Origin: a virus
DNA: 64,000 nt
Reading direction: 5' to 3' (one strand)
IMG/VR virus record: IMGVR_UViG_3300023174_000084
Coordinates: 1-64,000 of that record
Made by a program: the position numbers and the translations under genes
Notes under the pieces: model-generated
The model's input: only the letters and a program-made list of their open reading frames with translations
Told to the model about the DNA's origin: nothing
The model's database searches: none
Part shown: positions 1 through 64,000 of the stretch, one piece after another
How positions within the stretch are numbered: the first letter of the stretch is position 1
How the letters are laid out: every line of letters starts with the position of its first letter

Positions 1-16
1 TTAAAAATATTCAAGT

Positions 17-295
17 TCATTTGCAATTCGCTCCAGTTGTTGGCGTTATTGGTGTTGGTGTATTTTGTGCAATGGGTTTAGTTCCATCTGGTCCCAAGCG
101 TGGGTCATTTTGACCCTTAAAAATGTGTTGAGGACAAGTCCTTGTTACATCACAATATGGCAACTTGCATATATCTTTATCCCAATTTGCTGGGTCTTGG
201 CATGGGTAACGAAACTTATCACCACTAAAATATGCCAATGTCAATGGAAGCAATAATAAAATAATTAGGCCTTTGGCTAATCTTTTATCATTCAT
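17..295 (-). CDS. hypothetical membrane-anchored Cys-containing protein of the lysis region
   Basis: N-terminal hydrophobic segment, four Cys in RYPCQDP..C..P.C....TCP; TAATG-coupled to the endolysin. Confidence 0.6.
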   Translation of the reverse strand: MNDKRLAKGLIILLLLPLTLAYFSGDKFRYPCQDPANWDKDICKLPYCDVTRTCPQHIFKGQNDPRLGPDGTKPIAQNTPTPITPTTGANCK

Positions 296-921
296 TAGTG
301 AACTCCTAATACATGAAGTGCGTGTTCATAATGTTTGATTCTATCTTCAAGACCAATGGTACCACCATTGATACGCTTAGTTAATGTAAGAATGTCGCCT
401 TTGTCAGCCCATTGATTAAGATTGTTTGTTTCCCAAAACCAACAAGCAGATTGAGCTGCACCTTCAAATGTTTGCAGATATTCAGATGCTTGTTCAACAG
501 GTATTTCAATTGAGGCAGCAAACCAAGAATAGTTTTCTTTACCTGTTAATTGAATTAGGCCACGACCACAATATCTGAAACCATCACCAGAAGCCTCATC
601 GCCATTACCCATACGATTAGCATAGATACGATTTGCAATTGCTTCTTGTTTGTTTGGTTTGTTTGCATACTCATTCGCCAACTCATCTGTTGGAAAATAC
701 TTTGCAAACAGTTTGCGTAGTGTAGGTGCTTTGTAATTTAGATTTTCTTTGAGAAATACAAAATTACCAGATTCGTGAGCGCATTGTGCTATGAAGGCTG
801 CAATACGCTGTGGTGTATTGATACCATAGTCAGGTAGTAATTGTGCCAAAGCATTGTGCCATTGGTCAATATAAGGATTCTTTGGAAGCAATTGCTTCAG
901 TTGGTCTTTTGTCAGTTCCAT
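295..921 (-). CDS. glycoside hydrolase family 19 endolysin
   Basis: AAFIAQCAHES, ENLNY, GDGFRYCGRGLIQLTG, TKRINGG motifs of phage GH19 lysins. Confidence 0.92.
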   Translation of the reverse strand: MELTKDQLKQLLPKNPYIDQWHNALAQLLPDYGINTPQRIAAFIAQCAHESGNFVFLKENLNYKAPTLRKLFAKYFPTDELANEYANKPNKQEAIANRIYANRMGNGDEASGDGFRYCGRGLIQLTGKENYSWFAASIEIPVEQASEYLQTFEGAAQSACWFWETNNLNQWADKGDILTLTKRINGGTIGLEDRIKHYEHALHVLGVH

Positions 922-1034
922 TATTTTTTAATCATTCCCAAAATTTTAGCTTTGATTGCTTTAGCCCAAAAAGGTTCTGGAAAATGCCAACCTACAAATG
1001 CACCAACTAAAACCCAAAAAAGTGTATCTACCAT
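921..1034 (-). CDS. 37-aa single-TM membrane peptide (not in ORF track)
   Basis: MVDTLFWVLVGAFVGWHFPEPFWAKAIKAKILGMIKK; AGGAG RBS; its TAA overlaps the endolysin ATG (TAATG). Confidence 0.7.
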   Translation of the reverse strand: MVDTLFWVLVGAFVGWHFPEPFWAKAIKAKILGMIKK

Positions 1035-1045
1035 TTTTTTACTCC

Positions 1046-1252
1046 TTATGCCATTAAAGAAGCTGCACTAATAGCAGCGTTAATAATTAAATTTAATTGT
1101 TCTTTTAATGCCAATCCTTCAGCATCATCAGCAATACCTTCCATAATATTGATGCCTTTTAGTAATTCGACATATTCTTCTTTACTAACTAATCCATCTG
1201 CCAACATTTTATTATATTCAATGATATAAGCATTTAATTGTTCTGGTGTCAT
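1046..1252 (-). CDS. hypothetical protein
   Basis: ATGA-coupled ORF in the operon. Confidence 0.65.
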   Translation of the reverse strand: MTPEQLNAYIIEYNKMLADGLVSKEEYVELLKGINIMEGIADDAEGLALKEQLNLIINAAISAASLMA

Positions 1253-1653
1253 CGTGGTTTGCTCCCTAGCACATGTTGAATTGTATCTGCTGATTTAACA
1301 ATTTGTTGTAGTTTTGCTTTACAAAAAATTGGTGAAATCTTTTCTGCTTTGTTAAAATAATCTTTTGTATCTTTTGTCAATGTCAATAACTTAGTTGACA
1401 TATTATCTGTATCTTTGTTTCTTGGTATATGAGATGTAAAATTTTTAAACTCTAAAGTCTTAATATACAAATCATTTACCTGTGTAACAACCAGTATATG
1501 GTTGCCACAATTTTCTTCTGCTACCTGTGCTTTTGTTTTAATATCATTCACAATAAAGTATTCATTGGTGTCATACTTGGCCATAAAATAGGCATCAAGT
1601 AATGTACAACCACTTAGTAATACAACAAAAGTTAAAGGCATTAATTTTTTCAT
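1249..1653 (-). CDS. putative lipoprotein
   Basis: MKK-hydrophobic-LSGC lipobox. Confidence 0.75.
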   Translation of the reverse strand: MKKLMPLTFVVLLSGCTLLDAYFMAKYDTNEYFIVNDIKTKAQVAEENCGNHILVVTQVNDLYIKTLEFKNFTSHIPRNKDTDNMSTKLLTLTKDTKDYFNKAEKISPIFCKAKLQQIVKSADTIQHVLGSKPR

Positions 1654-2087
1654 TAGTTACACCATGACTGTTTGGCGTCACCAAAGTATTCACGAGCAAA
1701 ACCATTTTGAATTAGACCTGTGCGTAGTGATTGACCATCTAAAATGATATCACCCAAGACACGGCCACCAAATTTATCCCAGCCATACAACACAACTTGA
1801 CGCTTGGTAGATTTGGTAATGGCGGCTTTTGTAAATTCACTAGCGGCTTTGCCTCGTGCATCTTCTGAAGGGCATTGGGCTCTATGTCCTTTTTCGGGAG
1901 TATCCACGCCGAATATTCTAACGGCAAGTTCGGGTTTAAGTGGTGCCGGTAAAAAGGGAGCCGCTATGACCACAGTATCGCCATCGCTTACACGGACAAT
2001 CTGAGCATCATAGGTTACACCTTGCGGAGTTTTCTGTGCCATTGCCAACATAGGCATGGCTAGTAATACAAGTAATAGTTTTTTCAT
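1653..2087 (-). CDS. exported thermonuclease (SNase-like)
   Basis: signal peptide ending AMA; RVSDGDT, VRIFGVDTPE, DKFGGRVLG, GFAREY SNase motifs. Confidence 0.88.
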   Translation of the reverse strand: MKKLLLVLLAMPMLAMAQKTPQGVTYDAQIVRVSDGDTVVIAAPFLPAPLKPELAVRIFGVDTPEKGHRAQCPSEDARGKAASEFTKAAITKSTKRQVVLYGWDKFGGRVLGDIILDGQSLRTGLIQNGFAREYFGDAKQSWCN

Positions 2088-2377
2088 TTTACACTATCAA
2101 AAATTTGTTTCTGTTGTTTATGCCATAATTGCCACGCATTGTATCTGTCTTGTAATTCATAGTACAAACCGTAATTTTCATTAGCATTTTGTAATAAATC
2201 TGCTAATGTCTTTTTATTCTCATTTAGAGGCTTTAGAACCGGAGCGGGCTCCATTAGCACTTGAGGAGCTTCTGGAAACTTTTGGCTCAATGGCACGGTT
2301 GTAGAGCACCCAAGCATCATCAGACAGCTTGCACTCAGCATTAATAGCTTCCCTCTTTGCTTCAATGGCTTTAGCAT
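2084..2377 (-). CDS. putative o-spanin (Rz1-like lipoprotein)
   Basis: basic N-region, MLGC lipobox, Pro-rich stretch (FPEAPQVLMEPAP); overlaps the 3' end of the upstream gene in another frame. Confidence 0.7.
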   Translation of the reverse strand: MLKPLKQRGKLLMLSASCLMMLGCSTTVPLSQKFPEAPQVLMEPAPVLKPLNENKKTLADLLQNANENYGLYYELQDRYNAWQLWHKQQKQIFDSVK

Positions 2378-2714
2378 TTTTATTCACCTTCTCTTTAATC
2401 AACTCTTTATTCTTGCTAACTTCAGCTGCCAACTTTTCATTGGCCTTTACAGATTTAACTTCTGCTTCTTTTATCTTTGCTTGCATTTCGGCTATTCTAG
2501 CACGATACGACATTTCTGTGGCATATCCTCCTTCAAAGAATACACCAATTACTAATAACACTATACCTAACTGTCTGCCAACCAAAGCGTATGGTTGAAT
2601 TATAGGTATAAATCTAACAAGCGATCCTACAAATGTTAATAATAATCCAAGTATAACTAGACCATGTATTGCCCATTGTAAAATCCAATCAGGAATGAAT
2701 GACAAAAACCACAT
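2220..2714 (-). CDS. putative i-spanin (Rz-like)
   Basis: N-terminal TM segments then a coiled coil with a C-terminal Cys; overlapped by the lipoprotein gene. Confidence 0.65.
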   Translation of the reverse strand: MWFLSFIPDWILQWAIHGLVILGLLLTFVGSLVRFIPIIQPYALVGRQLGIVLLVIGVFFEGGYATEMSYRARIAEMQAKIKEAEVKSVKANEKLAAEVSKNKELIKEKVNKNAKAIEAKREAINAECKLSDDAWVLYNRAIEPKVSRSSSSANGARSGSKASK

Positions 2715-2715
2715 A

Positions 2716-3411
2716 TTAAGCCTTTGGAGATTTTCTCCTGATAGACATCATAACAGGACTTTTCTTTTTACGAGGTAAATAAACACCTGGTTCGCCACCT
2801 TTAGGTAGTCCACTACCAGCAATTGCACCACTACTTACAACATTGGTTGGACCGGCAGAACCACCCATAGCACCATCTTCTTTTAATGAATCAAAATGTG
2901 CTTGTGCTTCTCTTTTGGATTTAAACCTTTGAATCATACCTGTTGGTTCAGTAACTTTATACTCCACATGGTCGCTTGTTCGTCCTGATGGATTGTTTAT
3001 TTTCTCAATCTTTGGAGTTGTTTTTACTATTGGTTTAATATATTTTTTAAACCTATCTTTTAAATCTGTTTCTTCTGGTACACAATTAGGCACCATACGA
3101 TTGCCTTTTTTCTTCATACCTTTTGCTGTGTATCCTGCCCAACAAGCTTCATCAACTTCTTCTGTTTTTACATTGATTGGTGCACCACGGCGTTCTGGAT
3201 TTGGATCTTCTCTACGCTTTCTTTGAGCGGCACTAGCACGAGCTTCTTTACCAATTGCGTGAGCTTTGGCCTGAGGTAAACATTTTGGTTTACCTTCGCC
3301 TGGTTCTCTTGCACAGTCACCTTTGATATTACCTTTGGTGTCCATGCGAACCCATTTCTGCTTAAACCACTTGCGTAAATCTTCACCGAGATATTGTTTG
3401 AAGGTTTGCAT
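2716..3411 (-). CDS. putative internal head protein, modular
   Basis: likely start MQTFKQYLGE (TAATG coupling), resembling the T4 capsid-targeting sequence; LRKWFKQKWV and CWAGY..KKKGNRMVPNCV modules. Confidence 0.65.
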   Translation of the reverse strand: MQTFKQYLGEDLRKWFKQKWVRMDTKGNIKGDCAREPGEGKPKCLPQAKAHAIGKEARASAAQRKRREDPNPERRGAPINVKTEEVDEACWAGYTAKGMKKKGNRMVPNCVPEETDLKDRFKKYIKPIVKTTPKIEKINNPSGRTSDHVEYKVTEPTGMIQRFKSKREAQAHFDSLKEDGAMGGSAGPTNVVSSGAIAGSGLPKGGEPGVYLPRKKKSPVMMSIRRKSPKA

Positions 3412-3731
3412 TAGCAATTCCACTTTCTTAGTGCTTTGTTGATACGGCTATCTGGATCATTCGCTGTCTTGGCAGATGTTAATCGTTTCTTCATTCCACC
3501 CATTCTGGCACAAAATGATTTTCTACGATTAGCTGCCTTAGAACCTGGTTTTAGTTTAGATGGCTTTGTTGTAACAGCCATGCTTAATTTAGAACCTGGA
3601 TTTTCTCTGCGATATGAAGCAATACCTTTACGATTCAATCCGCCTTCTGGATCTTTACCTGCGGCTCGTTGCCACGCAGGAGATTTTTCTTCTAAGTATT
3701 CTTCCGTTACGAATTGCTTGAAAGTTTTCAT
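3411..3731 (-). CDS. putative internal head protein (DUF6321-like)
   Basis: MKTFKQFVTE start; AWQR..GK.PEGGLN.KG..SY.RENPGS, RRKSFCARM, ALRKWNC. Confidence 0.65.
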   Translation of the reverse strand: MKTFKQFVTEEYLEEKSPAWQRAAGKDPEGGLNRKGIASYRRENPGSKLSMAVTTKPSKLKPGSKAANRRKSFCARMGGMKKRLTSAKTANDPDSRINKALRKWNC

Positions 3732-4114
3732 ATTTTCCTCAATATCTCTGCGACATTAACATCTATTGGTATCTCTACAACAGAAATGTTTTTACCTCTG
3801 ATACCGTAAACTATTTCTGGTACAATATTCAAATAAGACAAAAAAGTTTTCAATATATCATAATCTCGTTCATCTATCTTATAGAATAATATTCTTGCCG
3901 TTGCTTCAGGACCAAAAACATTGTTCAATAAAATAATGTGATTTAATATCAATCTCTCTTTAAGAGATTTTGTAATTTTGTATCTACGGAACAAACGCTT
4001 CAAATACTTTGTTCTTTTGATATCACTTTCAAATTCAGACATAATACAATGTGGTGCATTATAACATTTCATTGCATATATCAAAAAATTATCATCATTC
4101 AATTCATCAATCAT
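3728..4114 (-). CDS. conserved T4-like hypothetical protein
   Basis: NFLIYAMKCY, EFESDIKR.KYLKRL, RLILNHIILL.NVFG pattern typical of T4-like phages. Confidence 0.7.
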   Translation of the reverse strand: MIDELNDDNFLIYAMKCYNAPHCIMSEFESDIKRTKYLKRLFRRYKITKSLKERLILNHIILLNNVFGPEATARILFYKIDERDYDILKTFLSYLNIVPEIVYGIRGKNISVVEIPIDVNVAEILRKI

Positions 4115-4578
4115 TATTCTTCTTCTATATCGTCATCCTCAGATTCTTCAATATGTTTTGCTAATTCTTCTGCGTCCATTATTTTTGCTTTTGTTTCATA
4201 ATGGCCATCATCTTGCAATTCATAACTATAATAGAAGAAATATTCTGTTTCATCTAAATTGTTTAATTTCTCCACTTTGCCACACAGTCCGGCACCAGAC
4301 TTGGCACCGAACTGATCCACGGCAATTATTTCTTCACCTTCTTCCATGTTGGTGAATGTTATTTTGGGAGGAGAAATCCCATACAGATTTAATACTTTTG
4401 TTACTCTGAACAAATCAGTATATGGGTTCACCGAATGTCCAGTTGATGCTAGTGCTAAGTTTCTATTCAATTCTTGACGTGCTTGAGCATCGTCTAAATT
4501 TATATTATTGACGATAACTGTCGCAGTGGGGAAACTAAAATCTCCCCACTCTTTCAAGTATTGTTGAAAAGATAACAT
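4114..4578 (-). CDS. hypothetical acidic protein with capsid-targeting-like N-terminus
   Basis: MLSFQQYLKE start; TAATG coupling. Confidence 0.6.
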   Translation of the reverse strand: MLSFQQYLKEWGDFSFPTATVIVNNINLDDAQARQELNRNLALASTGHSVNPYTDLFRVTKVLNLYGISPPKITFTNMEEGEEIIAVDQFGAKSGAGLCGKVEKLNNLDETEYFFYYSYELQDDGHYETKAKIMDAEELAKHIEESEDDDIEEE

Positions 4579-5261
4579 TAGGTAACTGTGTTAATTACAG
4601 CGTTAGCACTATTAACAGCGGTAGCTTCTGTACCTGTTGCATTAACAACGCAACGCAATACATAGTTGTTAATTGTTCCGTTAGTAGGTGCTACTACCAA
4701 GTTAGCCGTTGTTCCGCCAGTATAAACTGCACCAGAAGGTGTACCATTTACAACGTTGACCCATACACCGCCGGTGTTGTTGTTAACTTGCCATTGATAT
4801 GTCAATGGAGCTGCTGTATTACCTTCGGTGATACTTGCTACTACACGGAATGTTGCGCCATTGGCACTAGTTATGTTAGCAGTATTTTGACTTGGTTGTG
4901 AAGTGATTGTAATAGTAGCGTCTGGATAGATTGGACTTGTATTGTCTGTGATAATGCCGGTAGCAATCAAAACTTCTTGTTGCACACGACCTGCACGTCC
5001 ACCAGAACCAACGGTGCGTAACACCCATCCGCTATGAGCTACTTGGTCATTAACATCAGCTTCAAAAGCATCAACGGCAAATAAACCAATAGTTTCATCA
5101 GTAGTATAAACATCTGCTGTTGTATTTTGGTATAATCTTGCTACGTTGGCTGCTGTTGGAGCAGAGTAATTAATTTTCACATTTTGTGCATTAACAATCG
5201 TTGAATTTACAGCCCAATATGGTGCGTTGGCTGCGTTATCGTTATTTCCCCATGATGGCAT
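4578..5261 (-). CDS. virion structural protein with C-terminal Ig-like domain
   Basis: ITSQP..ATF.V.A..LTYQWQ..W..L...YVLRCVV Ig pattern; late promoter upstream. Confidence 0.7.
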   Translation of the reverse strand: MPSWGNNDNAANAPYWAVNSTIVNAQNVKINYSAPTAANVARLYQNTTADVYTTDETIGLFAVDAFEADVNDQVAHSGWVLRTVGSGGRAGRVQQEVLIATGIITDNTSPIYPDATITITSQPSQNTANITSANGATFRVVASITEGNTAAPLTYQWQVNNNTGGVWVNVVNGTPSGAVYTGGTTANLVVAPTNGTINNYVLRCVVNATGTEATAVNSANAVINTVT

Positions 5262-5295
5262 TTTTTTCTCCTTATTAACCTCGGGTTATGTTGCT

Positions 5296-5303
5296 TATTT
5301 ATG
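5296..5303 (-). promoter_or_regulatory. T4-type late promoter variant (CATAAATA)
   Basis: one mismatch to TATAAATA, about 35 nt upstream of a structural gene. Confidence 0.6.
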
Positions 5304-5304
5304 T

Positions 5305-6501
5305 TTAATTATCGTTGTTCTTATTTGCTTTTCTCATTACAGGATCAATTTCCAAAGTATCTCTAGTTTGACCTGTCAAAGTTTTACCACCTTTTAAAAC
5401 CATAGCTGCTTGAGTATCTTCATCTCCATAGGCTTCTTGTTTTTCAACCTTTGGTTTCTTTCCATAAGTAGCTACCGATTTATCTTCTTTTTCATGGTCA
5501 TATATTTCTTCTTTGACCATTTTGTGTTTTTTATATAATGATTTAATGATACGAGCAGATTTAGACATTTCTTTTTGTTTAGAATATGTTGGTTCTCTAT
5601 CGTCTGCTTGATTGGCCATATCAAAAGGCATCTGTGTTGCTGCATAGGTATCTTGAAATACATCTTCTTTCATTTTCAATTCATCTTTTCTTTTACCAAA
5701 AGTCTTATGAACCAGAGTATCTAATTTTTTATGAAATAAAGTTTCTTTTGCTTTACTGATACCAGGATCCGCTGCTTCTTTATTAAGATGTTTCTCTAAA
5801 CGGTCAATAGCACCTTTTAAATCACCAGTTGGTTTTTCATACTGGCTGTGTTTCTTTTCTCTTTCTGCTGCAGCTTTACGAAACTTATCTAAAGCTGTCA
5901 TTTTTGGTTTCTTTGCTTCAGTCATTGCACCCATGGCACGAACTTTGTCCATAACTGCTTGGTGATCCAGAGCGCCACGAGAATCTCTCTCATCTTCTAA
6001 AGCACGCAAATGGTCTTTTGTAACATTCATACCATGACGGCGAATCAATTCTTTAGCAATTTCTTCGTGATTATCAAAACCTTCTTTATGTAAACCATTA
6101 TGTTTAAGAACTTTGGTCATATGTTTCTCTCTGTTTAGAGCATGTTGGCGTAATTCAACAGGAGTATGTTGTAATGTTTTACCTTCTTCAATTTCAACTT
6201 CTTCTCGTTGAGCTCTTTGCGCTTTCATTTTTTCTCTTGTAACAGATGAAACATAATCAGCTGGATCATCAAACATATGGTCACGCTTCCATTTTTGAAA
6301 CTCAGAAGATTTAGAATGTGATATTTTAGTATCTTTGCCTACGAATTCAGGATTAATACCACGAGACCTTAGATAAGCATGCAACATGCCGGCTTCACTC
6401 TCTGTGATACCTGCACGAACTGACCATGGTTCATTTGGGTCGGTGCCAAAGGTGGGTTTCTTTTCACCCTTAACAATTAATTTTAATTTCTTTGCGTCCA
6501 T
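5305..6501 (-). CDS. Lys/Glu-rich putative internal head polyprotein
   Basis: basic modules separated by acidic xxE linkers (EEVEIEE, MTE, MKED, VKEE). Confidence 0.6.
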   Translation of the reverse strand: MDAKKLKLIVKGEKKPTFGTDPNEPWSVRAGITESEAGMLHAYLRSRGINPEFVGKDTKISHSKSSEFQKWKRDHMFDDPADYVSSVTREKMKAQRAQREEVEIEEGKTLQHTPVELRQHALNREKHMTKVLKHNGLHKEGFDNHEEIAKELIRRHGMNVTKDHLRALEDERDSRGALDHQAVMDKVRAMGAMTEAKKPKMTALDKFRKAAAEREKKHSQYEKPTGDLKGAIDRLEKHLNKEAADPGISKAKETLFHKKLDTLVHKTFGKRKDELKMKEDVFQDTYAATQMPFDMANQADDREPTYSKQKEMSKSARIIKSLYKKHKMVKEEIYDHEKEDKSVATYGKKPKVEKQEAYGDEDTQAAMVLKGGKTLTGQTRDTLEIDPVMRKANKNNDN

Positions 6502-6510
6502 TATTTCACC

Positions 6511-8157
6511 TTAACCGTTATTTCCTGGTGCTTTACCTAACATCTCTGTTTTGATACGTTTCATTGCTTGACGAGCCAAATCTTTAGCACGGGACATTGG
6601 TGTATGCTTTGCACCAGATTTATCTGTTACTGTGCCACCAATTTTTTTGTAAGGTCCATCAAAAGGAGGTTGCTCAGCATTTGTTACAAAAGGAACTGTA
6701 TCCGATTCAGGATGTTTACCTTCTGTAACACCACGAGCTTTGGCCAAATTTTCTTTTGAAGAAATAGAATCTTTACTTCCAGCCTTTGCATCAGCAACTG
6801 TCAATGGTTTGTCACCACGAGCTTTGCGAATGAAAGCTGGAATGTCAGACTTTTTTACTTCTTCTTTCATTGGACCTCCACGAAATTTTACTTTTGTGGA
6901 TTTAGCATCAGAACCAGGACCAACATCATCTTTTTGTGCTGTTGGTTCTTGGCCTTTTAATGTGTCTTTGGTACGAACATTTGGATCGATTTCTTCTTCG
7001 ACTGTATCTTCTTTCATTGCCTGTTTTGTTGCTGTAGCATACATTACAGATTTAGCATCTTTTCCATAACGCTGTCTAAATCCAGCAAAGCCTTTTTTCA
7101 TAGACTTAACAATCTTCTCACGCTTGGCCATTTCAGCATCAGTCATTTCTTTTTCTTCTAATTCATACACTTCTAATAAAGCATCAATATCTTCATCAGA
7201 CCAATCTTCATCTTCTTTACGGAGCTTAGCAAGAATAGCACCAGCGACACGCTTACCTGCTTCAGCAGAACCATAACGCTCACCAGCTTTCTTTGCAATC
7301 ATACCAAATGCTTTACCTGGTTTACCAATATCTTTTCCAGCACGAGCCGCTTTAGCTGAATAACCAGCTTTTTCATCCAGTTCTTCAACTTCTTCTTTTA
7401 CTGATTTCCAACCACCACCCATTGCTTTGTATTTCTTTGAAGCCCAACCATTTGCGTAAGCAGATGGATATACTGCAAATTTAGATTTAGCAGCTGCTTT
7501 TGCTTTAGCCCATTTCTCTGGACTTGTTGGTACATTCTTCTCATCAATTTGTTCTACATCTTCTTTGTGCATCTTTTCTACATGTTTAGAAACTTCACCA
7601 TCTTTGCCATGCATTTTCTTTTCGTGCTTTTTTACTTCAGCTTCACAAGAAGCTTCATCTAATTCAACTTCTTCTTTCTGTTGGGCACGGAGAATTGCAA
7701 AGTCTTGAGAATCAATTTTGTTATTTTTATTCTTATCAATCTTGTGTTGTTTACCTTTTAAGGCTTCAAGTAATTTATTCTTAAATTCCATTTCTTCATC
7801 GTAACGACCACGAGTTTTCTTCTCATCTTCTACATCTTTTTTAATCAAGTCTTTTGTCTTTGGACCTTTTAATGTGTCAACAACATGTTTTTCTGGTTTA
7901 GAACCACCGTATGCTTTGGTGGAACGATGAACTAAACCTGTTTTGGTACGAGTAACTTCGCCAGACATAGCTTCATCAACAGTATCTTCTTTAACTGGTT
8001 TCTTACCAGCACGGAGAGATGCTAAATCACCGCCATCAATCTCATCTTTTGGATGTTCAATTTTGGCAATTTCTTTTTGCTTAGCTGACAGTTCTTTTTC
8101 TGTAATTTCTTTTATAGCTTCAGCAATTGAATCCATTTTTAACTTGTTGACAAACAT
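6511..8157 (-). CDS. Lys/Glu-rich putative internal head polyprotein
   Basis: repeated KE(E/D)..(L/I/V)DE linkers, EF-hand-like IDKNKNNKIDSQDF, YPSAYANGW..K.YK..GGGW module. Confidence 0.65.
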   Translation of the reverse strand: MFVNKLKMDSIAEAIKEITEKELSAKQKEIAKIEHPKDEIDGGDLASLRAGKKPVKEDTVDEAMSGEVTRTKTGLVHRSTKAYGGSKPEKHVVDTLKGPKTKDLIKKDVEDEKKTRGRYDEEMEFKNKLLEALKGKQHKIDKNKNNKIDSQDFAILRAQQKEEVELDEASCEAEVKKHEKKMHGKDGEVSKHVEKMHKEDVEQIDEKNVPTSPEKWAKAKAAAKSKFAVYPSAYANGWASKKYKAMGGGWKSVKEEVEELDEKAGYSAKAARAGKDIGKPGKAFGMIAKKAGERYGSAEAGKRVAGAILAKLRKEDEDWSDEDIDALLEVYELEEKEMTDAEMAKREKIVKSMKKGFAGFRQRYGKDAKSVMYATATKQAMKEDTVEEEIDPNVRTKDTLKGQEPTAQKDDVGPGSDAKSTKVKFRGGPMKEEVKKSDIPAFIRKARGDKPLTVADAKAGSKDSISSKENLAKARGVTEGKHPESDTVPFVTNAEQPPFDGPYKKIGGTVTDKSGAKHTPMSRAKDLARQAMKRIKTEMLGKAPGNNG

Positions 8158-8158
8158 T

Positions 8159-9955
8159 TTATTTCTCCTGTTTCTTCTTTTTAATTTTTACTTGTGTACC
8201 AATATTTCTGTCCGCATCTTTATAGGATTGCATGGGTTCAAAATTAGTAGACCCATTACGAACACCGCCTACACCCATATCAGATATAGAAATGTCGTTT
8301 TGAAAGCCGTTATATTCTTTAATTGTTTTTCTAAAACTATTAAATTCTTTTTGTTCTCTGTATGTTACATCGCCTAGACCGGACATGGGATATACTGTTC
8401 CCTGCTGGCGTGTATCAAATTCTGGACCGATGCCCGTTGTGTTTCTTAATCTTTGACTAACAGTCGGTGCATCGGTAAATCGTTTTTTATTCTTTACTTT
8501 TTCTTTGTCTTTGGAGAAGTTGGCTTCTTTTGGGACTGGTTTGATTTCGAGCGTTGGGCCTTTGGCTTCGCTATAGGTGCGGAAGGTGTAGGTTTTTGTT
8601 CGCTTACCGGCGTTGTAACGGAGGTCGTCTGCTTGGGGCTCGTTTCCTCGGTTGTCGGCGGGCAAACTATCGAGGCCACCTGCTCGGAGTTCTGGATTGG
8701 TTTTAATTTTAGTAAATTTATTAATGCTTTGAACATTTTTTTCTTCCTTAATTTTATTATCACCTATATTTAATTTACCATGCTTTTCTAACCACGATAA
8801 AGAAATGTCACCATAGGTTCGGTTTTCAATAAATTCATTGATATTTAGGTAAGTTTGAGTTATATCTTCCTCAATACTTTCCAATGAACCAGTATTGTCA
8901 ATCTGTTTAAATTTTCTAAAAGATTCTGCAAAAAATTCTTTATTTTTCTGAGCTTGCAACCACTTATCATAACGAATAGATTCGACCATCATACGAGATA
9001 ATTTGGTATTTCTTTCTTGGCTAACCTCATTGGTGGTATTGACGAATACCATCATAGTTCTATAACCAAGTTCTTCTAGTTCTTCTTTAATGTGATTAAT
9101 TTTATCGATATTGTCTGCTGGTCCATTGATAATTAATGGACCACGGTTACGAATGGCTTCTCTACGGAAGTCATTGGTTTTTTCAGATAGTTTCTGTTTG
9201 TCGGCAAGATAATCAAAAGCCTGTGTGGCATTAAGTTCTACAGCACGAGCCTCTGGTATAGCTTCACGGATAATGATATCTTTACCAGAACCAGGTCCAC
9301 CGGTCACAAAGATTGCTTTGAATAGACCACGGTTGATGTTCTCATGCAATCCCATACCTTTGCGTGTATCGTGATATAGTTCTTTGGCATGGTGGTCGGC
9401 AACGTGCTCTGGTACACCTTTTTTAAACTCTTTGTAATTACCTGAGGCTGCGTGTTGGCGCATTTTGGTACCAGACATACCTTCGGAACCTTCAGCATCT
9501 GGATCACGATGGCCAGCAGAATGAATAGTAATTTTTTTGAAATCGTAATGGCCGTGTTTACCTTTTACACCATTGTATTTGTTTAATGAATCTTTAAATT
9601 CTTTAACACGGTCAGAACCAACCACAACATGAAGGTGAGTTACACCTTTCTTATGCAATTCGGATGCATGGTGAAAAATAGATGGATGTTCTTTGGAAGA
9701 TGTTTTGAAATTTGTACCTGGTGCATATCGTTTCAGGTGTTTTACTTTTTGTTCACCAGATAGAGGATTCTTTTTGGAATCTTGTGAATGTGAAACCACC
9801 ACAGTATGTTCTGCGTTATGTTTATCTGCAACTTCTTTTACTTTATGAATAAGTTTTAAGTGGCCAGTTGTAGGAGGATTCATGCGACCAAAGGTCATTA
9901 CATGGTGTTTCTCACCTTGTTTGGTTTCTTCAACTAATTCTAAAAATGATTTCAT
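8159..9955 (-). CDS. cytidyltransferase-family (NadD-like) nucleotidyltransferase fused to a P-loop kinase-like domain
   Basis: TFGRMNPPTTGH, VVGSDR, MSGTKMR motifs; then KAIFVTGGPGSGKD Walker A. Confidence 0.8.
   Translation of the reverse strand: MKSFLELVEETKQGEKHHVMTFGRMNPPTTGHLKLIHKVKEVADKHNAEHTVVVSHSQDSKKNPLSGEQKVKHLKRYAPGTNFKTSSKEHPSIFHHASELHKKGVTHLHVVVGSDRVKEFKDSLNKYNGVKGKHGHYDFKKITIHSAGHRDPDAEGSEGMSGTKMRQHAASGNYKEFKKGVPEHVADHHAKELYHDTRKGMGLHENINRGLFKAIFVTGGPGSGKDIIIREAIPEARAVELNATQAFDYLADKQKLSEKTNDFRREAIRNRGPLIINGPADNIDKINHIKEELEELGYRTMMVFVNTTNEVSQERNTKLSRMMVESIRYDKWLQAQKNKEFFAESFRKFKQIDNTGSLESIEEDITQTYLNINEFIENRTYGDISLSWLEKHGKLNIGDNKIKEEKNVQSINKFTKIKTNPELRAGGLDSLPADNRGNEPQADDLRYNAGKRTKTYTFRTYSEAKGPTLEIKPVPKEANFSKDKEKVKNKKRFTDAPTVSQRLRNTTGIGPEFDTRQQGTVYPMSGLGDVTYREQKEFNSFRKTIKEYNGFQNDISISDMGVGGVRNGSTNFEPMQSYKDADRNIGTQVKIKKKKQEK
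8494..8736 (-). CDS. possible overprinted 80-aa Pro/Thr/Lys-rich protein
   Basis: AAGGAAG then ATG; MFKALINLLKLK amphipathic start; coincides with a GC-rich patch of atypical codons. Confidence 0.45.
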   Translation of the reverse strand: MFKALINLLKLKPIQNSEQVASIVCPPTTEETSPKQTTSVTTPVSEQKPTPSAPIAKPKAQRSKSNQSQKKPTSPKTKKK

Positions 9956-11127
9956 TTTCTAACTTTAAGTAAATTGGCTTTTGCGAATTCTGCTCTATTA
10001 ACTAATTTTGTTGGTTCACCTGCATGATGAACCACAAATCCTTCTGGTTTAGACTTCTTATTATCTATATGATGTTCCAGGCCACCTTCGTGTTGATTTA
10101 ATGTATCAACTAATACATTCTTAGCCTGTTGTAGGTGATGATGCATCTTCAATAGGTTGTTATAGTGTTCTTCATTACCTTGAATATGACTAGTATGTGT
10201 TTTTAACTCTGTCATTTTACGGGACTGAGCAGCAGGCGTTTTTAATTTACCAGCAGCTTTTTTGTAAATATCAGTAATGTGTTTTTGTAAACCTTTAGCT
10301 GTTGGTTTCTCATCTGTGCGAACAGTTTTATTGATATATGTGGACAATGCACCAGTTTCACCGCTATGAGGATGAGTTGCACGATACATTGTATCACCAT
10401 GTTTATCGTGAATTGCCTGAGCTGCTTCAATGTGTTTTTTATATTGTTCTTGTGCTTTTTCGGTATAATTTACTTTGCTTGTGTCATGTTCAGCAGACTT
10501 GTGCCACACATCTTCGTGTTGTTTAAAGTTATGAACGTCCGGATGTGGATCAGCTTTCATATCGGTAATATTTTTACCATGATACTGTGTATGTACCACA
10601 ACACCAACCTTAGCCTTTTTAATCCTATCTGCCTGTTCACCTTTGGCAGTATACCGAATGGTATTTGGAGTAAACGAAACACCACTTTTGGTTTCTTTCT
10701 TATCATCATGACCAAACATGATGTCACCTTGATACACTCCTTTCTTCGGAGCAACTTTTTTAAGGTGTAGGGCGTCTTTTAGTTTTGAAACCAATCCTGG
10801 TGCGTGTCCGTGATTCTTCTCAATATCTTTTTCTGTATAGTTAATCTTTGGATTCTTATTAAATGCGGACTTACTAGCAACAAAAAACTTGCCCGTTTCT
10901 GGATGATGTCCAAATACTACTGCCGGAGAACCATCATATTTCATGGTAAGATTGGAACTGTGGCCACCAGATTTAATTTGGTTGTGTGCAGAATTCAACG
11001 CATCTCTGGCGTGTTCAAAACCTTTTGCTCCATGAAAGAGTGGGCGATCCTCAGCATGATGAATATGCTTGAGTTTGCCATCAACTTCCTGAGTTTCCTC
11101 TTTCAGAAACGATAAAAAAGACCGCAT
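9952..11127 (-). CDS. DUF6267-like protein with ATP-dependent ligase / covalent nucleotidyltransferase motifs
   Basis: TMKYDGSP (motif I), YQGDIMF (III), PEGFVV (IV), TKLVNR (V); MRSFLSFLKE start. Confidence 0.7.
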   Translation of the reverse strand: MRSFLSFLKEETQEVDGKLKHIHHAEDRPLFHGAKGFEHARDALNSAHNQIKSGGHSSNLTMKYDGSPAVVFGHHPETGKFFVASKSAFNKNPKINYTEKDIEKNHGHAPGLVSKLKDALHLKKVAPKKGVYQGDIMFGHDDKKETKSGVSFTPNTIRYTAKGEQADRIKKAKVGVVVHTQYHGKNITDMKADPHPDVHNFKQHEDVWHKSAEHDTSKVNYTEKAQEQYKKHIEAAQAIHDKHGDTMYRATHPHSGETGALSTYINKTVRTDEKPTAKGLQKHITDIYKKAAGKLKTPAAQSRKMTELKTHTSHIQGNEEHYNNLLKMHHHLQQAKNVLVDTLNQHEGGLEHHIDNKKSKPEGFVVHHAGEPTKLVNRAEFAKANLLKVRK

Positions 11128-11172
11128 TGATTTCCTTACTAGATATGCAACACACTTTGGTTGCCGGTTGCT

Positions 11173-11180
11173 TATTTATA
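11173..11180 (-). promoter_or_regulatory. T4 gp55-dependent late promoter TATAAATA
   Basis: exact consensus about 45 nt upstream of the 11127 start. Confidence 0.8.
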
Positions 11181-11264
11181 CAACTTCTAAACTTTTATGG
11201 TACAAACCGTTTCCAATGATTAAATTATTGGGTTAGATATATACGACCTAAATTTGTTGGGTTT

Positions 11265-11810
11265 TTACACTACAACGAATGCTTTATTGGAATTTTTACA
11301 AACCTGATATTTACCATCAAATAGTTCTAACATAGCCCAATGAGCGCCATTCACATTACCTTTTTGAACATTCTGTCCTGGAGCTGCATCATCAAACCAA
11401 ATAATACCTCCCGGTACCATTTTAGGTAAAAGATAATTAACAGAATCAATAACCGATTTATACTGGTCACAATCTAAATGTAGAAAAGCAATATGAGGCA
11501 TTTCTACGGCACTATCTGGAAACAATCCTTTGACCACAGTAGCATAAGGTATTGCATTTTTGACGGTTTCATAGTCTGTATCATTAAAGTCACCCACTTT
11601 ATGATAGTCCATTTCAGATGTGTATGGAATACCTTCAAATGTATCATATAAAAATATTTGGCGATTTTGTTCTTCGGCTAATTTGGAAAGATGATATCCC
11701 GTTCCACCTTTGTAAACACCAATTTCAACAAAACATCCTTCTGGTGTTGTTCTAGCTTTATCAATTAATTCATTTATAATATATTGTGGTACAGCCGACT
11801 CTATTGCCAT
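11265..11810 (-). CDS. TylF/MycF-family O-methyltransferase
   Basis: FVEIGVYKGG, YDTFEG, KGLFPDS, LHLDCDQY, PGGIIWFDD. Confidence 0.85.
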   Translation of the reverse strand: MAIESAVPQYIINELIDKARTTPEGCFVEIGVYKGGTGYHLSKLAEEQNRQIFLYDTFEGIPYTSEMDYHKVGDFNDTDYETVKNAIPYATVVKGLFPDSAVEMPHIAFLHLDCDQYKSVIDSVNYLLPKMVPGGIIWFDDAAPGQNVQKGNVNGAHWAMLELFDGKYQVCKNSNKAFVVV

Positions 11811-12514
11811 TTTGTTCCTTCAAAATCTAACCAGTAATTTGATATTCTACCTTTACCTTGTAATAAGTAAAATGGTAGAGTGTGAATTAAACCTCGACTA
11901 GAACCATAGTATATCAGGTCCTTAGGTCCTCTGTCAAGCGCCCATGCAAAGTGGCTAGAACCAGTATCACCGCCAACAAAGATTTCCGCTGTGGTAATGT
12001 GGTAATAATTCTGCACAAAATTGGTAGAATACCGCCAACCCTCAAATGGGCAACTTTCTGTTGGAGCACCTTTTTTACAGATTATTTTCTCATAATCTTT
12101 GTATTCTTCGGTAGAAAATTTCTGTATGATTTGTTCATATACTGGTTGTGGCCAGTTTCGCCACACATTATATGGTGCATCAAACAATGGAAACACAGCA
12201 ATCTTCTTTTCCATAGGTGCATTATTTTTTATTTTTACCAAATCACCAGATATATCACGGAAGTCCCAAACATTTACTTTTCTCCATGGTAATGATTGGT
12301 CACCTGGTTCTGTCGAAAAATAGTTAGTCATCTTCAACATTATCTCATAAAATGTCTGACAATGTGTATCATCGCTAACATTACCAGGTTTTAAATGAAA
12401 TTGAATTAATGGATTGTTATTTGTTTTACGAATGTGTTCTAAAACATTTGCAACAGCAATCATATCACCATTACGAACTGTACCAAATGTTCCTGGTTCA
12501 ATATTGATAATCAT
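11801..12514 (-). CDS. putative GT-B glycosyltransferase (GT9/heptosyltransferase-like)
   Basis: RNGD.I N-motif, RNWP, FVGGDTGSSHFA. Confidence 0.65.
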   Translation of the reverse strand: MIINIEPGTFGTVRNGDMIAVANVLEHIRKTNNNPLIQFHLKPGNVSDDTHCQTFYEIMLKMTNYFSTEPGDQSLPWRKVNVWDFRDISGDLVKIKNNAPMEKKIAVFPLFDAPYNVWRNWPQPVYEQIIQKFSTEEYKDYEKIICKKGAPTESCPFEGWRYSTNFVQNYYHITTAEIFVGGDTGSSHFAWALDRGPKDLIYYGSSRGLIHTLPFYLLQGKGRISNYWLDFEGTKWQ

Positions 12515-13239
12515 AGAGTAACATCTTTCACATAAACCAATTTTGATTTGCGATTACCATAGTAATGGCGTTTAAAATCATATTCAACAGGATGTCCGTC
12601 CCACATTCTCATATCTTCGTCCCAACAAACAATCGTTTCTTTGTTCATTAAGTCAGCAAGAATGCCGATGCCTGTAAATGTAGTAATAAATGGCTTGGGA
12701 CTATTTTTAATCATATTCAAATTATACATCAATGATTTGTTATAATCTAAGTAAAGTATTTTTTCTGGATCAGGATTTACACCATCTTTAACTACTTGTA
12801 TTTTTCTGCGAGTATCAATCGTTGGATGATTCCATCGGTCACCAATAATATATTTACTGGTGGTTTCCATGGCAATACCATTCATAGGATCAATCAACAA
12901 TTCAAAGTTGTCATCGACTTGAAAATTAATTTGATAATGGTCACGAACCCAATTCTCGTATCGGCAAGTTTCGATTGGACGATTAGGATCGTTCTGATCC
13001 ATTCTTGTCCATGAACTAAGATTTATTGCACCATTGAAAAATACTTCATCATCAAATTCAACCGAATTGATACAAGGTTGTTGTAATAATAATTCTTTAA
13101 TACCAACAAACTTTTTCATCTCGCCACGAATAACAAGGTCAACTGGTCGACCACCATCGGATAAAGATAGACCTGATATAACAGGCAAAGCATTGGCAAA
13201 ATCTCCTAAATTTGCGGTGCAACTAACGTGTATTAACAT
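12511..13239 (-). CDS. putative GT-B glycosyltransferase (GT9-like)
   Basis: NLGDFANALP, FITTFTGIGILA. Confidence 0.55.
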   Translation of the reverse strand: MLIHVSCTANLGDFANALPVISGLSLSDGGRPVDLVIRGEMKKFVGIKELLLQQPCINSVEFDDEVFFNGAINLSSWTRMDQNDPNRPIETCRYENWVRDHYQINFQVDDNFELLIDPMNGIAMETTSKYIIGDRWNHPTIDTRRKIQVVKDGVNPDPEKILYLDYNKSLMYNLNMIKNSPKPFITTFTGIGILADLMNKETIVCWDEDMRMWDGHPVEYDFKRHYYGNRKSKLVYVKDVTL

Positions 13240-14026
13240 TATATTCCTTAAATATTATAAACCAATCATTACTATTCACTTTGTGTAATTCGAATATTTC
13301 TGGCTTTTGAAGGTAAGACATTAACAACAATGTCTGGTCATCGTCAATCAAATTATTTTTAAATAATTCTTCTAAATTGTGGTGTACCAATGCTTCAAGT
13401 ATTGGCCACATTTCTTTACCGGCAACAATACATGGTCCGGTAATATGAACATCATTATTAAAAATAACATCTTCGATATATGTGCCTTCTTTCCAATCTT
13501 TAAGATTGAAGAAATGAATTTTATCTTTGTTGAATGAGTATTGCCAATGTTTAACATTATTAAGTGTTGATTCTTCACGACAATAACCAAAATCTAGCCA
13601 AGAAACTAAATCTGTTTTAACCAAATCTTGTTTAATAGCTTGATTAACAAATGATGCTTTCAACATATTAACGAGAACGTAGTCAGCACTCCAGTATTCT
13701 GGATTTTTTACTTGCATGGGATTTATTTTAGATTGAAATTCTTGATTACTTTGAACCGTTTGAATTTCACTTCTTAATTTTTTGAAACTGTCTTGAAAAT
13801 CAACAGTCAGAATATCTGTTGGTTTATTTTGCCTAAGGAATTGTATATCTTTAACAAACTCTTTAGATGTAAAAATAACCATTGGATTCTCAAGTTTGGC
13901 CATATGACCAAATCTTTGCATATAGGTGTTTGTGGTTCGATGTAAGTAATGTGGTAATCCTTTATCAGGAGTCCAATTGCTTCGACCAATATCAAAAAAA
14001 GCAGTTACGATTGTGATATCATTCAT
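13223..14026 (-). CDS. HtrL/WlaTC-family glycosyltransferase
   Basis: ITIVTAFFDIGR, NPEY, WLDFG, IDDDQ. Confidence 0.8.
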   Translation of the reverse strand: MNDITIVTAFFDIGRSNWTPDKGLPHYLHRTTNTYMQRFGHMAKLENPMVIFTSKEFVKDIQFLRQNKPTDILTVDFQDSFKKLRSEIQTVQSNQEFQSKINPMQVKNPEYWSADYVLVNMLKASFVNQAIKQDLVKTDLVSWLDFGYCREESTLNNVKHWQYSFNKDKIHFFNLKDWKEGTYIEDVIFNNDVHITGPCIVAGKEMWPILEALVHHNLEELFKNNLIDDDQTLLLMSYLQKPEIFELHKVNSNDWFIIFKEYNVNTR

Positions 14027-14029
14027 AAT

Positions 14030-14374
14030 TTAAAAATTCGGTTTTACATATTTTTTTGTGGGAAACAATAATTCTCTTAAATTTTTCTTACAATTTTCTA
14101 ATACACTTTGTGGAGCATATTTTTCAACCCATTCCTCAATTTGTTCTTTTGTAAGCCTATCAAATTCAACAAAATTTTCTAAATTGTCTGTGGGCACATG
14201 AACGACAAAAAAAGTATTTTTATGTAGTAATGCTTCTCCATATTGTTCGGTTACAACCTTTTTTGTACCTTGCATTGTAACTCTAATTTCATAAACAACA
14301 TTTTCTTTTCCGTTCAATTCATTTTGAACACCTAGAGCATCAATAAAATATTCATATTGCACATTTTCTTCCAT
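14030..14374 (-). CDS. hypothetical protein
   Basis: AT-rich ORF; ENFVEFDRLTKEQIEEWV resembles small tail-associated phage proteins. Confidence 0.55.
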   Translation of the reverse strand: MEENVQYEYFIDALGVQNELNGKENVVYEIRVTMQGTKKVVTEQYGEALLHKNTFFVVHVPTDNLENFVEFDRLTKEQIEEWVEKYAPQSVLENCKKNLRELLFPTKKYVKPNF

Positions 14375-14375
14375 T

Positions 14376-15101
14376 TTATACCCAATAATGTTTTTTGTAG
14401 TTATTAACGATTTCAATGTAATCAGGTTGTTCTTCTACAAATTTATCAAAATCAAATCCATCATTTTTATGGTGATGTGTGTCTGTTAAATATGGGTTAA
14501 CAGAATAATCTTTACCACAAAGAAAATAATATACAACCATATAGCAGTCCATAAAACCCAATGGTAAGTATTGTTTTTGAAATGTATTATGGTTTTTCTT
14601 AAACCATTCAGTAACTCTTTCATAATTTTCCAAAAAAGTAGAAACTTTGAATATAGAACCCCCACCACAGCCATATTGATTTGTTAAGGGTCTTTTACCA
14701 GAAAATTCTTCGATACTGTCAATAATATTATCAGGAATAATATTGCCAACTTTAATATTCCACCCAGCCATTTCCCATTCTTCGTTGACTGTGATTGGTT
14801 TTTTAATCCAAACATCATCTTCTACCATCATTATATGTGAAGTATATGTTTGTTGGCAAGCCGTTTTAAACCTATCAAACCAAATTAATGTTTTATCTAA
14901 ATCATAACTTGGGTAACCAACTTTATCTTCAAAGTGATAATAATGACAGTTATATTTTTTGGCAATATCGGATAAATCTTCAGCTGCATCCGATCCTAAA
15001 AGATAATATTCATGGTGATGTTTACGAATATTATTTACAATTTTTTCAGTAGATATTTTTTTACCAGCAGATGCCAAATGTAAGAATGATACAGAAGCCA
15101 T
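14376..15101 (-). CDS. putative GT-A glycosyltransferase
   Basis: MMVEDDVW DxD-like motif, GCGGGSIF; cluster context. Confidence 0.6.
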   Translation of the reverse strand: MASVSFLHLASAGKKISTEKIVNNIRKHHHEYYLLGSDAAEDLSDIAKKYNCHYYHFEDKVGYPSYDLDKTLIWFDRFKTACQQTYTSHIMMVEDDVWIKKPITVNEEWEMAGWNIKVGNIIPDNIIDSIEEFSGKRPLTNQYGCGGGSIFKVSTFLENYERVTEWFKKNHNTFQKQYLPLGFMDCYMVVYYFLCGKDYSVNPYLTDTHHHKNDGFDFDKFVEEQPDYIEIVNNYKKHYWV

Positions 15102-16102
15102 TACATTAATCTTTCAGACCAAGTTTTAGGAGTTTTATCGGTGATAATTTCTAATGGGTAAGCATAATCAAATTTCTTAGGACCTTTTTCTTTGATATAT
15201 TCAACCGTTTCTCTAATAGACTGTTCTAGGGTTGTTTTTGTTTCATAGTTCAACAACCAACGAGCCTTATCAGCAGAACAGTCAGCGTGTTTGACCTCTC
15301 GTGGTCGGTCTGGCATATGAATGGCCTCACCTTCAAATCCTGTTGCATCTGCAACTAGTTTGGCCAAGTCTTTAATTGTTACTGTGCCATCATCAGGTCC
15401 AATATTGATAATCTGACTAACAACTTTAGGATCTAAAGCCATCTTTTCTAAACAACCAACACAGTCATCAACATATGAGAAACAACGAGTTTGTAATCCA
15501 TCACCATAAATGATTGCAGGCAGTCCACGGAGATTACGATTAATCATAATACTCATTACATTACGGAACGGATCATCATATTTTTGACGAGGACCAACAA
15601 TGTTATGTGGCACAGCAATGTTCCATTCCATACCGTGTGTTTCGCACAGAATCTTTAACACATCTTCACCTGCAACTTTAGCAACACCATATGGGTCAAC
15701 AGGTTGTGGTGTCATATCTTCGGTAAAGGGATGTGGTTGATTACCATATCGTGCCATTGAGGTACAATAGACAAATCGTTTCACTTTATTTTGAACAGCT
15801 GCAGAGATTGTTGCAACAGAAGCTTCAAAGATGTTTTTGGTAATAAAACTAGGACTGAATACAGAAAGTCCTTCATGTGCTGTAGCGGCTGTATGAATTA
15901 CTACATCAACACCTTGTAAAATATAATTCATCTTTTCAATATCACAACAATCCACAACATATAATGTAGCTTTTTTAGGTACATTGTCACGATAACCTCC
16001 AATTAGTGTATCATTACCAGACACCTCATGTCCTAATTCTAACATTCTGTCGGCAAGATGGCTACCTAAAAAACCAGCAATACCAGTAATAAAAATTTTC
16101 AT
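15101..16102 (-). CDS. NAD-dependent sugar-nucleotide epimerase/dehydratase
   Basis: ITGIAGFLGSH Rossmann motif, YGVAK catalytic motif, NIVGPRQ. Confidence 0.92.
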   Translation of the reverse strand: MKIFITGIAGFLGSHLADRMLELGHEVSGNDTLIGGYRDNVPKKATLYVVDCCDIEKMNYILQGVDVVIHTAATAHEGLSVFSPSFITKNIFEASVATISAAVQNKVKRFVYCTSMARYGNQPHPFTEDMTPQPVDPYGVAKVAGEDVLKILCETHGMEWNIAVPHNIVGPRQKYDDPFRNVMSIMINRNLRGLPAIIYGDGLQTRCFSYVDDCVGCLEKMALDPKVVSQIINIGPDDGTVTIKDLAKLVADATGFEGEAIHMPDRPREVKHADCSADKARWLLNYETKTTLEQSIRETVEYIKEKGPKKFDYAYPLEIITDKTPKTWSERLM

Positions 16103-16629
16103 GTTGTTCTCTTTAAAATAGTTAATCCGTTATTATTATGTCGTCTTTCAATCAACTGCCATTCAGGATGAGAATCAATAAATTCTTGAACTGCTGGCCA
16201 AATACCTTTACCACCAAACTCTCCACGGTCAGCAAACAATGTTGTATCGTGAAATAAAATATATTTACGGACTTTACCTGCGTGTAGTTCTAATTCCTTT
16301 TGTACCTGCTCATAGATATGTAGACTATCTACTAACATCAGGTCCGTTTCAGCAATATCCACTTTACGAGTATCATCAACATGAAGTGTTACATTACGGC
16401 CAGCATTTTTTGCTTCATCAAAAAACTCACGAATGCCTGGTTGTGGCATAAATTCATAACTATGCAATTCAACATCATGTCTTAGAAAGGCACGAGTGCT
16501 TTGAGCCCAACCAACACCAAGTTCTGTAACATGAGTGCATTGTGATGTCAATTCAGAGATAATTGGTAAATGTTCGTGAATGTCCGTATCTCTTACACAG
16601 GCATCTTGATATTCTTTTTCAAAATCCAT
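16099..16629 (-). CDS. class I SAM-dependent methyltransferase
   Basis: VTELGV, DLMLVDSLH.YE, YILFHDT, NNGLTIL. Confidence 0.75.
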   Translation of the reverse strand: MDFEKEYQDACVRDTDIHEHLPIISELTSQCTHVTELGVGWAQSTRAFLRHDVELHSYEFMPQPGIREFFDEAKNAGRNVTLHVDDTRKVDIAETDLMLVDSLHIYEQVQKELELHAGKVRKYILFHDTTLFADRGEFGGKGIWPAVQEFIDSHPEWQLIERRHNNNGLTILKRTT

Positions 16630-17477
16630 TATATTGTCCTAAATGTTAAAACTTCTTCTTGTTTATATTTTTCTTTAATGAATTGCTTCCATTCCGGTAC
16701 ACGGTCATATTGATGCACAATCGCAAACGGTTGGCCCAAAGAAGTTTTTACAATGCCGTTTTCAAATTTTGGCTCCTCTTCCAATAGATTTGGCCTAAAT
16801 GAATTAATCTTTGACGGATCAACAGTTGTGCCAGCTTGACATGCCCAACCATCTAATTGTTTTGCAAAATAAATTGAATCCTTAAATGGTTGCGTTTGAA
16901 TCAACACATTATATACTGCTTGGTCACAAATAGGAATAGGCCGGTTAATTGCATTGAATAATATGTTAAACATCATATCTTTTACATATTCAGACACACC
17001 ACCAATGGTTCCTACATTGTATATTTCATTATATTTAAATTGGTCATAAACATAAGGACCATAGGCTTGCATAAGGTTCTCGTTACCCCATGGTTCATCC
17101 ATATAACGGATGCTTTCTGAACCTGCAACTAGTTTTTTACCTTTAAGATTTAATTCTAACCAAGTGATAGGATTGGTTTGAAAATAAACATCTTTGACAT
17201 CTGTGGTAACTACATGATTGTAATTTTGCCAAGTTGTTTTGAGGAAATCATAGATTGTTAGAAAACGAGCTACATGAACTGGTGCTTTGATATCATGCAT
17301 CTTAATGATGATAAAATCACGCTTGATTAATTCACCAATTGTTTCTTGTGATGCATCACCAACGACCATTGCTTTGTCGCCAGTAAAACCACACTCATCA
17401 ATTGATTCAACCCACGGCTTTAGTTGGTTGTAGTTGTAATTTGTAAATGCACCGATTATTAAGCTTTTTGACGCCAT
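16629..17477 (-). CDS. putative GT-A glycosyltransferase
   Basis: TTDVKDVYFQ, NVGTIGG, DQAVYN, IVHQYDR. Confidence 0.7.
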   Translation of the reverse strand: MASKSLIIGAFTNYNYNQLKPWVESIDECGFTGDKAMVVGDASQETIGELIKRDFIIIKMHDIKAPVHVARFLTIYDFLKTTWQNYNHVVTTDVKDVYFQTNPITWLELNLKGKKLVAGSESIRYMDEPWGNENLMQAYGPYVYDQFKYNEIYNVGTIGGVSEYVKDMMFNILFNAINRPIPICDQAVYNVLIQTQPFKDSIYFAKQLDGWACQAGTTVDPSKINSFRPNLLEEEPKFENGIVKTSLGQPFAIVHQYDRVPEWKQFIKEKYKQEEVLTFRTI

Positions 17478-18172
17478 GGATAACTCCCATTATATTTTTC
17501 ATTCATTATTTTATTACCATTTTCAAAGAATTCTGCATTGACAGAACCTTTACCACCATCCACTCTATAACAAGTTGTGTATTCACTGGTGCAATAGAAT
17601 TTAGGAAAATGCTTTGTAATAGCCTGTAAGAATACTCTATCTTGTCCCCAGCCACCATGCCAAACACTTGCAATCTTGTTTGCTACTTCTGTTTTAATGA
17701 AGTAACAATTAGTATCTATGTGATGAACTCCGTGATATGTTGGCCAGATGCCAAGTGATTCACAGTCATCAAAACAAACAAACTTACCTTCTTTATTATA
17801 TACTTGGCGTAAAGAATAACACCAATCTAAACCTCTTATGTTGATTGTTTTAATACATTGTTCAACATGAGACCGATACAACCAATTGTCTTGGTCGAGA
17901 TAGGCAACATATTCTGTATTGATTAGGTGTGTGAAGGCGGCATAGACACGGTGACCATAAAAACCATTGGCACCGACATTGATTGGTAGAGAACAGATAT
18001 GAACTCGTGCATCATTAATAGTTGAACTCAATACTTCTAATGTTTTATCAAGGTGTTCGTCACCATCTACTACAACATAACATTCAGTAGGATGACTTTG
18101 ATTTAAAACAGATTCAACGGCAGTTTTCACCTCTGGTGAACCAGTAGTTGGTATAATCACAGTAGCAGACAT
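17459..18172 (-). CDS. glycosyltransferase family 2
   Basis: TVIIPT, AVESVLNQ, VVVDG, AYLDQDNW, IDTNC, GQDR. Confidence 0.85.
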   Translation of the reverse strand: MSATVIIPTTGSPEVKTAVESVLNQSHPTECYVVVDGDEHLDKTLEVLSSTINDARVHICSLPINVGANGFYGHRVYAAFTHLINTEYVAYLDQDNWLYRSHVEQCIKTINIRGLDWCYSLRQVYNKEGKFVCFDDCESLGIWPTYHGVHHIDTNCYFIKTEVANKIASVWHGGWGQDRVFLQAITKHFPKFYCTSEYTTCYRVDGGKGSVNAEFFENGNKIMNEKYNGSYPWRQKA

Positions 18173-18175
18173 AAT

Positions 18176-18457
18176 TTAATCTCGTGTTAGTTTCAGTATT
18201 TTTTCTATTTGTTTTTCTATAATTGGTTTACGGTTCGGCCAATATATGTATTCTTTCTCTCCAGTAGAATGTAACTTCTGAAGAAAAGGAATAATCATTT
18301 TTTCTACTTCAGCCAAACGAGTTTTATAATCGTCTGCTGTTTCAGCTGTCTTATTAATGACAGCATTATATTCCGCTTCTGATACGGCAGAAAAACCAAA
18401 GTCATCTTCGACATTGGCATACTCTTTCATTACTCGGTCAAAGTCTGTTAGTCCCAT
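18176..18457 (-). CDS. conserved hypothetical protein
   Basis: DFGFSAV, IIPFL..L, YIYWPNR motifs typical of T4-like phages. Confidence 0.7.
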   Translation of the reverse strand: MGLTDFDRVMKEYANVEDDFGFSAVSEAEYNAVINKTAETADDYKTRLAEVEKMIIPFLQKLHSTGEKEYIYWPNRKPIIEKQIEKILKLTRD

Positions 18458-18459
18458 AA

Positions 18460-19731
18460 TTAGTCAACTATTCCATTAAATTTAACTGATAAATTAAAAA
18501 ATTGGCCTAACTTATGCTCATCACCAACTTTATTTGTCCTCACAGCAAATTTCATTTTTAATTTTTCTGTATTGGATGCTATTAATTCTATATAGAAATC
18601 TTGTTTTGATGTGGTTGATGGATATGATTTTATTTGTTTTGTTTTAGGTAAAAATACTCCAACATCATCTTCGTCAGTTAATATCTTAACTTCTGTTCCA
18701 AAGGCCTTCAATACCAAAAGAGGAACTTCACCACCATCACCAACAATAGCTGCTCTGAGATAATTAACTGTATTCTTAACGTCCATTTCAAAACTTTGTG
18801 TTAATGTGTTTCTAATCATGTCCAAACCTTTATCATACAATGCATTGTATTGGTTTACATTTTTCTTTTCTAAGTCTGCCAACTTAGATATGGTTTGTTT
18901 CTTTTGTGATCTATCATCATACTTATCACGAGAGTCACTAAAATCTTTGTAAATATTATCGTATAATTTTTCTCTCAATGGATTAATTGCACCGGGATTA
19001 ATTTTTTCCAAAATAGGTTTTACATATGTGTTTAATTTTGGTTCTTTACTTTTTTCTTCTCCCGCTTTCAGAGAAATGCCTAACATGGTTTTATCTGTAT
19101 ATTCAATAAACAAGTCACCTTTATGTTTTGAATCTACACCTTCTGGTTTTGCACGGTAACCCCATAAAACATTTTTAATTGGTTTCTTTTTGTTTTCTTT
19201 TTGCAAAAATTTTAATACACCAATAGCGTTCTCCATTTTAGTTTTAAATTTGGAAGATTTTGGAAAATCATCAACAAATTTTTGTCCGGCAGATATATCT
19301 CTACTTGCAACATAAACACTTGCTGTTTTGTGATTGATGTTTTTTAATTGAGTATAGAAATCTTCCACTGTGCTGACTTTTAATTTATTGGTAAAAGCTA
19401 AAGCTGGTGCAAGTTCTGTAATAGTAGAATTGAGTGTTGTTTCTGACATACCACCAGAAGCAGGTTTATAAACTAATATGACAACAGCATCTTTATATAC
19501 ATTTGTTGGTTGTGATATTACGGTAACCTCTGTGCTTCCCGATAAGGCAGAATCTTTCTTTTTTGTAAAAGATATTTTCTTTTTTGTAAGTTCTTTTTCA
19601 ATATCTTTTTGAAGCTGCATACGATTTGATGATTTAAGAATAAGAACCTGTTTCTTTTTGGTTGACTTATTGGTTTTAACCTCATACGGATACTGATTAA
19701 GTATTGAATATAATGGGTCTGCTTTTGCCAT
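18460..19731 (-). CDS. putative PD-(D/E)XK restriction-like endonuclease
   Basis: HKGDLFI...GISLKAG pattern; very basic protein; AT-rich gene. Confidence 0.5.
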   Translation of the reverse strand: MAKADPLYSILNQYPYEVKTNKSTKKKQVLILKSSNRMQLQKDIEKELTKKKISFTKKKDSALSGSTEVTVISQPTNVYKDAVVILVYKPASGGMSETTLNSTITELAPALAFTNKLKVSTVEDFYTQLKNINHKTASVYVASRDISAGQKFVDDFPKSSKFKTKMENAIGVLKFLQKENKKKPIKNVLWGYRAKPEGVDSKHKGDLFIEYTDKTMLGISLKAGEEKSKEPKLNTYVKPILEKINPGAINPLREKLYDNIYKDFSDSRDKYDDRSQKKQTISKLADLEKKNVNQYNALYDKGLDMIRNTLTQSFEMDVKNTVNYLRAAIVGDGGEVPLLVLKAFGTEVKILTDEDDVGVFLPKTKQIKSYPSTTSKQDFYIELIASNTEKLKMKFAVRTNKVGDEHKLGQFFNLSVKFNGIVD

Positions 19732-19750
19732 GGTAATATCTTAAAAGAAA

Positions 19751-19758
19751 TATTTATC
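19751..19758 (-). promoter_or_regulatory. possible late promoter variant (GATAAATA)
   Basis: overlaps the DUF4338 stop codon, 20 nt upstream of the nuclease-like ATG. Confidence 0.45.
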
Positions 19759-20860
19759 TGATAATTTGAATGTCTTTTCCTGAAGTCCAAACTTCAAGCT
19801 CTGTTCTCAATCGATCTTCAGCCTTCAATGTATCATAACGATTCGTTGCTTTATTTTTCCACCATGTGATAATATTATTCAAATTATGTTTCTCATAATT
19901 TTCACCAGGTAAAAGTTTATCTGTTTTACAGGTAACATAATCAATCATATTCTTGTAACCATAATCGGAAATGTAATATCTCTTTTGTTCTGTAAGTTTC
20001 TTAGCATTATTAATGATTTCATCAAAATTGGCAAGCTCTGGTGTATTCTTTAATGCGGCTCTTGTCAAAGAAATAATTTTCATAGAAATTTTCAGTTTAC
20101 GGCTAGAGATATTATCATCTACAATTTTACCAACTTTACTCTCGACAAAATCACGCAAATCTTCATAAGGCTTACCATGCATCATAGGCAAAAAATCTGA
20201 TTCTGTCAAGCCTTTATATCGAATATATGGTTTCATACCATCATATTGTGAAGATGATTTTGTTGAACCATACAAACTCGTAGTTTCGAATAGACATAGA
20301 TTCATATCATACTTCTTATTGACAATCTCTCTGACCTCATGGGAACAACAAATGGCAGCCAAAAGTTTGCCACCAAGATAATTGAAACCAAATGGTTGAG
20401 ATGGTACAATAACGAAACCCATCATAGAGGAGTCGTTGAATTGTTTACCCCACTCCGGATTCTGCGTAAACACTTGTCCAAGCATTTCGTTTCGTGGTCG
20501 ACAGTTGATGACTGGTGAACCTAACCGAATGAAACCTACGAACTTTCCTGAGTTCTTTTCTTTGACTGCCAGTTTAACATTACGACCAACAGGTGCAATA
20601 TTAATATGTGATGAGGTAATACTCAACAATGTTTCCCATGTTTCAGTTGGTATCTCCAATACTTCCAAATCCATATCGTTTGGATGCATAGAGAAATCGG
20701 AGAATAAATCTTCTTCGATGGGAAACAATGGATTAGTAGATATTTCAGAAAGCGATGCCAACTTTTGGTCACGCATATATTCATCAATGCGATTAAAATT
20801 ACCAAAATAATCTTTAAATGCTTTGGCACAAACCAAAGCATCATCTTTAGATAACATCAT
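19754..20860 (-). CDS. DUF4338/DruA-like protein, paralog 1 (putative GNAT/Mom-like transferase)
   Basis: GRN, IVP.QP.GFNYLGGKLLA, TTSLYG, SQYDG; clearly similar to 39433..40698. Confidence 0.7.
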   Translation of the reverse strand: MMLSKDDALVCAKAFKDYFGNFNRIDEYMRDQKLASLSEISTNPLFPIEEDLFSDFSMHPNDMDLEVLEIPTETWETLLSITSSHINIAPVGRNVKLAVKEKNSGKFVGFIRLGSPVINCRPRNEMLGQVFTQNPEWGKQFNDSSMMGFVIVPSQPFGFNYLGGKLLAAICCSHEVREIVNKKYDMNLCLFETTSLYGSTKSSSQYDGMKPYIRYKGLTESDFLPMMHGKPYEDLRDFVESKVGKIVDDNISSRKLKISMKIISLTRAALKNTPELANFDEIINNAKKLTEQKRYYISDYGYKNMIDYVTCKTDKLLPGENYEKHNLNNIITWWKNKATNRYDTLKAEDRLRTELEVWTSGKDIQIIR

Positions 20861-22251
20861 ACTTTAAATCCACTAAATTGTTTTTTTGGTCTTTCTTCTC
20901 TGGTACCAAATGTGTTTAGTGGTTTATCATGGCCAGCATCAGCAATACCCATCTGTGCAGCTTGCTCAACATCATATAGTTTCATTTTTGCTCTATCAAT
21001 ACCAAGAGTAAATCGTTTATGGAATGTTGGATCATTATATCGGTTTTTCAATTGTTTGACCATTATTTGGCCAAGTTCTTCAAGTTCTTCAGAAGAAATC
21101 AAAGCAAACATCAAGTCTGCGGTGGCGGGAAGTCCGAACGATTCACTCGTGTCCTCAAGTCCCGGATCACTGGAAGTAAATCCTGAACGGGTAGTTTGTG
21201 TAGCAGATACAATAGGAACATTAAACTCAACAGCAAGGCCACGTAATTCTTCTGCAATTGCTTTAACGTAAGTGTAGGAATTAATGTTGCTACCAGCTTT
21301 AATACGAGCACTACAACAGATATTGAGATAGTCAACAAATATAATGTCAGGTATAAAAGACCTCTTGAGATTAAGTTCATTCAATAATGTCCTGAAATGA
21401 ATAGTAGAAGCTGAAGCTGTTGGATATTCTTTAATGATTAATTTGCCAGTAGTTTTTTCACGGACTCTAGCAACTTTTTTATCATACATATCTTTTGGTA
21501 AGTCCATCAAATCATCAATCGTTACATTTAATAAATTAGCATCGATTCGTTCTGCAATCTTTTCTTCACTCATTTCCATAGTGAGGTATAATACATTTTT
21601 GCCTTGAACCATACAGCCAGCAGCCACATGACACATAAAAAGAGATTTACCAACACCAGTGCCTGCAAGAGCAATGTTGAGTGTTTTATTAGGTAAACCA
21701 CCTTTTGTGATTTTGTTAAAGTAGTCGAGGTCAAAAGGTATTCTTTCCTCTTTTCTATGATAGAATTCAAATCGAGCATCTGAGTCCTGTAAATAATCGT
21801 GACCAACTGAACTGTCAAAAGATACAGCTAAAGCATCTGAAAGTATCTTGGGAATCTGACCTTTGTCGTGTTGTTTATCCTTGCCATCGAGAATCGAAAT
21901 AGACCCCAATACTGCATTGTAAATTGCTTTTTCTTGGCAAAACTTTTCTGTTTTGTCAATAAGCCATTGTACCTCGGTTCTTTCTTCCCGATTCTTTTCA
22001 ATCTCCGTAAGATAATCTTCGGCTCTCTGAACTTCATCAGCTGTGAGGTTTCTCTTTTCTTTGACGGCAATACCAAGTGCTTCAATCGTTGGTGTAGTAT
22101 TGTAAGTGTTCGTGAAGGATGTAATCTCATTAAATAAAGTTCTTTCTACACTATCACTAAAGTATTCTGTCTTTACAAATGGTAAAACTTTTCTAAGAAA
22201 GTCCTCATTGTAAATCAGGTTTTTTAATATCGTCTGTTCTAGTTTCATCAA
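20857..22251 (-). CDS. gp41: replicative DNA helicase gp41
   Basis: LAGTGVGKS, TMEMSE, IIKEYPT, VDYLN, SESFGLPATAD, KQLKNRY. Confidence 0.97.
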   Translation of the reverse strand: MMKLEQTILKNLIYNEDFLRKVLPFVKTEYFSDSVERTLFNEITSFTNTYNTTPTIEALGIAVKEKRNLTADEVQRAEDYLTEIEKNREERTEVQWLIDKTEKFCQEKAIYNAVLGSISILDGKDKQHDKGQIPKILSDALAVSFDSSVGHDYLQDSDARFEFYHRKEERIPFDLDYFNKITKGGLPNKTLNIALAGTGVGKSLFMCHVAAGCMVQGKNVLYLTMEMSEEKIAERIDANLLNVTIDDLMDLPKDMYDKKVARVREKTTGKLIIKEYPTASASTIHFRTLLNELNLKRSFIPDIIFVDYLNICCSARIKAGSNINSYTYVKAIAEELRGLAVEFNVPIVSATQTTRSGFTSSDPGLEDTSESFGLPATADLMFALISSEELEELGQIMVKQLKNRYNDPTFHKRFTLGIDRAKMKLYDVEQAAQMGIADAGHDKPLNTFGTREERPKKQFSGFKV

Positions 22252-22528
22252 TCACTTCCTGCTCAACATTAGAGCTCATTATTTCTACAAGTAAATCACC
22301 AAGATAATTCTTAAAATTCAAATCTTTTTCCAACTTCTTTGAACTATCAACTGTGGATTCTATCACATCATAAGCAAAAAGTAAATAGACCTGGTCATTT
22401 TCTTCTTTGAACTTTACCTTACCATATTTAAATACAGTATCTTTATATTTACCTTCCAAAAGTCGAATATGAACCGCTGTGGTATCATCTTTTGGATAAA
22501 TGAAACAATAATCTAATCCTTCAATCAT
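22205..22528 (-). CDS. hypothetical protein at the gp40 position
   Basis: lies between uvsX and gp41, as T4 gene 40 does; no sequence proof. Confidence 0.55.
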   Translation of the reverse strand: MIEGLDYCFIYPKDDTTAVHIRLLEGKYKDTVFKYGKVKFKEENDQVYLLFAYDVIESTVDSSKKLEKDLNFKNYLGDLLVEIMSSNVEQEVIDETRTDDIKKPDLQ

Positions 22529-23145
22529 GACATAGGCCTATAATTTATAAATTGTGACATACAATATCTACCATCACCAGATAATGTTACTTCTGAAACC
22601 ATAGAAACTCTATTAACTTTATGATGATAAGCACCAGGAAAAATTACTACCATATTATTTTTTGGAATAATTTCCAAATTAAAATCTGTTAATACTAATT
22701 CTCCTCCAAAAAATTTTTTAGGTTCTTTAAAGAAATAACTTAATATTGTTAAAACTGAGTGGTCTGGATGTTCAAAGTAACTATCACCATTCTCATAATA
22801 TGATATTAGTGTATGGTCAACATTAGAATATTCTAGAGCTCTAAAGATAGGATTAATATCTGTTAATTTTTGTGCCACATTTTTTTCAAAAATTTTCCTA
22901 TTAATTCTTAAAATATTGGAAATATTCCTATTTAAATATACATCATCCAAAAATAATCCCACATTCGATTTAAAATTTCCTTCTGGTGAAATTGCTGACT
23001 GAGTATCTTCAGCTGAAAGTAATTTATCTTTACTGGTTAAAAACTCAAGTTCTTGCCAGATTAATTTTAATTCTTCTTTGGAATAAAAATCTTGAATTGT
23101 AACAAGAGAACAATTTTGAATTTTTGGAGTTTCAATTACCATCAT
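22525..23145 (-). CDS. 2OG-Fe(II) oxygenase
   Basis: HPD, GGEL, FP..YHH.V, R.C facial-triad pattern. Confidence 0.85.
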   Translation of the reverse strand: MMVIETPKIQNCSLVTIQDFYSKEELKLIWQELEFLTSKDKLLSAEDTQSAISPEGNFKSNVGLFLDDVYLNRNISNILRINRKIFEKNVAQKLTDINPIFRALEYSNVDHTLISYYENGDSYFEHPDHSVLTILSYFFKEPKKFFGGELVLTDFNLEIIPKNNMVVIFPGAYHHKVNRVSMVSEVTLSGDGRYCMSQFINYRPMS

Positions 23146-23326
23146 TTATTTTTTCTTTTTGGCGTTTTTCTTGCATAGTTTCTTCTTTTACCAATTTTCT
23201 TGGATTATCAGAATGATGGCTATGTTTAATGCCATTTTTTTGTTCATAAACATCATGTGCAATCGTTTTATGCCGTCTTTTAGAATGTTTTACTTTTGTT
23301 TCAATATCACTCATCTTCAGCACCAT
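23132..23326 (-). CDS. hypothetical basic protein
   Basis: K.KHSKR and NPRK..KE.T.QE pattern; overlaps both neighbours. Confidence 0.55.
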   Translation of the reverse strand: MVLKMSDIETKVKHSKRRHKTIAHDVYEQKNGIKHSHHSDNPRKLVKEETMQEKRQKEKINDGN

Positions 23327-24392
23327 TCATAGTTTCAACTTCAAAAACTTCATCAATATCATCTTGCATAATACTACCAGTAGCAATACGATATTTACTT
23401 TCAATAAAATCACGGAAAGATTTTTGTTTTAAAATTGGTAACCAGAATTCTTTGGTGTCTGTTTCTTTAATTCGATACTTCTTATCTTCTATAACCCCTG
23501 ACTCGGTATCCACTTTACTATACCATCCGTTTGAGGGTTTGACAACATGGCCTGATTCAATAGCGAGGTCAAGTAACCCACTCCAACGGCTAATACCACC
23601 ATCAAAAGAAACGGTAACTGGTATCTTAGATTTTTCTTTAACATATCTAGACTTTTCAACATTGATGATAAAATTATATCCAACAATTTCTGTACCTTCC
23701 TTTTCTTGCTGACGGCCAAGAATAAAAATGTTATCAGCCGAATAATATGAACCTGTGCCACCACCAACGATGTCTTTAGGGAACATACCAATTTCTTTGT
23801 AAGTGTGATTGACCACAACCATTGGAACATCTTTCATTGTAAGATGTGGTGTAACCATACGGAATAAACTCTTAACTTGTTTTGCTCTTGACATATCGGC
23901 AACTGATTTGCCTTCAAGTGCATCATCAACTTCTTTCTTTGAAGCTAGATTACCAATTGAATCAATTACAATAATCAAATGGTCACCTCGCTCAAGAGCT
24001 GTTAATTGTTGCATTACATCAAACTTTAATTGCTCAATATCAGTAAGAGGTGTATGAAGAACTCTGTTGGTATCAATACCGAAGCTATCAAAATAAGACT
24101 GAGGAGTGCCAAACTCAGAATCGTAAAATAATAACGCTGCATCATTATATTTGTCCATGTAAGATTTTGCCATCAATAATGAGAAAGCAGTCTTAAAATG
24201 TTTTGATGGCCCAGCCCACATTGTAAGACCCGGTGTTAAACCACCATCCAATTTACCAGACAATGCCACATTAATAATGGGAATTGCCGTAGGTATCATA
24301 TCTTTATCAGTAAAGAACTTTGATTTGGAAAGAATTGCTGATTCTTTGATACTACTGTTTTTTTTAATCTTGTCAAGTATACTCATATTCAT
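23307..24392 (-). CDS. uvsX: UvsX RecA-like recombinase
   Basis: AGPSKHFKT, FYDSEFG, IDSIGNLAS, DMSRAK, EKSRYVKEK. Confidence 0.97.
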   Translation of the reverse strand: MNMSILDKIKKNSSIKESAILSKSKFFTDKDMIPTAIPIINVALSGKLDGGLTPGLTMWAGPSKHFKTAFSLLMAKSYMDKYNDAALLFYDSEFGTPQSYFDSFGIDTNRVLHTPLTDIEQLKFDVMQQLTALERGDHLIIVIDSIGNLASKKEVDDALEGKSVADMSRAKQVKSLFRMVTPHLTMKDVPMVVVNHTYKEIGMFPKDIVGGGTGSYYSADNIFILGRQQEKEGTEIVGYNFIINVEKSRYVKEKSKIPVTVSFDGGISRWSGLLDLAIESGHVVKPSNGWYSKVDTESGVIEDKKYRIKETDTKEFWLPILKQKSFRDFIESKYRIATGSIMQDDIDEVFEVETMNGAEDE

Positions 24393-24395
24393 CCT

Positions 24396-25319
24396 TTAAA
24401 ATTTACCACCATCTAATTCTTTTTTTTCTTTAAAAGCCAATTCAGCAGCTTCATCATATTTACTTATACGATCCGTCTGACGCCTCGGAAAGCCCCTCTT
24501 TTTGTTTGTAGGTGCAGGCTCCTCCTCGATTGTAACCAAGTTTTCTTTAGGGACCTCGACCGTACCATTCGGCCGTTCTTTAACTGTTTGAACCTTTTTT
24601 TTACTATGTTTAACAGTTTTAGATGCAGTAATGGGGGACGATATTTTATTTCCATATTTTTCTCGTAGTGATATGTTTCCTGCTATCAATAATAACACAG
24701 CTAACGGGTCAAATACAAGCATAATTATAAAGATTACCAGCCTTACAGCCTTATCTAGTGAACCATCACCAGTACCAAAAAATATGTCTGCCACATATTT
24801 GATTGGTCCAACATCTGCCACTAATTTGTTTTCTTCTTTGAGAAGTGGTAATCTTTTCTTATTGATTTCGGATAATTCTTTTTGTGTTGCTTGAATTTGT
24901 CGGTCAATTTGAACAGAAGCTGTTTCAGGATTACCAGCACGCTTCAGTAAATAACTTAATCTTTCTTCGGCAATCTTTTGTTGTGAATTGAGTGTTTTTA
25001 ATTCAGCAGTATTGGCACCAGATTCTAATGTAGAATCAATATGTGATTTGGCCAAGAAACCAAAAATACCCATTGAAGTAATAAACATCAAGACAACAAC
25101 AGCAGCCGTCAGATATGACTTCAATAAAATATTGGTCTTTTGCCAATTGTTATACAACCAAGATGCGGTGACAAGTTTGGCGAATTCAAGTGATGAACCC
25201 ATAACAACTACAGGCCAAAATGCACCAGAGAATATTAATGCAAGACCAATAACTGAATAATAAGCTGCAATACCAGATAATAAAAATGCAGCCAGAAATG
25301 TTAGTATGATTGTTATCAT
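24396..25319 (-). CDS. membrane protein with coiled coil
   Basis: several TM helices, ITSMGIFGFL, VGPIKY, VFDPLAVLLL. Confidence 0.7.
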   Translation of the reverse strand: MITIILTFLAAFLLSGIAAYYSVIGLALIFSGAFWPVVVMGSSLEFAKLVTASWLYNNWQKTNILLKSYLTAAVVVLMFITSMGIFGFLAKSHIDSTLESGANTAELKTLNSQQKIAEERLSYLLKRAGNPETASVQIDRQIQATQKELSEINKKRLPLLKEENKLVADVGPIKYVADIFFGTGDGSLDKAVRLVIFIIMLVFDPLAVLLLIAGNISLREKYGNKISSPITASKTVKHSKKKVQTVKERPNGTVEVPKENLVTIEEEPAPTNKKRGFPRRQTDRISKYDEAAELAFKEKKELDGGKF

Positions 25320-27850
25320 GAGAAGAAGTCCTCTATCGAACTAGTTTTTTCTGTTTTCCATCCAATACAATCAAGTATAATACGAATTGGTTCTAGGAAT
25401 GCCTTGTCGAATTGCATATCATAATCGATATATTCTTGTAATTCAAACTCTTTTGGTAAACGAGATGGATACGAAATAACTGTATCTTTAAATGGATTAG
25501 GCATCTTCAGGTAAGTAAACTTAACCTTTTCACCTTCTTGAATGAGTGGATATTTTTTTGTAAGATTCTTTTGTTCTAAAAAATAATTATAAAGAATGGC
25601 ACCTTTAACATGAATCGGTGTACCTTTTTTATATAAAGTGCCTTTGTCAGAATAAGTATTTAGGCCATTGAGCCCACGAGGAAAAGAAATTTCTTCAACA
25701 GGTAATGTTTTGAATTCATTTCTGAAATCATCAATAAACTTATGAATGTCATCTTGTGTACCAGAAACCATCAGACGAATAATCTGTTTCATCTTCTCAC
25801 GAATAGCAGATGGTGTAGACGACTTAACCATTTCAAGACCCATCACTTTAAGATCAGGTTCTTTGTATGCCACACCTTCGTTATTATATACATTGAGAAT
25901 ATATCGCTTCTTGGCAGTCCAAATACCTTTGTTTGATAAACCTTCTCGTTTCATCTCCATCTTTTGTTGATACGCATGAACATAATCAGCGAGTTCTCTA
26001 TATGATCTATCGATGAATGGTTGAATCTTTTCTTCACAGATTTTATCCATGAAGTCAATCGTCTTTTGTGTTGGTTTATCTCTATAGAATTTATCGATAA
26101 TTGAACCAAGTTTTAAATAGATTGAATCGGTATCAGAAGCGATTACATAATCTTGACCTTCTGTTTCAACAATCTTGTTCATATATTCGTTTAGTTTATT
26201 CTCAATCCAACGAATACTTAATTGACCAGCAGTCGTAACACCAAGTGCCATTCGTAAATCATAAAAACGAAAATACTGGCTGCCAAGAGCACCATAAGCA
26301 GAATTAAGAGAAACTTTTTTCGCCAACTGAATGTTGTTGTATTTTGCAATTCGTTTTTCGATTTCGTATTTTTTACTTTCATCTGTTTCATTTTGATATT
26401 CTTGTTTTGCCTGTAACATCAACTTCTTAAATTTCTTTCTATCTTCATACATTTCTTCCATCATCTTTGGTAAGAAGCCTTGAAAATCGGTACGGAAGAA
26501 TTGGCCATTTGGTGTTAATGTGGCACCTTCAAGTTTAGATGTGTCAATTTGTTTCTTCAACAGTTTATCGACTGAAATACCTTGAGATAAAATTTCTCGC
26601 ATTTCATCTGTATAGTTTTCCGGTTCAATCAATGTTTCGGGTGAAATATTATACTGCATCATCAAATGAGGATACAGAGAATTCAAGTCAAACGATGCCA
26701 CCCAATTGTGTAGTCCTGTTTGTGGGTCTTTTACATATGCACCTTCAAATGCAGAATCTTTTTCTTTGATAACACGAGGTGGAACAATAATGTCTTTCTC
26801 ACGCAAATAAGCATGTGTCAAAGCATCCCACATACGAGTCTGTGCAAACACATCTTCAAAGTTTGATTTGGTATCATATGCAAGAGTGACTGCCAATTCA
26901 AGTAATTTCAGTTTATCTTCTAGTTTGACAATCAACTCAACGTCTTTAATGTTATACTCAATAAATTTTTGATAGTTCAAACGATAAAGAGCATGAAGGT
27001 TATCATATTCATCATATGCAATCTTACCTTCACCGAGTTCAACCTGTGCAATATTATCCAAACGATATGATTCTTGTGACTTACCACCAGGAGCATACCA
27101 TTTGTATAGTTCAATATAATCAAGTGATGAAATACCAACAAGTGTATAATCAATCATCTGCCTATTATTGACATAGGCATTTCTTTCAGTAATGTAATTC
27201 CATGGCGATAGTTTCTTGGCTTCATCTTCACCAAGAATCTTTTTGAAACGATTGATAAGATAAGGTATATCAAAGAACTTGGTGTTCCAGCCAGTAATGA
27301 TGTCTGGATAATTGTCTTTGAAATGATTTAGAAATGTTTTACAGAGATTGTATTCACCTTTGCAACGAATATAGACCTCGTCACCTTGAACTTCGTATTC
27401 ACCACATCCATAAACTGTGATACCACCATTTAGTTTACGAATAGCAATGGCTGTAATAGGTTCGTTTGCTTGATATGGGTCCGGAAAACCATTCTCTGAA
27501 CCGACCTCAATGTCGATGATGGCAATGGCAATTTTATCAAAGTCATAGTCGACCATACCTTTATGTTGGTCGGCAATAAAGGCATATTCAAATCGAGTTT
27601 GGCCATAAATCTTAGATGCACCAGAAACACCTTCAAATTGCTTAATGTAATCTCTGGCTGCTTTGATGTTTTGAAACTTTTTCTCGTCAAGATAATCACC
27701 TTCTAAATTTGTTAGATTGGTGATTTTTTTGGATGGTATGAATAAAGACGGAGTATATTCGACCTTTGTCTTTACTCTTTTGCCGCTTTGAATGCCACGA
27801 TAGAGTATGTTACCACCGATACTCTGAACATTAGTATAGAAAGAACTCAT
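25316..27850 (-). CDS. gp43: DNA polymerase (family B) gp43
   Basis: DIE exonuclease motif, SFDLNSLYP, KVSLNSAYG, ASDTDS, KKRY. Confidence 0.98.
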   Translation of the reverse strand: MSSFYTNVQSIGGNILYRGIQSGKRVKTKVEYTPSLFIPSKKITNLTNLEGDYLDEKKFQNIKAARDYIKQFEGVSGASKIYGQTRFEYAFIADQHKGMVDYDFDKIAIAIIDIEVGSENGFPDPYQANEPITAIAIRKLNGGITVYGCGEYEVQGDEVYIRCKGEYNLCKTFLNHFKDNYPDIITGWNTKFFDIPYLINRFKKILGEDEAKKLSPWNYITERNAYVNNRQMIDYTLVGISSLDYIELYKWYAPGGKSQESYRLDNIAQVELGEGKIAYDEYDNLHALYRLNYQKFIEYNIKDVELIVKLEDKLKLLELAVTLAYDTKSNFEDVFAQTRMWDALTHAYLREKDIIVPPRVIKEKDSAFEGAYVKDPQTGLHNWVASFDLNSLYPHLMMQYNISPETLIEPENYTDEMREILSQGISVDKLLKKQIDTSKLEGATLTPNGQFFRTDFQGFLPKMMEEMYEDRKKFKKLMLQAKQEYQNETDESKKYEIEKRIAKYNNIQLAKKVSLNSAYGALGSQYFRFYDLRMALGVTTAGQLSIRWIENKLNEYMNKIVETEGQDYVIASDTDSIYLKLGSIIDKFYRDKPTQKTIDFMDKICEEKIQPFIDRSYRELADYVHAYQQKMEMKREGLSNKGIWTAKKRYILNVYNNEGVAYKEPDLKVMGLEMVKSSTPSAIREKMKQIIRLMVSGTQDDIHKFIDDFRNEFKTLPVEEISFPRGLNGLNTYSDKGTLYKKGTPIHVKGAILYNYFLEQKNLTKKYPLIQEGEKVKFTYLKMPNPFKDTVISYPSRLPKEFELQEYIDYDMQFDKAFLEPIRIILDCIGWKTEKTSSIEDFFS

Positions 27851-28161
27851 TAACCTGTAATTAGTGTTTTGGTTGGGGGTACCACAAGACCTGAACCAAA
27901 AATTGAATTATAATTATTAATAAAGTCTTGTGCCGGAACATAGGAGTATACTACATTCTTCTTGTTCAAGGCAACCGTGGCACCAGTCTTTTGTTCGGCA
28001 TGAATGGGAAATGGTGCAAATCCGACATTGGGTTGGCCATCTTTACCACGCACAATGGCGATACCTACAGCATTTACCAGAACAAATTCGGTTTCGGATT
28101 CCGATTCAATTTCACCCAAAACTTCTTCTCCGGTTACTAATTTTAACGTTAATACTTTCAT
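27850..28161 (-). CDS. Sm-like fold hypothetical protein
   Basis: LKLVTGEEVLG N-terminus, Y..IFGSGLVVP C-terminus. Confidence 0.6.
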   Translation of the reverse strand: MKVLTLKLVTGEEVLGEIESESETEFVLVNAVGIAIVRGKDGQPNVGFAPFPIHAEQKTGATVALNKKNVVYSYVPAQDFINNYNSIFGSGLVVPPTKTLITG

Positions 28162-28203
28162 TTATTATCTCCAATGACTAAATAACTATGTAGTTGAATT
28201 GAA

Positions 28204-28232
28204 ATTATATCTAATTTATCTCTCCGTGTCAA
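28204..28232 (-). promoter_or_regulatory. sigma70-type promoter for the gp43 operon
   Basis: TTGACA-17-TATAAT, exact consensus. Confidence 0.85.
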
Positions 28233-28285
28233 CCTGACATTTGGTATTCTTTATTATCCCTATTAACACAACCAAAAGAAATCAA

Positions 28286-28729
28286 ATGTCCGATCCATTT
28301 GTTGCTGGCGCTCAAGGTGCCGCTAATACCCTCAAAGCTGCTCAAGGTGCAGGCAAACAATTAGGCTCTGTGGTTAGTGACCAACAGGCCGATATGGAAA
28401 AAGCTGTTCAACAACAGCATGCCCAAAGAATGAAAGCCAAAGCCGAACGAGAATACTTAGCCACAATGGCAGAGTTTAAGGCTTATGAGAAATATCAAAA
28501 AGAAAAAGCTCATCAACTAAGAATTGACCAGTTAAAACTGGAAGCCATTAAAAAATATGGCAAAACTGCTTGGGCGGAAATTGAAGCCACAAAAGCAAAA
28601 ATGGAAAAAGAAAGAGCTGAAGAATTAAAGTTTATGGATAAAGATAGGCAAAAACAAGTTCAAGTTTTTTGGTGGTGTATGACGGCAGCTGCTTTAGTAA
28701 CATACTTTTTTAAGTTGTATAAATTATAA
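28286..28729 (+). CDS. coiled-coil protein with C-terminal TM anchor
   Basis: likely start MSDPF; ACTAAATA late-promoter-like site at 28177-28184. Confidence 0.65.
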   Translation: MSDPFVAGAQGAANTLKAAQGAGKQLGSVVSDQQADMEKAVQQQHAQRMKAKAEREYLATMAEFKAYEKYQKEKAHQLRIDQLKLEAIKKYGKTAWAEIEATKAKMEKERAEELKFMDKDRQKQVQVFWWCMTAAALVTYFFKLYKL

Positions 28730-28816
28730 ATGAATATGCAACCAATAGTTTTCGTATTAGTCCTTATATTTTGTCTTTCTTTAATGGTAATTGAATCGGG
28801 AGTATTTAAATTATAA
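28730..28816 (+). CDS. 28-aa membrane peptide (not in ORF track)
   Basis: MNMQPIVFVLVLIFCLSLMVIESGVFKL; ATG directly follows the upstream TAA. Confidence 0.55.
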   Translation: MNMQPIVFVLVLIFCLSLMVIESGVFKL

Positions 28817-28833
28817 ACTGAAATGGAGGTATT

Positions 28834-28923
28834 ATGAATAAATTACCGCAATTAATATTTGCGATTGTATTGATTGGCAGTTTAACTCTTATGGCATTAG
28901 AAACTATAGTTAAAATGTCCTAA
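28834..28923 (+). CDS. 29-aa membrane peptide (not in ORF track)
   Basis: MNKLPQLIFAIVLIGSLTLMALETIVKMS; GGAGGT RBS. Confidence 0.6.
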   Translation: MNKLPQLIFAIVLIGSLTLMALETIVKMS

Positions 28924-29015
28924 ATAATTAATGGCAATAATTCATCCAATAGACCTTTGGGTATACTTCATACTCAATCTTTGGTTTTTCCCACACACAC
29001 TTATAAAACACACAA

Positions 29016-29720
29016 ATGAACGAACTAATTTATGTTTTACTGACAACTCATCTAACAATCATCGCCGTAACTCTATATCTACATCGTAGCCAAACTCATC
29101 AAGGTGTTACATTTCATCCAGTAGTAAATAATTTTTTTCGTTTTTGGTTATGGTTAACCACAGGTATGGTTACAAAACAATGGGTAGCCATTCATCGTAA
29201 ACACCATGGTATGACCGACCAAAAAGGTGACCCACATTCACCTCAATTATTTGGTATCTGGAAAGTTTTATTTGGTGGTGCACTATTATATAATACAGCC
29301 AGTAAAGATACTCTAATGGTTAATGCGTTTGGTAGAGGAACACCAGATGATTGGATGGAAAAAAATGTATATAGCAAACACAGTAGATTAGGAATTACTT
29401 TGTTATTACTAATTAATTTACTTTGTTTTTCTTGGTGGGGTTTACTGATTTGGGGTATTCAAATGTTGTGGATACCTTTGTTAGCTGCAGGTGTAATCAA
29501 TGGAATTGGTCACTATTGGGGGTATAGAAATATCGAAACAAGAGAATCATCTAGAAATATTTTCCCTATTGGTCTTATTATTGGTGGCGAAGAGCTTCAC
29601 AATAATCACCATGCTGATGCTGGTTCTGCCAAGCTTAGTAGGAAGTGGTTTGAATTAGATATTGGTTGGTTCTATATTAAATTTTTAGAGAAACTTAAAC
29701 TAGCAACACTCAAGCATTAA
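29016..29720 (+). CDS. membrane fatty-acid (delta-9-type) desaturase
   Basis: three His boxes HRSQTH, HRKHH, HNNHH; DPHSP; DIGW. Confidence 0.92.
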   Translation: MNELIYVLLTTHLTIIAVTLYLHRSQTHQGVTFHPVVNNFFRFWLWLTTGMVTKQWVAIHRKHHGMTDQKGDPHSPQLFGIWKVLFGGALLYNTASKDTLMVNAFGRGTPDDWMEKNVYSKHSRLGITLLLLINLLCFSWWGLLIWGIQMLWIPLLAAGVINGIGHYWGYRNIETRESSRNIFPIGLIIGGEELHNNHHADAGSAKLSRKWFELDIGWFYIKFLEKLKLATLKH

Positions 29721-30033
29721 AAGAAGAACCACAACCACAGGTAGATTTGGCGTTTGGATTACTGATAACGAATTGTGAATTAAATTTTTCTTCTTTATAA
29801 TCCAATGTTGCACCTTGTAGGTACTGAGAAGATATTACATCAACTACTATTTTGATTCCTTCATTCTCAATTACAAAATCATCTTCAGCAATTTCTTCCT
29901 CAAAAGTAAAACCATATTGATAACCAGAACAACCACCACCTTGAACAAACATTCTCAAAGCTCCATTCGGTAGTTTTTCTTCTACCAGTAAATCACGAAC
30001 CTTGTTAATTGCACTTGCAGTTATTGTTATCAT
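29710..30033 (-). CDS. erpA: A-type Fe-S carrier (ErpA/IscA family)
   Basis: GGGCSG.QYGF, GATLDY, NPNA..TCGCGSSF. Confidence 0.9.
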   Translation of the reverse strand: MITITASAINKVRDLLVEEKLPNGALRMFVQGGGCSGYQYGFTFEEEIAEDDFVIENEGIKIVVDVISSQYLQGATLDYKEEKFNSQFVISNPNAKSTCGCGSSFNA

Positions 30034-30403
30034 GTTTTCCTTTGTAATCGTTTATTGCAGCCTTAATAGCGTCTTCCGCAAGGATTGAACAATGAATCTT
30101 AACTGGCGGGAGTGAGAGTTCTTCTGCAATTTGAGTGTTCTTAATTGATGCAGCCTCGTCCAATGTTTTACCTTTGACCCATTCCGTGACAAGCGAACTA
30201 CTTGCAATGGCTGAACCACAGCCGTATGTTTTGAATTTTGCATCTCTAATAATTCCATCTTCTACTCGTATTTGTAGTTTCATAACATCACCACATGCTG
30301 GTGCACCAACCATACCGGTACCAACATTAACATCACCTGAATCTAATTTTCCTACATTGCGAGGATTTTCATAGTGGTCTATAACTTTATCTGAATATGC
30401 CAT
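30005..30403 (-). CDS. iscU: Fe-S cluster scaffold IscU
   Basis: MAYSDKVIDHYENPRNVG, GAPACGDVM, GCGSAIASSS, LPPVKIHCS. Confidence 0.96.
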   Translation of the reverse strand: MAYSDKVIDHYENPRNVGKLDSGDVNVGTGMVGAPACGDVMKLQIRVEDGIIRDAKFKTYGCGSAIASSSLVTEWVKGKTLDEAASIKNTQIAEELSLPPVKIHCSILAEDAIKAAINDYKGKHDNNNCKCN

Positions 30404-30565
30404 TTATTTTTTTTGTTGTTTTTCTATTCGTTTAAATTCTTCATCTTCAGCAATAGCATCATCAATATCTTTTGGTTCGGGTGGTTGAGCACCAGTGCAT
30501 GAACCGCCATTATTGAACCATAACTCCATAGCCTTCTTACGATATTCCTCTAAATCAGAAGTCAT
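30404..30565 (-). CDS. 53-aa hypothetical protein (not in ORF track)
   Basis: MTSDLEEYRKKAMELWF...; abuts the iscU ATG. Confidence 0.55.
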   Translation of the reverse strand: MTSDLEEYRKKAMELWFNNGGSCTGAQPPEPKDIDDAIAEDEEFKRIEKQQKK

Positions 30566-30702
30566 CTACCTCTACCTGCCTTTCGCATGACATTTGTTTT
30601 AGGAGTAAAGTTTTGTTTTGGTTTTGGGGTATTTAAAGGTTTAAGATTACGAACTCGTTTGAGTTGTTCTTCGTGAAATTTTTTAGATGTATCGTCACTC
30701 AT
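30562..30702 (-). CDS. 46-aa basic hypothetical protein (not in ORF track)
   Basis: AAGGAG RBS; ends MRKAGRGR; ATGA overlap with the next gene. Confidence 0.55.
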   Translation of the reverse strand: MSDDTSKKFHEEQLKRVRNLKPLNTPKPKQNFTPKTNVMRKAGRGR

Positions 30703-30715
30703 ATATTCTCCTTAT

Positions 30716-30790
30716 TGGTTGCGGGGGAAGGAATCGAACCTACGGCCCCTGGATTATGAGTCCAATGCTCTACCTCTGAGCTACCCCGCT
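30716..30790 (-). tRNA. tRNA-Met(CAT), initiator-like
   Basis: cloverleaf with encoded CCA, CTCATAA loop, unpaired A1:A72. Confidence 0.85.
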
Positions 30791-30878
30791 ACGGATATTT
30801 ATTTGTAAAACTAAAATCACTTTTTTGGATTTTGAAATCGCCGGAAAAAATTTCGGAGGCTCCGACTGTCCAACCTTT

Positions 30879-31115
30879 TTAGTAAATCCAGACTACTTCT
30901 GTAATAGGTACGACATAAGTTTCGTTTTCAATTTTTACAGCTTTGTTCCAATTAACTAATACTGTATCACCAACATTGACCTCGTCAACTTTATTACCAA
31001 TGGCAATGACTTCTGCTTTATCAGGTTCATCGGCTGATTTAAGAATAATGCCAGAATGAGTAGCCTTTTCAGCTGCAACACGAATTACAATAATATTATC
31101 TCTAGTTGGTTTCAT
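30879..31115 (-). CDS. groES: GroES-like co-chaperonin
   Basis: MKP.RD.I.V, T.SGIIL, AEVIAIG, V.VGDTV. Confidence 0.85.
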   Translation of the reverse strand: MKPTRDNIIVIRVAAEKATHSGIILKSADEPDKAEVIAIGNKVDEVNVGDTVLVNWNKAVKIENETYVVPITEVVWIY

Positions 31116-31131
31116 AATTTACCTTTTAAAA

Positions 31132-31207
31132 TGGTGCCCTCACCATGATTCGAACACGGGACCTACTGATTACAAATCAGTTGCTCTACCGGCTGAGCTA
31201 TAAGGGC
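31132..31207 (-). tRNA. tRNA-Thr(TGT)
   Basis: canonical 76-nt cloverleaf, loop TTTGTAA, TTCGAAT T-loop, CCA. Confidence 0.9.
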
Positions 31208-31208
31208 A

Positions 31209-31373
31209 TTATACTGATTTTCTTGCGATTGCGTTTTTAATTTTTGCTTTGATTTTTGGCTTACTCGTTTCATCTAACATCTTCGTTAGTTGAGCAATGT
31301 TTAGTGGACCTAATCTTGGTTTGCCATTTTTAGTCAACATTGGATTTTTCTTTTTAAATTTTGAAACTGCCAT
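31209..31373 (-). CDS. 54-aa highly basic protein (not in ORF track)
   Basis: MAVSKFKKKNPMLTKNGKPRLGPLN...; AAGGA RBS; lies between two tRNA genes. Confidence 0.6.
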   Translation of the reverse strand: MAVSKFKKKNPMLTKNGKPRLGPLNIAQLTKMLDETSKPKIKAKIKNAIARKSV

Positions 31374-31390
31374 GATATAGTCCTTGAAAG

Positions 31391-31460
31391 TGGAGCGGTG
31401 GTCTAGATTTGCACTAGATGAGTAAGTTGGACACCTACTCTGGTTCTATACCCCGACCGC
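31391..31460 (-). ncRNA. non-canonical tRNA-Gly(TCC)-like RNA
   Basis: GCGGT/ACCGC acceptor stem plus U73 and CCA, 7-bp stem with TGTCCAA loop, TCTAG/CTAGA T-stem with TGCAAAT loop, 3-bp D-arm. Confidence 0.75.
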
Positions 31461-31468
31461 ATAATGAA

Positions 31469-31497
31469 ATTATAACATTATATAGGTTGATTGTCAA
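31469..31497 (-). promoter_or_regulatory. sigma70 promoter driving the tRNA-Gly-like RNA
   Basis: TTGACA-17-TATAAT with TGn extension; -10 box ends 8 nt before the RNA 5' end. Confidence 0.88.
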
Positions 31498-32014
31498 TAG
31501 CTATTTGTGGTATATTTCGCCAAGCAATTGGTTCTGGTGTTAATGGTGCATCCGGATTACGAACATCACTAAACACTTCCCATAATTTTTCTTTAATAGC
31601 AAACTTGGTAAATAAACCCGATGATAAACCAAAAGCTTCAACTTCCCATGGTTCATCATAATAATTTAAATTTTCTGTAATTCTTTGGCCACGCCAACGG
31701 GTGCCATACTCATTCATTTCATTATAGGCATATTGTTTAACATGAACCATTTCATGGGCTAATGTTTCCAATATGTCATGTGAACCTATAATAGGATTCA
31801 ATTCTATTTGAAATTCTCTAGGTTTATTACTTTCGTTATAATTTAACACATCAGCATAACCTAAAACATCCAACTTTGAGTCAAACTTGATCCGAACATA
31901 AATGTTTTCCAACATTTTCGGTGTCATTAATTGTTCAGCATAAAAAAGAGCAGCTTTCTTCACAAAAGGGCGAAAGCGCTTTTTATCGGGACATCCGATT
32001 ATACTGAGCTGCAT
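31478..32014 (-). CDS. zinc metallopeptidase-like protein
   Basis: TLAHEMVHVKQ plus PWEVEA. Confidence 0.75.
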   Translation of the reverse strand: MQLSIIGCPDKKRFRPFVKKAALFYAEQLMTPKMLENIYVRIKFDSKLDVLGYADVLNYNESNKPREFQIELNPIIGSHDILETLAHEMVHVKQYAYNEMNEYGTRWRGQRITENLNYYDEPWEVEAFGLSSGLFTKFAIKEKLWEVFSDVRNPDAPLTPEPIAWRNIPQIAIDNQPI

Positions 32015-32069
32015 CTGAGGTTTCTCCTAATGAAAAACAACCAATACTTCTCAAATATTTAGGTGCTCT

Positions 32070-32516
32070 CTAGATTTCACCAGGTGAAATTTGTTCTACT
32101 TGAACACCACATTTGTTTAAGAAGTTTATGCCGATGGTATCTCGGTAAGAATTACGGTAATATACTTTTTTGATACCAGCGGTATAAACTTGTTTCGCAC
32201 AATGAATACACGGTGCATGGGTTAGGAACATTGTGGAACCATCTCCAGATTCACTGCCTTTGGCCAGTTTAGCGATAGCATTAGCCTCTGCGTGGATGAC
32301 TTCATCCTTGGTTTTGGTGATAGTACCGCCATCTTCTAGGTATTCTATTACTTCTTCACATTCATTGGTCCATCCGGCAGGCATGCCATTATAACCAATG
32401 GATATAATCCTATCATCTTTGACAATGATAGCGCCTACTTGTAATCGTTTTGCGGATGATAATTTGGAGAATCTTTCCGCCACATCCATATAAGCATTAA
32501 TAAATTTTTGTTTCAT
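32070..32516 (-). CDS. cd: dCMP deaminase
   Basis: VGAIIV, GYNG.P, HAEANAI, PCIHCAK. Confidence 0.92.
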   Translation of the reverse strand: MKQKFINAYMDVAERFSKLSSAKRLQVGAIIVKDDRIISIGYNGMPAGWTNECEEVIEYLEDGGTITKTKDEVIHAEANAIAKLAKGSESGDGSTMFLTHAPCIHCAKQVYTAGIKKVYYRNSYRDTIGINFLNKCGVQVEQISPGEI

Positions 32517-32520
32517 ATTT

Positions 32521-32597
32521 TGGTGGGCCTTGTAGGACTCGAACCTACGACCAAAGGATTATGAGTCCTCTGCTCTAACCAACTGAGCTAAAGGCCC
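32521..32597 (-). tRNA. tRNA with CAT anticodon, probably Ile2 (lysidine type)
   Basis: GGGCCTT acceptor and GGTTAGAGC D-arm resemble bacterial Ile2; encoded CCA. Confidence 0.8.
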
Positions 32598-32604
32598 CTT
32601 TGGT

Positions 32605-32775
32605 TTACCAAGATCCGTTATCAAACCATATTCGTATAGTGATAGGCAATAATTCTAAAACAAATGCATCTGTTTCCCAAACTTCATTTGTTTTATTATA
32701 GGCACAGTTAATACGCCAGTGAAATGGATTTAATTTGATTGTAATATTACAACCAGAATATTTTAACCAATTCAT
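32605..32775 (-). CDS. 56-aa hypothetical protein (not in ORF track)
   Basis: MNWLKYSGCNITIKLNPFHW...DNGSW; ATGA coupling. Confidence 0.55.
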   Translation of the reverse strand: MNWLKYSGCNITIKLNPFHWRINCAYNKTNEVWETDAFVLELLPITIRIWFDNGSW

Positions 32776-33002
32776 TTAAATATTTCCAATGTAGGATCTG
32801 GAATATTAAATTGTCCACGAATATATTTGTCTTTTAACATTTCAGGAATAGTGAGGTATGGTTCTTGTAAAATAAATGGACAAGGTCCACTCCACTTGTT
32901 ATTGGCCAAAAATGATTTGAACAATTCAACATCTTTTTTATTCTTTGGATCAAAAGTTCTTTTTTGATTATGAAGTAATTGATAATTTGTAAGAATGGTC
33001 AT
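32772..33002 (-). CDS. hypothetical protein
   Basis: FDP.NK.D, W...CPF.L..PY..IP pattern. Confidence 0.65.
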   Translation of the reverse strand: MTILTNYQLLHNQKRTFDPKNKKDVELFKSFLANNKWSGPCPFILQEPYLTIPEMLKDKYIRGQFNIPDPTLEIFK

Positions 33003-33199
33003 TTCACATACTCCATGCTATCTTTTTTCATATAATGAACTACTTGATTCTTTTTTGGATCAGGCATTTGCTTTACAACAGCAATAAATTTCTCACCATC
33101 AATTTCTTCAATTGGCCAATTCGAATAAGTATAGTAGATATCCGTGCCATTTCTGGCACGAACTTTTTTGAGAACGGATTTAGATTTCACATTTTTCAT
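32999..33199 (-). CDS. hypothetical protein
   Basis: first gene after a consensus promoter. Confidence 0.6.
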   Translation of the reverse strand: MKNVKSKSVLKKVRARNGTDIYYTYSNWPIEEIDGEKFIAVVKQMPDPKKNQVVHYMKKDSMEYVK

Positions 33200-33205
33200 A
33201 ATATA

Positions 33206-33234
33206 ATTATAACAGATTTATAGGAGGTTGTCAA
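33206..33234 (-). promoter_or_regulatory. sigma70-type promoter
   Basis: TTGACA-17-TATAAT with TGn extension. Confidence 0.85.
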
Positions 33235-33249
33235 GACCTCCTATAATTA

Positions 33250-33324
33250 TTACCGAGGTTTAGTTTTTTGTGGATAATTCAACTGTTCCCATTCCTCATC
33301 GGATACAGGCCACCAGTTACTCAT
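33250..33324 (-). CDS. 24-aa peptide coupled to Hsp20 (not in ORF track)
   Basis: MSNWWPVSDEEWEQLNYPQKTKPR; AAGGA upstream; overlaps the Hsp20 stop. Confidence 0.4.
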   Translation of the reverse strand: MSNWWPVSDEEWEQLNYPQKTKPR

Positions 33325-33781
33325 CTTTCTTTTCCTTGATGGTAATCTTTTTAATGGTATCTTGAGCCTGCACAAGATTTTCCAACCAAACACGCAACAT
33401 ACCATTTACCATTTCGGCTTGACCAATTTCAATCTTGTCAGCCAATGTAAATGAACGTGTAAAGTCACGGTTAGCAATTCCCTTAAATAAGAAATTTTCA
33501 TCTTCTTTAAGTTCATTCTCTTTTGCAGAACCTTTGATGACCAACTTATTACCTTCAAGTGTGATTTCAATATCAGACTTGGCAAAACCAGCAACTGCCA
33601 TTTCAATGACATACTTGTTTTTGCTTACTTGTTTGATATTGTATGGGGGATATGATGGAACATTCTTGGCAACGTTTTTGGTTACTTCTTCAATATCCTT
33701 AAAGAATTTATCGTAACCAACGGTGAATGGATCCAACGATTTATGAAAGTCAAATAGACTTGGTAATAGACTTGTAGTCAT
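33317..33781 (-). CDS. small heat-shock protein Hsp20 (IbpA-like)
   Basis: YPPYNI, IEMAVAGF, KGIA.R.F.RSFTL, A.MVNGML. Confidence 0.93.
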   Translation of the reverse strand: MTTSLLPSLFDFHKSLDPFTVGYDKFFKDIEEVTKNVAKNVPSYPPYNIKQVSKNKYVIEMAVAGFAKSDIEITLEGNKLVIKGSAKENELKEDENFLFKGIANRDFTRSFTLADKIEIGQAEMVNGMLRVWLENLVQAQDTIKKITIKEKKDE

Positions 33782-33842
33782 GCTTAGTTCTCCTTATTTT
33801 AAGCGAGTTAATCAAAAATTGCGGCCTCATTGAGCACCGCAC
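33782..33842 (-). promoter_or_regulatory. ROSE-like RNA thermometer in the hsp20 leader
   Basis: CUCGCUU pairs with the SD AAGGAG with a bulged G; upstream UGCGG..CCGCA hairpin. Confidence 0.65.
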
Positions 33843-33846
33843 CATA

Positions 33847-33875
33847 AGTATATTAGTATTTATACTACTTGTCAA
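33847..33875 (-). promoter_or_regulatory. nested sigma70 and late promoter of hsp20
   Basis: TTGACA-17-TATACT; TATAAATA (33857-33864) lies inside the spacer. Confidence 0.75.
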
Positions 33876-34279
33876 TAGTCCTGAGTTTTTTTACCAATAT
33901 TATATTTTGGTACTAATTGCCAATCGTCCTTCTCTTTATGAGATAATATCTTGATTTGACTAAGGAAAATAGGTGGTGGATTCTCAATCTGTTGTTTTCG
34001 GACAACAGTTACCAGACCCCAATCTTCCAATAGTTTTACTATGGCATTCCTACGGGATAAGTCATTTTCGGTAATATCAGTTGGTTTGCCATCCAAGGCA
34101 AACAATTCTTTAAAGTGGACAATATAGTATTGACCTCTTTTGTGTAGTATATGACACGATTGGAATAGAGTCCTGTCTTTTTTCGAAGCCACACCAATGC
34201 GTGTGAGGGTTTCACGGACTTTGAGGAAATCGTCTTGTTCATTCAAAGTCACTTCAACTAAATCAGTAATGTTAATCAT
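33872..34279 (-). CDS. regA: RegA translational repressor
   Basis: DDFLKVRETLTRIG, QSCHILHK.G.Y.IVHFKELF.LDG, LVPKYNIG. Confidence 0.96.
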   Translation of the reverse strand: MINITDLVEVTLNEQDDFLKVRETLTRIGVASKKDRTLFQSCHILHKRGQYYIVHFKELFALDGKPTDITENDLSRRNAIVKLLEDWGLVTVVRKQQIENPPPIFLSQIKILSHKEKDDWQLVPKYNIGKKTQDY

Positions 34280-34659
34280 GTTCCGCCTTTATCTGTTCTT
34301 CTTTTTATTTCAGCGATTTGTTCATCATTAAGAATACGCAAAGCTTCCTTAGCCTTCTGGTTAGAGTAACCGAAGTAGGTTTTTACACATTCTATGTTTT
34401 TATCGACCTCTGATTTCTGCCACGGTTGAAATTTCCGTTTCATAGGTCTGATGGTATTTAGAAGATACGAATATTGAAGGTCTTTTTCCAACTCCGGGTA
34501 AAGGTTCATCTCATTGGCATATAAAACACAGTCGATATGGTATGACAAGGCTCTATTGACCACAAAGGGTGTGTAGTCTTTGGCATCTATATCATCGTGT
34601 ATTACAGACTTCTTAGTTTGAAGAATAGACGGTATAATTTCTTTGAATAGATCAGGCAT
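34276..34659 (-). CDS. gp62: clamp loader small subunit gp62
   Basis: Y.PFVVNRALS, ANEMN, YFGYS..KA.EAL.IL; synteny. Confidence 0.92.
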   Translation of the reverse strand: MPDLFKEIIPSILQTKKSVIHDDIDAKDYTPFVVNRALSYHIDCVLYANEMNLYPELEKDLQYSYLLNTIRPMKRKFQPWQKSEVDKNIECVKTYFGYSNQKAKEALRILNDEQIAEIKRRTDKGGT

Positions 34660-35347
34660 GATTTATCTTATCAAAATTGCAAGGAGTTAAATCTCCAATA
34701 AAAAATTTATGACAAAAATCAAATAATTCTTTTTCACTTAAATTTGGAAGTGTTTTCATTTCGTAATATTTTTTAAGATTATTATAAATTTTATTTAAAG
34801 GTAATCCCACATAATTTCTATAATGCATACACAAGATATATTCCAATGGCCAAAACCAGCTGGTCTCACAATTCACATTATCCATAATTATTTTAGAAAA
34901 ATTTATATATTCGTATATTGGCAAATTATCCGCATAACTGTCAATTAAAAGTGTATCACATTTTCCAACAAAAGAACGAGCATCAATGTTAATAACATTA
35001 ATCTTTTCCATGATTTCAGGATTAAATTTTTTATGATAGTCTATTACTAATTTATTTGACTCCAATACTGTTATTTTTGTAACATTTTGATTATTCAATA
35101 ACCAATTTTCTCTTAGAGCAAATCCTAATCCTGTGCAAATACAATGCCCTTTAGCCAATTTGAAATGTGAGTATATTTCAAAAACTTCTCTTAAAGATTT
35201 GTCCCAGACCATAAATTGCTGGCCATTTTGTTGCATTATCCAAGTATCTTGAAATTTTTTAATGCTTAATTCATGAATGTCACTTTCAACAATTTGTGGT
35301 TCTTTGAATCCTAAATCATATAAAAAATTTTCATTTAACAAATTCAT
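34652..35347 (-). CDS. putative SAM-dependent methyltransferase-like insert
   Basis: AKG..ICTGLGF, ITVLE, DA, DTLLID; AT-rich; splits gp44 from gp62. Confidence 0.55.
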   Translation of the reverse strand: MNLLNENFLYDLGFKEPQIVESDIHELSIKKFQDTWIMQQNGQQFMVWDKSLREVFEIYSHFKLAKGHCICTGLGFALRENWLLNNQNVTKITVLESNKLVIDYHKKFNPEIMEKINVINIDARSFVGKCDTLLIDSYADNLPIYEYINFSKIIMDNVNCETSWFWPLEYILCMHYRNYVGLPLNKIYNNLKKYYEMKTLPNLSEKELFDFCHKFFIGDLTPCNFDKINHA

Positions 35348-36276
35348 TTAAACTCACAGTCAACCATAATTTCTGTTAAACAAGCAATCAAATTAATCTC
35401 TGCATCAGCAACAAAAGCAGCCTGATATTGATACTTAGCAAGAATTAAAACCAACTGTGGAACAGATTGTGGTTTTAACTGTTCATATAAACTGTCGTAT
35501 AGTTTACGGAAGATTCTGGCTGGATCATTGTCAAGATTGTTAGTGACCCATTTCCTGGCGGAGGCGAAGTCTTTTTCTTTGAGGGCTCGAAGTAAATCAG
35601 CAAGTTGTATATCACTAACACTAGAAAGAATATCTTTGCCAATTGAACCAGAAACTGAATGTCGTTGAAGTTCATTAAGAATTCTCCGATTATCCGGAAA
35701 ATGTTTTGTAATGATTGCAGCCACGACTTCTTTATCATATGTAATTCCTTCTTGCTGTAATATCCATTCTACTCGTTTAAAGAATTGAGATGCCATCTTT
35801 GGCTTCTGTCCGTTAATTTTAAAATCAATAACGGTGCATCGAGAATGAATCGGATCAATAATACGATTCTTAAAATTACAAGTAAAAATGAAAGAGCAAT
35901 TAGAAGCAAACTCCTCGATTGCACCACGCATTGCAGGTTGAGTTGAATTTGGATTCAGATAATCTGCTTCGTCAATGATAATGACTTTGCGGCCACCCAT
36001 CAAAGAGACCGATGAAGCATAATTTTTGATTTTGGTTCGTAAAACATCAATACCCGATTCGTCAGAACCATTGATGATAATATAATCACAACCTACTTCT
36101 TCACAGAGAGCTTTGGCGATAGTAGTTTTACCAACACCAGCCGAACCTGAAAGAAGTAGATTAGGTATTTCTTTACGATTTACATATTCTTGAAATGTGG
36201 ATTTGATTGTATCAGGTAAGATACAATCTTCCACTTTAGATGGTCGATACTTTTCGACCCATAATAAATGTTCCAT
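35344..36276 (-). CDS. gp44: clamp loader large subunit gp44
   Basis: LWVEKYRP, G.AGVGKTT, IDEAD, IHSRC. Confidence 0.96.
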   Translation of the reverse strand: MEHLLWVEKYRPSKVEDCILPDTIKSTFQEYVNRKEIPNLLLSGSAGVGKTTIAKALCEEVGCDYIIINGSDESGIDVLRTKIKNYASSVSLMGGRKVIIIDEADYLNPNSTQPAMRGAIEEFASNCSFIFTCNFKNRIIDPIHSRCTVIDFKINGQKPKMASQFFKRVEWILQQEGITYDKEVVAAIITKHFPDNRRILNELQRHSVSGSIGKDILSSVSDIQLADLLRALKEKDFASARKWVTNNLDNDPARIFRKLYDSLYEQLKPQSVPQLVLILAKYQYQAAFVADAEINLIACLTEIMVDCEFK

Positions 36277-36311
36277 TCACACACCTCATAATAAAATAAT
36301 ACAACAAAATA

Positions 36312-36503
36312 CTACTCAATTTGTCCTTGCAAGACACCAACAACATCAATCTGTGATTCTTCAACGGCAACTGAACCGTTAACTAAACTAATTGCTGTTT
36401 TATCCTTTAAGTCACCTTCTACAATTGGAAAAATAGCCACAACATATTTTGGATTAACGGCAACTTGTTTTTTTGAAACTACATCAGTGAAATAAACTAA
36501 CAT
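36312..36503 (-). CDS. small FlbD/SwrD-like protein
   Basis: VNP..V.AI...T.I.L.NG...V.ES..DV pattern. Confidence 0.45.
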   Translation of the reverse strand: MLVYFTDVVSKKQVAVNPKYVVAIFPIVEGDLKDKTAISLVNGSVAVEESQIDVVGVLQGQIE

Positions 36504-36505
36504 AA

Positions 36506-37180
36506 TTATCCTTCAAACTTAGATTCTTTGGATTCAGTTGCAACCCAATATTGAATATCAACAGACTTGTTTTTAAACGTAGCCAAACCTTTTGCAGAGA
36601 TTTCAACATCATATGCACCAGGAATCATTTTAAGATTATCGGTCAAAAATACCATCTTAAAGTTCTTGCCGTTGCCTTCACCAACTTCAATAGAATTGGT
36701 GTGTGCTGAATCATCTTTAGCGTTGAATGTGGTCAGTTTAATTGAACCACCATCAGACTCAACAGCGATGTGTGGTGATTGCAGAATAGAAGCACTCTTT
36801 AACAAATCGGAGAAATCTTCTTTAGTGAGTGTGAAAGTAACATCAACCGATGGCAAACTTAATTCTTTGTCTGGTGCGGTGACAATCATTTCTTTGGCTG
36901 TCTTACGATACTTGGTTGATTTCTTAGTACCACTTTTGAAGATGACATTTTTATCATCAAATTCAATCTCGGTATTATCAAACATAGAATGAACCGACAA
37001 GAATTGATTTAAATCATACACACAGAAATCTTGTGGAAATTCATCTTTTAGTGTGGCTTTGGCAAGAACAGTTTTGCCAGATGACATGGTACGAATTGTA
37101 TTACCTTTCTTAAACTCAATACCAGAGTTGATTGTTGCAAAATTTTTCAATACATCAAGTGTATCTTTAGTTAACTTCAT
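36506..37180 (-). CDS. gp45: sliding clamp gp45
   Basis: LKNFATINSGI, F.VYDLNQFLS, NLKMIPG.YDV, YWVA.E. Confidence 0.95.
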   Translation of the reverse strand: MKLTKDTLDVLKNFATINSGIEFKKGNTIRTMSSGKTVLAKATLKDEFPQDFCVYDLNQFLSVHSMFDNTEIEFDDKNVIFKSGTKKSTKYRKTAKEMIVTAPDKELSLPSVDVTFTLTKEDFSDLLKSASILQSPHIAVESDGGSIKLTTFNAKDDSAHTNSIEVGEGNGKNFKMVFLTDNLKMIPGAYDVEISAKGLATFKNKSVDIQYWVATESKESKFEG

Positions 37181-37209
37181 TTGATTCTCCATTATGTAAA
37201 AGTCCTTTA

Positions 37210-37238
37210 ATCATACTACATTCAAAATACATTGTCAA
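37210..37238 (-). promoter_or_regulatory. sigma70-type promoter for the gp45 operon
   Basis: TTGACA-17-TATGAT. Confidence 0.75.
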
Positions 37239-37239
37239 G

Positions 37240-37638
37240 TTATTCTTTGGAATACTTAACATCATGCTCATACAAAAACATTAGGCAACACATGGCGTGT
37301 GCTAAGTGGTGTATACCAGATTCAGGATCAACTTGTTCGCCTTGTTTCCAAGCCCAAACATGCCGTTGTAAGGCATCAAAATACCTGCGTTTAGAATCAG
37401 GCACTTTTTGCCAGTTATCTCGTTCATATTTCTGAGCACCAAAGGTTAACACTTTAACCGTTTCTTCTAGTGCGAGTGGTGGTAATAAACCATATTCTAA
37501 TTTACCACCATCAAATTTACGGCCGATAGGTAAAGGTGGATTCAATTGTAAAGATTCGGTATATTTTTTCATCTCTGGTGAAGCCAAAGCGACATTATCA
37601 TCTGTGCCACGGTTACCCATACTGTCTTGCCAGGCCAT
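37240..37638 (-). CDS. dATP/dGTP diphosphohydrolase (DUF5664-like)
   Basis: GRKFDGGK..Y.LLP, VLTFGA.KY...NW, A..RH, DPESG..HLAHA.CC. Confidence 0.85.
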   Translation of the reverse strand: MAWQDSMGNRGTDDNVALASPEMKKYTESLQLNPPLPIGRKFDGGKLEYGLLPPLALEETVKVLTFGAQKYERDNWQKVPDSKRRYFDALQRHVWAWKQGEQVDPESGIHHLAHAMCCLMFLYEHDVKYSKE

Positions 37639-37654
37639 TACATTTCTCCAAACA

Positions 37655-38164
37655 TTAATTCGTTTCTTTTAATTTAAAGGCAACAGTCACTCTTAACTCT
37701 TTACAATGCCTTGTGGGTTCTAATCCAGCGTGTAGAATCGATGAGTTAAAAAGTAAACCTGTATTTGGAATAGGAGACTGTTTATAGATATTATCATTAT
37801 TGACAAAAATAGTTTCTCCACCCCAAATATAATTCCACCAAGGATTTACATAATATAAAAAAGTTTTATATGTATCATCATTAAATTCATTATCTGTATG
37901 TAAAGATCCACACATTCCATAGGTTTGGCCATTTGCATACACTTGTATCAAATCAAACTTTTTATTAGAAAGTTTTTCAATTTTAGACAACATATTTTCT
38001 GTAAAAAAAACATCTTTGATCAGATCCATATAGAATATGGTAAATTCCTCATTACGATCAATACTGCATCCACAAAATTCCCAAGAATTTCCGTTGACTG
38101 TTTTTTTTACAACATATTCATGTTCTTCTTTTGATAAGAAGTTTGAATATTCTTTGATAAACAT
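37655..38164 (-). CDS. 2OG-Fe(II) oxygenase
   Basis: LHTD, WGGET, F.S.ILH, R.TVAF. Confidence 0.85.
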   Translation of the reverse strand: MFIKEYSNFLSKEEHEYVVKKTVNGNSWEFCGCSIDRNEEFTIFYMDLIKDVFFTENMLSKIEKLSNKKFDLIQVYANGQTYGMCGSLHTDNEFNDDTYKTFLYYVNPWWNYIWGGETIFVNNDNIYKQSPIPNTGLLFNSSILHAGLEPTRHCKELRVTVAFKLKETN

Positions 38165-38982
38165 TACATTTCACCAACAAAATTAGCCACAGCAGGCATA
38201 TCTCCTTGGAAATGATATGTACCAATATGCGATGTTCTCATCCATGGACACAACCAAATCGAACCACCAATCTTGCGCCACATCTGGCAGAACATATAAT
38301 CTTCTGATAGATAACGATCAGAACCCCCTCCAACAATAGATTCTTTTGTATCAATCACTGTATCAAAGAAAGCATGAATATAACGTGTACCATCAAAATT
38401 GGCTTGGCCAACATGGTCTGGTTTATATCGAATCATTGGATATGCTTCTTCCATCTTTGCAAAGACTTCACGTTTAATCATCATGAAGCCAGTACCAATC
38501 TCTAATACTTCTAATGGTTGTGTTACAGAAAACTGTGCGGTACCTTTAACAGGGTTAAAAACATAATCACCAGTAACTTTTTCTAAAGTCTGTGCATCAA
38601 TGTCTGGTTTTCTTTCAACGGCTTTCTTAACAGATTTCCACTTAATTGCTTTCTTTGGATAAGGACCGCCTGCAACTTCTTTGTCGAGAGCTAACAGAGC
38701 AATAACATCTTGTGGATTAAATGAAATATCAGAATCAAGAAACAACATATGAGTGCAATCTGAACGATGAATAAATTCATCTACCAAATAATTTCTTGCA
38801 CGAGTAATTAATGATTCATTGAAAAGAAATGAAAATTTAATCTGTATTCCATATTGAAAACAAATACCTTGAAGGTCTAGACAAGCTTTCATATACAGAC
38901 CGTGATTCATGCCACCATACATTGGTGTAGCCACAAACAAGCTCTTTTTTTGTAATTCTTCTTTTTTAATTGAAATTTCCAT
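38164..38982 (-). CDS. GT-A fold glycosyltransferase-like protein
   Basis: VATPMYGG, ESLITRARN, FLDSDI, GTGFMMIKR, LSEDY.FC, H.G. Confidence 0.75.
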   Translation of the reverse strand: MEISIKKEELQKKSLFVATPMYGGMNHGLYMKACLDLQGICFQYGIQIKFSFLFNESLITRARNYLVDEFIHRSDCTHMLFLDSDISFNPQDVIALLALDKEVAGGPYPKKAIKWKSVKKAVERKPDIDAQTLEKVTGDYVFNPVKGTAQFSVTQPLEVLEIGTGFMMIKREVFAKMEEAYPMIRYKPDHVGQANFDGTRYIHAFFDTVIDTKESIVGGGSDRYLSEDYMFCQMWRKIGGSIWLCPWMRTSHIGTYHFQGDMPAVANFVGEM

Positions 38983-38999
38983 TTGTTCTCCGAAAAATA

Positions 39000-39032
39000 A
39001 AAAAAAAGGGACTCCACTTCCGTGGAATCCCT
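39000..39032 (-). terminator. intrinsic terminator
   Basis: AGGGATTCCAC-GGAA-GTGGAGTCCCT hairpin followed by a U run. Confidence 0.8.
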
Positions 39033-39047
39033 AAGCGCTAGGTTCGA

Positions 39048-39317
39048 TTAACCTGCGTAAGCACGAACACCGTTAGCACGGCACTGAGCCTTGAAAGACT
39101 TGCTTGGTGTACCAAGACGGTAGAAAGTCTTTTTCTGTCCATCAACATTTTTCTTGTTTGCGTAGATGGCATAACCTTCTTGGCGCAATTCAGAAATACG
39201 AGCAGAAACGTTAGTGATACCGAAACGGCGTTGAGCTTGTTCGGTTGTAAAGGTGTTGTAACCTTGAGTTTGCATTAAAGCATTGAGCATACGCTCTTTG
39301 GCGGATAATTTAGCCAT
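39048..39317 (-). CDS. small winged-HTH DNA-binding protein
   Basis: T..QA..RFGI.N.SARISELRQEGY.I; own promoter and terminator; CGT-rich codon use. Confidence 0.7.
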   Translation of the reverse strand: MAKLSAKERMLNALMQTQGYNTFTTEQAQRRFGITNVSARISELRQEGYAIYANKKNVDGQKKTFYRLGTPSKSFKAQCRANGVRAYAG

Positions 39318-39381
39318 TTTTTAAGACTCCATATTAAAGTTAATAACAAAAATCTCGTCAACTTCTTCAACGAGTAAACAC

Positions 39382-39410
39382 ATCATATCATTATATAGTG
39401 TGTGTGTCAA
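39382..39410 (-). promoter_or_regulatory. sigma70-type promoter
   Basis: TTGACA-17-TATGAT with TGn extension. Confidence 0.8.
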
Positions 39411-39432
39411 GTATATTTGCGGTATACTTGTT

Positions 39433-40698
39433 TTATCTGCCAACTTGTGGCAAATATTTGGCCTTGGTTTCTTCCCAAGACATTTTGATTAGGTCATCAT
39501 AGAAAAGTGTTTCATATGAAACATTATTTTTTTTCTGTAATTGCCTAATACGACCCTTAGCATACTTGATTTTCCAAATATTGGCAAGGGCTTCTTCACT
39601 AGTATCAAACGACTTTACCAGTTCAGAATCGGTAATTTCTTTACGGAGAAATTCATTGGTATTATTATAGAGTGGACTAAAATAGATACCACGTTGATGT
39701 TCGGTGCGGATTAATTCTTTTGGTATTTGTAACTTGGAATATGCAAAATTTAATGAACGATTTTTGTGGTCACGTTTGAGTGGAAGACCTTGTTGATTTT
39801 TGGCATCCCACCATTCAAAATATTTACGAGTATGATTTTCTTTAATCCAATCAAACACCAATTTTTTGGTGGCTCTCGTTGGTTCAAATGCAACTGAACC
39901 TGATGAGAATCCCATTTGATTCCAATGTTCAAGTCCATCATATTGAGATAATCCACCAGCTTTAGTTTTGCCATATAATGATGTTGTGGTAACACCAACT
40001 AGTGTATCGCCATATTGCCGTTTCCAATCTTTCTGAACTGTATCAGATAAACACATCAATGCCAACAATTTACCACCCATGTAATTAAAACCAAGTGGCT
40101 GTAATGGAACGATTGTAGAACCGATTGCGGTGTGATTAATCATGTGTTGTTGTGTTTTGACATCTCGTGACCATCCGATTGCGTTATCTCTCGGAGTCAA
40201 GTCCAGGAAGTCTGAGGAGATGCATATCACACCAAGATATTTTTTTGTTACCTCATCGGTAAGAATATAAAATAGATTACGGCCAATGTTAGAATTGTTT
40301 TTCATTGTAGATGAGAATGTGCGAATGGCATTCCATCTTTCTGCTTCAGGTCCATTTGATAAAACCATAACAGGTTTTAGTTTTTCAAAATCATCAGGAT
40401 CTTTTGGCATCCAAAAATTTCTTTTGACTTCATTAATCATTTCTTCTTGTTCGGGATACACCATTTGTAATTCTTCACCAAACAACGTAGATACCTCATG
40501 GACAGGATATCTTTCTTTAATTTCACACCATTTTTGATACAAAGTATATTCACGAACATCCATTTGAGAAGCATAGGTTAAATCCTCAATGAGGACTTTC
40601 TTCATATGTTCTTCATCAATATGTTCAAAAGAACTGGTAGGATTTTTTTCTTGCCAGTCTTGCCATTGTTTTTCTACAAATTCAATCGGTGTTGCCAT
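39433..40698 (-). CDS. DUF4338/DruA-like protein, paralog 2 (putative GNAT/Mom-like transferase)
   Basis: IGRNL, PRD..IGW, IVPLQPLGFNYMGGKLLA, TTTSLYG, SQYDG, HQRGIYF. Confidence 0.72.
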   Translation of the reverse strand: MATPIEFVEKQWQDWQEKNPTSSFEHIDEEHMKKVLIEDLTYASQMDVREYTLYQKWCEIKERYPVHEVSTLFGEELQMVYPEQEEMINEVKRNFWMPKDPDDFEKLKPVMVLSNGPEAERWNAIRTFSSTMKNNSNIGRNLFYILTDEVTKKYLGVICISSDFLDLTPRDNAIGWSRDVKTQQHMINHTAIGSTIVPLQPLGFNYMGGKLLALMCLSDTVQKDWKRQYGDTLVGVTTTSLYGKTKAGGLSQYDGLEHWNQMGFSSGSVAFEPTRATKKLVFDWIKENHTRKYFEWWDAKNQQGLPLKRDHKNRSLNFAYSKLQIPKELIRTEHQRGIYFSPLYNNTNEFLRKEITDSELVKSFDTSEEALANIWKIKYAKGRIRQLQKKNNVSYETLFYDDLIKMSWEETKAKYLPQVGR

Positions 40699-41309
40699 TA
40701 TTTTTTAAGCTTACTCAAGTTTTTTTTCATTTTGCCAACCATCTTAAAGAGTTTATCTCTTTTTTTCATGGCCATTTGAAATGCTAAAGGTTTAACACGA
40801 CTAGTATACACGATTCCATTCATGTGGTCAAGCTCGTGGAGAAAACAACGAGCGGATATGCCAGTCAATTTGGTATTTCTAATTTGGCCATTAAAGTCTT
40901 GGTACTCCACCATAATCTCTTTTGGCCTACCGATTCGTAATGATAATAATGGATAAGAAAGGCATCCTTCTTCCATTAAAATCATTTCATCTGATAAAGA
41001 AATAACTTTTGGATTAAAGAATGCCACATATTCATCACCAGCACCCATTACAAATACTCTGTGTTTAAAACCACATTGATTGGCAGATAGTCCAAGGCCT
41101 TTGTTTAACTTACAAGTTTCAATCAATGAAGAAGCAAACTCCGCCGGATTAACCGGCGGATTGGCAAAATCAAATTCTGGCAAATACTTTCGAAGTATAG
41201 TATCATTTTCAGGTACTAAATCAAAAATTGGTATACGCTCTTCTACCGCATAGCTAAGACCTTTTAATGTATCTTCCGTATTAAATTTAATTATTGCATC
41301 ATCTTGCAT
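40698..41309 (-). CDS. def: peptide deformylase
   Basis: GLGLSANQ, EGCLS, HELDH; likely start MQDD. Confidence 0.92.
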   Translation of the reverse strand: MQDDAIIKFNTEDTLKGLSYAVEERIPIFDLVPENDTILRKYLPEFDFANPPVNPAEFASSLIETCKLNKGLGLSANQCGFKHRVFVMGAGDEYVAFFNPKVISLSDEMILMEEGCLSYPLLSLRIGRPKEIMVEYQDFNGQIRNTKLTGISARCFLHELDHMNGIVYTSRVKPLAFQMAMKKRDKLFKMVGKMKKNLSKLKK

Positions 41310-42471
41310 ATTCTTCTTCCTCATCTTCTTCATCAAATAATTCTTCTTCATCGGCTGAATTGAAGAAAGCACTTAATCCTTGCGTAACAAGATAATTATC
41401 ACTAATCTTTTCATCGTTCTTTCCAAAAATAATTAATTTGTCCATATCTTCACAAATATCTTCAATTTGTGATGGAACACATCCATATAATTTAACTCTA
41501 TCATTATATGATTTTGCGTTACCATAGTATATGGTACTAATTTTGTTAAGATATTCAAACCACAATTTTTTAAATTTTAGTATAGATTCTAAATAACATT
41601 TTTGTAAATTGTATCCGTCTAGTTTTGAAACATAAATGACTAAACGAACTTCTTTACCAGGTTTTTGCTGAGCCAATTCGGCAGCCGCAAAAAAAGCTTT
41701 GATTGGTGAAGATGAAGCATATGGTAAGTAAATAACTTTTTCGGTTTCTATGTAGTTTTTATCTTTCAACCAAGAACCAACTTCTTTTCTTGAAGCCCAA
41801 GAAATTGGTAATAGACCGGAACTTTGAATAGCATTTTGGTGATGAAAAATTCGCCAAGATAAATCGCTACGTTTTTTACCGGTAAATTTTCCTTTTCCAC
41901 ATACTTTATTGATCCAATTAAAAATTGCGTCATAATTTAATTCTAAAGTACCTTTATTGATATGTTTATTTGCATTGTCAATAATATCGATCAGTTTCGT
42001 TAATCCCGCAGGAGCATTATCATCACCTGAGTTCAAACGCAAACCGTAATCAACTTCTTCTTCATCAGAAATATCAACAATAACACAAATACGGTTCTTG
42101 AAGTTTTTTTCAGATAAAATTTTATCTTTTGTTCGTCCATCAAGCAATTTAAATTTTCCACCTGGAATGCGTTTTACAAAAATTAATTTTTCATATAGAC
42201 GGTAACCATTTTCTAACAAATCGGTTTTTAATTCTGCATATCGGTCATTCAAACCGTTAGCTCTAACAGGTTGTGAACTGCCATAACCATCACGAACAAT
42301 TAAATCTGCATCAATTATATCAATATCGATAAATTTTAGAGATTTAAATTCAATGTTGGTGTAATATTGTGGAAAAGCAGACTTGCGAATAAGACTCTTT
42401 GCAGTTGCTAAGTTTTCTTTAGAAAATTGTCCGTTTTTTTTGATTGGTACAATAAGCTCTTTTGATTTCAT
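41299..42471 (-). CDS. ParB/Srx-like domain protein
   Basis: LK.DLLENG...IFV......LLDGRT pattern; own promoter. Confidence 0.5.
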   Translation of the reverse strand: MKSKELIVPIKKNGQFSKENLATAKSLIRKSAFPQYYTNIEFKSLKFIDIDIIDADLIVRDGYGSSQPVRANGLNDRYAELKTDLLENGYRLYEKLIFVKRIPGGKFKLLDGRTKDKILSEKNFKNRICVIVDISDEEEVDYGLRLNSGDDNAPAGLTKLIDIIDNANKHINKGTLELNYDAIFNWINKVCGKGKFTGKKRSDLSWRIFHHQNAIQSSGLLPISWASRKEVGSWLKDKNYIETEKVIYLPYASSSPIKAFFAAAELAQQKPGKEVRLVIYVSKLDGYNLQKCYLESILKFKKLWFEYLNKISTIYYGNAKSYNDRVKLYGCVPSQIEDICEDMDKLIIFGKNDEKISDNYLVTQGLSAFFNSADEEELFDEEDEEEEYAR

Positions 42472-42553
42472 AATAATTTCCTTTGTTTAAAGTTAAGTAA
42501 TTTTTAAATACTTACTCATGTTTAGTGAGTAAAAGGTTTTAACCTTTATGTGA

Positions 42554-42582
42554 ATTATAAAATATTGTAATAACTAAGGCAA
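42554..42582 (-). promoter_or_regulatory. sigma70-type promoter
   Basis: TTGCCT-17-TATAAT. Confidence 0.6.
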
Positions 42583-42599
42583 GAGATATTGTGGTAAAC

Positions 42600-44315
42600 T
42601 TATTTTTCTACCTGGCTAAAGTTGTTGACTTTTTTGAATTTAATTATACTTCTAAATTTATCAAATAACTGGTCACCCTTATGGGATATAACAAAAATGT
42701 TTGTATCATTTCCCATCTCATGAATTAACTTCAAAAACTCCTCTGTGCCAACACCATCTAGTGAAGAATCAAATACTTCATCAAGAATCAATAGATTAGT
42801 ATTGGTACTATTCTTTAGCTTGGCAATCTGTCGCCATGTAAACAATAGAGCCAAATCAATCCGCATCTTTTCACCTTCTGAGAAGTTGGCATAACTAAAC
42901 TCATCACGGTGCCTTGATTTAATTGTTTCTTCAAATGATTCATTGATATTAAAGTTCACAAAGAAATCCATGGCAGTCAAATACTTATTAATCAGTTTGT
43001 TCATGATAGGTAAGTATTGACGAATGATTTTGGTTTTAATGCCAGTATCTTTTAATAGATTACCTGCAAACTCATAATATTGTTTTTCGGTTGCAAGTTC
43101 TTCTTGTTTGGCAATCAATGCAGCCAATTTAGTTTTGAGTTCCTTTAATTTGGCATTTTCTTCTTCTAAATTATCTTTACGATTGGATAACTCAACAATT
43201 TCACCATTTAATTTATTGATAAAATTGTTTATGGCTGTAATGGTAGAATTGTGTTTTACAACTTCGTTACTGTGTGACTGTATGTGTTGAATTATTTTTT
43301 GTATTGCATCAATTCTATCACTTGTTTCAGCAATCTGTTTAGCAATATCGGTTAGTGCATCATTGACTTCAACCTTGGTGTTGTTCAATGTGATGATTTG
43401 TCCTTCTCTAAACTCTTGGTCAATACCTTGTTTACAAGTAGGACAATCACCATTATCGTGATAGAATACAACCTCTTTCTCAATCTTTTTCAAACGAGAT
43501 TCTAGTTTAGATTCTAACTGAACCAATTTGCCACTCTTTTTCTGCATGGCCATTTGATCCGAAATCTTACTATTCAATACATCAATATGTTTTTGTATCA
43601 AACCAATGTCTTTGGTTAATTGTTTGATTTGTTCTTCCGAATCAACAATCTCTTTTTGTTTCTTTTCAATTTCGGCATCATTGTGTTTCTTGTGTTCTTC
43701 AATGCTTTGTTTCTGAAAATTAATTTTCTCAGAAGTTAAATCCATTTCGTATTTGTTTTTGGTGGAGGTATCTTTAATGATGGCCATCTTCTCTTTAACC
43801 ACACCATTCATAGATGAAAAGATTTGAATGTCTAATAAGTCCTCAATGATTGCTCGTCTATCGGATGGAGATAACTGCATGAAAGGAACAAACGAAGCCG
43901 AACCAAGAATTACCACTTGAGTGAATGATTTATAGTTTAGTTTGAGAATAAACTTCTCTAGGTGTTCCTGATAGTCTTTTGCTTTGGCATCTTGGTCGAC
44001 CAACTGGCCATTGCAATACACTTCAAATGTATTTGGTTTGATGCCACGAATTACTTTGTATTGTTTTTTGCCAATAGAAAATTCAATCTCAACAACACAA
44101 TCAGATTGATTAATAGAGTTTGGTAACTGTGGTTTGTTAATCTTACGAAATGGTTTACCAAAAAGGCCAAAACATAAGGCATCAAGAATTGTTGATTTGC
44201 CTGCACCATTATTGCCAATGATGAGTGTGTTTGGTGATTTGGTTAGATTGATTTCAGTAAAATTTAATCCTGTTGAAAGAAAATTTTTCCAACGGACCTT
44301 TTCAAATATAATCAT
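42600..44315 (-). CDS. gp46: gp46 recombination ATPase (Rad50/SbcC-like)
   Basis: G.NGAGKST, CPTC zinc hook, FSEGEKMRID, LDEVFD, ISH. Confidence 0.97.
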   Translation of the reverse strand: MIIFEKVRWKNFLSTGLNFTEINLTKSPNTLIIGNNGAGKSTILDALCFGLFGKPFRKINKPQLPNSINQSDCVVEIEFSIGKKQYKVIRGIKPNTFEVYCNGQLVDQDAKAKDYQEHLEKFILKLNYKSFTQVVILGSASFVPFMQLSPSDRRAIIEDLLDIQIFSSMNGVVKEKMAIIKDTSTKNKYEMDLTSEKINFQKQSIEEHKKHNDAEIEKKQKEIVDSEEQIKQLTKDIGLIQKHIDVLNSKISDQMAMQKKSGKLVQLESKLESRLKKIEKEVVFYHDNGDCPTCKQGIDQEFREGQIITLNNTKVEVNDALTDIAKQIAETSDRIDAIQKIIQHIQSHSNEVVKHNSTITAINNFINKLNGEIVELSNRKDNLEEENAKLKELKTKLAALIAKQEELATEKQYYEFAGNLLKDTGIKTKIIRQYLPIMNKLINKYLTAMDFFVNFNINESFEETIKSRHRDEFSYANFSEGEKMRIDLALLFTWRQIAKLKNSTNTNLLILDEVFDSSLDGVGTEEFLKLIHEMGNDTNIFVISHKGDQLFDKFRSIIKFKKVNNFSQVEK

Positions 44316-45415
44316 GCCTGTTCTTGGTTCAATGCCTCAACATATAATTCACGCATTACTGTTTTCAGCTTTTCATTGTCAATGTGTTCTTCGTGTATAC
44401 CATCTACAAACTTATTAATAATCGTGATAGTATCTTCTGCTTGGTCAACCATATCATCATCTACACCTTCTGTCAAGTCCGTAAAGTCCTCGGCAATGGT
44501 AATATCAACAGGATTAACATTATACAGGTTATTCATAAACTTGTCAAATAGATAGGGGTTCGTTTTGTTGATTACCACCACTTTAACATAGGTATTGGTA
44601 TACTTGCTCATATCTTTATTGGTAATCTCAGTAATTGATTCCACTTTATCATCATAAATGATTTTGTGGAACATTACATTTGAATTCTTTATGAAAGTAA
44701 GGTCACGAGTATTAAGATCAAAAATATGAAAGCCTCTAGCGTCATTATAATCTTGCCAAGTAAGTTCATACGGATTTCCAAGATAATGAATGCCGTCAGC
44801 TGAACTGCGATGATGATAATGCCCACTAAAAGTAAAATCAAACTTTCTGAATAACTCACGACTTAATCCTTCTTGACTTGGCATGCCACGATACATGGCA
44901 AAGCCGGCAATCTCAAAGTGACCCATACAAATATCAGCATCGGTGTCTGACATAATTTTAATACAATCGTTATGATTCTCAGTACATATCCATGGTATCA
45001 TACAGATATTTGTATTCTTCACGTTAATAACGGTTGGTTTTGAGATTACATTAATATTATTATACTCTTGCAACAACAAATCAACCGAATTCACATCATT
45101 GGTATTTTTAAAATAGGTGTCATGGTTACCAGCCAACATATGCACCTGAATACCTTTGGCATACAACTTGTCAAAGAACATCTCTCTTGTTCGTTTGAGT
45201 GTATAAAAGTTTACATACTTTCTACGGTCAAAAGTATCACCCAAAATAAGAACAGTATCAATACCGTTCTCATCAAGAACTGTAAAAAAAGTATCCCTAT
45301 AAAATTTTTCATAATAATCAAGGAAGTGTATCGAATCATTACGAGCACCAAAGTGTTGGTCGGTAATGATGGCAACTTTAGTTGCGGTCTGGTTTTCTGT
45401 GGTCGATATTGTCAT
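44312..45415 (-). CDS. gp47: gp47 recombination nuclease (Mre11/SbcD-like)
   Basis: TDQHFG, GDTFD, GNHD, GHFE, SGHYH. Confidence 0.96.
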   Translation of the reverse strand: MTISTTENQTATKVAIITDQHFGARNDSIHFLDYYEKFYRDTFFTVLDENGIDTVLILGDTFDRRKYVNFYTLKRTREMFFDKLYAKGIQVHMLAGNHDTYFKNTNDVNSVDLLLQEYNNINVISKPTVINVKNTNICMIPWICTENHNDCIKIMSDTDADICMGHFEIAGFAMYRGMPSQEGLSRELFRKFDFTFSGHYHHRSSADGIHYLGNPYELTWQDYNDARGFHIFDLNTRDLTFIKNSNVMFHKIIYDDKVESITEITNKDMSKYTNTYVKVVVINKTNPYLFDKFMNNLYNVNPVDITIAEDFTDLTEGVDDDMVDQAEDTITIINKFVDGIHEEHIDNEKLKTVMRELYVEALNQEQA

Positions 45416-45545
45416 AATATTTTATCTCAATCACGGATTCATTTGGTTTATTGCCAGCAAAAAATGTGGCTTCTTGTAGTGTATTGAACCATTTAAAAAA
45501 TACAACAGATTCTTTTTCTGTTGGGTAGTAACTCACTTTATACAT
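45378..45545 (-). CDS. 55-aa hypothetical protein (not in ORF track)
   Basis: MYKVSYYP...KWF.TL.EA..F; GGAG upstream; fills the gp55-gp47 gap. Confidence 0.55.
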   Translation of the reverse strand: MYKVSYYPTEKESVVFFKWFNTLQEATFFAGNKPNESVIEIKYYDNIDHRKPDRN

Positions 45546-45549
45546 TATA

Positions 45550-46092
45550 TCACTCTCCTAAAAACTTTTCAAGCCCCTTTGTTTTCTTTGCCGTTGCGAT
45601 GTCTTTCTTTACCTTTCTTGCATCTTCATAGTTTTCAATAAATTCGGCAATATTATCATATAATTCAAACTGTTTAGAGGTACCATCTTCAAACTCCATC
45701 ATTTCGAATTCATCCAAAATACCCATTTGTTCTGTAGATTTATACTTAACATACAGTTGTTTCTTTTCTTTGGAAATTCTTCTTAGAAAGGCAAAGTAAA
45801 TAATCTGTGTGAAATAGGCAAAAGGATTTTTGGACTTGGCTGGGTCAAAATTATCAAAGTATTGTAGGCAATTCTCAATACCATCCGATATCATTTCGTC
45901 ACGATAGGTATAGTTTATGAAATTAGGTTTGTGTGATAAACCTTCTGCTATCTTCATAAAACACTCACCAATGTAATTTGGAATCGCTGGAGGTGATCTT
46001 TTTTCTTTCTTTGCCAGTTTACAAGCTGCCTTGTAATCGACCAAAGCTTTAAGAAAATCTTCGTTATTAATATAATGTTTTTGCTTAGCCAT
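45550..46092 (-). CDS. gp55: late sigma factor gp55
   Basis: HYINN, YIGECF.KIA.GLS..PNF.NY, MISDGIENC, NPFAYFTQI...AF.RRI. Confidence 0.96.
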   Translation of the reverse strand: MAKQKHYINNEDFLKALVDYKAACKLAKKEKRSPPAIPNYIGECFMKIAEGLSHKPNFINYTYRDEMISDGIENCLQYFDNFDPAKSKNPFAYFTQIIYFAFLRRISKEKKQLYVKYKSTEQMGILDEFEMMEFEDGTSKQFELYDNIAEFIENYEDARKVKKDIATAKKTKGLEKFLGE

Positions 46093-46113
46093 AAAATATA
46101 CCATAAAAAGTTG

Positions 46114-46142
46114 TTGACAAAGGGCTTGACAGAGTGTATAGT
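46114..46142 (+). promoter_or_regulatory. plus-strand sigma70-like promoter, divergent from gp55
   Basis: TTGACA-17-TATAGT; extra TTGAC boxes at 46126 and 46151. Confidence 0.55.
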
Positions 46143-46175
46143 TCTCGGTGTTGACCCATGAGATTAATAATTAAT

Positions 46176-46550
46176 TTAGTGTAATGTTTGGTTTTCACCA
46201 TCATCTAATGCATCCATAATATCTTCAATTTCTTCATCTGTCATTTCATCAGCAAGACTTTTTGCCTTCAATAACTCATTAATCTTTTCCACAGTATTCA
46301 TATAGTATTCTGCAAATTCATCATTTGGTTCAAATACAGTAAGCACGTCACAAGGACTAATTTTGATTTCATTTTTTTTAATTAATTGAACTGGTAACCA
46401 ATGGGACATTACTAAACCACTTTGATGACCTTTTTGTACCAAAGAAACAGACATAGGTTCAGAGATTTCATAATCTCCATTTTCAGTATCATGCAAATTA
46501 CCAATGATATCTTCACCGTTTTTTAAACGAACTATTTTTATGGTGTTCAT
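46176..46550 (-). CDS. Sm-like fold hypothetical protein
   Basis: IVRLKNGEDIIG start, WLP, acidic tail ending TLH. Confidence 0.65.
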   Translation of the reverse strand: MNTIKIVRLKNGEDIIGNLHDTENGDYEISEPMSVSLVQKGHQSGLVMSHWLPVQLIKKNEIKISPCDVLTVFEPNDEFAEYYMNTVEKINELLKAKSLADEMTDEEIEDIMDALDDGENQTLH

Positions 46551-46569
46551 TTTGATGCCTTTATTGATA

Positions 46570-47364
46570 TTAAACATGTTTGAGTATACCATTCATTGAG
46601 CTCATATTATTATATCCAAAAAAATCCAAATACTTTGTATCTAATTTTAAAAAAGTATTCAATGCCATTAAATCTCTAATTACATCTTGCTGAGTCCAAG
46701 CATCTTCTATTATTAGATAATCACCTTGTTTTATGTATTGGTTGAAATATTTTACAACCTCAAAAACATTACAATGTGTATCTTCTATTATTAACCATGG
46801 ATGAGGTAAATTTAAATAATCTATACCATGGTTTTCAAATGTTGTTATATTGTTGCAATCACAAAATAAGTAATTGATTCCATTATTAAACAAATTATTG
46901 TTTTGTATATCAAAGGAAAATAAATTAATATTTTTATTGTATATTTTTGATATATCCATTATATATTCAGCACTGGAACCTGATCCTGACCCTATTTCTA
47001 TAACTGTGTTAGGCTTTAACTCCCATAATAACATATTGATTATGTTTAAATCTTCTGCACTTTTTAATATTTCTTTGCCTTTCCAAGTGTTACAGTAACC
47101 AAAACCTTGGCCGAGATGTAGTTGAGTTTCTATTAACTTAGGAAATTTTAGATTTTGTTCATTAATCCTTTTTTCCCAGTCTACAAATCTTTCGTGGCTT
47201 TTTGTAACATACAATTCAAAAAGATTTAATAAATCTTTCTCATCAGTCCATGTAACATTTTCGTTAACATAATAATTTACAATATTATTAAAATGTGTTT
47301 GTGATTTATAATTTGATAATTTTATTTTTTCAATTAATTGTTTTAATAATATATCTTTATTCAT
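46570..47364 (-). CDS. CmcI (cephalosporin hydroxylase-like) methyltransferase insert
   Basis: WKG...K...DL, LLWELKP.T.IEIGS..G.S, GDYLIIED; very AT-rich. Confidence 0.75.
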   Translation of the reverse strand: MNKDILLKQLIEKIKLSNYKSQTHFNNIVNYYVNENVTWTDEKDLLNLFELYVTKSHERFVDWEKRINEQNLKFPKLIETQLHLGQGFGYCNTWKGKEILKSAEDLNIINMLLWELKPNTVIEIGSGSGSSAEYIMDISKIYNKNINLFSFDIQNNNLFNNGINYLFCDCNNITTFENHGIDYLNLPHPWLIIEDTHCNVFEVVKYFNQYIKQGDYLIIEDAWTQQDVIRDLMALNTFLKLDTKYLDFFGYNNMSSMNGILKHV

Positions 47365-48845
47365 TTTTTTAAATTGATTTTATAAATCTTAAATGGAAAT
47401 TTTTCTTCCGTGTAAATCTTAACTCGTTCAACAAAATGTTTTAATGTATAATTCATATGTTTTTTATATCGTAAATCATCGGCTATGTCATAGAGTGTGG
47501 CTTTTTCTTTTCCTTCTGCTTGCCGTAATCCTCTGCCGATAGATTGCAGATTGCGAATCCTTGATTTAGAAGGACTTGCAAAGATGATATTGTGTAGATT
47601 GCGAATGTTAATACCAGTGCTAAAAGTACCAAAAGATGCAACAACAATCGCATCATTTTCTATCTCCATTATTCTTCTTATTTCTTCTCTGTCGGCGGTA
47701 TCAGTACCTCCATGAACAAAGAATACTTTTCTATCACCAATGTTCTTGGTATTCTTAATCATATCATATAGGATTTGACCATGTTTGTCAACCATTTGAT
47801 ACAATATTAGTGTATTATTACCTAAGCTAACTGTAAGATTTTTAATGAATTTATTTCTATTTTCGTTTGCAATTAGATATTGTATTTCTTCTTGGTATGT
47901 TTTATCTTTTAATTGTAAACATATTTCGTCATCATGTTTAAGAACTAAACACTTTATTTCAAAATCTGAAACCTGCTGTTTATCAATCAACTCTCTGGTG
48001 GTAATTACCTTTTTAACAGTACCAAAAAGACCTTCTAATACTAATTTATGTGTTTTTGTTCCATCTAAAGTGCCTGTTAGTCCTATCCTATATTTGGCAT
48101 TAACACAAGATGTAAGTATTGTGGTTAAAGACTGTGCTTTGAATAAGTGAGCTTCATCACCTATAACGTAATCAAATTGTTCAAAATATTCTTTTGGCAT
48201 CTTATATAAAGATTGCCATGTAGAAATGATTAATGGTTTGTCAGATTCTTTTTCTTTGCCTTGGTAAATTCTATGCACATTTACCATTTCACTATTGTTA
48301 TAATCACCAAAGTCGGAGTATAATTGTTCAACTAATGAAGTTGTAGGAACAATTACAAGTCCTTTAAGATTTTGATATTGATGTAGCTGTCTAAAGATTA
48401 GATAGATGATAAGAGATTTGCCGGATGCCGTTGGTGAAACCAATAACGCTCGGCGTTTTTGCATGGCATGAATATAAGCATCTAATTGATGTTCTCGTAT
48501 TTCAATGGATTCACCACGAGAATGAATGTTTAGTGAGCCAATAAATTTCTTGGCATGGTATACCGAATATTCATCTTCAATATCTAATCCGTCTTGGTAT
48601 TCATGCGTGTAACCCCTCTCTTTACAAAATTCTTCTGCATAGTAAAGAAGTCCACGATAGATGGTATTGTTTCGTAAATCAAAAAGCCTTATCTTGCCGT
48701 CCCAGATTCTATTGCGGTATGCAGGAACAAATTGGTAACCAGGAACAAAAAAAGTGAAATACTCCGATAACTCTTTTGCGATATGTTTTTCACAAGTTAT
48801 CTTAACATAGACTTCATCTTTTTTAGAAATTATAATGTCGACCAA
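47361..48845 (-). CDS. uvsW: UvsW helicase
   Basis: WDGKIRL, SPTASGKS, DEAH, GLTGT, QSIGRGLR, LYDIADD. Confidence 0.96.
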   Translation of the reverse strand: MVDIIISKKDEVYVKITCEKHIAKELSEYFTFFVPGYQFVPAYRNRIWDGKIRLFDLRNNTIYRGLLYYAEEFCKERGYTHEYQDGLDIEDEYSVYHAKKFIGSLNIHSRGESIEIREHQLDAYIHAMQKRRALLVSPTASGKSLIIYLIFRQLHQYQNLKGLVIVPTTSLVEQLYSDFGDYNNSEMVNVHRIYQGKEKESDKPLIISTWQSLYKMPKEYFEQFDYVIGDEAHLFKAQSLTTILTSCVNAKYRIGLTGTLDGTKTHKLVLEGLFGTVKKVITTRELIDKQQVSDFEIKCLVLKHDDEICLQLKDKTYQEEIQYLIANENRNKFIKNLTVSLGNNTLILYQMVDKHGQILYDMIKNTKNIGDRKVFFVHGGTDTADREEIRRIMEIENDAIVVASFGTFSTGINIRNLHNIIFASPSKSRIRNLQSIGRGLRQAEGKEKATLYDIADDLRYKKHMNYTLKHFVERVKIYTEEKFPFKIYKINLKK

Positions 48846-48852
48846 TTTAATC

Positions 48853-49380
48853 CTATTGACAAATTAAATTAAAAGATACTATAGTCTTTGTTTTATTAGA
48901 CAAATTCTTTTTTGATTGGTGGTATATTAATGATGGAAAACAAATTATATCTCCTTCCGAAACATCAAAATCATATTCTTTATCAATAATTTTAAAAGTT
49001 GTTTTTAATGATTTTTCTGGAAGTTCAACATAATAAACACAACTATAATAACTGTCAGTATGATTGTGCCACACATGATAATCACCATTTTTATATTGTT
49101 GAAACCAATAGTTTGATAAAAACAAATTGCAATCCAATTTTAAATTTTCTTTTAGAGAAGATGCTGTTTGCACTATTAAATTATTAACATAGTTATAATA
49201 TGGCCGAAAAAAATCTTTATTCAGGTGCCAATCCGTATTAGAAATAGATTGGTTGTTGTGTGGTTCTATTAAACTATGCATACCCATTTCTTCTATTGAT
49301 TTCAATATTTGCAGTTTTAATTCATTATGATTTTCAATATTGTAAATTACAATTGGCATTTGCAAAAAATCAATTTTCAT
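48853..49380 (-). CDS. 2OG-Fe(II) oxygenase-like insert
   Basis: WFQQY..GD.H.WHNH, FPS.IYH, K.IVSFN. Confidence 0.75.
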   Translation of the reverse strand: MKIDFLQMPIVIYNIENHNELKLQILKSIEEMGMHSLIEPHNNQSISNTDWHLNKDFFRPYYNYVNNLIVQTASSLKENLKLDCNLFLSNYWFQQYKNGDYHVWHNHTDSYYSCVYYVELPEKSLKTTFKIIDKEYDFDVSEGDIICFPSLIYHQSKKNLSNKTKTIVSFNLICQ

Positions 49381-49382
49381 TA

Positions 49383-50021
49383 TCAATCTTTCTCATTAAA
49401 TTGGTAGAACCACGAATCAGGAGTGCCAACACTCCATTTAGATACATTTTCTACCGAATAAACCTCTGTAGGTATTTTAAAGTCAGGCGTTTTGACAGTC
49501 GGTGGTACCAAAGATACGTCATACCATAGACAACGATTATTTGGCTGACACGCAAACTGTCCATTATCTAGTTGAATAAAATTATATGATTTGTGTTCTT
49601 GCACACCTTCTGAAAAACTGGTGTCAATACGATTAAAATCTGGTGCAGCAAAATCAATTGTAAAAAGGTATTTACCAAAATGAAACACTCGGTCTTTGCC
49701 AAAGTATTTTACTTTTAAACCACGCAGATTAGATTTCTCGATTACTGCCATATCATATGAAAGACAATCCCATATTTGTAGGTTGTCTAAAGGTAAATAA
49801 TCATCAACAGGCTTCCACACATATGCAGAGATTGGTAACTTATCAAACAACGCACCATAATCCGTCAACATACATTCAATACGAAATGCTTGGCCTTTGA
49901 TTGCTTTGGCAGTCATCCATACACAAGGTTCTAATTCACCATGACCTTTTTCATGGTTATAGAGAAACTCTTTACGCACAAAACATTTAACGGGTGGTAT
50001 ATTTGCAACGAGAAAAGACAT
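49383..50021 (-). CDS. conserved T4-like hypothetical protein
   Basis: likely start MSFLVANIPP (TAATG); W.C.SY, EHKS.N.I.L.NGQFA.QPNNR. Confidence 0.7.
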   Translation of the reverse strand: MSFLVANIPPVKCFVRKEFLYNHEKGHGELEPCVWMTAKAIKGQAFRIECMLTDYGALFDKLPISAYVWKPVDDYLPLDNLQIWDCLSYDMAVIEKSNLRGLKVKYFGKDRVFHFGKYLFTIDFAAPDFNRIDTSFSEGVQEHKSYNFIQLDNGQFACQPNNRCLWYDVSLVPPTVKTPDFKIPTEVYSVENVSKWSVGTPDSWFYQFNEKD

Positions 50022-50455
50022 TATTGACCTCCAATAAATTTTTCCCAAGAAATAAAATCTCGGAGTTGCCACGTTCTTTGTTTCAATTCATTCATAACAG
50101 ATTCCAAAACTGAAACACATTCTTCATGGTATACTTTTTTCTCTAACATTTTAATCAAATCATCATCACCTTCCAAATAGGCACCGATGTCTGATTTCAA
50201 TACAAACTGAAATGGTTGCCAACCACGATTTTCTAATTCATCTTGGTCCAATCTACCATTATAATAATCAATCTTTATTTTCCGCAAACGCAAGTAATCA
50301 AAGTGTGCTTTCTTGGCTGCAATTTTGTGTTTTGTGAGAATGGAGAGGTATTTGTTGTGTAGAATAGGAATACGAAGCAGTTCTTTACCAGGTTCTGTCT
50401 GGTCCATTTCTGCATCTTTTTCCCAATACTTCAATACTTGTTCTAGATTTTCCAT
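50021..50455 (-). CDS. uvsY: UvsY recombination mediator
   Basis: W.KD, IP.LH.KYL, YY.G, R.WQL...I.W.KF..G. Confidence 0.9.
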   Translation of the reverse strand: MENLEQVLKYWEKDAEMDQTEPGKELLRIPILHNKYLSILTKHKIAAKKAHFDYLRLRKIKIDYYNGRLDQDELENRGWQPFQFVLKSDIGAYLEGDDDLIKMLEKKVYHEECVSVLESVMNELKQRTWQLRDFISWEKFIGGQ

Positions 50456-50486
50456 AATATTTTCAATAGTTTAACACCAGTTTTAC

Positions 50487-50515
50487 ATACTAACACAAAC
50501 TATGTTAAATGGCAA
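50487..50515 (-). promoter_or_regulatory. sigma70-type promoter for the uvsY operon
   Basis: TTGCCA-17-TAGTAT with TGn extension. Confidence 0.55.
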
Positions 50516-50528
50516 TACTTTGTGTTAA

Positions 50529-51065
50529 TTAAACTGGTACAAATTTAAACTGGTCAAAAACGAAAGTGGCATCGGCTGTAATCATATCATCTGCCGATTG
50601 TTTTGTATCAAAAAAGATATCTGATAGAGATACTGGAAACATGTTAGTAAACTCTACACGAATAATTGGATTATTTAAAGCACTTAATATAGTTAATGTG
50701 GCATCAGAATATTGTTGTTTATCACTAGCCATATTATTATATTGATTCTGTAATGCCGTTTTTAGATTTCGTTCATCGGTACCGTCTGGAGATGCAAAAG
50801 ACCGAAACCAATCATGTAATTGAATCCATGATGTCATATCTTCATTCACCAAAAAATTCATATTAAAATTATTATATAATATTTGATTACCAGGCGAATA
50901 TACCATTACGCTTGGAAAACTGATTGGGGCCTGTCCTACGCTGACTCCTGGTATGTTTACAGACTGACAGAACCATGTCGTATCCGGTATCCTACTGAAA
51001 GTCATTAGAAACTTTGTAGGTTGTAGATAGTTGGTGTTTTGAGGAGTTCTAGTTAATACATTCAT
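50529..51065 (-). CDS. gp3: tail completion / tube terminator protein gp3-like
   Basis: N.N.L....F, CQSVNIPG, F.V.ED...W, DATL.IL, FPVSLS. Confidence 0.8.
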   Translation of the reverse strand: MNVLTRTPQNTNYLQPTKFLMTFSRIPDTTWFCQSVNIPGVSVGQAPISFPSVMVYSPGNQILYNNFNMNFLVNEDMTSWIQLHDWFRSFASPDGTDERNLKTALQNQYNNMASDKQQYSDATLTILSALNNPIIRVEFTNMFPVSLSDIFFDTKQSADDMITADATFVFDQFKFVPV

Positions 51066-51082
51066 ACAGATATTTAGGCCAT

Positions 51083-51111
51083 AAAAAAAGAGACCTCCGA
51101 AGAGGTCTCTT
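51083..51111 (-). terminator. intrinsic terminator after gp23
   Basis: AAGAGACCTC-TTCG-GAGGTCTCTT plus U run (cUUCGg loop). Confidence 0.9.
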
Positions 51112-51140
51112 GAAATGTCCTTCTTGACGAGGACTTTTTA

Positions 51141-52478
51141 TTACATCAAGTTCTTGACGCCAAAAATACGATAGTATTTGTTGGTACGAGCATTCAAACC
51201 ACCCAAGCCAGCGCCGAGACCTTCTGCGAATGGGTTGGATACCATTCCATAACGTGTCTTGAAGCCAATCTTTGGTTGGAATGTGAACTGGTCTACAGCA
51301 CGAACCATCTGTAATGGAACGTATGGGCAATAGAACAGACCAGCATCGTATGGGCTAGAACCTTTGTAACCGATTGTTACGAGTTCTTGGTTGCTTGTGT
51401 AACCACCGAAGTATGGGTCAATGTAGACCTTGATACGACCATGGAGTAAGCCAGCAAATGTGTTGCCTGTGTCATCTACTTGCAAGTCAGCTTGGAGAGC
51501 AGGAGTATATTGCAATACACCAGCCATTGCCATAGCGGAAGCAACGTCAGAAGAAACGATCAACACATTACCTTTACCACGGCGGGTTTGCTTAGCGATA
51601 ACGTTAGCATCACGCTCGATTTGGAAAATCAAGCCTTTGAAACGCTCAACAGACCAACGACCGTTGGAGTCTGTGTCGAGGTCAAAGAAACCAGCAGTTG
51701 TTGTACCATACTGAGCACCTGGAACGGCAACAGTATAGATGGTACGGATAACTTCACGGTTGATTTCAGCGAGAACTTCTGTAGACAGAATGTTAGACAA
51801 TTCTGTTTCAGCATCAAGACCATGAATTGCTTTCAAGTCTTGTGCAAGTTCTAAAGAATACTCAGCTTTCAAAGCACGGCTTTGAGCAGTTACAGTTACC
51901 TTCTCGATAGAGAAAGCCATCTGAGCAAATGCTGTATTGCCATCGGAACCGAGGAATTCAGCAGTAGCTGTTGGCATTGCAATACCAGTTGTATAGCTGT
52001 TAGCAGCCAAAGATGCAGAAACAACAGGGTTTGTACCTGTGTCAGTTGCAGTTGTACCACGGAAACCGTATGGGTTGTTAGCAGAACCAACACCGGAGAA
52101 CATTGTGTTCGCCTCGTTGAAGAATGCCTCGTCACCACCTTGGTTAACATACTTGGCACGCATTGCAAAAATCAAACCGGTAGGACCAGTCATTGGCTGA
52201 ACGCCAGCAACGTCATAAGCGATAAGATTTGGCAATGCACGGCGTACCAACGAAATCAAGATTGGGTCAAAGTTTTGAACACCACCAGTGATGTTTGTTG
52301 GGCCAGCAGACTGCTCGTTAAGAGCTTGCATTTGAGCAGCATCTTGACGCATTGCTTGTTGTTGGTTTTCCAAAACAAGAGCTGTAACAGCTTTCTTGTA
52401 TGGGTCTTTAATGGCGTCTAATTCTGGATGCTCCAGAACAGGTTGCCATTTCTTTTGTAGTTCTTCTGTCAAATACAT
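51141..52478 (-). CDS. gp23: major capsid protein gp23
   Basis: GVQPMTGPTGLIFAMR, SRALKAEYSLELAQDLKAIHGLDAE, FQPKIGFKTRYG. Confidence 0.98.
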   Translation of the reverse strand: MYLTEELQKKWQPVLEHPELDAIKDPYKKAVTALVLENQQQAMRQDAAQMQALNEQSAGPTNITGGVQNFDPILISLVRRALPNLIAYDVAGVQPMTGPTGLIFAMRAKYVNQGGDEAFFNEANTMFSGVGSANNPYGFRGTTATDTGTNPVVSASLAANSYTTGIAMPTATAEFLGSDGNTAFAQMAFSIEKVTVTAQSRALKAEYSLELAQDLKAIHGLDAETELSNILSTEVLAEINREVIRTIYTVAVPGAQYGTTTAGFFDLDTDSNGRWSVERFKGLIFQIERDANVIAKQTRRGKGNVLIVSSDVASAMAMAGVLQYTPALQADLQVDDTGNTFAGLLHGRIKVYIDPYFGGYTSNQELVTIGYKGSSPYDAGLFYCPYVPLQMVRAVDQFTFQPKIGFKTRYGMVSNPFAEGLGAGLGGLNARTNKYYRIFGVKNLM

Positions 52479-52512
52479 TTTATTGTTCCTTTTGTTATGT
52501 ATTAGTGGTTAA

Positions 52513-53703
52513 TTACTTAACCAATGTTTGTGAAATGGTTTTTGCGTAGATACTGATAGAAGGATCTTCGGAAACGATTTTATCTTTCTTCTCTTCCTCA
52601 ACCAATACTTCGTCTAAAGCAGATGAATCAGCAACTTTAACATCAGCCTTGAAATATGATTCTTTCAATGTTGATAGTTTGGTAGCAAATTCTTCATCAG
52701 TAGTAAACTCCACACCTTCTGCGAGTGATTTCAGTTTTTCTACTTGAGTCTGCGTAAGGCCTTCACAAGCTGCGTAAATAGCCTCAAACTTTTTGTGCTC
52801 ATTGAGTTCTTTTTTCATCTCAATAGCAGATTGAATTTGTTGATTGTAAGCTTCTTCGAGTTCTTCTACTTTAGCGGTGAGTTCTTCAACAACATCCACT
52901 TTCTCAGCAGGAATATCGATGTAATGCTCTTCAAACAAATCTTTCAAACCGGTAATAAAATCTTCAACGATTTCGGCACGGAGACCTTTTTCGATAGCGA
53001 TTTCATTGTCTTTGACCCATTCTTCAACCATGTAGTTGAGATAGTCATCAACCTTAGCTGCCAAATCTTCTTTGATTTCTTCAACAGCAGCTTCAAATTG
53101 TTCTGTTAATTCAGCTTCAGCTTCAGCAATAACTTCTTCGGCACGAGCAAGAACGGCAGCTTCAAAAATAGTAGAAGCTTTTTGAACAAATTCCTCAGAG
53201 AGATTTTCGCCTGTAAACAGAGCGTCCATATCTTCTTTCATTTTTTCTTTCATCTTCATTTTTTTCATCATTGCTTTGTCTTGAGCTTCATCTTCATGAC
53301 CTTCTTCTTTTTCAGCTTCAGCAATAACTTCTTCTTCAGCTTCTGTTTCTTCGTAAGTCTGAACACCAACTGAACCTTTGTTTAAAGGCATTTGGTTTTT
53401 ACCAGTCTTACCTTCTGGTTGTTCAACAGAACCTTGCTCAGCAGGTTGACCTTTGAGTTTCTTTGCTGGCTCAGAACCAACAGGTGGTTTTGCACCTGGA
53501 GGAGTTGCTGTTGGTACGCCTTTAGTAGCGTCTGGACCAGCATCGGTTGTTTTAGTAACTTCTGTGCCAATGTCGCCCACTTCTTGTGTACCGTAAGCTA
53601 CATCGCCAGATAATTTGGCTGGTTTATCTTGGCCACTTTGTTTACCAGAAACATTACCCGAAAGAATGTCTTTAGCGGCTTCGGACAGATTAAATTTTCC
53701 CAT
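52513..53703 (-). CDS. gp22: prohead core scaffold gp22
   Basis: LSEEF..KA.TIFEAAV, VDDYLNY.VEEW..DN, LFEEHYIDIP. Confidence 0.93.
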   Translation of the reverse strand: MGKFNLSEAAKDILSGNVSGKQSGQDKPAKLSGDVAYGTQEVGDIGTEVTKTTDAGPDATKGVPTATPPGAKPPVGSEPAKKLKGQPAEQGSVEQPEGKTGKNQMPLNKGSVGVQTYEETEAEEEVIAEAEKEEGHEDEAQDKAMMKKMKMKEKMKEDMDALFTGENLSEEFVQKASTIFEAAVLARAEEVIAEAEAELTEQFEAAVEEIKEDLAAKVDDYLNYMVEEWVKDNEIAIEKGLRAEIVEDFITGLKDLFEEHYIDIPAEKVDVVEELTAKVEELEEAYNQQIQSAIEMKKELNEHKKFEAIYAACEGLTQTQVEKLKSLAEGVEFTTDEEFATKLSTLKESYFKADVKVADSSALDEVLVEEEKKDKIVSEDPSISIYAKTISQTLVK

Positions 53704-53731
53704 TTTAAAAATCTCCTTGATTTATATTGGA

Positions 53732-53739
53732 TATTTATA
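53732..53739 (-). promoter_or_regulatory. late promoter TATAAATA
   Basis: exact consensus upstream of gp22. Confidence 0.85.
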
Positions 53740-53740
53740 T

Positions 53741-54385
53741 TTAAAGTTTTTTTACGAGTGATTCCCAAATGCGTAGACTTACTTCTTCAATTTCTCTTTG
53801 AGAAGCCTTTTTAATTGCTTGTTTGGCTTCAGAGTATTGCTGTTCAGTCCATACACCATTGACCATCACCCATTCTTTGCCTTCCATAATACCTTGAACG
53901 AAAGCATTTGGAGCAGAAGGGTCTGCTACAATATCCGCCGCTGTGGCTAGATGAAAATCATCTTGAACTACATTGACACCATTGACAGATTTGAGAGAAC
54001 CCATACCACGAGATGATACTCCAATCTGAGCACCACCTTCGATAAGGCTCTTAACAATCTGACCCATAGGTGTGTCAAGAATCTTTGCTTTGCCTATCCA
54101 ATCATTTCCCTCTTGACGAAGGCTCACAACCATGTGGGAAACTCTGTCAAGATTGATTGATGGGGTGTCTGGATGACCCAGCTCACCAAAGGCACGATTT
54201 TTATTGATATATTGTTCTGTGTATCTTTCTACTTCTTTGGCCATGGTCTCTTTGAGATATTTACGGCCATTACGGTTTACCACTTCTGCTTGGAGAAATG
54301 GACCCTCAATGTAAAGATTACGCTTGCCGTCTTTATCTTCAGCAAGATATTGTAGTGTTTCGGTGACTTCTGTTATTAACTTCAT
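53741..54385 (-). CDS. gp21: prohead protease gp21
   Basis: NRNGR.Y, GELGHP, GVSSRGMGS, DIVADPSAP.A.V. Confidence 0.96.
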   Translation of the reverse strand: MKLITEVTETLQYLAEDKDGKRNLYIEGPFLQAEVVNRNGRKYLKETMAKEVERYTEQYINKNRAFGELGHPDTPSINLDRVSHMVVSLRQEGNDWIGKAKILDTPMGQIVKSLIEGGAQIGVSSRGMGSLKSVNGVNVVQDDFHLATAADIVADPSAPNAFVQGIMEGKEWVMVNGVWTEQQYSEAKQAIKKASQREIEEVSLRIWESLVKKL

Positions 54386-54804
54386 TATAGTCCCATTGCC
54401 TTTCTTTTTCTTAATGTCATCTGGCGTTTTCTTAACGCTTGACGCAATTTAGACCGTCTTTTAAATTTAGACCGTCTTGCAGCTAACTTTCGTTTTCTGC
54501 GTTCTACGGGTGACATTCTTGTTAACTTGCCACCACGAATTGTGAAACCTGGTACTGCTGACTTCTTAACTCTCCGTTGTAGTTTACCACCACGGAAACG
54601 CACACGAATAAGTTTTGTTCGACCCATTCGTTGCACATTGGCTTCGTTTACTTCTTCAAACTCAACATTATCATACATCTCTGTTGCCAACCGAATTTTA
54701 ACTTGGTTAACTTTTTCATTAACCAAGTCTTGTATTCGTTGAACTAAAACTTCTTTTGCTTCAACTATTTTATTTTGTAATAGTTTGGAAACAAATTCTT
54801 GCAT
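54385..54804 (-). CDS. Arg-rich prohead core protein (gp68-like)
   Basis: very basic C-terminus ending RKAMGL; lies just before gp21. Confidence 0.65.
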   Translation of the reverse strand: MQEFVSKLLQNKIVEAKEVLVQRIQDLVNEKVNQVKIRLATEMYDNVEFEEVNEANVQRMGRTKLIRVRFRGGKLQRRVKKSAVPGFTIRGGKLTRMSPVERRKRKLAARRSKFKRRSKLRQALRKRQMTLRKRKAMGL

Positions 54805-55340
54805 TATGTCCTCGATGTTGGAGTTACACCATAAGGAGGATAGTTAAATGCAGCTGGATCAGTAAACTGACCAGAACTATAAAAACGATTGTCTTTGTGT
54901 AATTCAATAATTAATGTGTAAGCGGCATTACCTGTTGTACCAACGGTTGTAATTGTTACATTGCCTGTAGGACCAACAGCATTATTTGTAATTGCAGGCA
55001 TTTGATATTGTGGGTTTGTATCACCAGCACCAACACCTAATGCATAAATTGTGGCATCAGCAGTTGTGCCTTGCCATTTTAATTGTAAATGACCAACTTC
55101 AGCATCAACATTATAAATGACACGAGAAATTGTAAATGCAGAATTAGCAAAACCAGGAGCGGTTGTATTACCTGTCTGATATGGTAAGTTATTAGCATTT
55201 AAAGCACCAGACAAAGCTCGTGGATCAATAACAACTGTCAACGCTTCATTTCCGCCAGCGGCATCAAAAATACCTACTCGTTTAATTACGGTACGCTTTG
55301 TTGTATCAACTAAAATTTGTGTGCTATTTGATGTTGCCAT
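54804..55340 (-). CDS. putative virion structural protein, paralog B
   Basis: shares DTT...VIK, L.GAL.ANN, I.EL.K, GQF.DPAAFNYPPYG with the upstream gene. Confidence 0.65.
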   Translation of the reverse strand: MATSNSTQILVDTTKRTVIKRVGIFDAAGGNEALTVVIDPRALSGALNANNLPYQTGNTTAPGFANSAFTISRVIYNVDAEVGHLQLKWQGTTADATIYALGVGAGDTNPQYQMPAITNNAVGPTGNVTITTVGTTGNAAYTLIIELHKDNRFYSSGQFTDPAAFNYPPYGVTPTSRT

Positions 55341-55353
55341 TTTTTTATCCTAA

Positions 55354-55893
55354 TTATTTTGTACCAGTTAATCCGTATGGTGGATAGTTAAATGCAGCTG
55401 GATCATTAAACTGTCCACGCTGATAATATTCATTTAACTTTCTCAATTCCATAATAATTGTATAACTTGATGTGTTGCAATTTGGTGCTAAACGACTTCT
55501 AATACCAATATCGCCATTTGTATTAGCGATAGCAGTATTAGGATTCGGTATTGTTACCCAATTTCCGTTACCATCGTATTCTCCATTACCATTCATCAAT
55601 AGAATAGTTTGTGGATCATCAGAATACCAATACAGCTCAACATCACCTTCATATGGCCATGTGTCGTACCAAACTCGGTTGACAGTTAAACCATAATATG
55701 GCTTGGCTGTATTACTTAAACTTAAATGTGTCTTTAAAGGCACATTGTTTGCATCTAACGCACCGTATAGTGTATTTGCTTGTATACGATGTGCATTATC
55801 TTCATTTGTAGAACCGTCAAACGAACCTGTTATTTTAATAACGGCGTGTTCTGTGGTATCTTTAACAACCTGATATGTAAACTTATTCGGCAT
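55354..55893 (-). CDS. putative virion structural protein, paralog A
   Basis: same motifs as paralog B; head-gene context. Confidence 0.65.
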   Translation of the reverse strand: MPNKFTYQVVKDTTEHAVIKITGSFDGSTNEDNAHRIQANTLYGALDANNVPLKTHLSLSNTAKPYYGLTVNRVWYDTWPYEGDVELYWYSDDPQTILLMNGNGEYDGNGNWVTIPNPNTAIANTNGDIGIRSRLAPNCNTSSYTIIMELRKLNEYYQRGQFNDPAAFNYPPYGLTGTK

Positions 55894-56113
55894 TTACTTC
55901 TTCATCCATGGAACCTGTTGAGGACCATTGCATGGCAGTATATGGAACGGTTACATATTTATTAATCTTATCAACATAATAAAGAGCTACTCTCTGATTG
56001 TTTGGAAACTGACGAATCGATTTTCGTTTCATAATCAATACCGCAGGTGGATCCATGGGAGCACTATGGTCTTCCTTTTCATTCAAAGATCGTAGTTCTT
56101 TAAGTGTTTTCAC
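55883..56113 (-). CDS. conserved hypothetical head-region protein
   Basis: likely GTG start (MKTLKELR) after GAGGA; DPP.VL..KRK.IR.FP..RVALY. Confidence 0.6.
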   Translation of the reverse strand: MKTLKELRSLNEKEDHSAPMDPPAVLIMKRKSIRQFPNNQRVALYYVDKINKYVTVPYTAMQWSSTGSMDEEVNAE

Positions 56114-56306
56114 TTGTATTTTCCTCTGGTTGAATTTCTGTTTCAACTTCTTCTGTTTCTTCTGGCGCAAACATATTCTGTGCAACAGCTTGTTTGGCAG
56201 CATCTAAATGTGCAGTAACACGGTCATGAATGTTAGCATATAATGCATCACGCATTTCTTTAGCATTATCATTAACTGCATAATCTATAATTTGTCTTGT
56301 GTCCAT
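56100..56306 (-). CDS. prohead core protein gp67-like
   Basis: small acidic protein right after the portal gene; own late promoter. Confidence 0.65.
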   Translation of the reverse strand: MDTRQIIDYAVNDNAKEMRDALYANIHDRVTAHLDAAKQAVAQNMFAPEETEEVETEIQPEENTSENT

Positions 56307-56323
56307 TTTATCTCCAATCTCAA

Positions 56324-56331
56324 TATTTATA
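56324..56331 (-). promoter_or_regulatory. late promoter TATAAATA
   Basis: exact consensus overlapping the gp20 stop. Confidence 0.8.
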
Positions 56332-57994
56332 ATAACTGTTTCAATTTAACAAATGTTCCTGCTGACTCTTGGCGCATACCAGCATCTTGTGCTTGTTGCA
56401 ATTCATTTTGATGAGTTGCTAAAGCTGCTTGTTGGTCGGCTTGTATATCACCAACCATTTGTTGTTGAGCTACCGTATTGGTAACATCAACAGGTAAACC
56501 TAAACCGGCTTCTTTTTCTTCATCAATCTCACTTTGCATTTCTTTAATCTGGTCGTCTGTCATGCGTAATACATTACGTTGAATCCATGCTTGTGAGAAG
56601 TACCGACCGGTGTATGGATCTACCGAAGCCAAAAGAGATAATCTTTCTCTCATTAATTCAGCTTCTTTAAGTTCACTAAAGTTATTATCTTTAACAAAGT
56701 CGTAAATAATACTTTCTTTAAATTGATCCCATTCATCAGCGGTACAAATACCTTTTAATACACACTGCACACGGAGTGCCTGATTAAAGATATCAGAGAA
56801 CTTACTACGCAAACGGTCTACAAACTTTGCAAACTTTAATTCGTCACGAGTAACTTCTGCAACACGACCAATTGAGAAACCTTGATTAGGTTCCAAACGA
56901 GAGATTGGCACCGAAAGTGATTGATACAATTTCTTTTGGAAATACTTAACATCTTCTAACTCACCTAAGTTTTGACCACCAGGTAAGGTAGAAATTTCGG
57001 TGCCTTTGCCACCTTCACGGCGAGGTAACCAGAAATCTTCCATCATTGATAAGAATTTACGGTCATCACGAACTTCACCGGTGTTTGCATCATATACCAG
57101 TTTGTTCTTATACTTGACCATAATATCACGCAGATATTGTTCTGCTTTTAGTTTAGGTAAATTACCTACATCAATATAAAAAATACGGCGTTCTGGTGCT
57201 CGTGAGATACGATAGATAACTGTCGCATCTTCAATCATGCGTAACTGGTTTAACGGCTTTATAGCTTTGTGTAAATATGATAAAACAACAGCACGGCGGC
57301 TGTCCATGAGACCAGAAACAACAGATATGATTGAGTCAGTAGTGATCCGAACGCCAACAGGACCATAGTTGCTTGAACTACCAGTAACGACTTTATCGTT
57401 AAAGATGTAATATTCGTTAAATACATCAACAACTTCTGCACCTGTTCTTTCATCTTTCTTCTTCTTTATTTCTCTAACTTTACGAAGTTTGCGTGGATCA
57501 ATGTATCTTAATTCTTTAATACCAGCAATTGGATTTTCTTTATCAATAATAATGTTATAATACATTCTGCCGTCAATATAAAAACGGCGAAAGATATCTT
57601 GTGCCATGTGTTTGTAATTTAACAAACGAAGAATGGTATTAAATTCTTCTTTAATGGCCTTTTTAATTTTTTCTGGTTGTTCTAATTTATCTAAAACAAT
57701 CTGTGTAACGATACCATCTTCATCTTGGCAAATAGCTTCATTCATAATATCGTCTATCGCTGATTCAATTTCTGGCTGCATAGCCATTTCACGATAACGA
57801 GAGATGAGTTCTACTTCATTTTTTGCCGTGCCGTCTAAATCAACATATGTACCGTAATATGCGGCCGAAGAAATGGTAAGAGCACCATCTTCATTTGAAG
57901 GTGGTGTAAAGGATGGTTGTAGAGCCTGTTCTTCCTCGGTTTTTCTCCGAGAAATCTCAAAACCAAAGAGAGAGAATTTATTTTGAGCTGCCAT
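56327..57994 (-). CDS. gp20: portal protein gp20
   Basis: YRISRAPERRIFYIDVGNLP, EDFWLPRREGGKGTEI.TLPG. Confidence 0.97.
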   Translation of the reverse strand: MAAQNKFSLFGFEISRRKTEEEQALQPSFTPPSNEDGALTISSAAYYGTYVDLDGTAKNEVELISRYREMAMQPEIESAIDDIMNEAICQDEDGIVTQIVLDKLEQPEKIKKAIKEEFNTILRLLNYKHMAQDIFRRFYIDGRMYYNIIIDKENPIAGIKELRYIDPRKLRKVREIKKKKDERTGAEVVDVFNEYYIFNDKVVTGSSSNYGPVGVRITTDSIISVVSGLMDSRRAVVLSYLHKAIKPLNQLRMIEDATVIYRISRAPERRIFYIDVGNLPKLKAEQYLRDIMVKYKNKLVYDANTGEVRDDRKFLSMMEDFWLPRREGGKGTEISTLPGGQNLGELEDVKYFQKKLYQSLSVPISRLEPNQGFSIGRVAEVTRDELKFAKFVDRLRSKFSDIFNQALRVQCVLKGICTADEWDQFKESIIYDFVKDNNFSELKEAELMRERLSLLASVDPYTGRYFSQAWIQRNVLRMTDDQIKEMQSEIDEEKEAGLGLPVDVTNTVAQQQMVGDIQADQQAALATHQNELQQAQDAGMRQESAGTFVKLKQLL

Positions 57995-58023
57995 ATTTTA
58001 TAGATTCCAATTCAATTAAACAT

Positions 58024-58046
58024 AAAGAGAGGACCGAAGTCCTCTC
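58024..58046 (-). terminator. intrinsic terminator after gp19
   Basis: GAGAGGAC-TTCG-GTCCTCTC followed by TTT. Confidence 0.8.
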
Positions 58047-58060
58047 GAAACAAAAACATA

Positions 58061-58603
58061 TTAAGTAGTAGTGTTGGATTCCCAATATTGGAAAGCGAAT
58101 GTGGCCGAGTATTCTTCAATCACATCATTTGAACCCCAATCTAAATCAATTGGTGCGATATCCAATGGGAAAACACCTACAAACTTATAAGATTTCAATT
58201 CGTTACCAGCTTTTCCGTATTGTGTAACAACTGCATCTACGGTATAACCTGTTGGGTTAACTGCTCCAGTATTACGAACATTAGTTGTATGACTGTTGAT
58301 TGCGTTCATCCACGATTCGAGAGCGTTACGAACTACAAAGTCCTCGTCATTGATAATCTGTAATGTCCAGTCTGTAAATGTTCTGTTACCAGCAAATTTT
58401 AATTCACGACCAAAATAAAACACAGGCACAGTACCTACGGTAGAACCTGGTAACTGTGCTGATTTTGCCATGAATGTTGTTTTAGCACCTGCGGCTGTGC
58501 CGTTGGTTGCAACTGTTGGAAATGTTAGAGTAACTTGGAATAGATTAGGACGGGCACCGTCACCAATCATATTCGCTCTAAATTCTGCTACATTGAATGC
58601 CAT
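58061..58603 (-). CDS. gp19: tail tube protein gp19
   Basis: GARPNLF.V, LPGS, GR.LK.AG.RTF..W, IDLDW. Confidence 0.93.
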   Translation of the reverse strand: MAFNVAEFRANMIGDGARPNLFQVTLTFPTVATNGTAAGAKTTFMAKSAQLPGSTVGTVPVFYFGRELKFAGNRTFTDWTLQIINDEDFVVRNALESWMNAINSHTTNVRNTGAVNPTGYTVDAVVTQYGKAGNELKSYKFVGVFPLDIAPIDLDWGSNDVIEEYSATFAFQYWESNTTT

Positions 58604-58631
58604 TTGTATTCTCCTATATCGTGGTTATTTA

Positions 58632-60317
58632 TTAAGCTGCACCAACGATTGTTGTGAAGTCAACACCAGTTCCAACTGCAACAAAGTTCAACTGAATGAA
58701 GTTGATAGAACGAGCAGGTTTGATGTAAATATCACCAACAAATTGATTACTGTCAATGACTTGTGGTGTATTGTTGGTTGTATCACAAACCACACGGAAG
58801 TCATAGATACCACGGCGACCTTGAACATCACGCAGATACGGAGTTACTAGTGCTACAAACTGAGCACGAGTAAATTCATCATTGAATTCAAATAACGAGA
58901 ACTGAGCAGCTTGAGAAATTGCTTTTTCAAGAACAATGAATAATCTACGGACATTGATGCGGTCAAATGCAGATGGTTTGTTTTGTAAAGTCTTATCACC
59001 AAACAGAACAATGCCTTGGCCAGGAAACGACACAACTGGATTTACGCCTGCTGCATATAATACATCTCGTTGTGTTTTATTTGGATTCCATGCCAGTTTA
59101 ATAGCATTTTTAATTTGACCACGGTTGAAACCAGCTGGCGAGAACCATGGATCACGAACCGTATCAGTATTAACACAAAGACCGGCTACATCACCATTTA
59201 ATGGAATATAACGATATACATTGTTATACTTGTCGTACATATATTTGTAACCAGAATCAGCTACAACATAAGAACTGGAACGAGCCAAACTTGTTAACCA
59301 AGCTTGAATACCAGCTGTTGGTGTTGTGTTGATGCTATCAATTGCTGTTCGTGGAGGCGAAATAAATGCTACGCAGTCTTTACGAGAATTGACAATATTA
59401 TCAATTACATATTGTTGAACTACTGTATTTGCATTACCAGTTAACACCAATGAAATATCAATTGTTTCTTTGTTAGCAAACAAATCATAAGCAGTTTGAA
59501 TATTAGCATTAGTTGGAATAGTTTCTGAACCGCCAGCCAAAGTGATTGTTGGATTTGTTGTCAATGTGGCAAAATTTGTATTTGCTGCTGGACGACCCCA
59601 AGTAGAATTAGTTGTGCTATAACTTACTGGATCAGTTGCATAAACATATTGTGAATTATCAAATATGACTTGTTCATAAAAATTTGATACACCATTAATG
59701 CTTGCATCAGAAGCTTTAGATAAGAATGGATAAACTTCTAATACTGTACCTTGTTGGCCAGTAAATTGACCGCCAGCGTCAATAACGACTACGTGCATTT
59801 CGTCATTAGAACCTCCAACAGCCGCTGCATAATTTGAAGTACCAGGAGCAGAAGTAAAGTAAGAACTATAAGACCAGCTGCTGAACAAACTGGTATTAGC
59901 ACAAACAGCTACTGATAAAGAATTACCAATTATGCCTGGATATTTGGCCATAAATGCACCAAAAAAGTTATTATTATCTCTATTTAAATATAGGTACTCA
60001 AATTCTTCTGAATTAGGAATTTGAAATGCTGTGTTTGCAGCTGCATTGTTTGAGTTAGCATTAACGGCACGAACAACACTTAGATTGTTACCGTAGGCTA
60101 AGAAAGAAGCAGATGTAAAAAATGAAATTGCAGAGTTTGAATCTGGTTTACCAAAATATTTGGTTAATGTAATTTCGTTGTCAACCAGAATTACTTGTCG
60201 TGCTGGACCCCACGAAAAGTTTCCAGCATAAGCACCGGCCGTAGTTAGAACCGAAGGAACGACTGTTGTTAAGTCTACTTCGGAAACATTTACGCCTGGA
60301 GAGATTTGAAACGCCAT
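58632..60317 (-). CDS. gp18: tail sheath protein gp18
   Basis: SPGV.V.E.DLT, PWFSPAGFNRG, FDRINVRRLF, IYIKPARSINFI. Confidence 0.97.
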   Translation of the reverse strand: MAFQISPGVNVSEVDLTTVVPSVLTTAGAYAGNFSWGPARQVILVDNEITLTKYFGKPDSNSAISFFTSASFLAYGNNLSVVRAVNANSNNAAANTAFQIPNSEEFEYLYLNRDNNNFFGAFMAKYPGIIGNSLSVAVCANTSLFSSWSYSSYFTSAPGTSNYAAAVGGSNDEMHVVVIDAGGQFTGQQGTVLEVYPFLSKASDASINGVSNFYEQVIFDNSQYVYATDPVSYSTTNSTWGRPAANTNFATLTTNPTITLAGGSETIPTNANIQTAYDLFANKETIDISLVLTGNANTVVQQYVIDNIVNSRKDCVAFISPPRTAIDSINTTPTAGIQAWLTSLARSSSYVVADSGYKYMYDKYNNVYRYIPLNGDVAGLCVNTDTVRDPWFSPAGFNRGQIKNAIKLAWNPNKTQRDVLYAAGVNPVVSFPGQGIVLFGDKTLQNKPSAFDRINVRRLFIVLEKAISQAAQFSLFEFNDEFTRAQFVALVTPYLRDVQGRRGIYDFRVVCDTTNNTPQVIDSNQFVGDIYIKPARSINFIQLNFVAVGTGVDFTTIVGAA

Positions 60318-60369
60318 TTTATTCTCCTTGAATTATTATGTGTTCTTGGCAGTTAAAATACCATACTGA

Positions 60370-60377
60370 TATTTATG
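60370..60377 (-). promoter_or_regulatory. late promoter variant (CATAAATA)
   Basis: upstream of gp18. Confidence 0.6.
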
Positions 60378-60388
60378 ATTCATAGGAT

Positions 60389-62068
60389 TTACAAGTCCCT
60401 AAAGAAACTACGATGATATGAAGCATAGGTGTCACCTCCACCTGCCACTTCCCATACATCACCACCTTCCACCATAAAGTCAGTCTTTAAACCATCTTCA
60501 ATGATAGGTGCAGGTAGAACTTCTTCATCAAATTGATTCATATTTTCTAATTGAATTTGTTTTCTTAAATCATGATTTACTATTTCTCTGAAGTATTTCT
60601 GCGTGGTTGCCCATGCAAAAATTACTAAAGTCATTGCCATATCATCATTTGCACCTTCTGCGGCCGCAAATGAAGTCTTATATTGTTCAAATGTTGTTAA
60701 CTCCGAATAGGTGTCAAAATCATTTATCAGTAGTTTATCACCTTCTATTAATGTTTTAAGGTTAGAACAACCTACAGATTTTACTTGAGGCGACATTTTT
60801 AGACCCATCTGGACACCACGAGCAAATCCAGCGGACAATTGTTGAGGTTTTTTATTACCAGTAAAGACTTTTAATAGATTTTCATACTCTAAATCTGTGT
60901 GAATAAAGTCTGCCACCTGAGGATTATTGTTTATTTCTACCAAAATGTAAGCGTCATTATAAACTCTGGCTGCATTGACTATCACCGTTGGAAATAAAAT
61001 AGGTGAAATAGATGAACTTGCATAGGATGCTACTTGTTTATATGGTGTAGATGATATATCAAATACTGAGAATGCCGAGGAGTCTAAGTTTTTACCTTCT
61101 GATACATCCACAGTAATACAGTAAATGTGGTCAGTCAGAGAACCATTGACACCTTCTTTGACAGGATGTTCATAGATTTTCATCTTGTCGTGTTCTGCGA
61201 TTGGGTTCATGTACCTCAATTGTTGCAGTTTATAACCAGAGATAAGGGTATTGGAAGAACCCAAGAACTCGGTTTCAAACTCTTGTGCAAATTGCCGTTC
61301 AGAAGTATTACGGATGGTTTCTTCTTTCCACGCATCATCACGACCTGGTACCATCGACCAATGAATCTCAAAGTTTTTGTAATTGTTTCGACCTTCTAGT
61401 GAATCCATCCACAACTTGTAGAATAGATTCATACCATTTGGTGTGGAAACAATGATAATCTTTGATGACTTACCGGATGATATTACCGGATAGACTGAGT
61501 TAAAGAACTCATTGGCAATATTGTTTGGCACGAAAGCAAATTCGTCTAAGAACACAATGTTAAACGAACCGCCTCGGATTGCAGAGGACGAGGTGGAGGC
61601 CGCAATGACCTTAGAACCGTTCTCTAATTCTACATTACCCTTGTTCCATGTCACCACGCCTTGTTGGAGCCATTGTGGTAAATTCTCGTATGCCAATTGA
61701 TACTTGGCCAAAATATCACGAGCCAAAGAACCTTTGTTTGCCAGTACCGCCACATTCTGCGAATCGGTAAAAATGGTTGCCCAAAGAAGATAACCAACGG
61801 TTGTGGTAGTTTTACCAACCTGACGAGGACATTTGGTAATAACGAAACGATTATCTTTAAATAGATTAATCATTTCTTTTTGAAAGTCCCACATCTTAAA
61901 GTTGATGAGGCCTTCATCCACGTTTACAATCTTAATGTAGTTCATACAGAAGTAAACTGGATCCTTAGAACACTTTACATATTCTTGTACCTGTTCTTCG
62001 GTATACTCGTGTGCAACTCCTACTTTTTTGAGTAGAGGATTATCACGGTAAGAATCTTTAGTGTTCAT
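60389..62068 (-). CDS. gp17: terminase large subunit gp17
   Basis: PRQVGKTT, LDEFAF, STPNG, DVSEG, DD..M.L. Confidence 0.97.
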   Translation of the reverse strand: MNTKDSYRDNPLLKKVGVAHEYTEEQVQEYVKCSKDPVYFCMNYIKIVNVDEGLINFKMWDFQKEMINLFKDNRFVITKCPRQVGKTTTTVGYLLWATIFTDSQNVAVLANKGSLARDILAKYQLAYENLPQWLQQGVVTWNKGNVELENGSKVIAASTSSSAIRGGSFNIVFLDEFAFVPNNIANEFFNSVYPVISSGKSSKIIIVSTPNGMNLFYKLWMDSLEGRNNYKNFEIHWSMVPGRDDAWKEETIRNTSERQFAQEFETEFLGSSNTLISGYKLQQLRYMNPIAEHDKMKIYEHPVKEGVNGSLTDHIYCITVDVSEGKNLDSSAFSVFDISSTPYKQVASYASSSISPILFPTVIVNAARVYNDAYILVEINNNPQVADFIHTDLEYENLLKVFTGNKKPQQLSAGFARGVQMGLKMSPQVKSVGCSNLKTLIEGDKLLINDFDTYSELTTFEQYKTSFAAAEGANDDMAMTLVIFAWATTQKYFREIVNHDLRKQIQLENMNQFDEEVLPAPIIEDGLKTDFMVEGGDVWEVAGGGDTYASYHRSFFRDL

Positions 62069-62787
62069 TAAAATAGATGTTCAATCTTTATTTTGGCATG
62101 AGGTGAACCGGCATCACCGTGGTAGTCGGTACCAAAGTGTGTCACCCATGTGTCGGAGAAATTATTTAGTGGTAACATACATCTGTGACCAAATCCTACA
62201 GGTATGTTTATAAACATATTGCCTAGATTGGCTGATTCACGAATACCCCATGAACCTTTTTGACCAAAAATAAAGTAATCAGATTGAATATGTTCTTCTA
62301 CTAATTCTCTATCCATGATAAACATACCTTGATATGGATCAGATAGTGAAATAAACCTTTGACCTTCTACTGTAATTGTTGGTCGATGGCCTTGATGATG
62401 TGTGCAATCTAATGAAAACACTTCACCATTTACTTTTTGAACTCGATGAGTGGCAGGTATAAAATTTAGATTATTGCGTTGAAAGAGTTCTCTGGTGTTT
62501 ACCCAATAATCAAATGTTTTCTTTTCTACTTCGATATTACCTTCAAGGTATGCAAAGTGCGTGTAATCTGATTTGAGAAACTCTGGCATATACTTCTTAT
62601 GTTCCCATGTATGCCAATATGGATGTTCTAAATCTACAACATGAATAGGTAAACTAGAATCAAAATTAACATTGCTGTTAATAATGAGTTTGATGTTTGG
62701 TATAGCAGATAATGTTTTTATTACTTTCTTGAACCGCTCTAATCTTTCTTCAACATAATAAAAACAAACATTCACCCAAAGTTTCAT
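62068..62787 (-). CDS. hypothetical protein, possibly a degenerate GT-A fold
   Basis: YTHFAYLEGNI (Y.EDD-like), PYQGMFI; sits between the terminase genes. Confidence 0.45.
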   Translation of the reverse strand: MKLWVNVCFYYVEERLERFKKVIKTLSAIPNIKLIINSNVNFDSSLPIHVVDLEHPYWHTWEHKKYMPEFLKSDYTHFAYLEGNIEVEKKTFDYWVNTRELFQRNNLNFIPATHRVQKVNGEVFSLDCTHHQGHRPTITVEGQRFISLSDPYQGMFIMDRELVEEHIQSDYFIFGQKGSWGIRESANLGNMFINIPVGFGHRCMLPLNNFSDTWVTHFGTDYHGDAGSPHAKIKIEHLF

Positions 62788-63200
62788 TCTTTTCCTTTGA
62801 TTAGTTTATTCAATTCTGCGGTACTACCAACAAAGATAGCTTTATCAATATTGGTGCCAGTATTTTTTTTCTTTTCTTCATCCATCTCACGCATTTGTTT
62901 TTGAATGTTGAGAAGTTCTTTATTGGCATCTACCATATTTTTCAATAGAGTGCCATAGACTTCAAATGCTCGTGGATGTTGGCCTGCTTTGGCAATATTA
63001 AGTATTTCTTCCATGGCTTCTTGGCCTTGGTCAATAATACCTTGTAGATTTTCTTTTGACTGTTGATATGCATCAGTCAAATCTTGTTTCAAATCTGGTT
63101 GATTGTATTTTACCGACACCGTAGGAAGTTTTTCTTTTTTAGGTTCTTCAATTGGCATCACATCAAATACATCTGCTAAAGTTTTATTTAAATCACTCAT
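62784..63200 (-). CDS. gp16: terminase small subunit gp16
   Basis: HPRAFEV, AIFVGSTAEL; synteny. Confidence 0.9.
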   Translation of the reverse strand: MSDLNKTLADVFDVMPIEEPKKEKLPTVSVKYNQPDLKQDLTDAYQQSKENLQGIIDQGQEAMEEILNIAKAGQHPRAFEVYGTLLKNMVDANKELLNIQKQMREMDEEKKKNTGTNIDKAIFVGSTAELNKLIKGKE

Positions 63201-63203
63201 AGA

Positions 63204-64000
63204 TTAAGGATATTCAGTAATAATAGTGTTGGCTGTCCAAGTGTTTGCTAGTGCCACATTTGCATTTGCTGGATCAGGTCTCACATCAATTTGTACCAAT
63301 TTTTGTGGTACTGGATTATATGTAGTAAACTTATAATTTGCGTTTGAACTGGAGGATTGAATTGGCAAATTAGAAACAAAATTACCATTAATATTTTTTA
63401 ATTGTAATATATTATTATTGAACGATACGACCTTACCTGTTGCAATGGCCAATGGTGCCGAATATCCTTGATATACAATTTCACCAATTTGATATGTTCC
63501 AACACCTGATGATGGATTGACATAAAATTCAATTATATCATTTTCGCTTATTTGATTATAAATTGATGTAATTGAATGTGTAATAAGTCCTGTGCCAGAA
63601 TCATTAATTTTACCAAAAATATATCCTTTGACCGTAAATGAAAGAGTCCAAATAATAACACGAGTATCTCTTTCATAATTACCTTCATAGTCAATATCTT
63701 GAGCCGTTGAATTTAATACAACAGGAATATTCTTAACAATACCCATTTCAGGTATCATGTTAAGTTTCATTGTATAATCTGGTGTGAAGTAGGAAAGAAT
63801 ATGTTCAATAATTTGTGTACCATCTTCGATATTTCTTACATACAAATAAAGATTAAAATCAAAATTATATGGTACTGGATTATATTGTGAAACTAATCCT
63901 TTTGATGTCTGTGCAAATTGTTTTGTATTTGTATTTTGTTTACGGCTTGCATCATAATTAAAACCAAGCAATTCAAATGACATTCTTGGTAATGTAATTT
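63204..64000 (-). CDS. gp15: tail sheath stabilizer gp15 (5' end outside the window)
   Basis: LPRMSFE, PVPYN..F.L, QIIE.IL.YF.P, IIWTL.F. Confidence 0.88.
   Translation of the reverse strand, partial: ITLPRMSFELLGFNYDASRKQNTNTKQFAQTSKGLVSQYNPVPYNFDFNLYLYVRNIEDGTQIIEHILSYFTPDYTMKLNMIPEMGIVKNIPVVLNSTAQDIDYEGNYERDTRVIIWTLSFTVKGYIFGKINDSGTGLITHSITSIYNQISENDIIEFYVNPSSGVGTYQIGEIVYQGYSAPLAIATGKVVSFNNNILQLKNINGNFVSNLPIQSSSSNANYKFTTYNPVPQKLVQIDVRPDPANANVALANTWTANTIITEYP

What the first reader, a model, noticed from the sequence alone, without database searches (positions are those of the whole stretch)
19754..40698. Candidate new system: two DUF4338 (GNAT/Mom-like) paralogs plus a private tRNA-Gly for aminoacyl-tRNA-dependent DNA modification
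Seen: 19754..20860 and 39433..40698 are divergent paralogs sharing GRN, PR(N/D), IVP.QP.GFNY(L/M)GGKLLA, TTSLYG and SQYDG. Both sit among replication genes; one is coupled to gp41, the other lies near a glycosyltransferase and a dATP/dGTP diphosphohydrolase. The odd tRNA-Gly lies between them. Established: Mu Mom is a GNAT-fold enzyme that makes N6-carbamoylmethyl-adenine, and FemABX and L/F-transferases are GNAT-fold enzymes that use aminoacyl-tRNA donors. I recall that Gly-tRNA has been reported as the Mom co-substrate; this needs checking. Inference: the GGKLL segment matches the GNAT beta4-alpha3 loop, and the pair (perhaps a heterodimer resembling the tandem GNAT domains of FemX) transfers glycine from the phage RNA onto DNA bases to resist restriction, without competing with EF-Tu for host tRNA. 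The GNAT assignment is my pattern match, not a search result.
Basis: partly seen in the sequence, partly recalled or inferred. Interest (0 to 1): 0.85.

Follow-up and report, generated by a model that had tools for sequence, protein, structure and literature searches.

The report
Phage DruA enzymes with private tRNA-Gly
A SAR11-type T4-like phage carries two acyltransferase-fold (DruA family) enzymes and a shrunken glycine tRNA that looks loadable with glycine but unfit for decoding; in related phages this RNA sits right beside such an enzyme gene, which points to an untested system that uses its own activated glycine, perhaps to modify DNA.

Summary
Window 19754-20860(-) (P1) and 39433-40698(-) (P2) are divergent paralogs (34% identity, E 7e-25). 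Both pass Pfam DruA/DUF4338.

AlphaFold models show one GNAT domain each. The best solved match for both is phage Mu Mom, the Gly-tRNA-dependent DNA modifier, but it ties with ordinary GNATs and profile comparison finds no sequence link.

ARAGORN and Rfam call no tRNA-Gly. It keeps the acceptor end and an NCC loop.

Enzyme and RNA are linked in relatives:
- In a sister clade, 65 of 77 P2 genes have a 63-70-nt mini tRNA-Gly 24-64 nt downstream.
- Near P1 genes of another clade, all 29 called tRNAs are tRNA-Gly (UCC or ACC).
- All six RNA-bearing records of 30 kb or more carry DruA genes.

Against parts of the reading:
- Cyanophage P1 genes lack any such RNA (0/18).
- Each paralog occurs alone elsewhere, so an obligate heterodimer is unlikely.
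- The acceptor, DNA or otherwise, is untested.

This scan's earlier AI notes flagged the same idea on other DNA (at least 43 genomes). I found no paper on it.

The parts
19754..20860 (-). P1: DruA/DUF4338-family protein, 368 aa, with a single GNAT-fold domain (about residues 59-324). Its start overlaps the stop of the gp41 helicase gene.
   Evidence: Pfam PF14236 8.1e-9; phrog_19197 4.9e-139; AF2 pLDDT 88; VIA-align top hit Mom 8bv8_B, Z 10.2, 169 aligned, rank 1 of 48,161 chains.
39433..40698 (-). P2: DruA/DUF4338-family paralog, 421 aa. GNAT-fold core at about residues 105-365 with a helical insertion (about 265-335), plus an N-terminal helical/beta-hairpin domain. Its start overlaps the stop of a peptide deformylase gene by 1 nt.
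   Evidence: Pfam PF14236 1.6e-20; AF2 pLDDT 95.6, pTM 0.91; VIA-align top hit Mom 8bv8_B, Z 9.8, rmsd 3.7, 167 aligned; orthologs in HTVC008M and Mosig.
31391..31460 (-). 70-nt non-canonical tRNA-Gly derivative. It has a GCGG..CCGC acceptor stem, U73 and an encoded CCA. The loop is UGUCCAA (G33, UCC). The D-loop lacks GG and the T-loop is UGCAAAU (UGC in place of UUC).
   Evidence: Fold z -3.7; conserved in 14 relatives; 5 covarying pairs; model R1 also finds the tRNA-Gly(ACC)-like RNAs of HTVC008M and Mosig and canonical tRNA-Gly in relatives; not called by ARAGORN or Rfam.
31469..31497 (-). Consensus sigma-70 promoter (TTGACA-17-TATAAT, 12/12, extended -10). Its -10 box ends 8 nt upstream of the RNA 5' end.
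   Evidence: sequence read.
40698..41372 (-). Context only: peptide deformylase gene directly upstream of P2. The same pairing occurs in phage Mosig.
   Evidence: phrog_2890 9.6e-37; Mosig annotation.
37240..39317 (-). Context only: dATP/dGTP diphosphohydrolase-domain gene (37240-37638), 2OG-Fe(II) oxygenase (37655-38164), possible GT-A-like gene (38164-38982, sub-threshold) and a small winged-helix protein (39048-39317) downstream of P2. No link to P2 was shown.
   Evidence: Pfam hits; PHROGs.

Best explanation
P1 and P2 are two paralogous DruA-family enzymes, each with one GNAT (acyltransferase) fold. They most likely work with the phage's own non-decoding tRNA-Gly derivative. Proposed mechanism (inferred): the 70-nt RNA is made early from its own consensus promoter, already carrying CCA. 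Host GlyRS charges it, because the RNA keeps the bacterial glycine identity set (G1-C72, C2-G71, G3-C70, U73, C35, C36). It escapes translation because the D-loop GG, the T-loop UUC and a normal anticodon loop are lost. The DruA-type enzyme then takes the glycyl group from this carrier and transfers it to an acceptor, as Mom does with Gly-tRNAGly and the Fem transferases do with staphylococcal non-proteogenic tRNAGly. The acceptor is unknown. Replicating phage DNA is the leading candidate, given the replication-module position and Mom as nearest structure, but a protein or small-molecule acceptor is not excluded. Shown here: family membership, fold, reality and conservation of the RNA, and gene linkage in relatives. 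Inferred: charging, donor role, acceptor and biological purpose.
For: Family and fold:
- Family.
- Fold: high-confidence AF2 models. All top structural matches are GNATs, and Mom 8bv8 is first for both proteins (Z 9.8 and 10.2, 167-169 aligned). In the unbiased scan of 48,161 chains Mom is first and FemA fourth.
- DUF4338 is called a GNAT in PMC10853773.
- Mom uses Gly-tRNAGly as co-substrate (PMC13219725).

The RNA:
- It covaries and has a 12/12 promoter.
- Across about 110 homologs the loop always keeps CC while position 34 varies between U, A and C. Many copies have 4-nt loops (CCCC or CCCA) that cannot decode.
- The T-loop has UGC/AGC/GGC instead of UUC, as in staphylococcal non-proteogenic tRNAGly (PMC7826273).

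Linkage:
- 65 of 77 P2-type genes of a sister clade (63-65% identical to window P2) have a mini tRNA-Gly 24-64 nt downstream on the same strand.
- Within 3 kb of 80 P1-type genes of another clade, all 29 ARAGORN-called tRNAs are Gly (21 UCC, 8 ACC), and 16 further uncalled Gly-like RNAs are present. All lie on the same strand, in at least 5 different positions.
- The same pattern scan gave no hit in 80 cyanophage-type loci.
- All 6 RNA-bearing records of 30 kb or more carry DruA genes, 4 of them both paralogs.
- HTVC008M's only called tRNA is a Gly(ACC) non-canonical copy.
Against: - There is no sequence-level relation to the Mom family: no Pfam Mom hit and hhalign probability 0.1%.
- Mom's structural lead over ordinary acetyl-CoA GNATs is under 1 Z unit, so it is a tie.
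- The conserved QP.G.N..GGK loop sits where GNATs bind the CoA pyrophosphate, so an acyl-CoA donor is not excluded.
- In this window the RNA lies 8-10 kb from both genes, inside a tRNA cluster at a site (next to hsp20) that also holds a tRNA-Gly or Gly-like RNA in the three relatives examined here (S-SSM7, HTVC008M, Mosig).
- Cyanophage P1 genes lack any Gly RNA (0/18 loci; S-CAM9, S-PRM1 and S-T4 whole genomes).
- P2-like genes at 42-69% identity in MAG contigs show no RNA within their flanks.
- Most linkage cases come from related T4-like phages, so they are not fully independent.
- SAR11 hosts rarely have R-M systems (PMC7029224), which weakens the anti-restriction rationale.
- No chemistry was tested.
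Confidence: 0.5

Rival explanations
1. The enzymes are ordinary acyl-CoA-dependent GNATs, and the Gly-like RNA is their substrate, target or regulator rather than a donor. One example would be N-acetylation of the glycyl-RNA, as TacT-type toxins do to Gly-tRNAGly. Another would be the RNA acting as a scaffold.
For: The fold ties with many acetyl-CoA enzymes. An invariant Gly-rich loop lies at the CoA-pyrophosphate position. TacT is a GNAT acting on Gly-tRNAGly (PMC13219725, section 13). Gene linkage fits substrate as well as donor.
Against: A phage gains nothing obvious from acetylating its own decoy. The two tRNA-donor GNAT families, Mom and FemA, rank 1 and 4 of 48,161 chains. The retained CCA and glycine identity set suggest that charging matters.
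Confidence: 0.17
2. There is no functional coupling. The RNA is a degenerating or specialised tRNA-Gly (translational helper, decoy for a host tRNA-targeting defence, or processing signal) that shares accessory-gene neighbourhoods with DruA-type genes. The DruA proteins do something unrelated.
For: In the window the RNA sits in a tRNA cluster with Met, Thr and Met, 8-10 kb from both genes. Canonical tRNA-Gly also occurs in DruA-negative cyanophages S-SKS1 and S-CAM1. P1 exists without any Gly RNA in cyanophages.
Against: All 29 called tRNAs within 3 kb of P1 genes are Gly, in five or more arrangements. Direct 3' adjacency occurs in 65 of 77 P2 loci across diverged RNA subtypes. Four-nt loops and ACC anticodons argue against decoding.
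Confidence: 0.15
3. The phage DruA homologs are defence-related: Druantia-derived superinfection exclusion, or a decoy against host Druantia, acting without any tRNA.
For: The family name and PADLOC hits. Phold noted DruA-like structures in six Synechococcus phages (10.1101/2025.08.05.668817).
Against: No DruB-E partners or large helicase lie nearby. The genes are embedded in the replication module and translationally coupled to gp41 or gp44/gp62. The enzyme-like motifs are invariant.
Confidence: 0.08
4. One reading: P1 and P2 form an obligate heterodimer that mimics the tandem GNAT domains of FemX.
For: Both paralogs co-occur in this phage, in HTVC008M and in 4 of 6 long RNA-bearing records. 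Mom itself is a dimer (PMC13219725).
Against: Mosig has P2 only, about 20 cyanophages have P1 only, and each paralog has its own adjacent Gly RNA in different clades. The genes lie 18.5 kb apart in different transcription units.
Confidence: 0.05

Closest known systems
Bacteriophage Mu Mom (Pfam PF25680; PDB 8bv8), a GNAT that transfers glycine from Gly-tRNAGly to N6 of adenine in dsDNA (PMC13219725)
   Same: Phage-encoded. Single GNAT fold with a helical insertion late in the fold. Best solved structural match of both P1 and P2 (Z 10.2 and 9.8). Genomic tie to tRNA-Gly.
   Different: No detectable sequence relation (hhalign 0.1%). P1 and P2 are 130-180 aa longer, with extra N- and C-terminal domains. 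Mom uses host tRNA, whereas here a dedicated non-decoding RNA is encoded. Mom's catalytic residues were not mapped. The acceptor is unknown.
Staphylococcal non-proteogenic tRNAGly (NP1-3) with the FmhB/FemA/FemB transferases (PMC7826273)
   Same: Extra tRNA-Gly copies that keep GlyRS charging but carry UGC instead of UUC in the T-loop and altered D and T arms. They are used as glycine donors outside translation by GNAT-fold enzymes. FemA is rank 4 for P1.
   Different: Fem proteins have tandem GNAT domains and act on lipid II. The phage RNAs are far more reduced (63-70 nt, some with 4-nt loops). The system is viral.
DruA of the type I Druantia defence system (Pfam PF14236)
   Same: Same Pfam family, above the gathering score. 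The function of DruA itself is unknown.
   Different: Not in a DruABCDE operon. Sits in a T4-like replication module. Five bacterial DruA-like loci examined showed no Gly RNA.

Membership tests
Pfam PF14236 DruA / DUF4338 | HMM score above the curated gathering cut-off (27 bits) | tested here: met
   P1 scores 35.5 bits and P2 73.9 bits; confirmed on the whole record.
Type I Druantia system | DruA encoded with DruB-DruE, including the large DruE helicase | tested here: not met
   Neighbours are gp41, UvsX, gp43, clamp and clamp loader, peptide deformylase and others. No ORF above 844 aa lies in the region.
GNAT superfamily | GNAT fold (mixed beta-sheet with the beta4-alpha3 cofactor loop) | tested here: met
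   188 and 210 GNAT chains at Z of 8 or more. All top 50 of 48,161 representatives are GNATs.
GNAT superfamily | Canonical Q/R-x-x-G-x-G/A acetyl-CoA pyrophosphate motif | tested here: inconclusive
   An invariant variant, Q-P-[LF]-G-x-N-x-x-G-G-K, lies at the beta4-alpha3 junction. Cofactor binding was not testable.
Mom family (Pfam PF25680) | Sequence-profile membership | tested here: not met
   No Pfam Mom hit at E up to 1, whereas Mu Mom scores 253 bits. hhalign of A2 or A3 against Mom profile A4 gives probability 0.1%.
Mom family (Pfam PF25680) | Catalytic residues R111, S124, D149 and R151 at equivalent positions | not tested
   No residue-level structural alignment was available from the tools.
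Mom family (Pfam PF25680) | Gly-tRNAGly as co-substrate and dsDNA adenine as acceptor | not testable with these tools
   Only indirect evidence: gene linkage to tRNA-Gly derivatives.
FemABX transferases | Two tandem GNAT domains | tested here: not met
   One GNAT domain per protein: model ranges 59-324 and 105-365. FemA aligns over 141 residues only.
tRNA (Rfam RF00005 / ARAGORN) | Detected as a tRNA by standard models | tested here: not met
   The window RNA is not called by ARAGORN, even in relaxed or mitochondrial modes, nor by Rfam at E up to 5. Its homology to tRNA-Gly is seen only through model R1.
Non-proteogenic tRNAGly (functional class) | Keeps glycine identity elements; T-loop UGC/UGU instead of UUC; poor EF-Tu and ribosome use | tested here: inconclusive
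   The sequence features are met (G1-C72, C2-G71, G3-C70, U73, C35C36, UGC T-loop; PMC7826273). Charging and EF-Tu binding are not testable here.

The most novel reading that the evidence does not exclude
A widespread, unrecognised viral system in aquatic T4-like phages: DruA-family GNAT enzymes that draw activated glycine from a phage-encoded, ribosome-blind mini tRNA-Gly (63-74 nt) to modify phage DNA or another macromolecule. By extension, DruA of type I Druantia would be an aminoacyl-tRNA-dependent transferase.
Probability: 0.3. Interest if true: 0.9.

Novelty: new variant of a known kind. Interest (0 to 1): 0.8.

Why it matters
If true, it would be the second known route by which charged tRNA is used to modify a viral macromolecule, after Mom. 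It would also be the first case of a virus encoding its own non-decoding aminoacyl carrier. The genes are abundant: the two paralogs return 6,289 and 3,620 clusters at 90% identity. P2 also matches 895 clusters at 50% identity. The hypothesis is directly testable for the uncharacterised DruA component of Druantia. It would also explain why pelagiphages reported to have no tRNA (HTVC008M, PMC7029224) carry a conserved tRNA-like gene. HTVC008M and Mosig are cultured, so the test is practical.

Tried and rejected
- PDB sequence search with the DruA profile found nothing relevant.
- Foldseek against the PDB gave only E of 0.01 or weaker.
- hhalign against the single Mu Mom sequence gave one 17-column local match ('QRGIY' to 'QRGVY', probability 1%). 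It was not recovered with the Mom family profile, so I dropped it as evidence.
- Single-protein scans of IMG/VR with the distant representatives P0259 and P0268 found nothing.
- Alignment A2 was too diverse for a genome scan.
So there is no expression evidence and no context for most distant DUF4338 representatives.
- S-SSM7's tRNA-Gly 3.2 kb from its P1 gene looked like cyanophage linkage. The regA-anchored survey (0/18 P1-positive loci) and DruA-negative phages with similar tRNA-Gly rejected that.
- Complex prediction was not used, because I do not claim that P1 and P2 bind.
- The loose pattern GCGGT..CCACCGCTCCA returned 80 listed loci, of which 30 were true family members and the rest chance matches.


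Full report
**What is in the window.** The region is the replication module of a T4-like phage of the Pelagibacter (SAR11) myophage type.
- The record is an IMG/VR contig of 115,580 bp, about 68% complete.
- Its nearest cultured relatives are HTVC008M and Mosig EXVC030M.
- On the minus strand lie gp41 helicase, UvsX, gp43 polymerase, a tRNA cluster, dCMP deaminase, hsp20, regA, gp62/gp44, gp45 and peptide deformylase, among others.
- P1 (19754-20860) starts 4 nt inside the gp41 stop. P2 (39433-40698) starts at the last base of the deformylase gene.

**The two proteins.**
- Both pass the Pfam gathering score for DruA/DUF4338, match PADLOC DruA and fall in phrog_19197, which has no known function.
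- They are abundant. P1 returns 6,289 and P2 3,620 clusters at 90% identity. P2 matches 895 clusters at 50% identity.
- Invariant or nearly invariant positions cluster in GRN, PR(D/N), QP.G.N..GGKL, TTTSLYG, SQY and RGVYF.

**Fold.** AlphaFold2 with diverse alignments gave confident models: P2 pLDDT 95.6 and P1 88.1. Each has one GNAT-type core.
A helical insertion lies before beta6, and there are extra N- and C-terminal parts.
- Foldseek hits were weak, but almost all were GNATs.
- VIA-align placed Mu Mom (8bv8_B) first for both models. For P2: Z 9.8, rmsd 3.7, 167 aligned. For P1: Z 10.2, rmsd 3.8, 169 aligned.
- In the Foldseek-independent scan of 48,161 chains, Mom was rank 1 and FemA rank 4 for P1.
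- The lead over ordinary acetyl-CoA GNATs is below 1 Z unit. It shows the fold, not a specific kinship.
- At sequence level there is none: no Pfam Mom hit and profile-profile probability 0.1% against a 35-member Mom alignment.
- The Aravind group also reads DUF4338 as a GNAT (PMC10853773).
Mom transfers glycine from Gly-tRNAGly to adenine N6 in dsDNA (PMC13219725).

**The RNA.** ARAGORN and Rfam find only tRNA-Met, Thr and Met.
- It folds into a reduced cloverleaf (z -3.7) and is far better conserved than its flanks in relatives.
- It has compensatory changes at 5 pairs, with 99.4% of cells paired.
- A 12/12 sigma-70 consensus promoter ends 8 nt before its 5' end, and CCA is encoded.
- It keeps G1-C72, C2-G71, G3-C70, U73, C35 and C36. 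From general knowledge, this is the bacterial GlyRS identity set.
- It lacks the D-loop GG, has G at position 33, and has UGC instead of UUC in the T-loop. That T-loop substitution is the one described for the non-proteogenic tRNAGly of staphylococci (PMC7826273).
- A covariance model built from it (R1) finds 74-nt homologs with ACC anticodons in HTVC008M and Mosig. In Mosig the RNA lies under an annotated hypothetical CDS.
- In other P2-bearing contigs the model finds 67-69-nt non-canonical versions, often 6 nt from a canonical tRNA-Gly(UCC) that also encodes CCA. The family therefore descends from tRNA-Gly.
- HTVC008M's only ARAGORN-called tRNA is this Gly(ACC) RNA. tRNAscan-based work listed the phage as having none (PMC7029224).

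**Is the RNA tied to the enzymes?** In the window itself the RNA is 8 kb from P2 and 10.5 kb from P1, inside a tRNA cluster, so local evidence is weak. Relatives are informative.
1. A pattern scan of IMG/VR recovered 30 true family members. All six records of 30 kb or more carry DruA genes, four of them both paralogs.
2. In three contigs whose P2 is 63-65% identical to the window's, the RNA lies 45-60 nt directly 3' of P2 on the same strand.
3. Expanding that clade: of 77 loci with enough downstream sequence, 65 have a 63-70-nt mini tRNA-Gly starting 24-64 nt after P2.
4. Around 80 P1-type genes of a further clade (about 50% identical to the window's P1), every one of the 29 ARAGORN-called tRNAs within 3 kb is tRNA-Gly (21 UCC, 8 ACC). 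Sixteen more Gly-like RNAs are uncalled. All are on the P1 strand. They sit in at least five positions: 11-17 nt upstream, 48-82 nt downstream, about 0.4-0.55 kb and 1.1-1.5 kb downstream, and about 0.6-0.8 kb upstream.
5. Two MAG contigs show the same (L132, L133).
6. The same scan found nothing in 80 cyanophage-type loci, so its false-positive rate is low.
7. Across all copies the central loop always contains CC while the preceding base varies. Many loops are only 4 nt (CCCC, CCCA), which is incompatible with decoding.

**Limits and contrary evidence.**
- Cyanophage P1 genes sit between gp44 and gp62 in roughly a third of regA-anchored loci. None of the 18 has a Gly RNA nearby, including 0 of 9 with the full regA-gp43 interval.
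- S-CAM9, S-PRM1 and S-T4 show no R1 match genome-wide.
- Similar tRNA-Gly genes occur in DruA-negative S-SKS1 and S-CAM1.
- P2-like genes at 42-69% identity on MAG contigs have no RNA in their flanks, and five bacterial DruA-like loci have none.
- The enzyme family therefore does not always need a private RNA. It could use host tRNA, as Mom does, or another donor.
- The linked cases come from related T4-like phages and are not fully independent.
- The heterodimer idea fits poorly, because each paralog occurs alone and each has its own adjacent RNA in some clade.
- DNA as acceptor rests only on gene position and the Mom resemblance. The deformylase next to P2 here and in Mosig equally allows a protein N-terminal acceptor.
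- SAR11 genomes rarely encode R-M (PMC7029224), which weakens the restriction-evasion rationale.

**Comparison with what is known, and novelty.**
- The proteins are members of DruA/DUF4338 and of the GNAT fold class.
- They are not members of the Mom family by sequence, nor of the tandem-domain Fem family.
- Functionally the best analogy combines Mom (a viral, tRNA-Gly-dependent GNAT) with the staphylococcal NP-tRNAGly/Fem arrangement (a dedicated non-decoding donor).
- I found no paper linking DruA-type proteins to tRNA. The Phold preprint only notes DruA-like folds in six Synechococcus phages.
- Earlier AI notes of this scan describe the same idea in at least 43 other genomes. I treated them as leads and reproduced the linkage independently.

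**Verdict.**
- The enzyme-RNA coupling is well supported by comparative genomics.
- Glycyl transfer is plausible.
- The acceptor and the biological role are open.

Noticed in passing
L140:11540-11613 (HTVC008M) and L082:19802-19875 (Mosig): Both cultured pelagimyophages carry a 74-nt non-canonical tRNA-Gly-like RNA with an ACC anticodon. In Mosig it is annotated as a hypothetical CDS (Mosig_000011). HTVC008M is listed in the literature as having no tRNA.
   Followed up: partly
L143:5820-6161 (HTVC008M); L149:11967-12305 (Mosig): ARAGORN calls tmRNA-like genes (flagged tmRNA*) with tag peptides in both pelagiphage genomes.
   Followed up: no
window 33776-33843 (-): Sub-threshold match to the ROSE_3 RNA thermometer (36.7 bits against gathering 43) in the hsp20 leader.
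   Followed up: no
window 37655-38164 (-): PHROGs names it DNA endonuclease V (phrog_274), but Pfam finds a 2OG-Fe(II) oxygenase domain (1.7e-8). The PHROG label looks wrong for this protein.
   Followed up: partly
window 29016-29720 (+): A fatty-acid desaturase family gene (PF00487, 2.9e-16) on the opposite strand inside the replication module.
   Followed up: no
window 30716-30790 and 32521-32597 (-): Two tRNA genes with CAU anticodons. One may be an initiator or a lysidine-type tRNA-Ile. The second ends 4 nt before the dCMP deaminase start codon.
   Followed up: no
L358-L428 (IMG/VR relatives), 24-64 nt after the P2 gene: The commonest mini tRNA-Gly there is only 63 nt, with a 4-nt CCCC or CCCA loop and a UUUAACU T-loop. 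It is much more reduced than the window's 70-nt copy.
   Followed up: partly
L112:900-2030 (IMG/VR record G003): A close relative carries an array of about ten tRNA genes next to its canonical and non-canonical tRNA-Gly pair, whereas the window phage has three tRNAs.
   Followed up: no
L083:5001-6122 (S-SCSM2R) and S-CREM1 (hit H37): GenBank records already label P1 orthologs 'methylcarbamoylase mom' and 'iron-binding protein'. These are presumably structure-based transfers from Mom, with no experimental basis stated.
   Followed up: no

Follow-up and report, generated by a model that had tools for sequence, protein, structure and literature searches.

Genomic context of the miniature tRNA-like RNA

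The stretch of DNA analysed here, referred to as the window, comprises the first 64 kb of a 115,580-bp IMG/VR viral record with an estimated completeness of 68%. Its source is an uncultured T4-like phage from freshwater with a G+C content of 35%. The record carries a T4-like gene set (RegA, clamp loader, clamp, gp32, UvsX, UvsY, UvsW, gp59 and a DnaB-like helicase) together with T4-type baseplate and tail-tube proteins, a GroES-like protein, a dCMP deaminase and a peptide deformylase. On the minus strand of the window we found a miniature tRNA-Gly-like RNA, hereafter the mini, a promoter directly before it, and two genes of the DruA family (Table 1).

Table 1 Position of the mini and of the features discussed with it (window coordinates)
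Feature	Position	Strand	Properties
Sigma-70-type promoter TTGACA-N17-TATAAT	31469..31497	minus	12/12 match; TG extension before the -10 box
Type A mini tRNA-Gly-like RNA	31391..31460	minus	70 nt; loop UGUCCAA; encoded CCA
54-aa lysine-rich ORF	31209..31373	minus	ORF list; Shine-Dalgarno AAGGA at 31381-31385
Canonical tRNA-Thr(UGU)	31132..31207	minus	ARAGORN and Rfam, 69.8 bits
DruA-family protein (PF14236, formerly DUF4338), long paralog, 421 aa	39433..40698	minus	Pfam E 1.6e-20, 74.3 bits; candidate user of the charged mini
DruA-family protein (PF14236), short paralog, 368 aa	19754..20860	minus	Pfam E 8e-9, 35.4 bits; adjoins the DnaB-like helicase gene

The initial annotation of this DNA had placed the mini as the first element after a perfect TTGACA-17-TATAAT promoter, and this placement holds at all 12 box positions. 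The TTGACA box occupies 31497-31492 and, 17 nt further on, the TATAAT box occupies 31474-31469. The first nucleotide of the mini, G1, lies 8 nt past the -10 box, and transcription would be expected to start 0-3 nt before G1. Beyond the 3' end of the mini, the same strand carries in order a Shine-Dalgarno sequence, the 54-aa ORF, the tRNA-Thr and the GroES-like gene. A Pfam search with the 54-aa ORF gave no match, and no terminator-like site was called between the mini and this ORF. The tRNA content of the whole record is limited to tRNA-Met (twice) and tRNA-Thr; neither a canonical tRNA-Gly nor a second copy of the mini was found in its 115,580 bp. GGA makes up 19% of the record's glycine codons.

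The tRNA region is adjoined by auxiliary metabolic genes, a fatty-acid desaturase beside IscA-like and IscU-like iron-sulphur assembly genes (29016-30403). Elsewhere in the window, a 598-aa protein with a cytidylyltransferase-like domain and a Zeta-toxin-like kinase domain (8159-9955) is adjoined by a DUF6267 protein (9952-11127). A run of methyltransferase, glycosyltransferase, HtrL/YibB-like and NAD-dependent epimerase/dehydratase genes follows at 11265-18172; the family matches come from a pooled scan rather than from individual ORFs, and the run points to sugar chemistry. One ORF of a pooled set matched PF18909, the dATP/dGTP diphosphohydrolase N-terminal domain (E 2.5e-36). The record also encodes, outside the window, a NodU/CmcH-type carbamoyltransferase (record positions 111860-113527; L179 12268-13932). 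The Pelagibacter phage HTVC008M carries such a gene too, annotated 'Nol-like carbamoyltransferase'.

Sequence and fold of the mini

Read on the minus strand from 31460 to 31391, the mini divides into segments of 7-1-3-5-3-1-7-7-7-1-5-7-5-7-1-3 nt, and its sequence agrees letter for letter with that given in the initial annotation. The acceptor stem is formed by the pairs G1-C72, C2-G71, G3-C70, G4-C69, U5-A68 and G7-C66 and contains one mismatch, C6.C67. A single nucleotide, G8, links it to the D arm, which has a 3-bp stem and the loop AUAGA with one G. The anticodon arm consists of a 7-bp stem and the loop UGUCCAA, with G33 and A37. It is followed by a 1-nt variable region and by a T arm with a 5-bp stem and the loop UGCAAAU. 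The 3' end is U73 and a CCA that is encoded in the DNA. Each loss or remodelling that had been claimed for this RNA (of U8, the D-loop GG, U33, the T-loop TTC, a 7-bp anticodon stem and a 1-nt variable region) is present as stated. Its stems were also said to pair almost fully, and they do; the C6.C67 mismatch is a detail that had not been spelled out.

Compared with a canonical tRNA, the mini lacks U33, G18G19, T54-Psi55-C56, a 5-bp anticodon stem and a 4-5-nt variable region. The purine at position 37 is present, and the 7-bp acceptor stem, 5-bp T stem, discriminator and CCA are those of a canonical tRNA, with the fixed C6.C67 mismatch. The cloverleaf is the minimum free energy fold of the mini (-25.5 kcal/mol, z = -3.73), and none of 200 shuffled sequences was equally stable.

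Standard tRNA searches overlook this RNA. ARAGORN made no call in its standard, relaxed or mitochondrial modes, as had been predicted, and Rfam was likewise blank: in a search of 31300-31560, RF00005 (gathering threshold 29 bits) gave no match to the mini even at E <= 10. By BLAST, its 70 nt had no match among cultured phages, and the 2.1-kb region around it matched them through canonical tRNAs only.

Two types of mini occupy one slot in related phages

To place the mini in its family, we gathered 56 related viral loci through an upstream SprT-like gene, and not through the RNA itself. In 43 of the 56, the same slot, with a promoter before it and a Shine-Dalgarno sequence and ATG after it as before the 54-aa ORF here, is filled by one of two types of mini. 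Type A is 70 nt long and has the loop UGUCCAA, and type B is 67-68 nt long and has loops such as AUACCCU, AUUCCCU or ACACCCU. Whichever type is present, each of the 43 syntenic loci shown keeps the promoter in front of it. Because the flanking protein is ~91% identical between loci with type A and loci with type B, the two types can be regarded as exchangeable cassettes. They also occur together, in three loci (L053, L110 and L118). Our own model of the RNA (R1) scores the mini of the window at 100.1 bits, and this is the sole such match in the 115.6-kb record.

A pattern scan of IMG/VR returned more than 118 stretches, in which ~56 distinct sequences are members of the family. The family-like share of the viral pattern matches is over half, compared to none among the 120 matches listed from bacterial genomes, and on these matches the family appears to be phage-only. 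We found no published description of it in the literature.

In at least 14 loci, type B is followed after 5-8 nt by a canonical tRNA-Gly of 74 nt, and in other phages minis are located inside tRNA arrays. One phage (L066) has 24 tRNAs, including both Gly(GCC) and Gly(UCC), plus a mini. A role beyond ordinary decoding is suggested because type B precedes a canonical tRNA-Gly and because the phage with 24 tRNAs nevertheless keeps its mini.

The type A model gives canonical tRNA-Gly genes 30-36 bits, in line with a descent of the minis from tRNA-Gly. The anticodon loop of type A differs from the UUUCCAA loop of a canonical phage tRNA-Gly(UCC) (in L050) only by U33G, and its T loop, UGCRAAU, differs from the standard UUCRAAU only at position 55.

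Two further elements of 69-71 nt (L109 2496-2564 and L139 314-384) have GCGG...CCGCUCCA ends, a UGCAA T loop and a CC-containing loop. They lie in G+C-rich viral contigs, one of which is classed as a provirus. Against the type A model their scores are 26-34 bits, and ARAGORN makes no call at either. A search for DruA in one of the two records found none. From their sequences, these elements may be distant members of the family or an independent case.

Selection on structure and on the presumed charging positions

Among the 16 distinct type A sequences, 95% of the cells are paired and 5 pairs have changed on both sides. None of 500 shuffles reached this pairing or covariation score, and controls slid along the sequence drop to 28-45% paired. 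The anticodon and T stems of type A are 100% paired. C6.C67 is invariant, next to the pair 5-68 that alternates between U-A and A-U. In type B (28 distinct sequences), 96.4% of the cells are paired and 12 of 22 pairs have changed on both sides; in its anticodon stem alone, 7 of 8 pairs have changes on both sides. Compensatory base changes are thus seen in every stem of both types. It had been argued from the pairing of the single sequence that the mini is not simply decaying, and the covariation, the existence of two paralog types and the kept promoter strengthen that argument.

The positions given in the initial annotation as the bacterial GlyRS identity set are G1-C72, C2-G71, G3-C70, U73, C35 and C36. 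All of them, along with CCA, are invariant in every member of types A and B, two very different paralog types. The ends of members found by pattern are set in part by the search pattern; the syntenic loci are free of this bias, and the acceptor end and U73-CCA are identical across all of them. The anticodon loop is more varied. Among 53 distinct 7-nt loops, C35 and C36 are each present in 53. Position 33 is U in 31, G in 16 and C in 6, position 34 is A in 29, U in 23 and C in 1, and position 37 is C in 33, A in 19 and U in 1. Type A invariably has G33, and A34 is combined with a pyrimidine at position 37 in most type B members. Judged by these alignments, the conservation fits charging and not decoding: the identity positions are fixed and positions 33, 34 and 37, which matter mainly in decoding, drift.

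The core of the molecule has been rebuilt. In comparison with canonical tRNAs, the anticodon stem has gained two pairs, which take the place of one D-stem pair and of most of the variable region. AUAG is retained in the D loop across the family, and the T loop reads NGCRWAK, with UGC or AGC in all members. At the T-stem pairs 49-65, 50-64 and 51-63, where weak EF-Tu pairs are a trait of the staphylococcal non-proteogenic tRNA-Gly, type A has U-A or C-G, C-G or U-A, and an invariant U-A, respectively. The canonical phage tRNA-Gly beside type B also has A-U, U-A and U-A there, so that these pairs do not discriminate. Positions 32 and 38 covary in the minis (A-U, G-C, U-A). This covariation is real; we dropped it as an argument against decoding since normal tRNA-Gly also pair there.

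DruA-family genes as candidate partners

Both DruA-family proteins of the window score above the Pfam cut-off for PF14236 (27 bits), and both genes lie on the same strand as the mini. PF14236 is present in 21 of 22 related records, including HTVC008M, and most of these records have the long and short paralogs together. In the subclade of the window, the mini lies ~8 kb downstream of the long paralog (DruA-long). The two are much closer in a diverged subclade of eight loci (L064, L079, L110, L111, L118, L119, L123 and L134), in which the mini starts 26-130 nt past the stop codon of a DruA-long ortholog that is 60-66% identical to that of the window. Behind DruA these loci have type A, type B, or both in the order B, A. 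A promoter of its own precedes the mini there, and in most of the eight the mini is followed by a hairpin and then a fresh promoter for the next gene. The hairpin, TGTTGT...ACAACA and sometimes tandem, separates the mini from the next promoter in six loci (L064, L079, L110, L118, L123 and L134) and could be a terminator specific to the clade or a site where a protein binds.

An AlphaFold (AF2) model of DruA-long has a pLDDT of 94.9 and shows a GNAT fold over residues ~103-364. Its top match by VIA-align is the phage Mu protein Mom (8bv8_A; Z 9.9, rmsd 4.1, 184 of 222 residues aligned). SpeG and AAC(6')-Ib align with Z 9.0-9.4 over ~147 residues, which by the rule of the tool is a tie with Mom. 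No sequence homology between DruA and Mom was detectable by hhalign, including with a 28-member Mom alignment (probability 0.1-1.7%); the two have in common a short stretch, QRG(V/I)Y(L/F), that is not significant. Searches of PDB chains with both DruA proteins and with the DruA profile gave nothing meaningful by sequence. The Mom family itself (PF25680/PHROG) had no match in the record at E <= 10, nor at E <= 1 in five relatives, two of them complete. FemAB (PF02388) had no match in the record at E <= 1, and Acetyltransf_1 was also absent.

The link between DruA and the mini is circumstantial. An unbiased clustering of the genes within 6 kb around the minis returned the usual T4-like early and replication genes only. 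The co-occurrence of DruA and mini could reflect shared ancestry, since it is confined to a single phage group whose members nearly all carry both genes. No mini was found in 44 further DruA loci with 4-kb flanks, a blank that is uninformative because the mini lies ~8 kb from DruA in the clade of the window. For a diverged DruA representative (P0138), no viral relatives were found. DruA-family genes occur widely among the T4-like phages of SAR11 and Synechococcus, and cyanophages provide examples of DruA-like genes without minis. One depositor annotated the DruA homolog of S-SCSM2R as 'methylcarbamoylase mom'.

Cultured relatives and a possible evolutionary series

The Pelagibacter phages Mosig and HTVC008M encode DruA-long orthologs with 59% and 56% identity, respectively. 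Each also has, 4-6.5 kb downstream of this gene on the same strand, a 74-nt tRNA-Gly(ACC). Like the mini, this RNA has GCGG...CCGC-U-CCA ends and a non-canonical T loop and belongs to the same phage group; unlike the mini, it has an anticodon stem of the normal 5 bp and, with U33...A37, a canonical loop. The HTVC008M copy is called by ARAGORN and the Mosig copy is missed. In Mosig, the phage in which we checked for a promoter, it has its own TTGACA promoter.

A MazG-domain gene directly follows the DruA-long ortholog in Mosig. From position 91140 of HTVC008M (L181 1501-1640), the tRNA-Gly(ACC) with its odd elbow is followed by a Shine-Dalgarno sequence and a small ORF, the start of which looks like ribosomal protein S21. 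In contrast, the ORF behind the mini in the window is the unrelated, lysine-rich one of 54 aa.

Further out, in ~25 T4-like phages of Synechococcus (e.g. L428 and L429), the clamp-loader genes gp44 and gp62 have a DruA-like gene between them. In one of the cyanophages, S-SSM7, a canonical tRNA-Gly(UCC) lies 3 kb downstream of the DruA-like gene; in S-CAM9, which also has a DruA-like gene, no tRNA-Gly-like match was found. Taken together, these forms suggest a series from canonical tRNA-Gly through the odd-elbow 74-nt form to types B and A, in which the 74-nt form of HTVC008M and Mosig looks like an intermediate.

Discussion

Comparison with known systems. In the non-proteogenic tRNA-Gly of staphylococci, the T-loop TTC is replaced by TGC or TGT, and these RNAs are poor binders of EF-Tu and the ribosome (PMC7826273). 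They are tRNA-Gly(UCC) paralogs kept beside the normal ones, charged by GlyRS and without pseudouridine 55, and in S. aureus and S. epidermidis NP1-NP3 are the glycyl donors for FmhB, FemA and FemB (PMC7826273). This precedent had been given correctly in the initial annotation. Type A has UGC at the same site of the T loop and a D loop without GG. The staphylococcal RNAs are full-size, however, whereas the core of the mini is rebuilt, with a 7-bp anticodon stem, a 1-nt variable region, a 3-bp D stem and G33. The mini is moreover borne by a phage, outside the staphylococcal lineage, in a record without a Fem-family gene. It may work like these RNAs, but is not a member of their group.

A second precedent is Mom of phage Mu, a GNAT-fold enzyme shown in 2026 to transfer glycine from Gly-tRNA-Gly to DNA (PMC13219725). 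Mom uses host tRNA-Gly, with all three isoacceptors serving, and its authors speculate that recognition is mainly of the acceptor end (PMC13219725). TacT is cited in the same paper as another GNAT with Gly-tRNA-Gly as substrate; the paper makes no mention of a phage-encoded tRNA or of DUF4338 (PMC13219725). The likeness to the present case is a phage GNAT fold, Mom being the nominal top match of the DruA-long model in a tie with ordinary acetyl-CoA GNATs. The difference is that the Mom system brings no tRNA of its own, whereas here the RNA is phage-encoded and the candidate enzyme, DruA, has no detectable sequence homology to Mom.

Compact tRNAs that translate are the third comparison. The tRNAPyl has a one-nucleotide linker, a 5-base D loop without GG, no T-Psi-C and an anticodon stem of six pairs, and works with the normal translation machinery (PMC7609411). 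Both tRNAPyl and mammalian mitochondrial tRNA-Ser(UCN) are like the mini in their 1-nt linker between acceptor and D stems, small D loop, long anticodon stem and short variable region. Their stem of 6 bp, variable region of 3 nt and decoding-competent loop set these proven translators apart from the mini, with its 7-bp stem, 1-nt variable region and G33. Compact tRNAs of this kind do translate, so that the exclusion of the mini from the ribosome is an inference.

A possible dedicated glycyl donor. On the evidence of its alignments, the mini is a selected, structured RNA, derived from tRNA-Gly, with its own promoter. As an explanation of what it does, we tentatively prefer a functional small RNA that arose from a phage tRNA-Gly(UCC) gene, is glycylated and supplies a private pool of glycine with DruA-family proteins as its users; we regard this as a substantial possibility, not as a probable outcome. 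Judged by comparison, the mini is transcribed from its own strong, early-type promoter and folds as a compact cloverleaf that retains the acceptor end and C35-C36. Host glycyl-tRNA synthetase would charge it, and it may be kept largely off EF-Tu and the ribosome by G33, by its remodelled core and by the fixed C6.C67 mismatch. Because it would be largely kept from this traffic, its glycyl ester could offer activated glycine, as a private pool, to an enzyme of the phage. The strongest candidates for that enzyme are the two DruA-family proteins, putative GNAT-fold acyltransferases that might work like Mom or the Fem transferases. DNA is one possible acceptor of the glycyl group, because the DruA genes sit among replication genes. 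By analogy with Mom, and with the Fem transferases and their private tRNAs, the glycyl ester of the mini may feed these GNATs, a step that is speculative; a counterpoint is that in the window DruA-long lies 8 kb away from the mini, which has its own promoter. The fuller proposal, that mini and DruA-family GNATs constitute a self-supplied system of tRNA-dependent glycyl transfer in abundant aquatic T4-like phages, with their own non-translating Gly-tRNA, is doubtful at this stage.

Alternative readings. The mini could instead be a working, compact elongator tRNA-Gly, with a build that would, as in tRNAPyl or mitochondrial tRNA-Ser(UCN), still suit EF-Tu and the ribosome, and with an altered anticodon arm that would resist host nucleases or toxins aimed at normal tRNA-Gly and so sustain phage translation. 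Every variant keeps an NCC (glycine) anticodon in a 7-nt loop, and the arm lengths are near canonical: 7 + 5 bp for acceptor and T stems, and 7 + 3 bp for anticodon and D stems against 5 + 1 + 4. The similarly built tRNAPyl translates normally (PMC7609411), the type A loop departs from the canonical one at position 33 only, and the marine 74-nt form still has the 5-bp stem and the U33...A37 loop. Because the record has no canonical tRNA-Gly, a role of the mini in decoding GGA, with its 19% share, is conceivable. However, type A always has G33 and type B mostly has A34 and a pyrimidine 37; type B sits beside a canonical tRNA-Gly(UCC), a mini is kept despite the full tRNA set of L066, and UCC reads only ~20% of the phage's glycine codons. 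We therefore consider an elongator unlikely, if still worth keeping in mind.

A decoy would put the same conserved features to a different use. Here the mini would occupy a host factor aimed at tRNA-Gly or Gly-tRNA-Gly, such as a GNAT toxin of the TacT or AtaT2 type, a nuclease of the anticodon or acceptor end, or a sensor of uncharged tRNA, and would deliver no glycine. Such factors, like GlyRS, recognise the acceptor end and CC, both of which are kept; the strong promoter of the mini and the apparent restriction of the family to phages (none of the 120 bacterial pattern matches listed, against more than half of the viral ones) are also in line with a decoy, and TacT is a GNAT that uses Gly-tRNA-Gly (PMC13219725). 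But a stoichiometric decoy is weak against catalytic toxins, there is no candidate host factor to name, and the retention of types A and B in the same phage is left unexplained. This makes a decoy quite improbable in our estimation.

In the window, the mini heads a transcript that runs without a terminator into the 54-aa ORF, the tRNA-Thr and the GroES-like gene, as would a tRNA-like signal for RNase P or RNase Z that sets the 5' end or stability of the downstream mRNA and has no role as an RNA itself. Yet the minis of the eight diverged loci have their own promoter, mostly with a hairpin and a fresh promoter after them, minis lie within tRNA arrays in other phages, and a processing signal would not require invariant C35-C36, U73 and an encoded CCA. 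Given these stand-alone units in the sequences, such a signal is very improbable, and nearly excluded. A related idea, that the loop of the mini pairs in cis with the downstream Shine-Dalgarno sequence, was set aside, since other phages have the mini as a transcription unit of its own. Finally, a decaying tRNA-Gly pseudogene would account for the rejection of the mini by tRNA finders and Rfam, but is refuted by the covariation counts, with compensatory changes in all stems of dozens of members, two conserved paralog types and a conserved private promoter, and is hardly credible.

Implications. Phage tRNA genes are usually viewed as helpers in codon usage or as replacements for tRNAs cut by the host. 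The mini family is a tRNA gene rebuilt with only its charging signals fixed, widespread in uncultured freshwater relatives of SAR11 phages and unseen by tRNA finders and Rfam. If the mini is charged and stays off the ribosome, it would be a viral counterpart of the staphylococcal cell-wall tRNAs, and phages could then carry their own supply of an activated amino acid for a non-ribosomal reaction. The question is timely because Mom of phage Mu has just been shown to modify DNA by way of Gly-tRNA-Gly. Were DruA-family GNATs indeed supplied by the mini, a phage could modify DNA or another target while sparing protein synthesis from competition, and this would provide a first hint from biochemistry as to DruA in Druantia, a bacterial defence system. 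The minis offer a testable lead to the activity of the DruA family.
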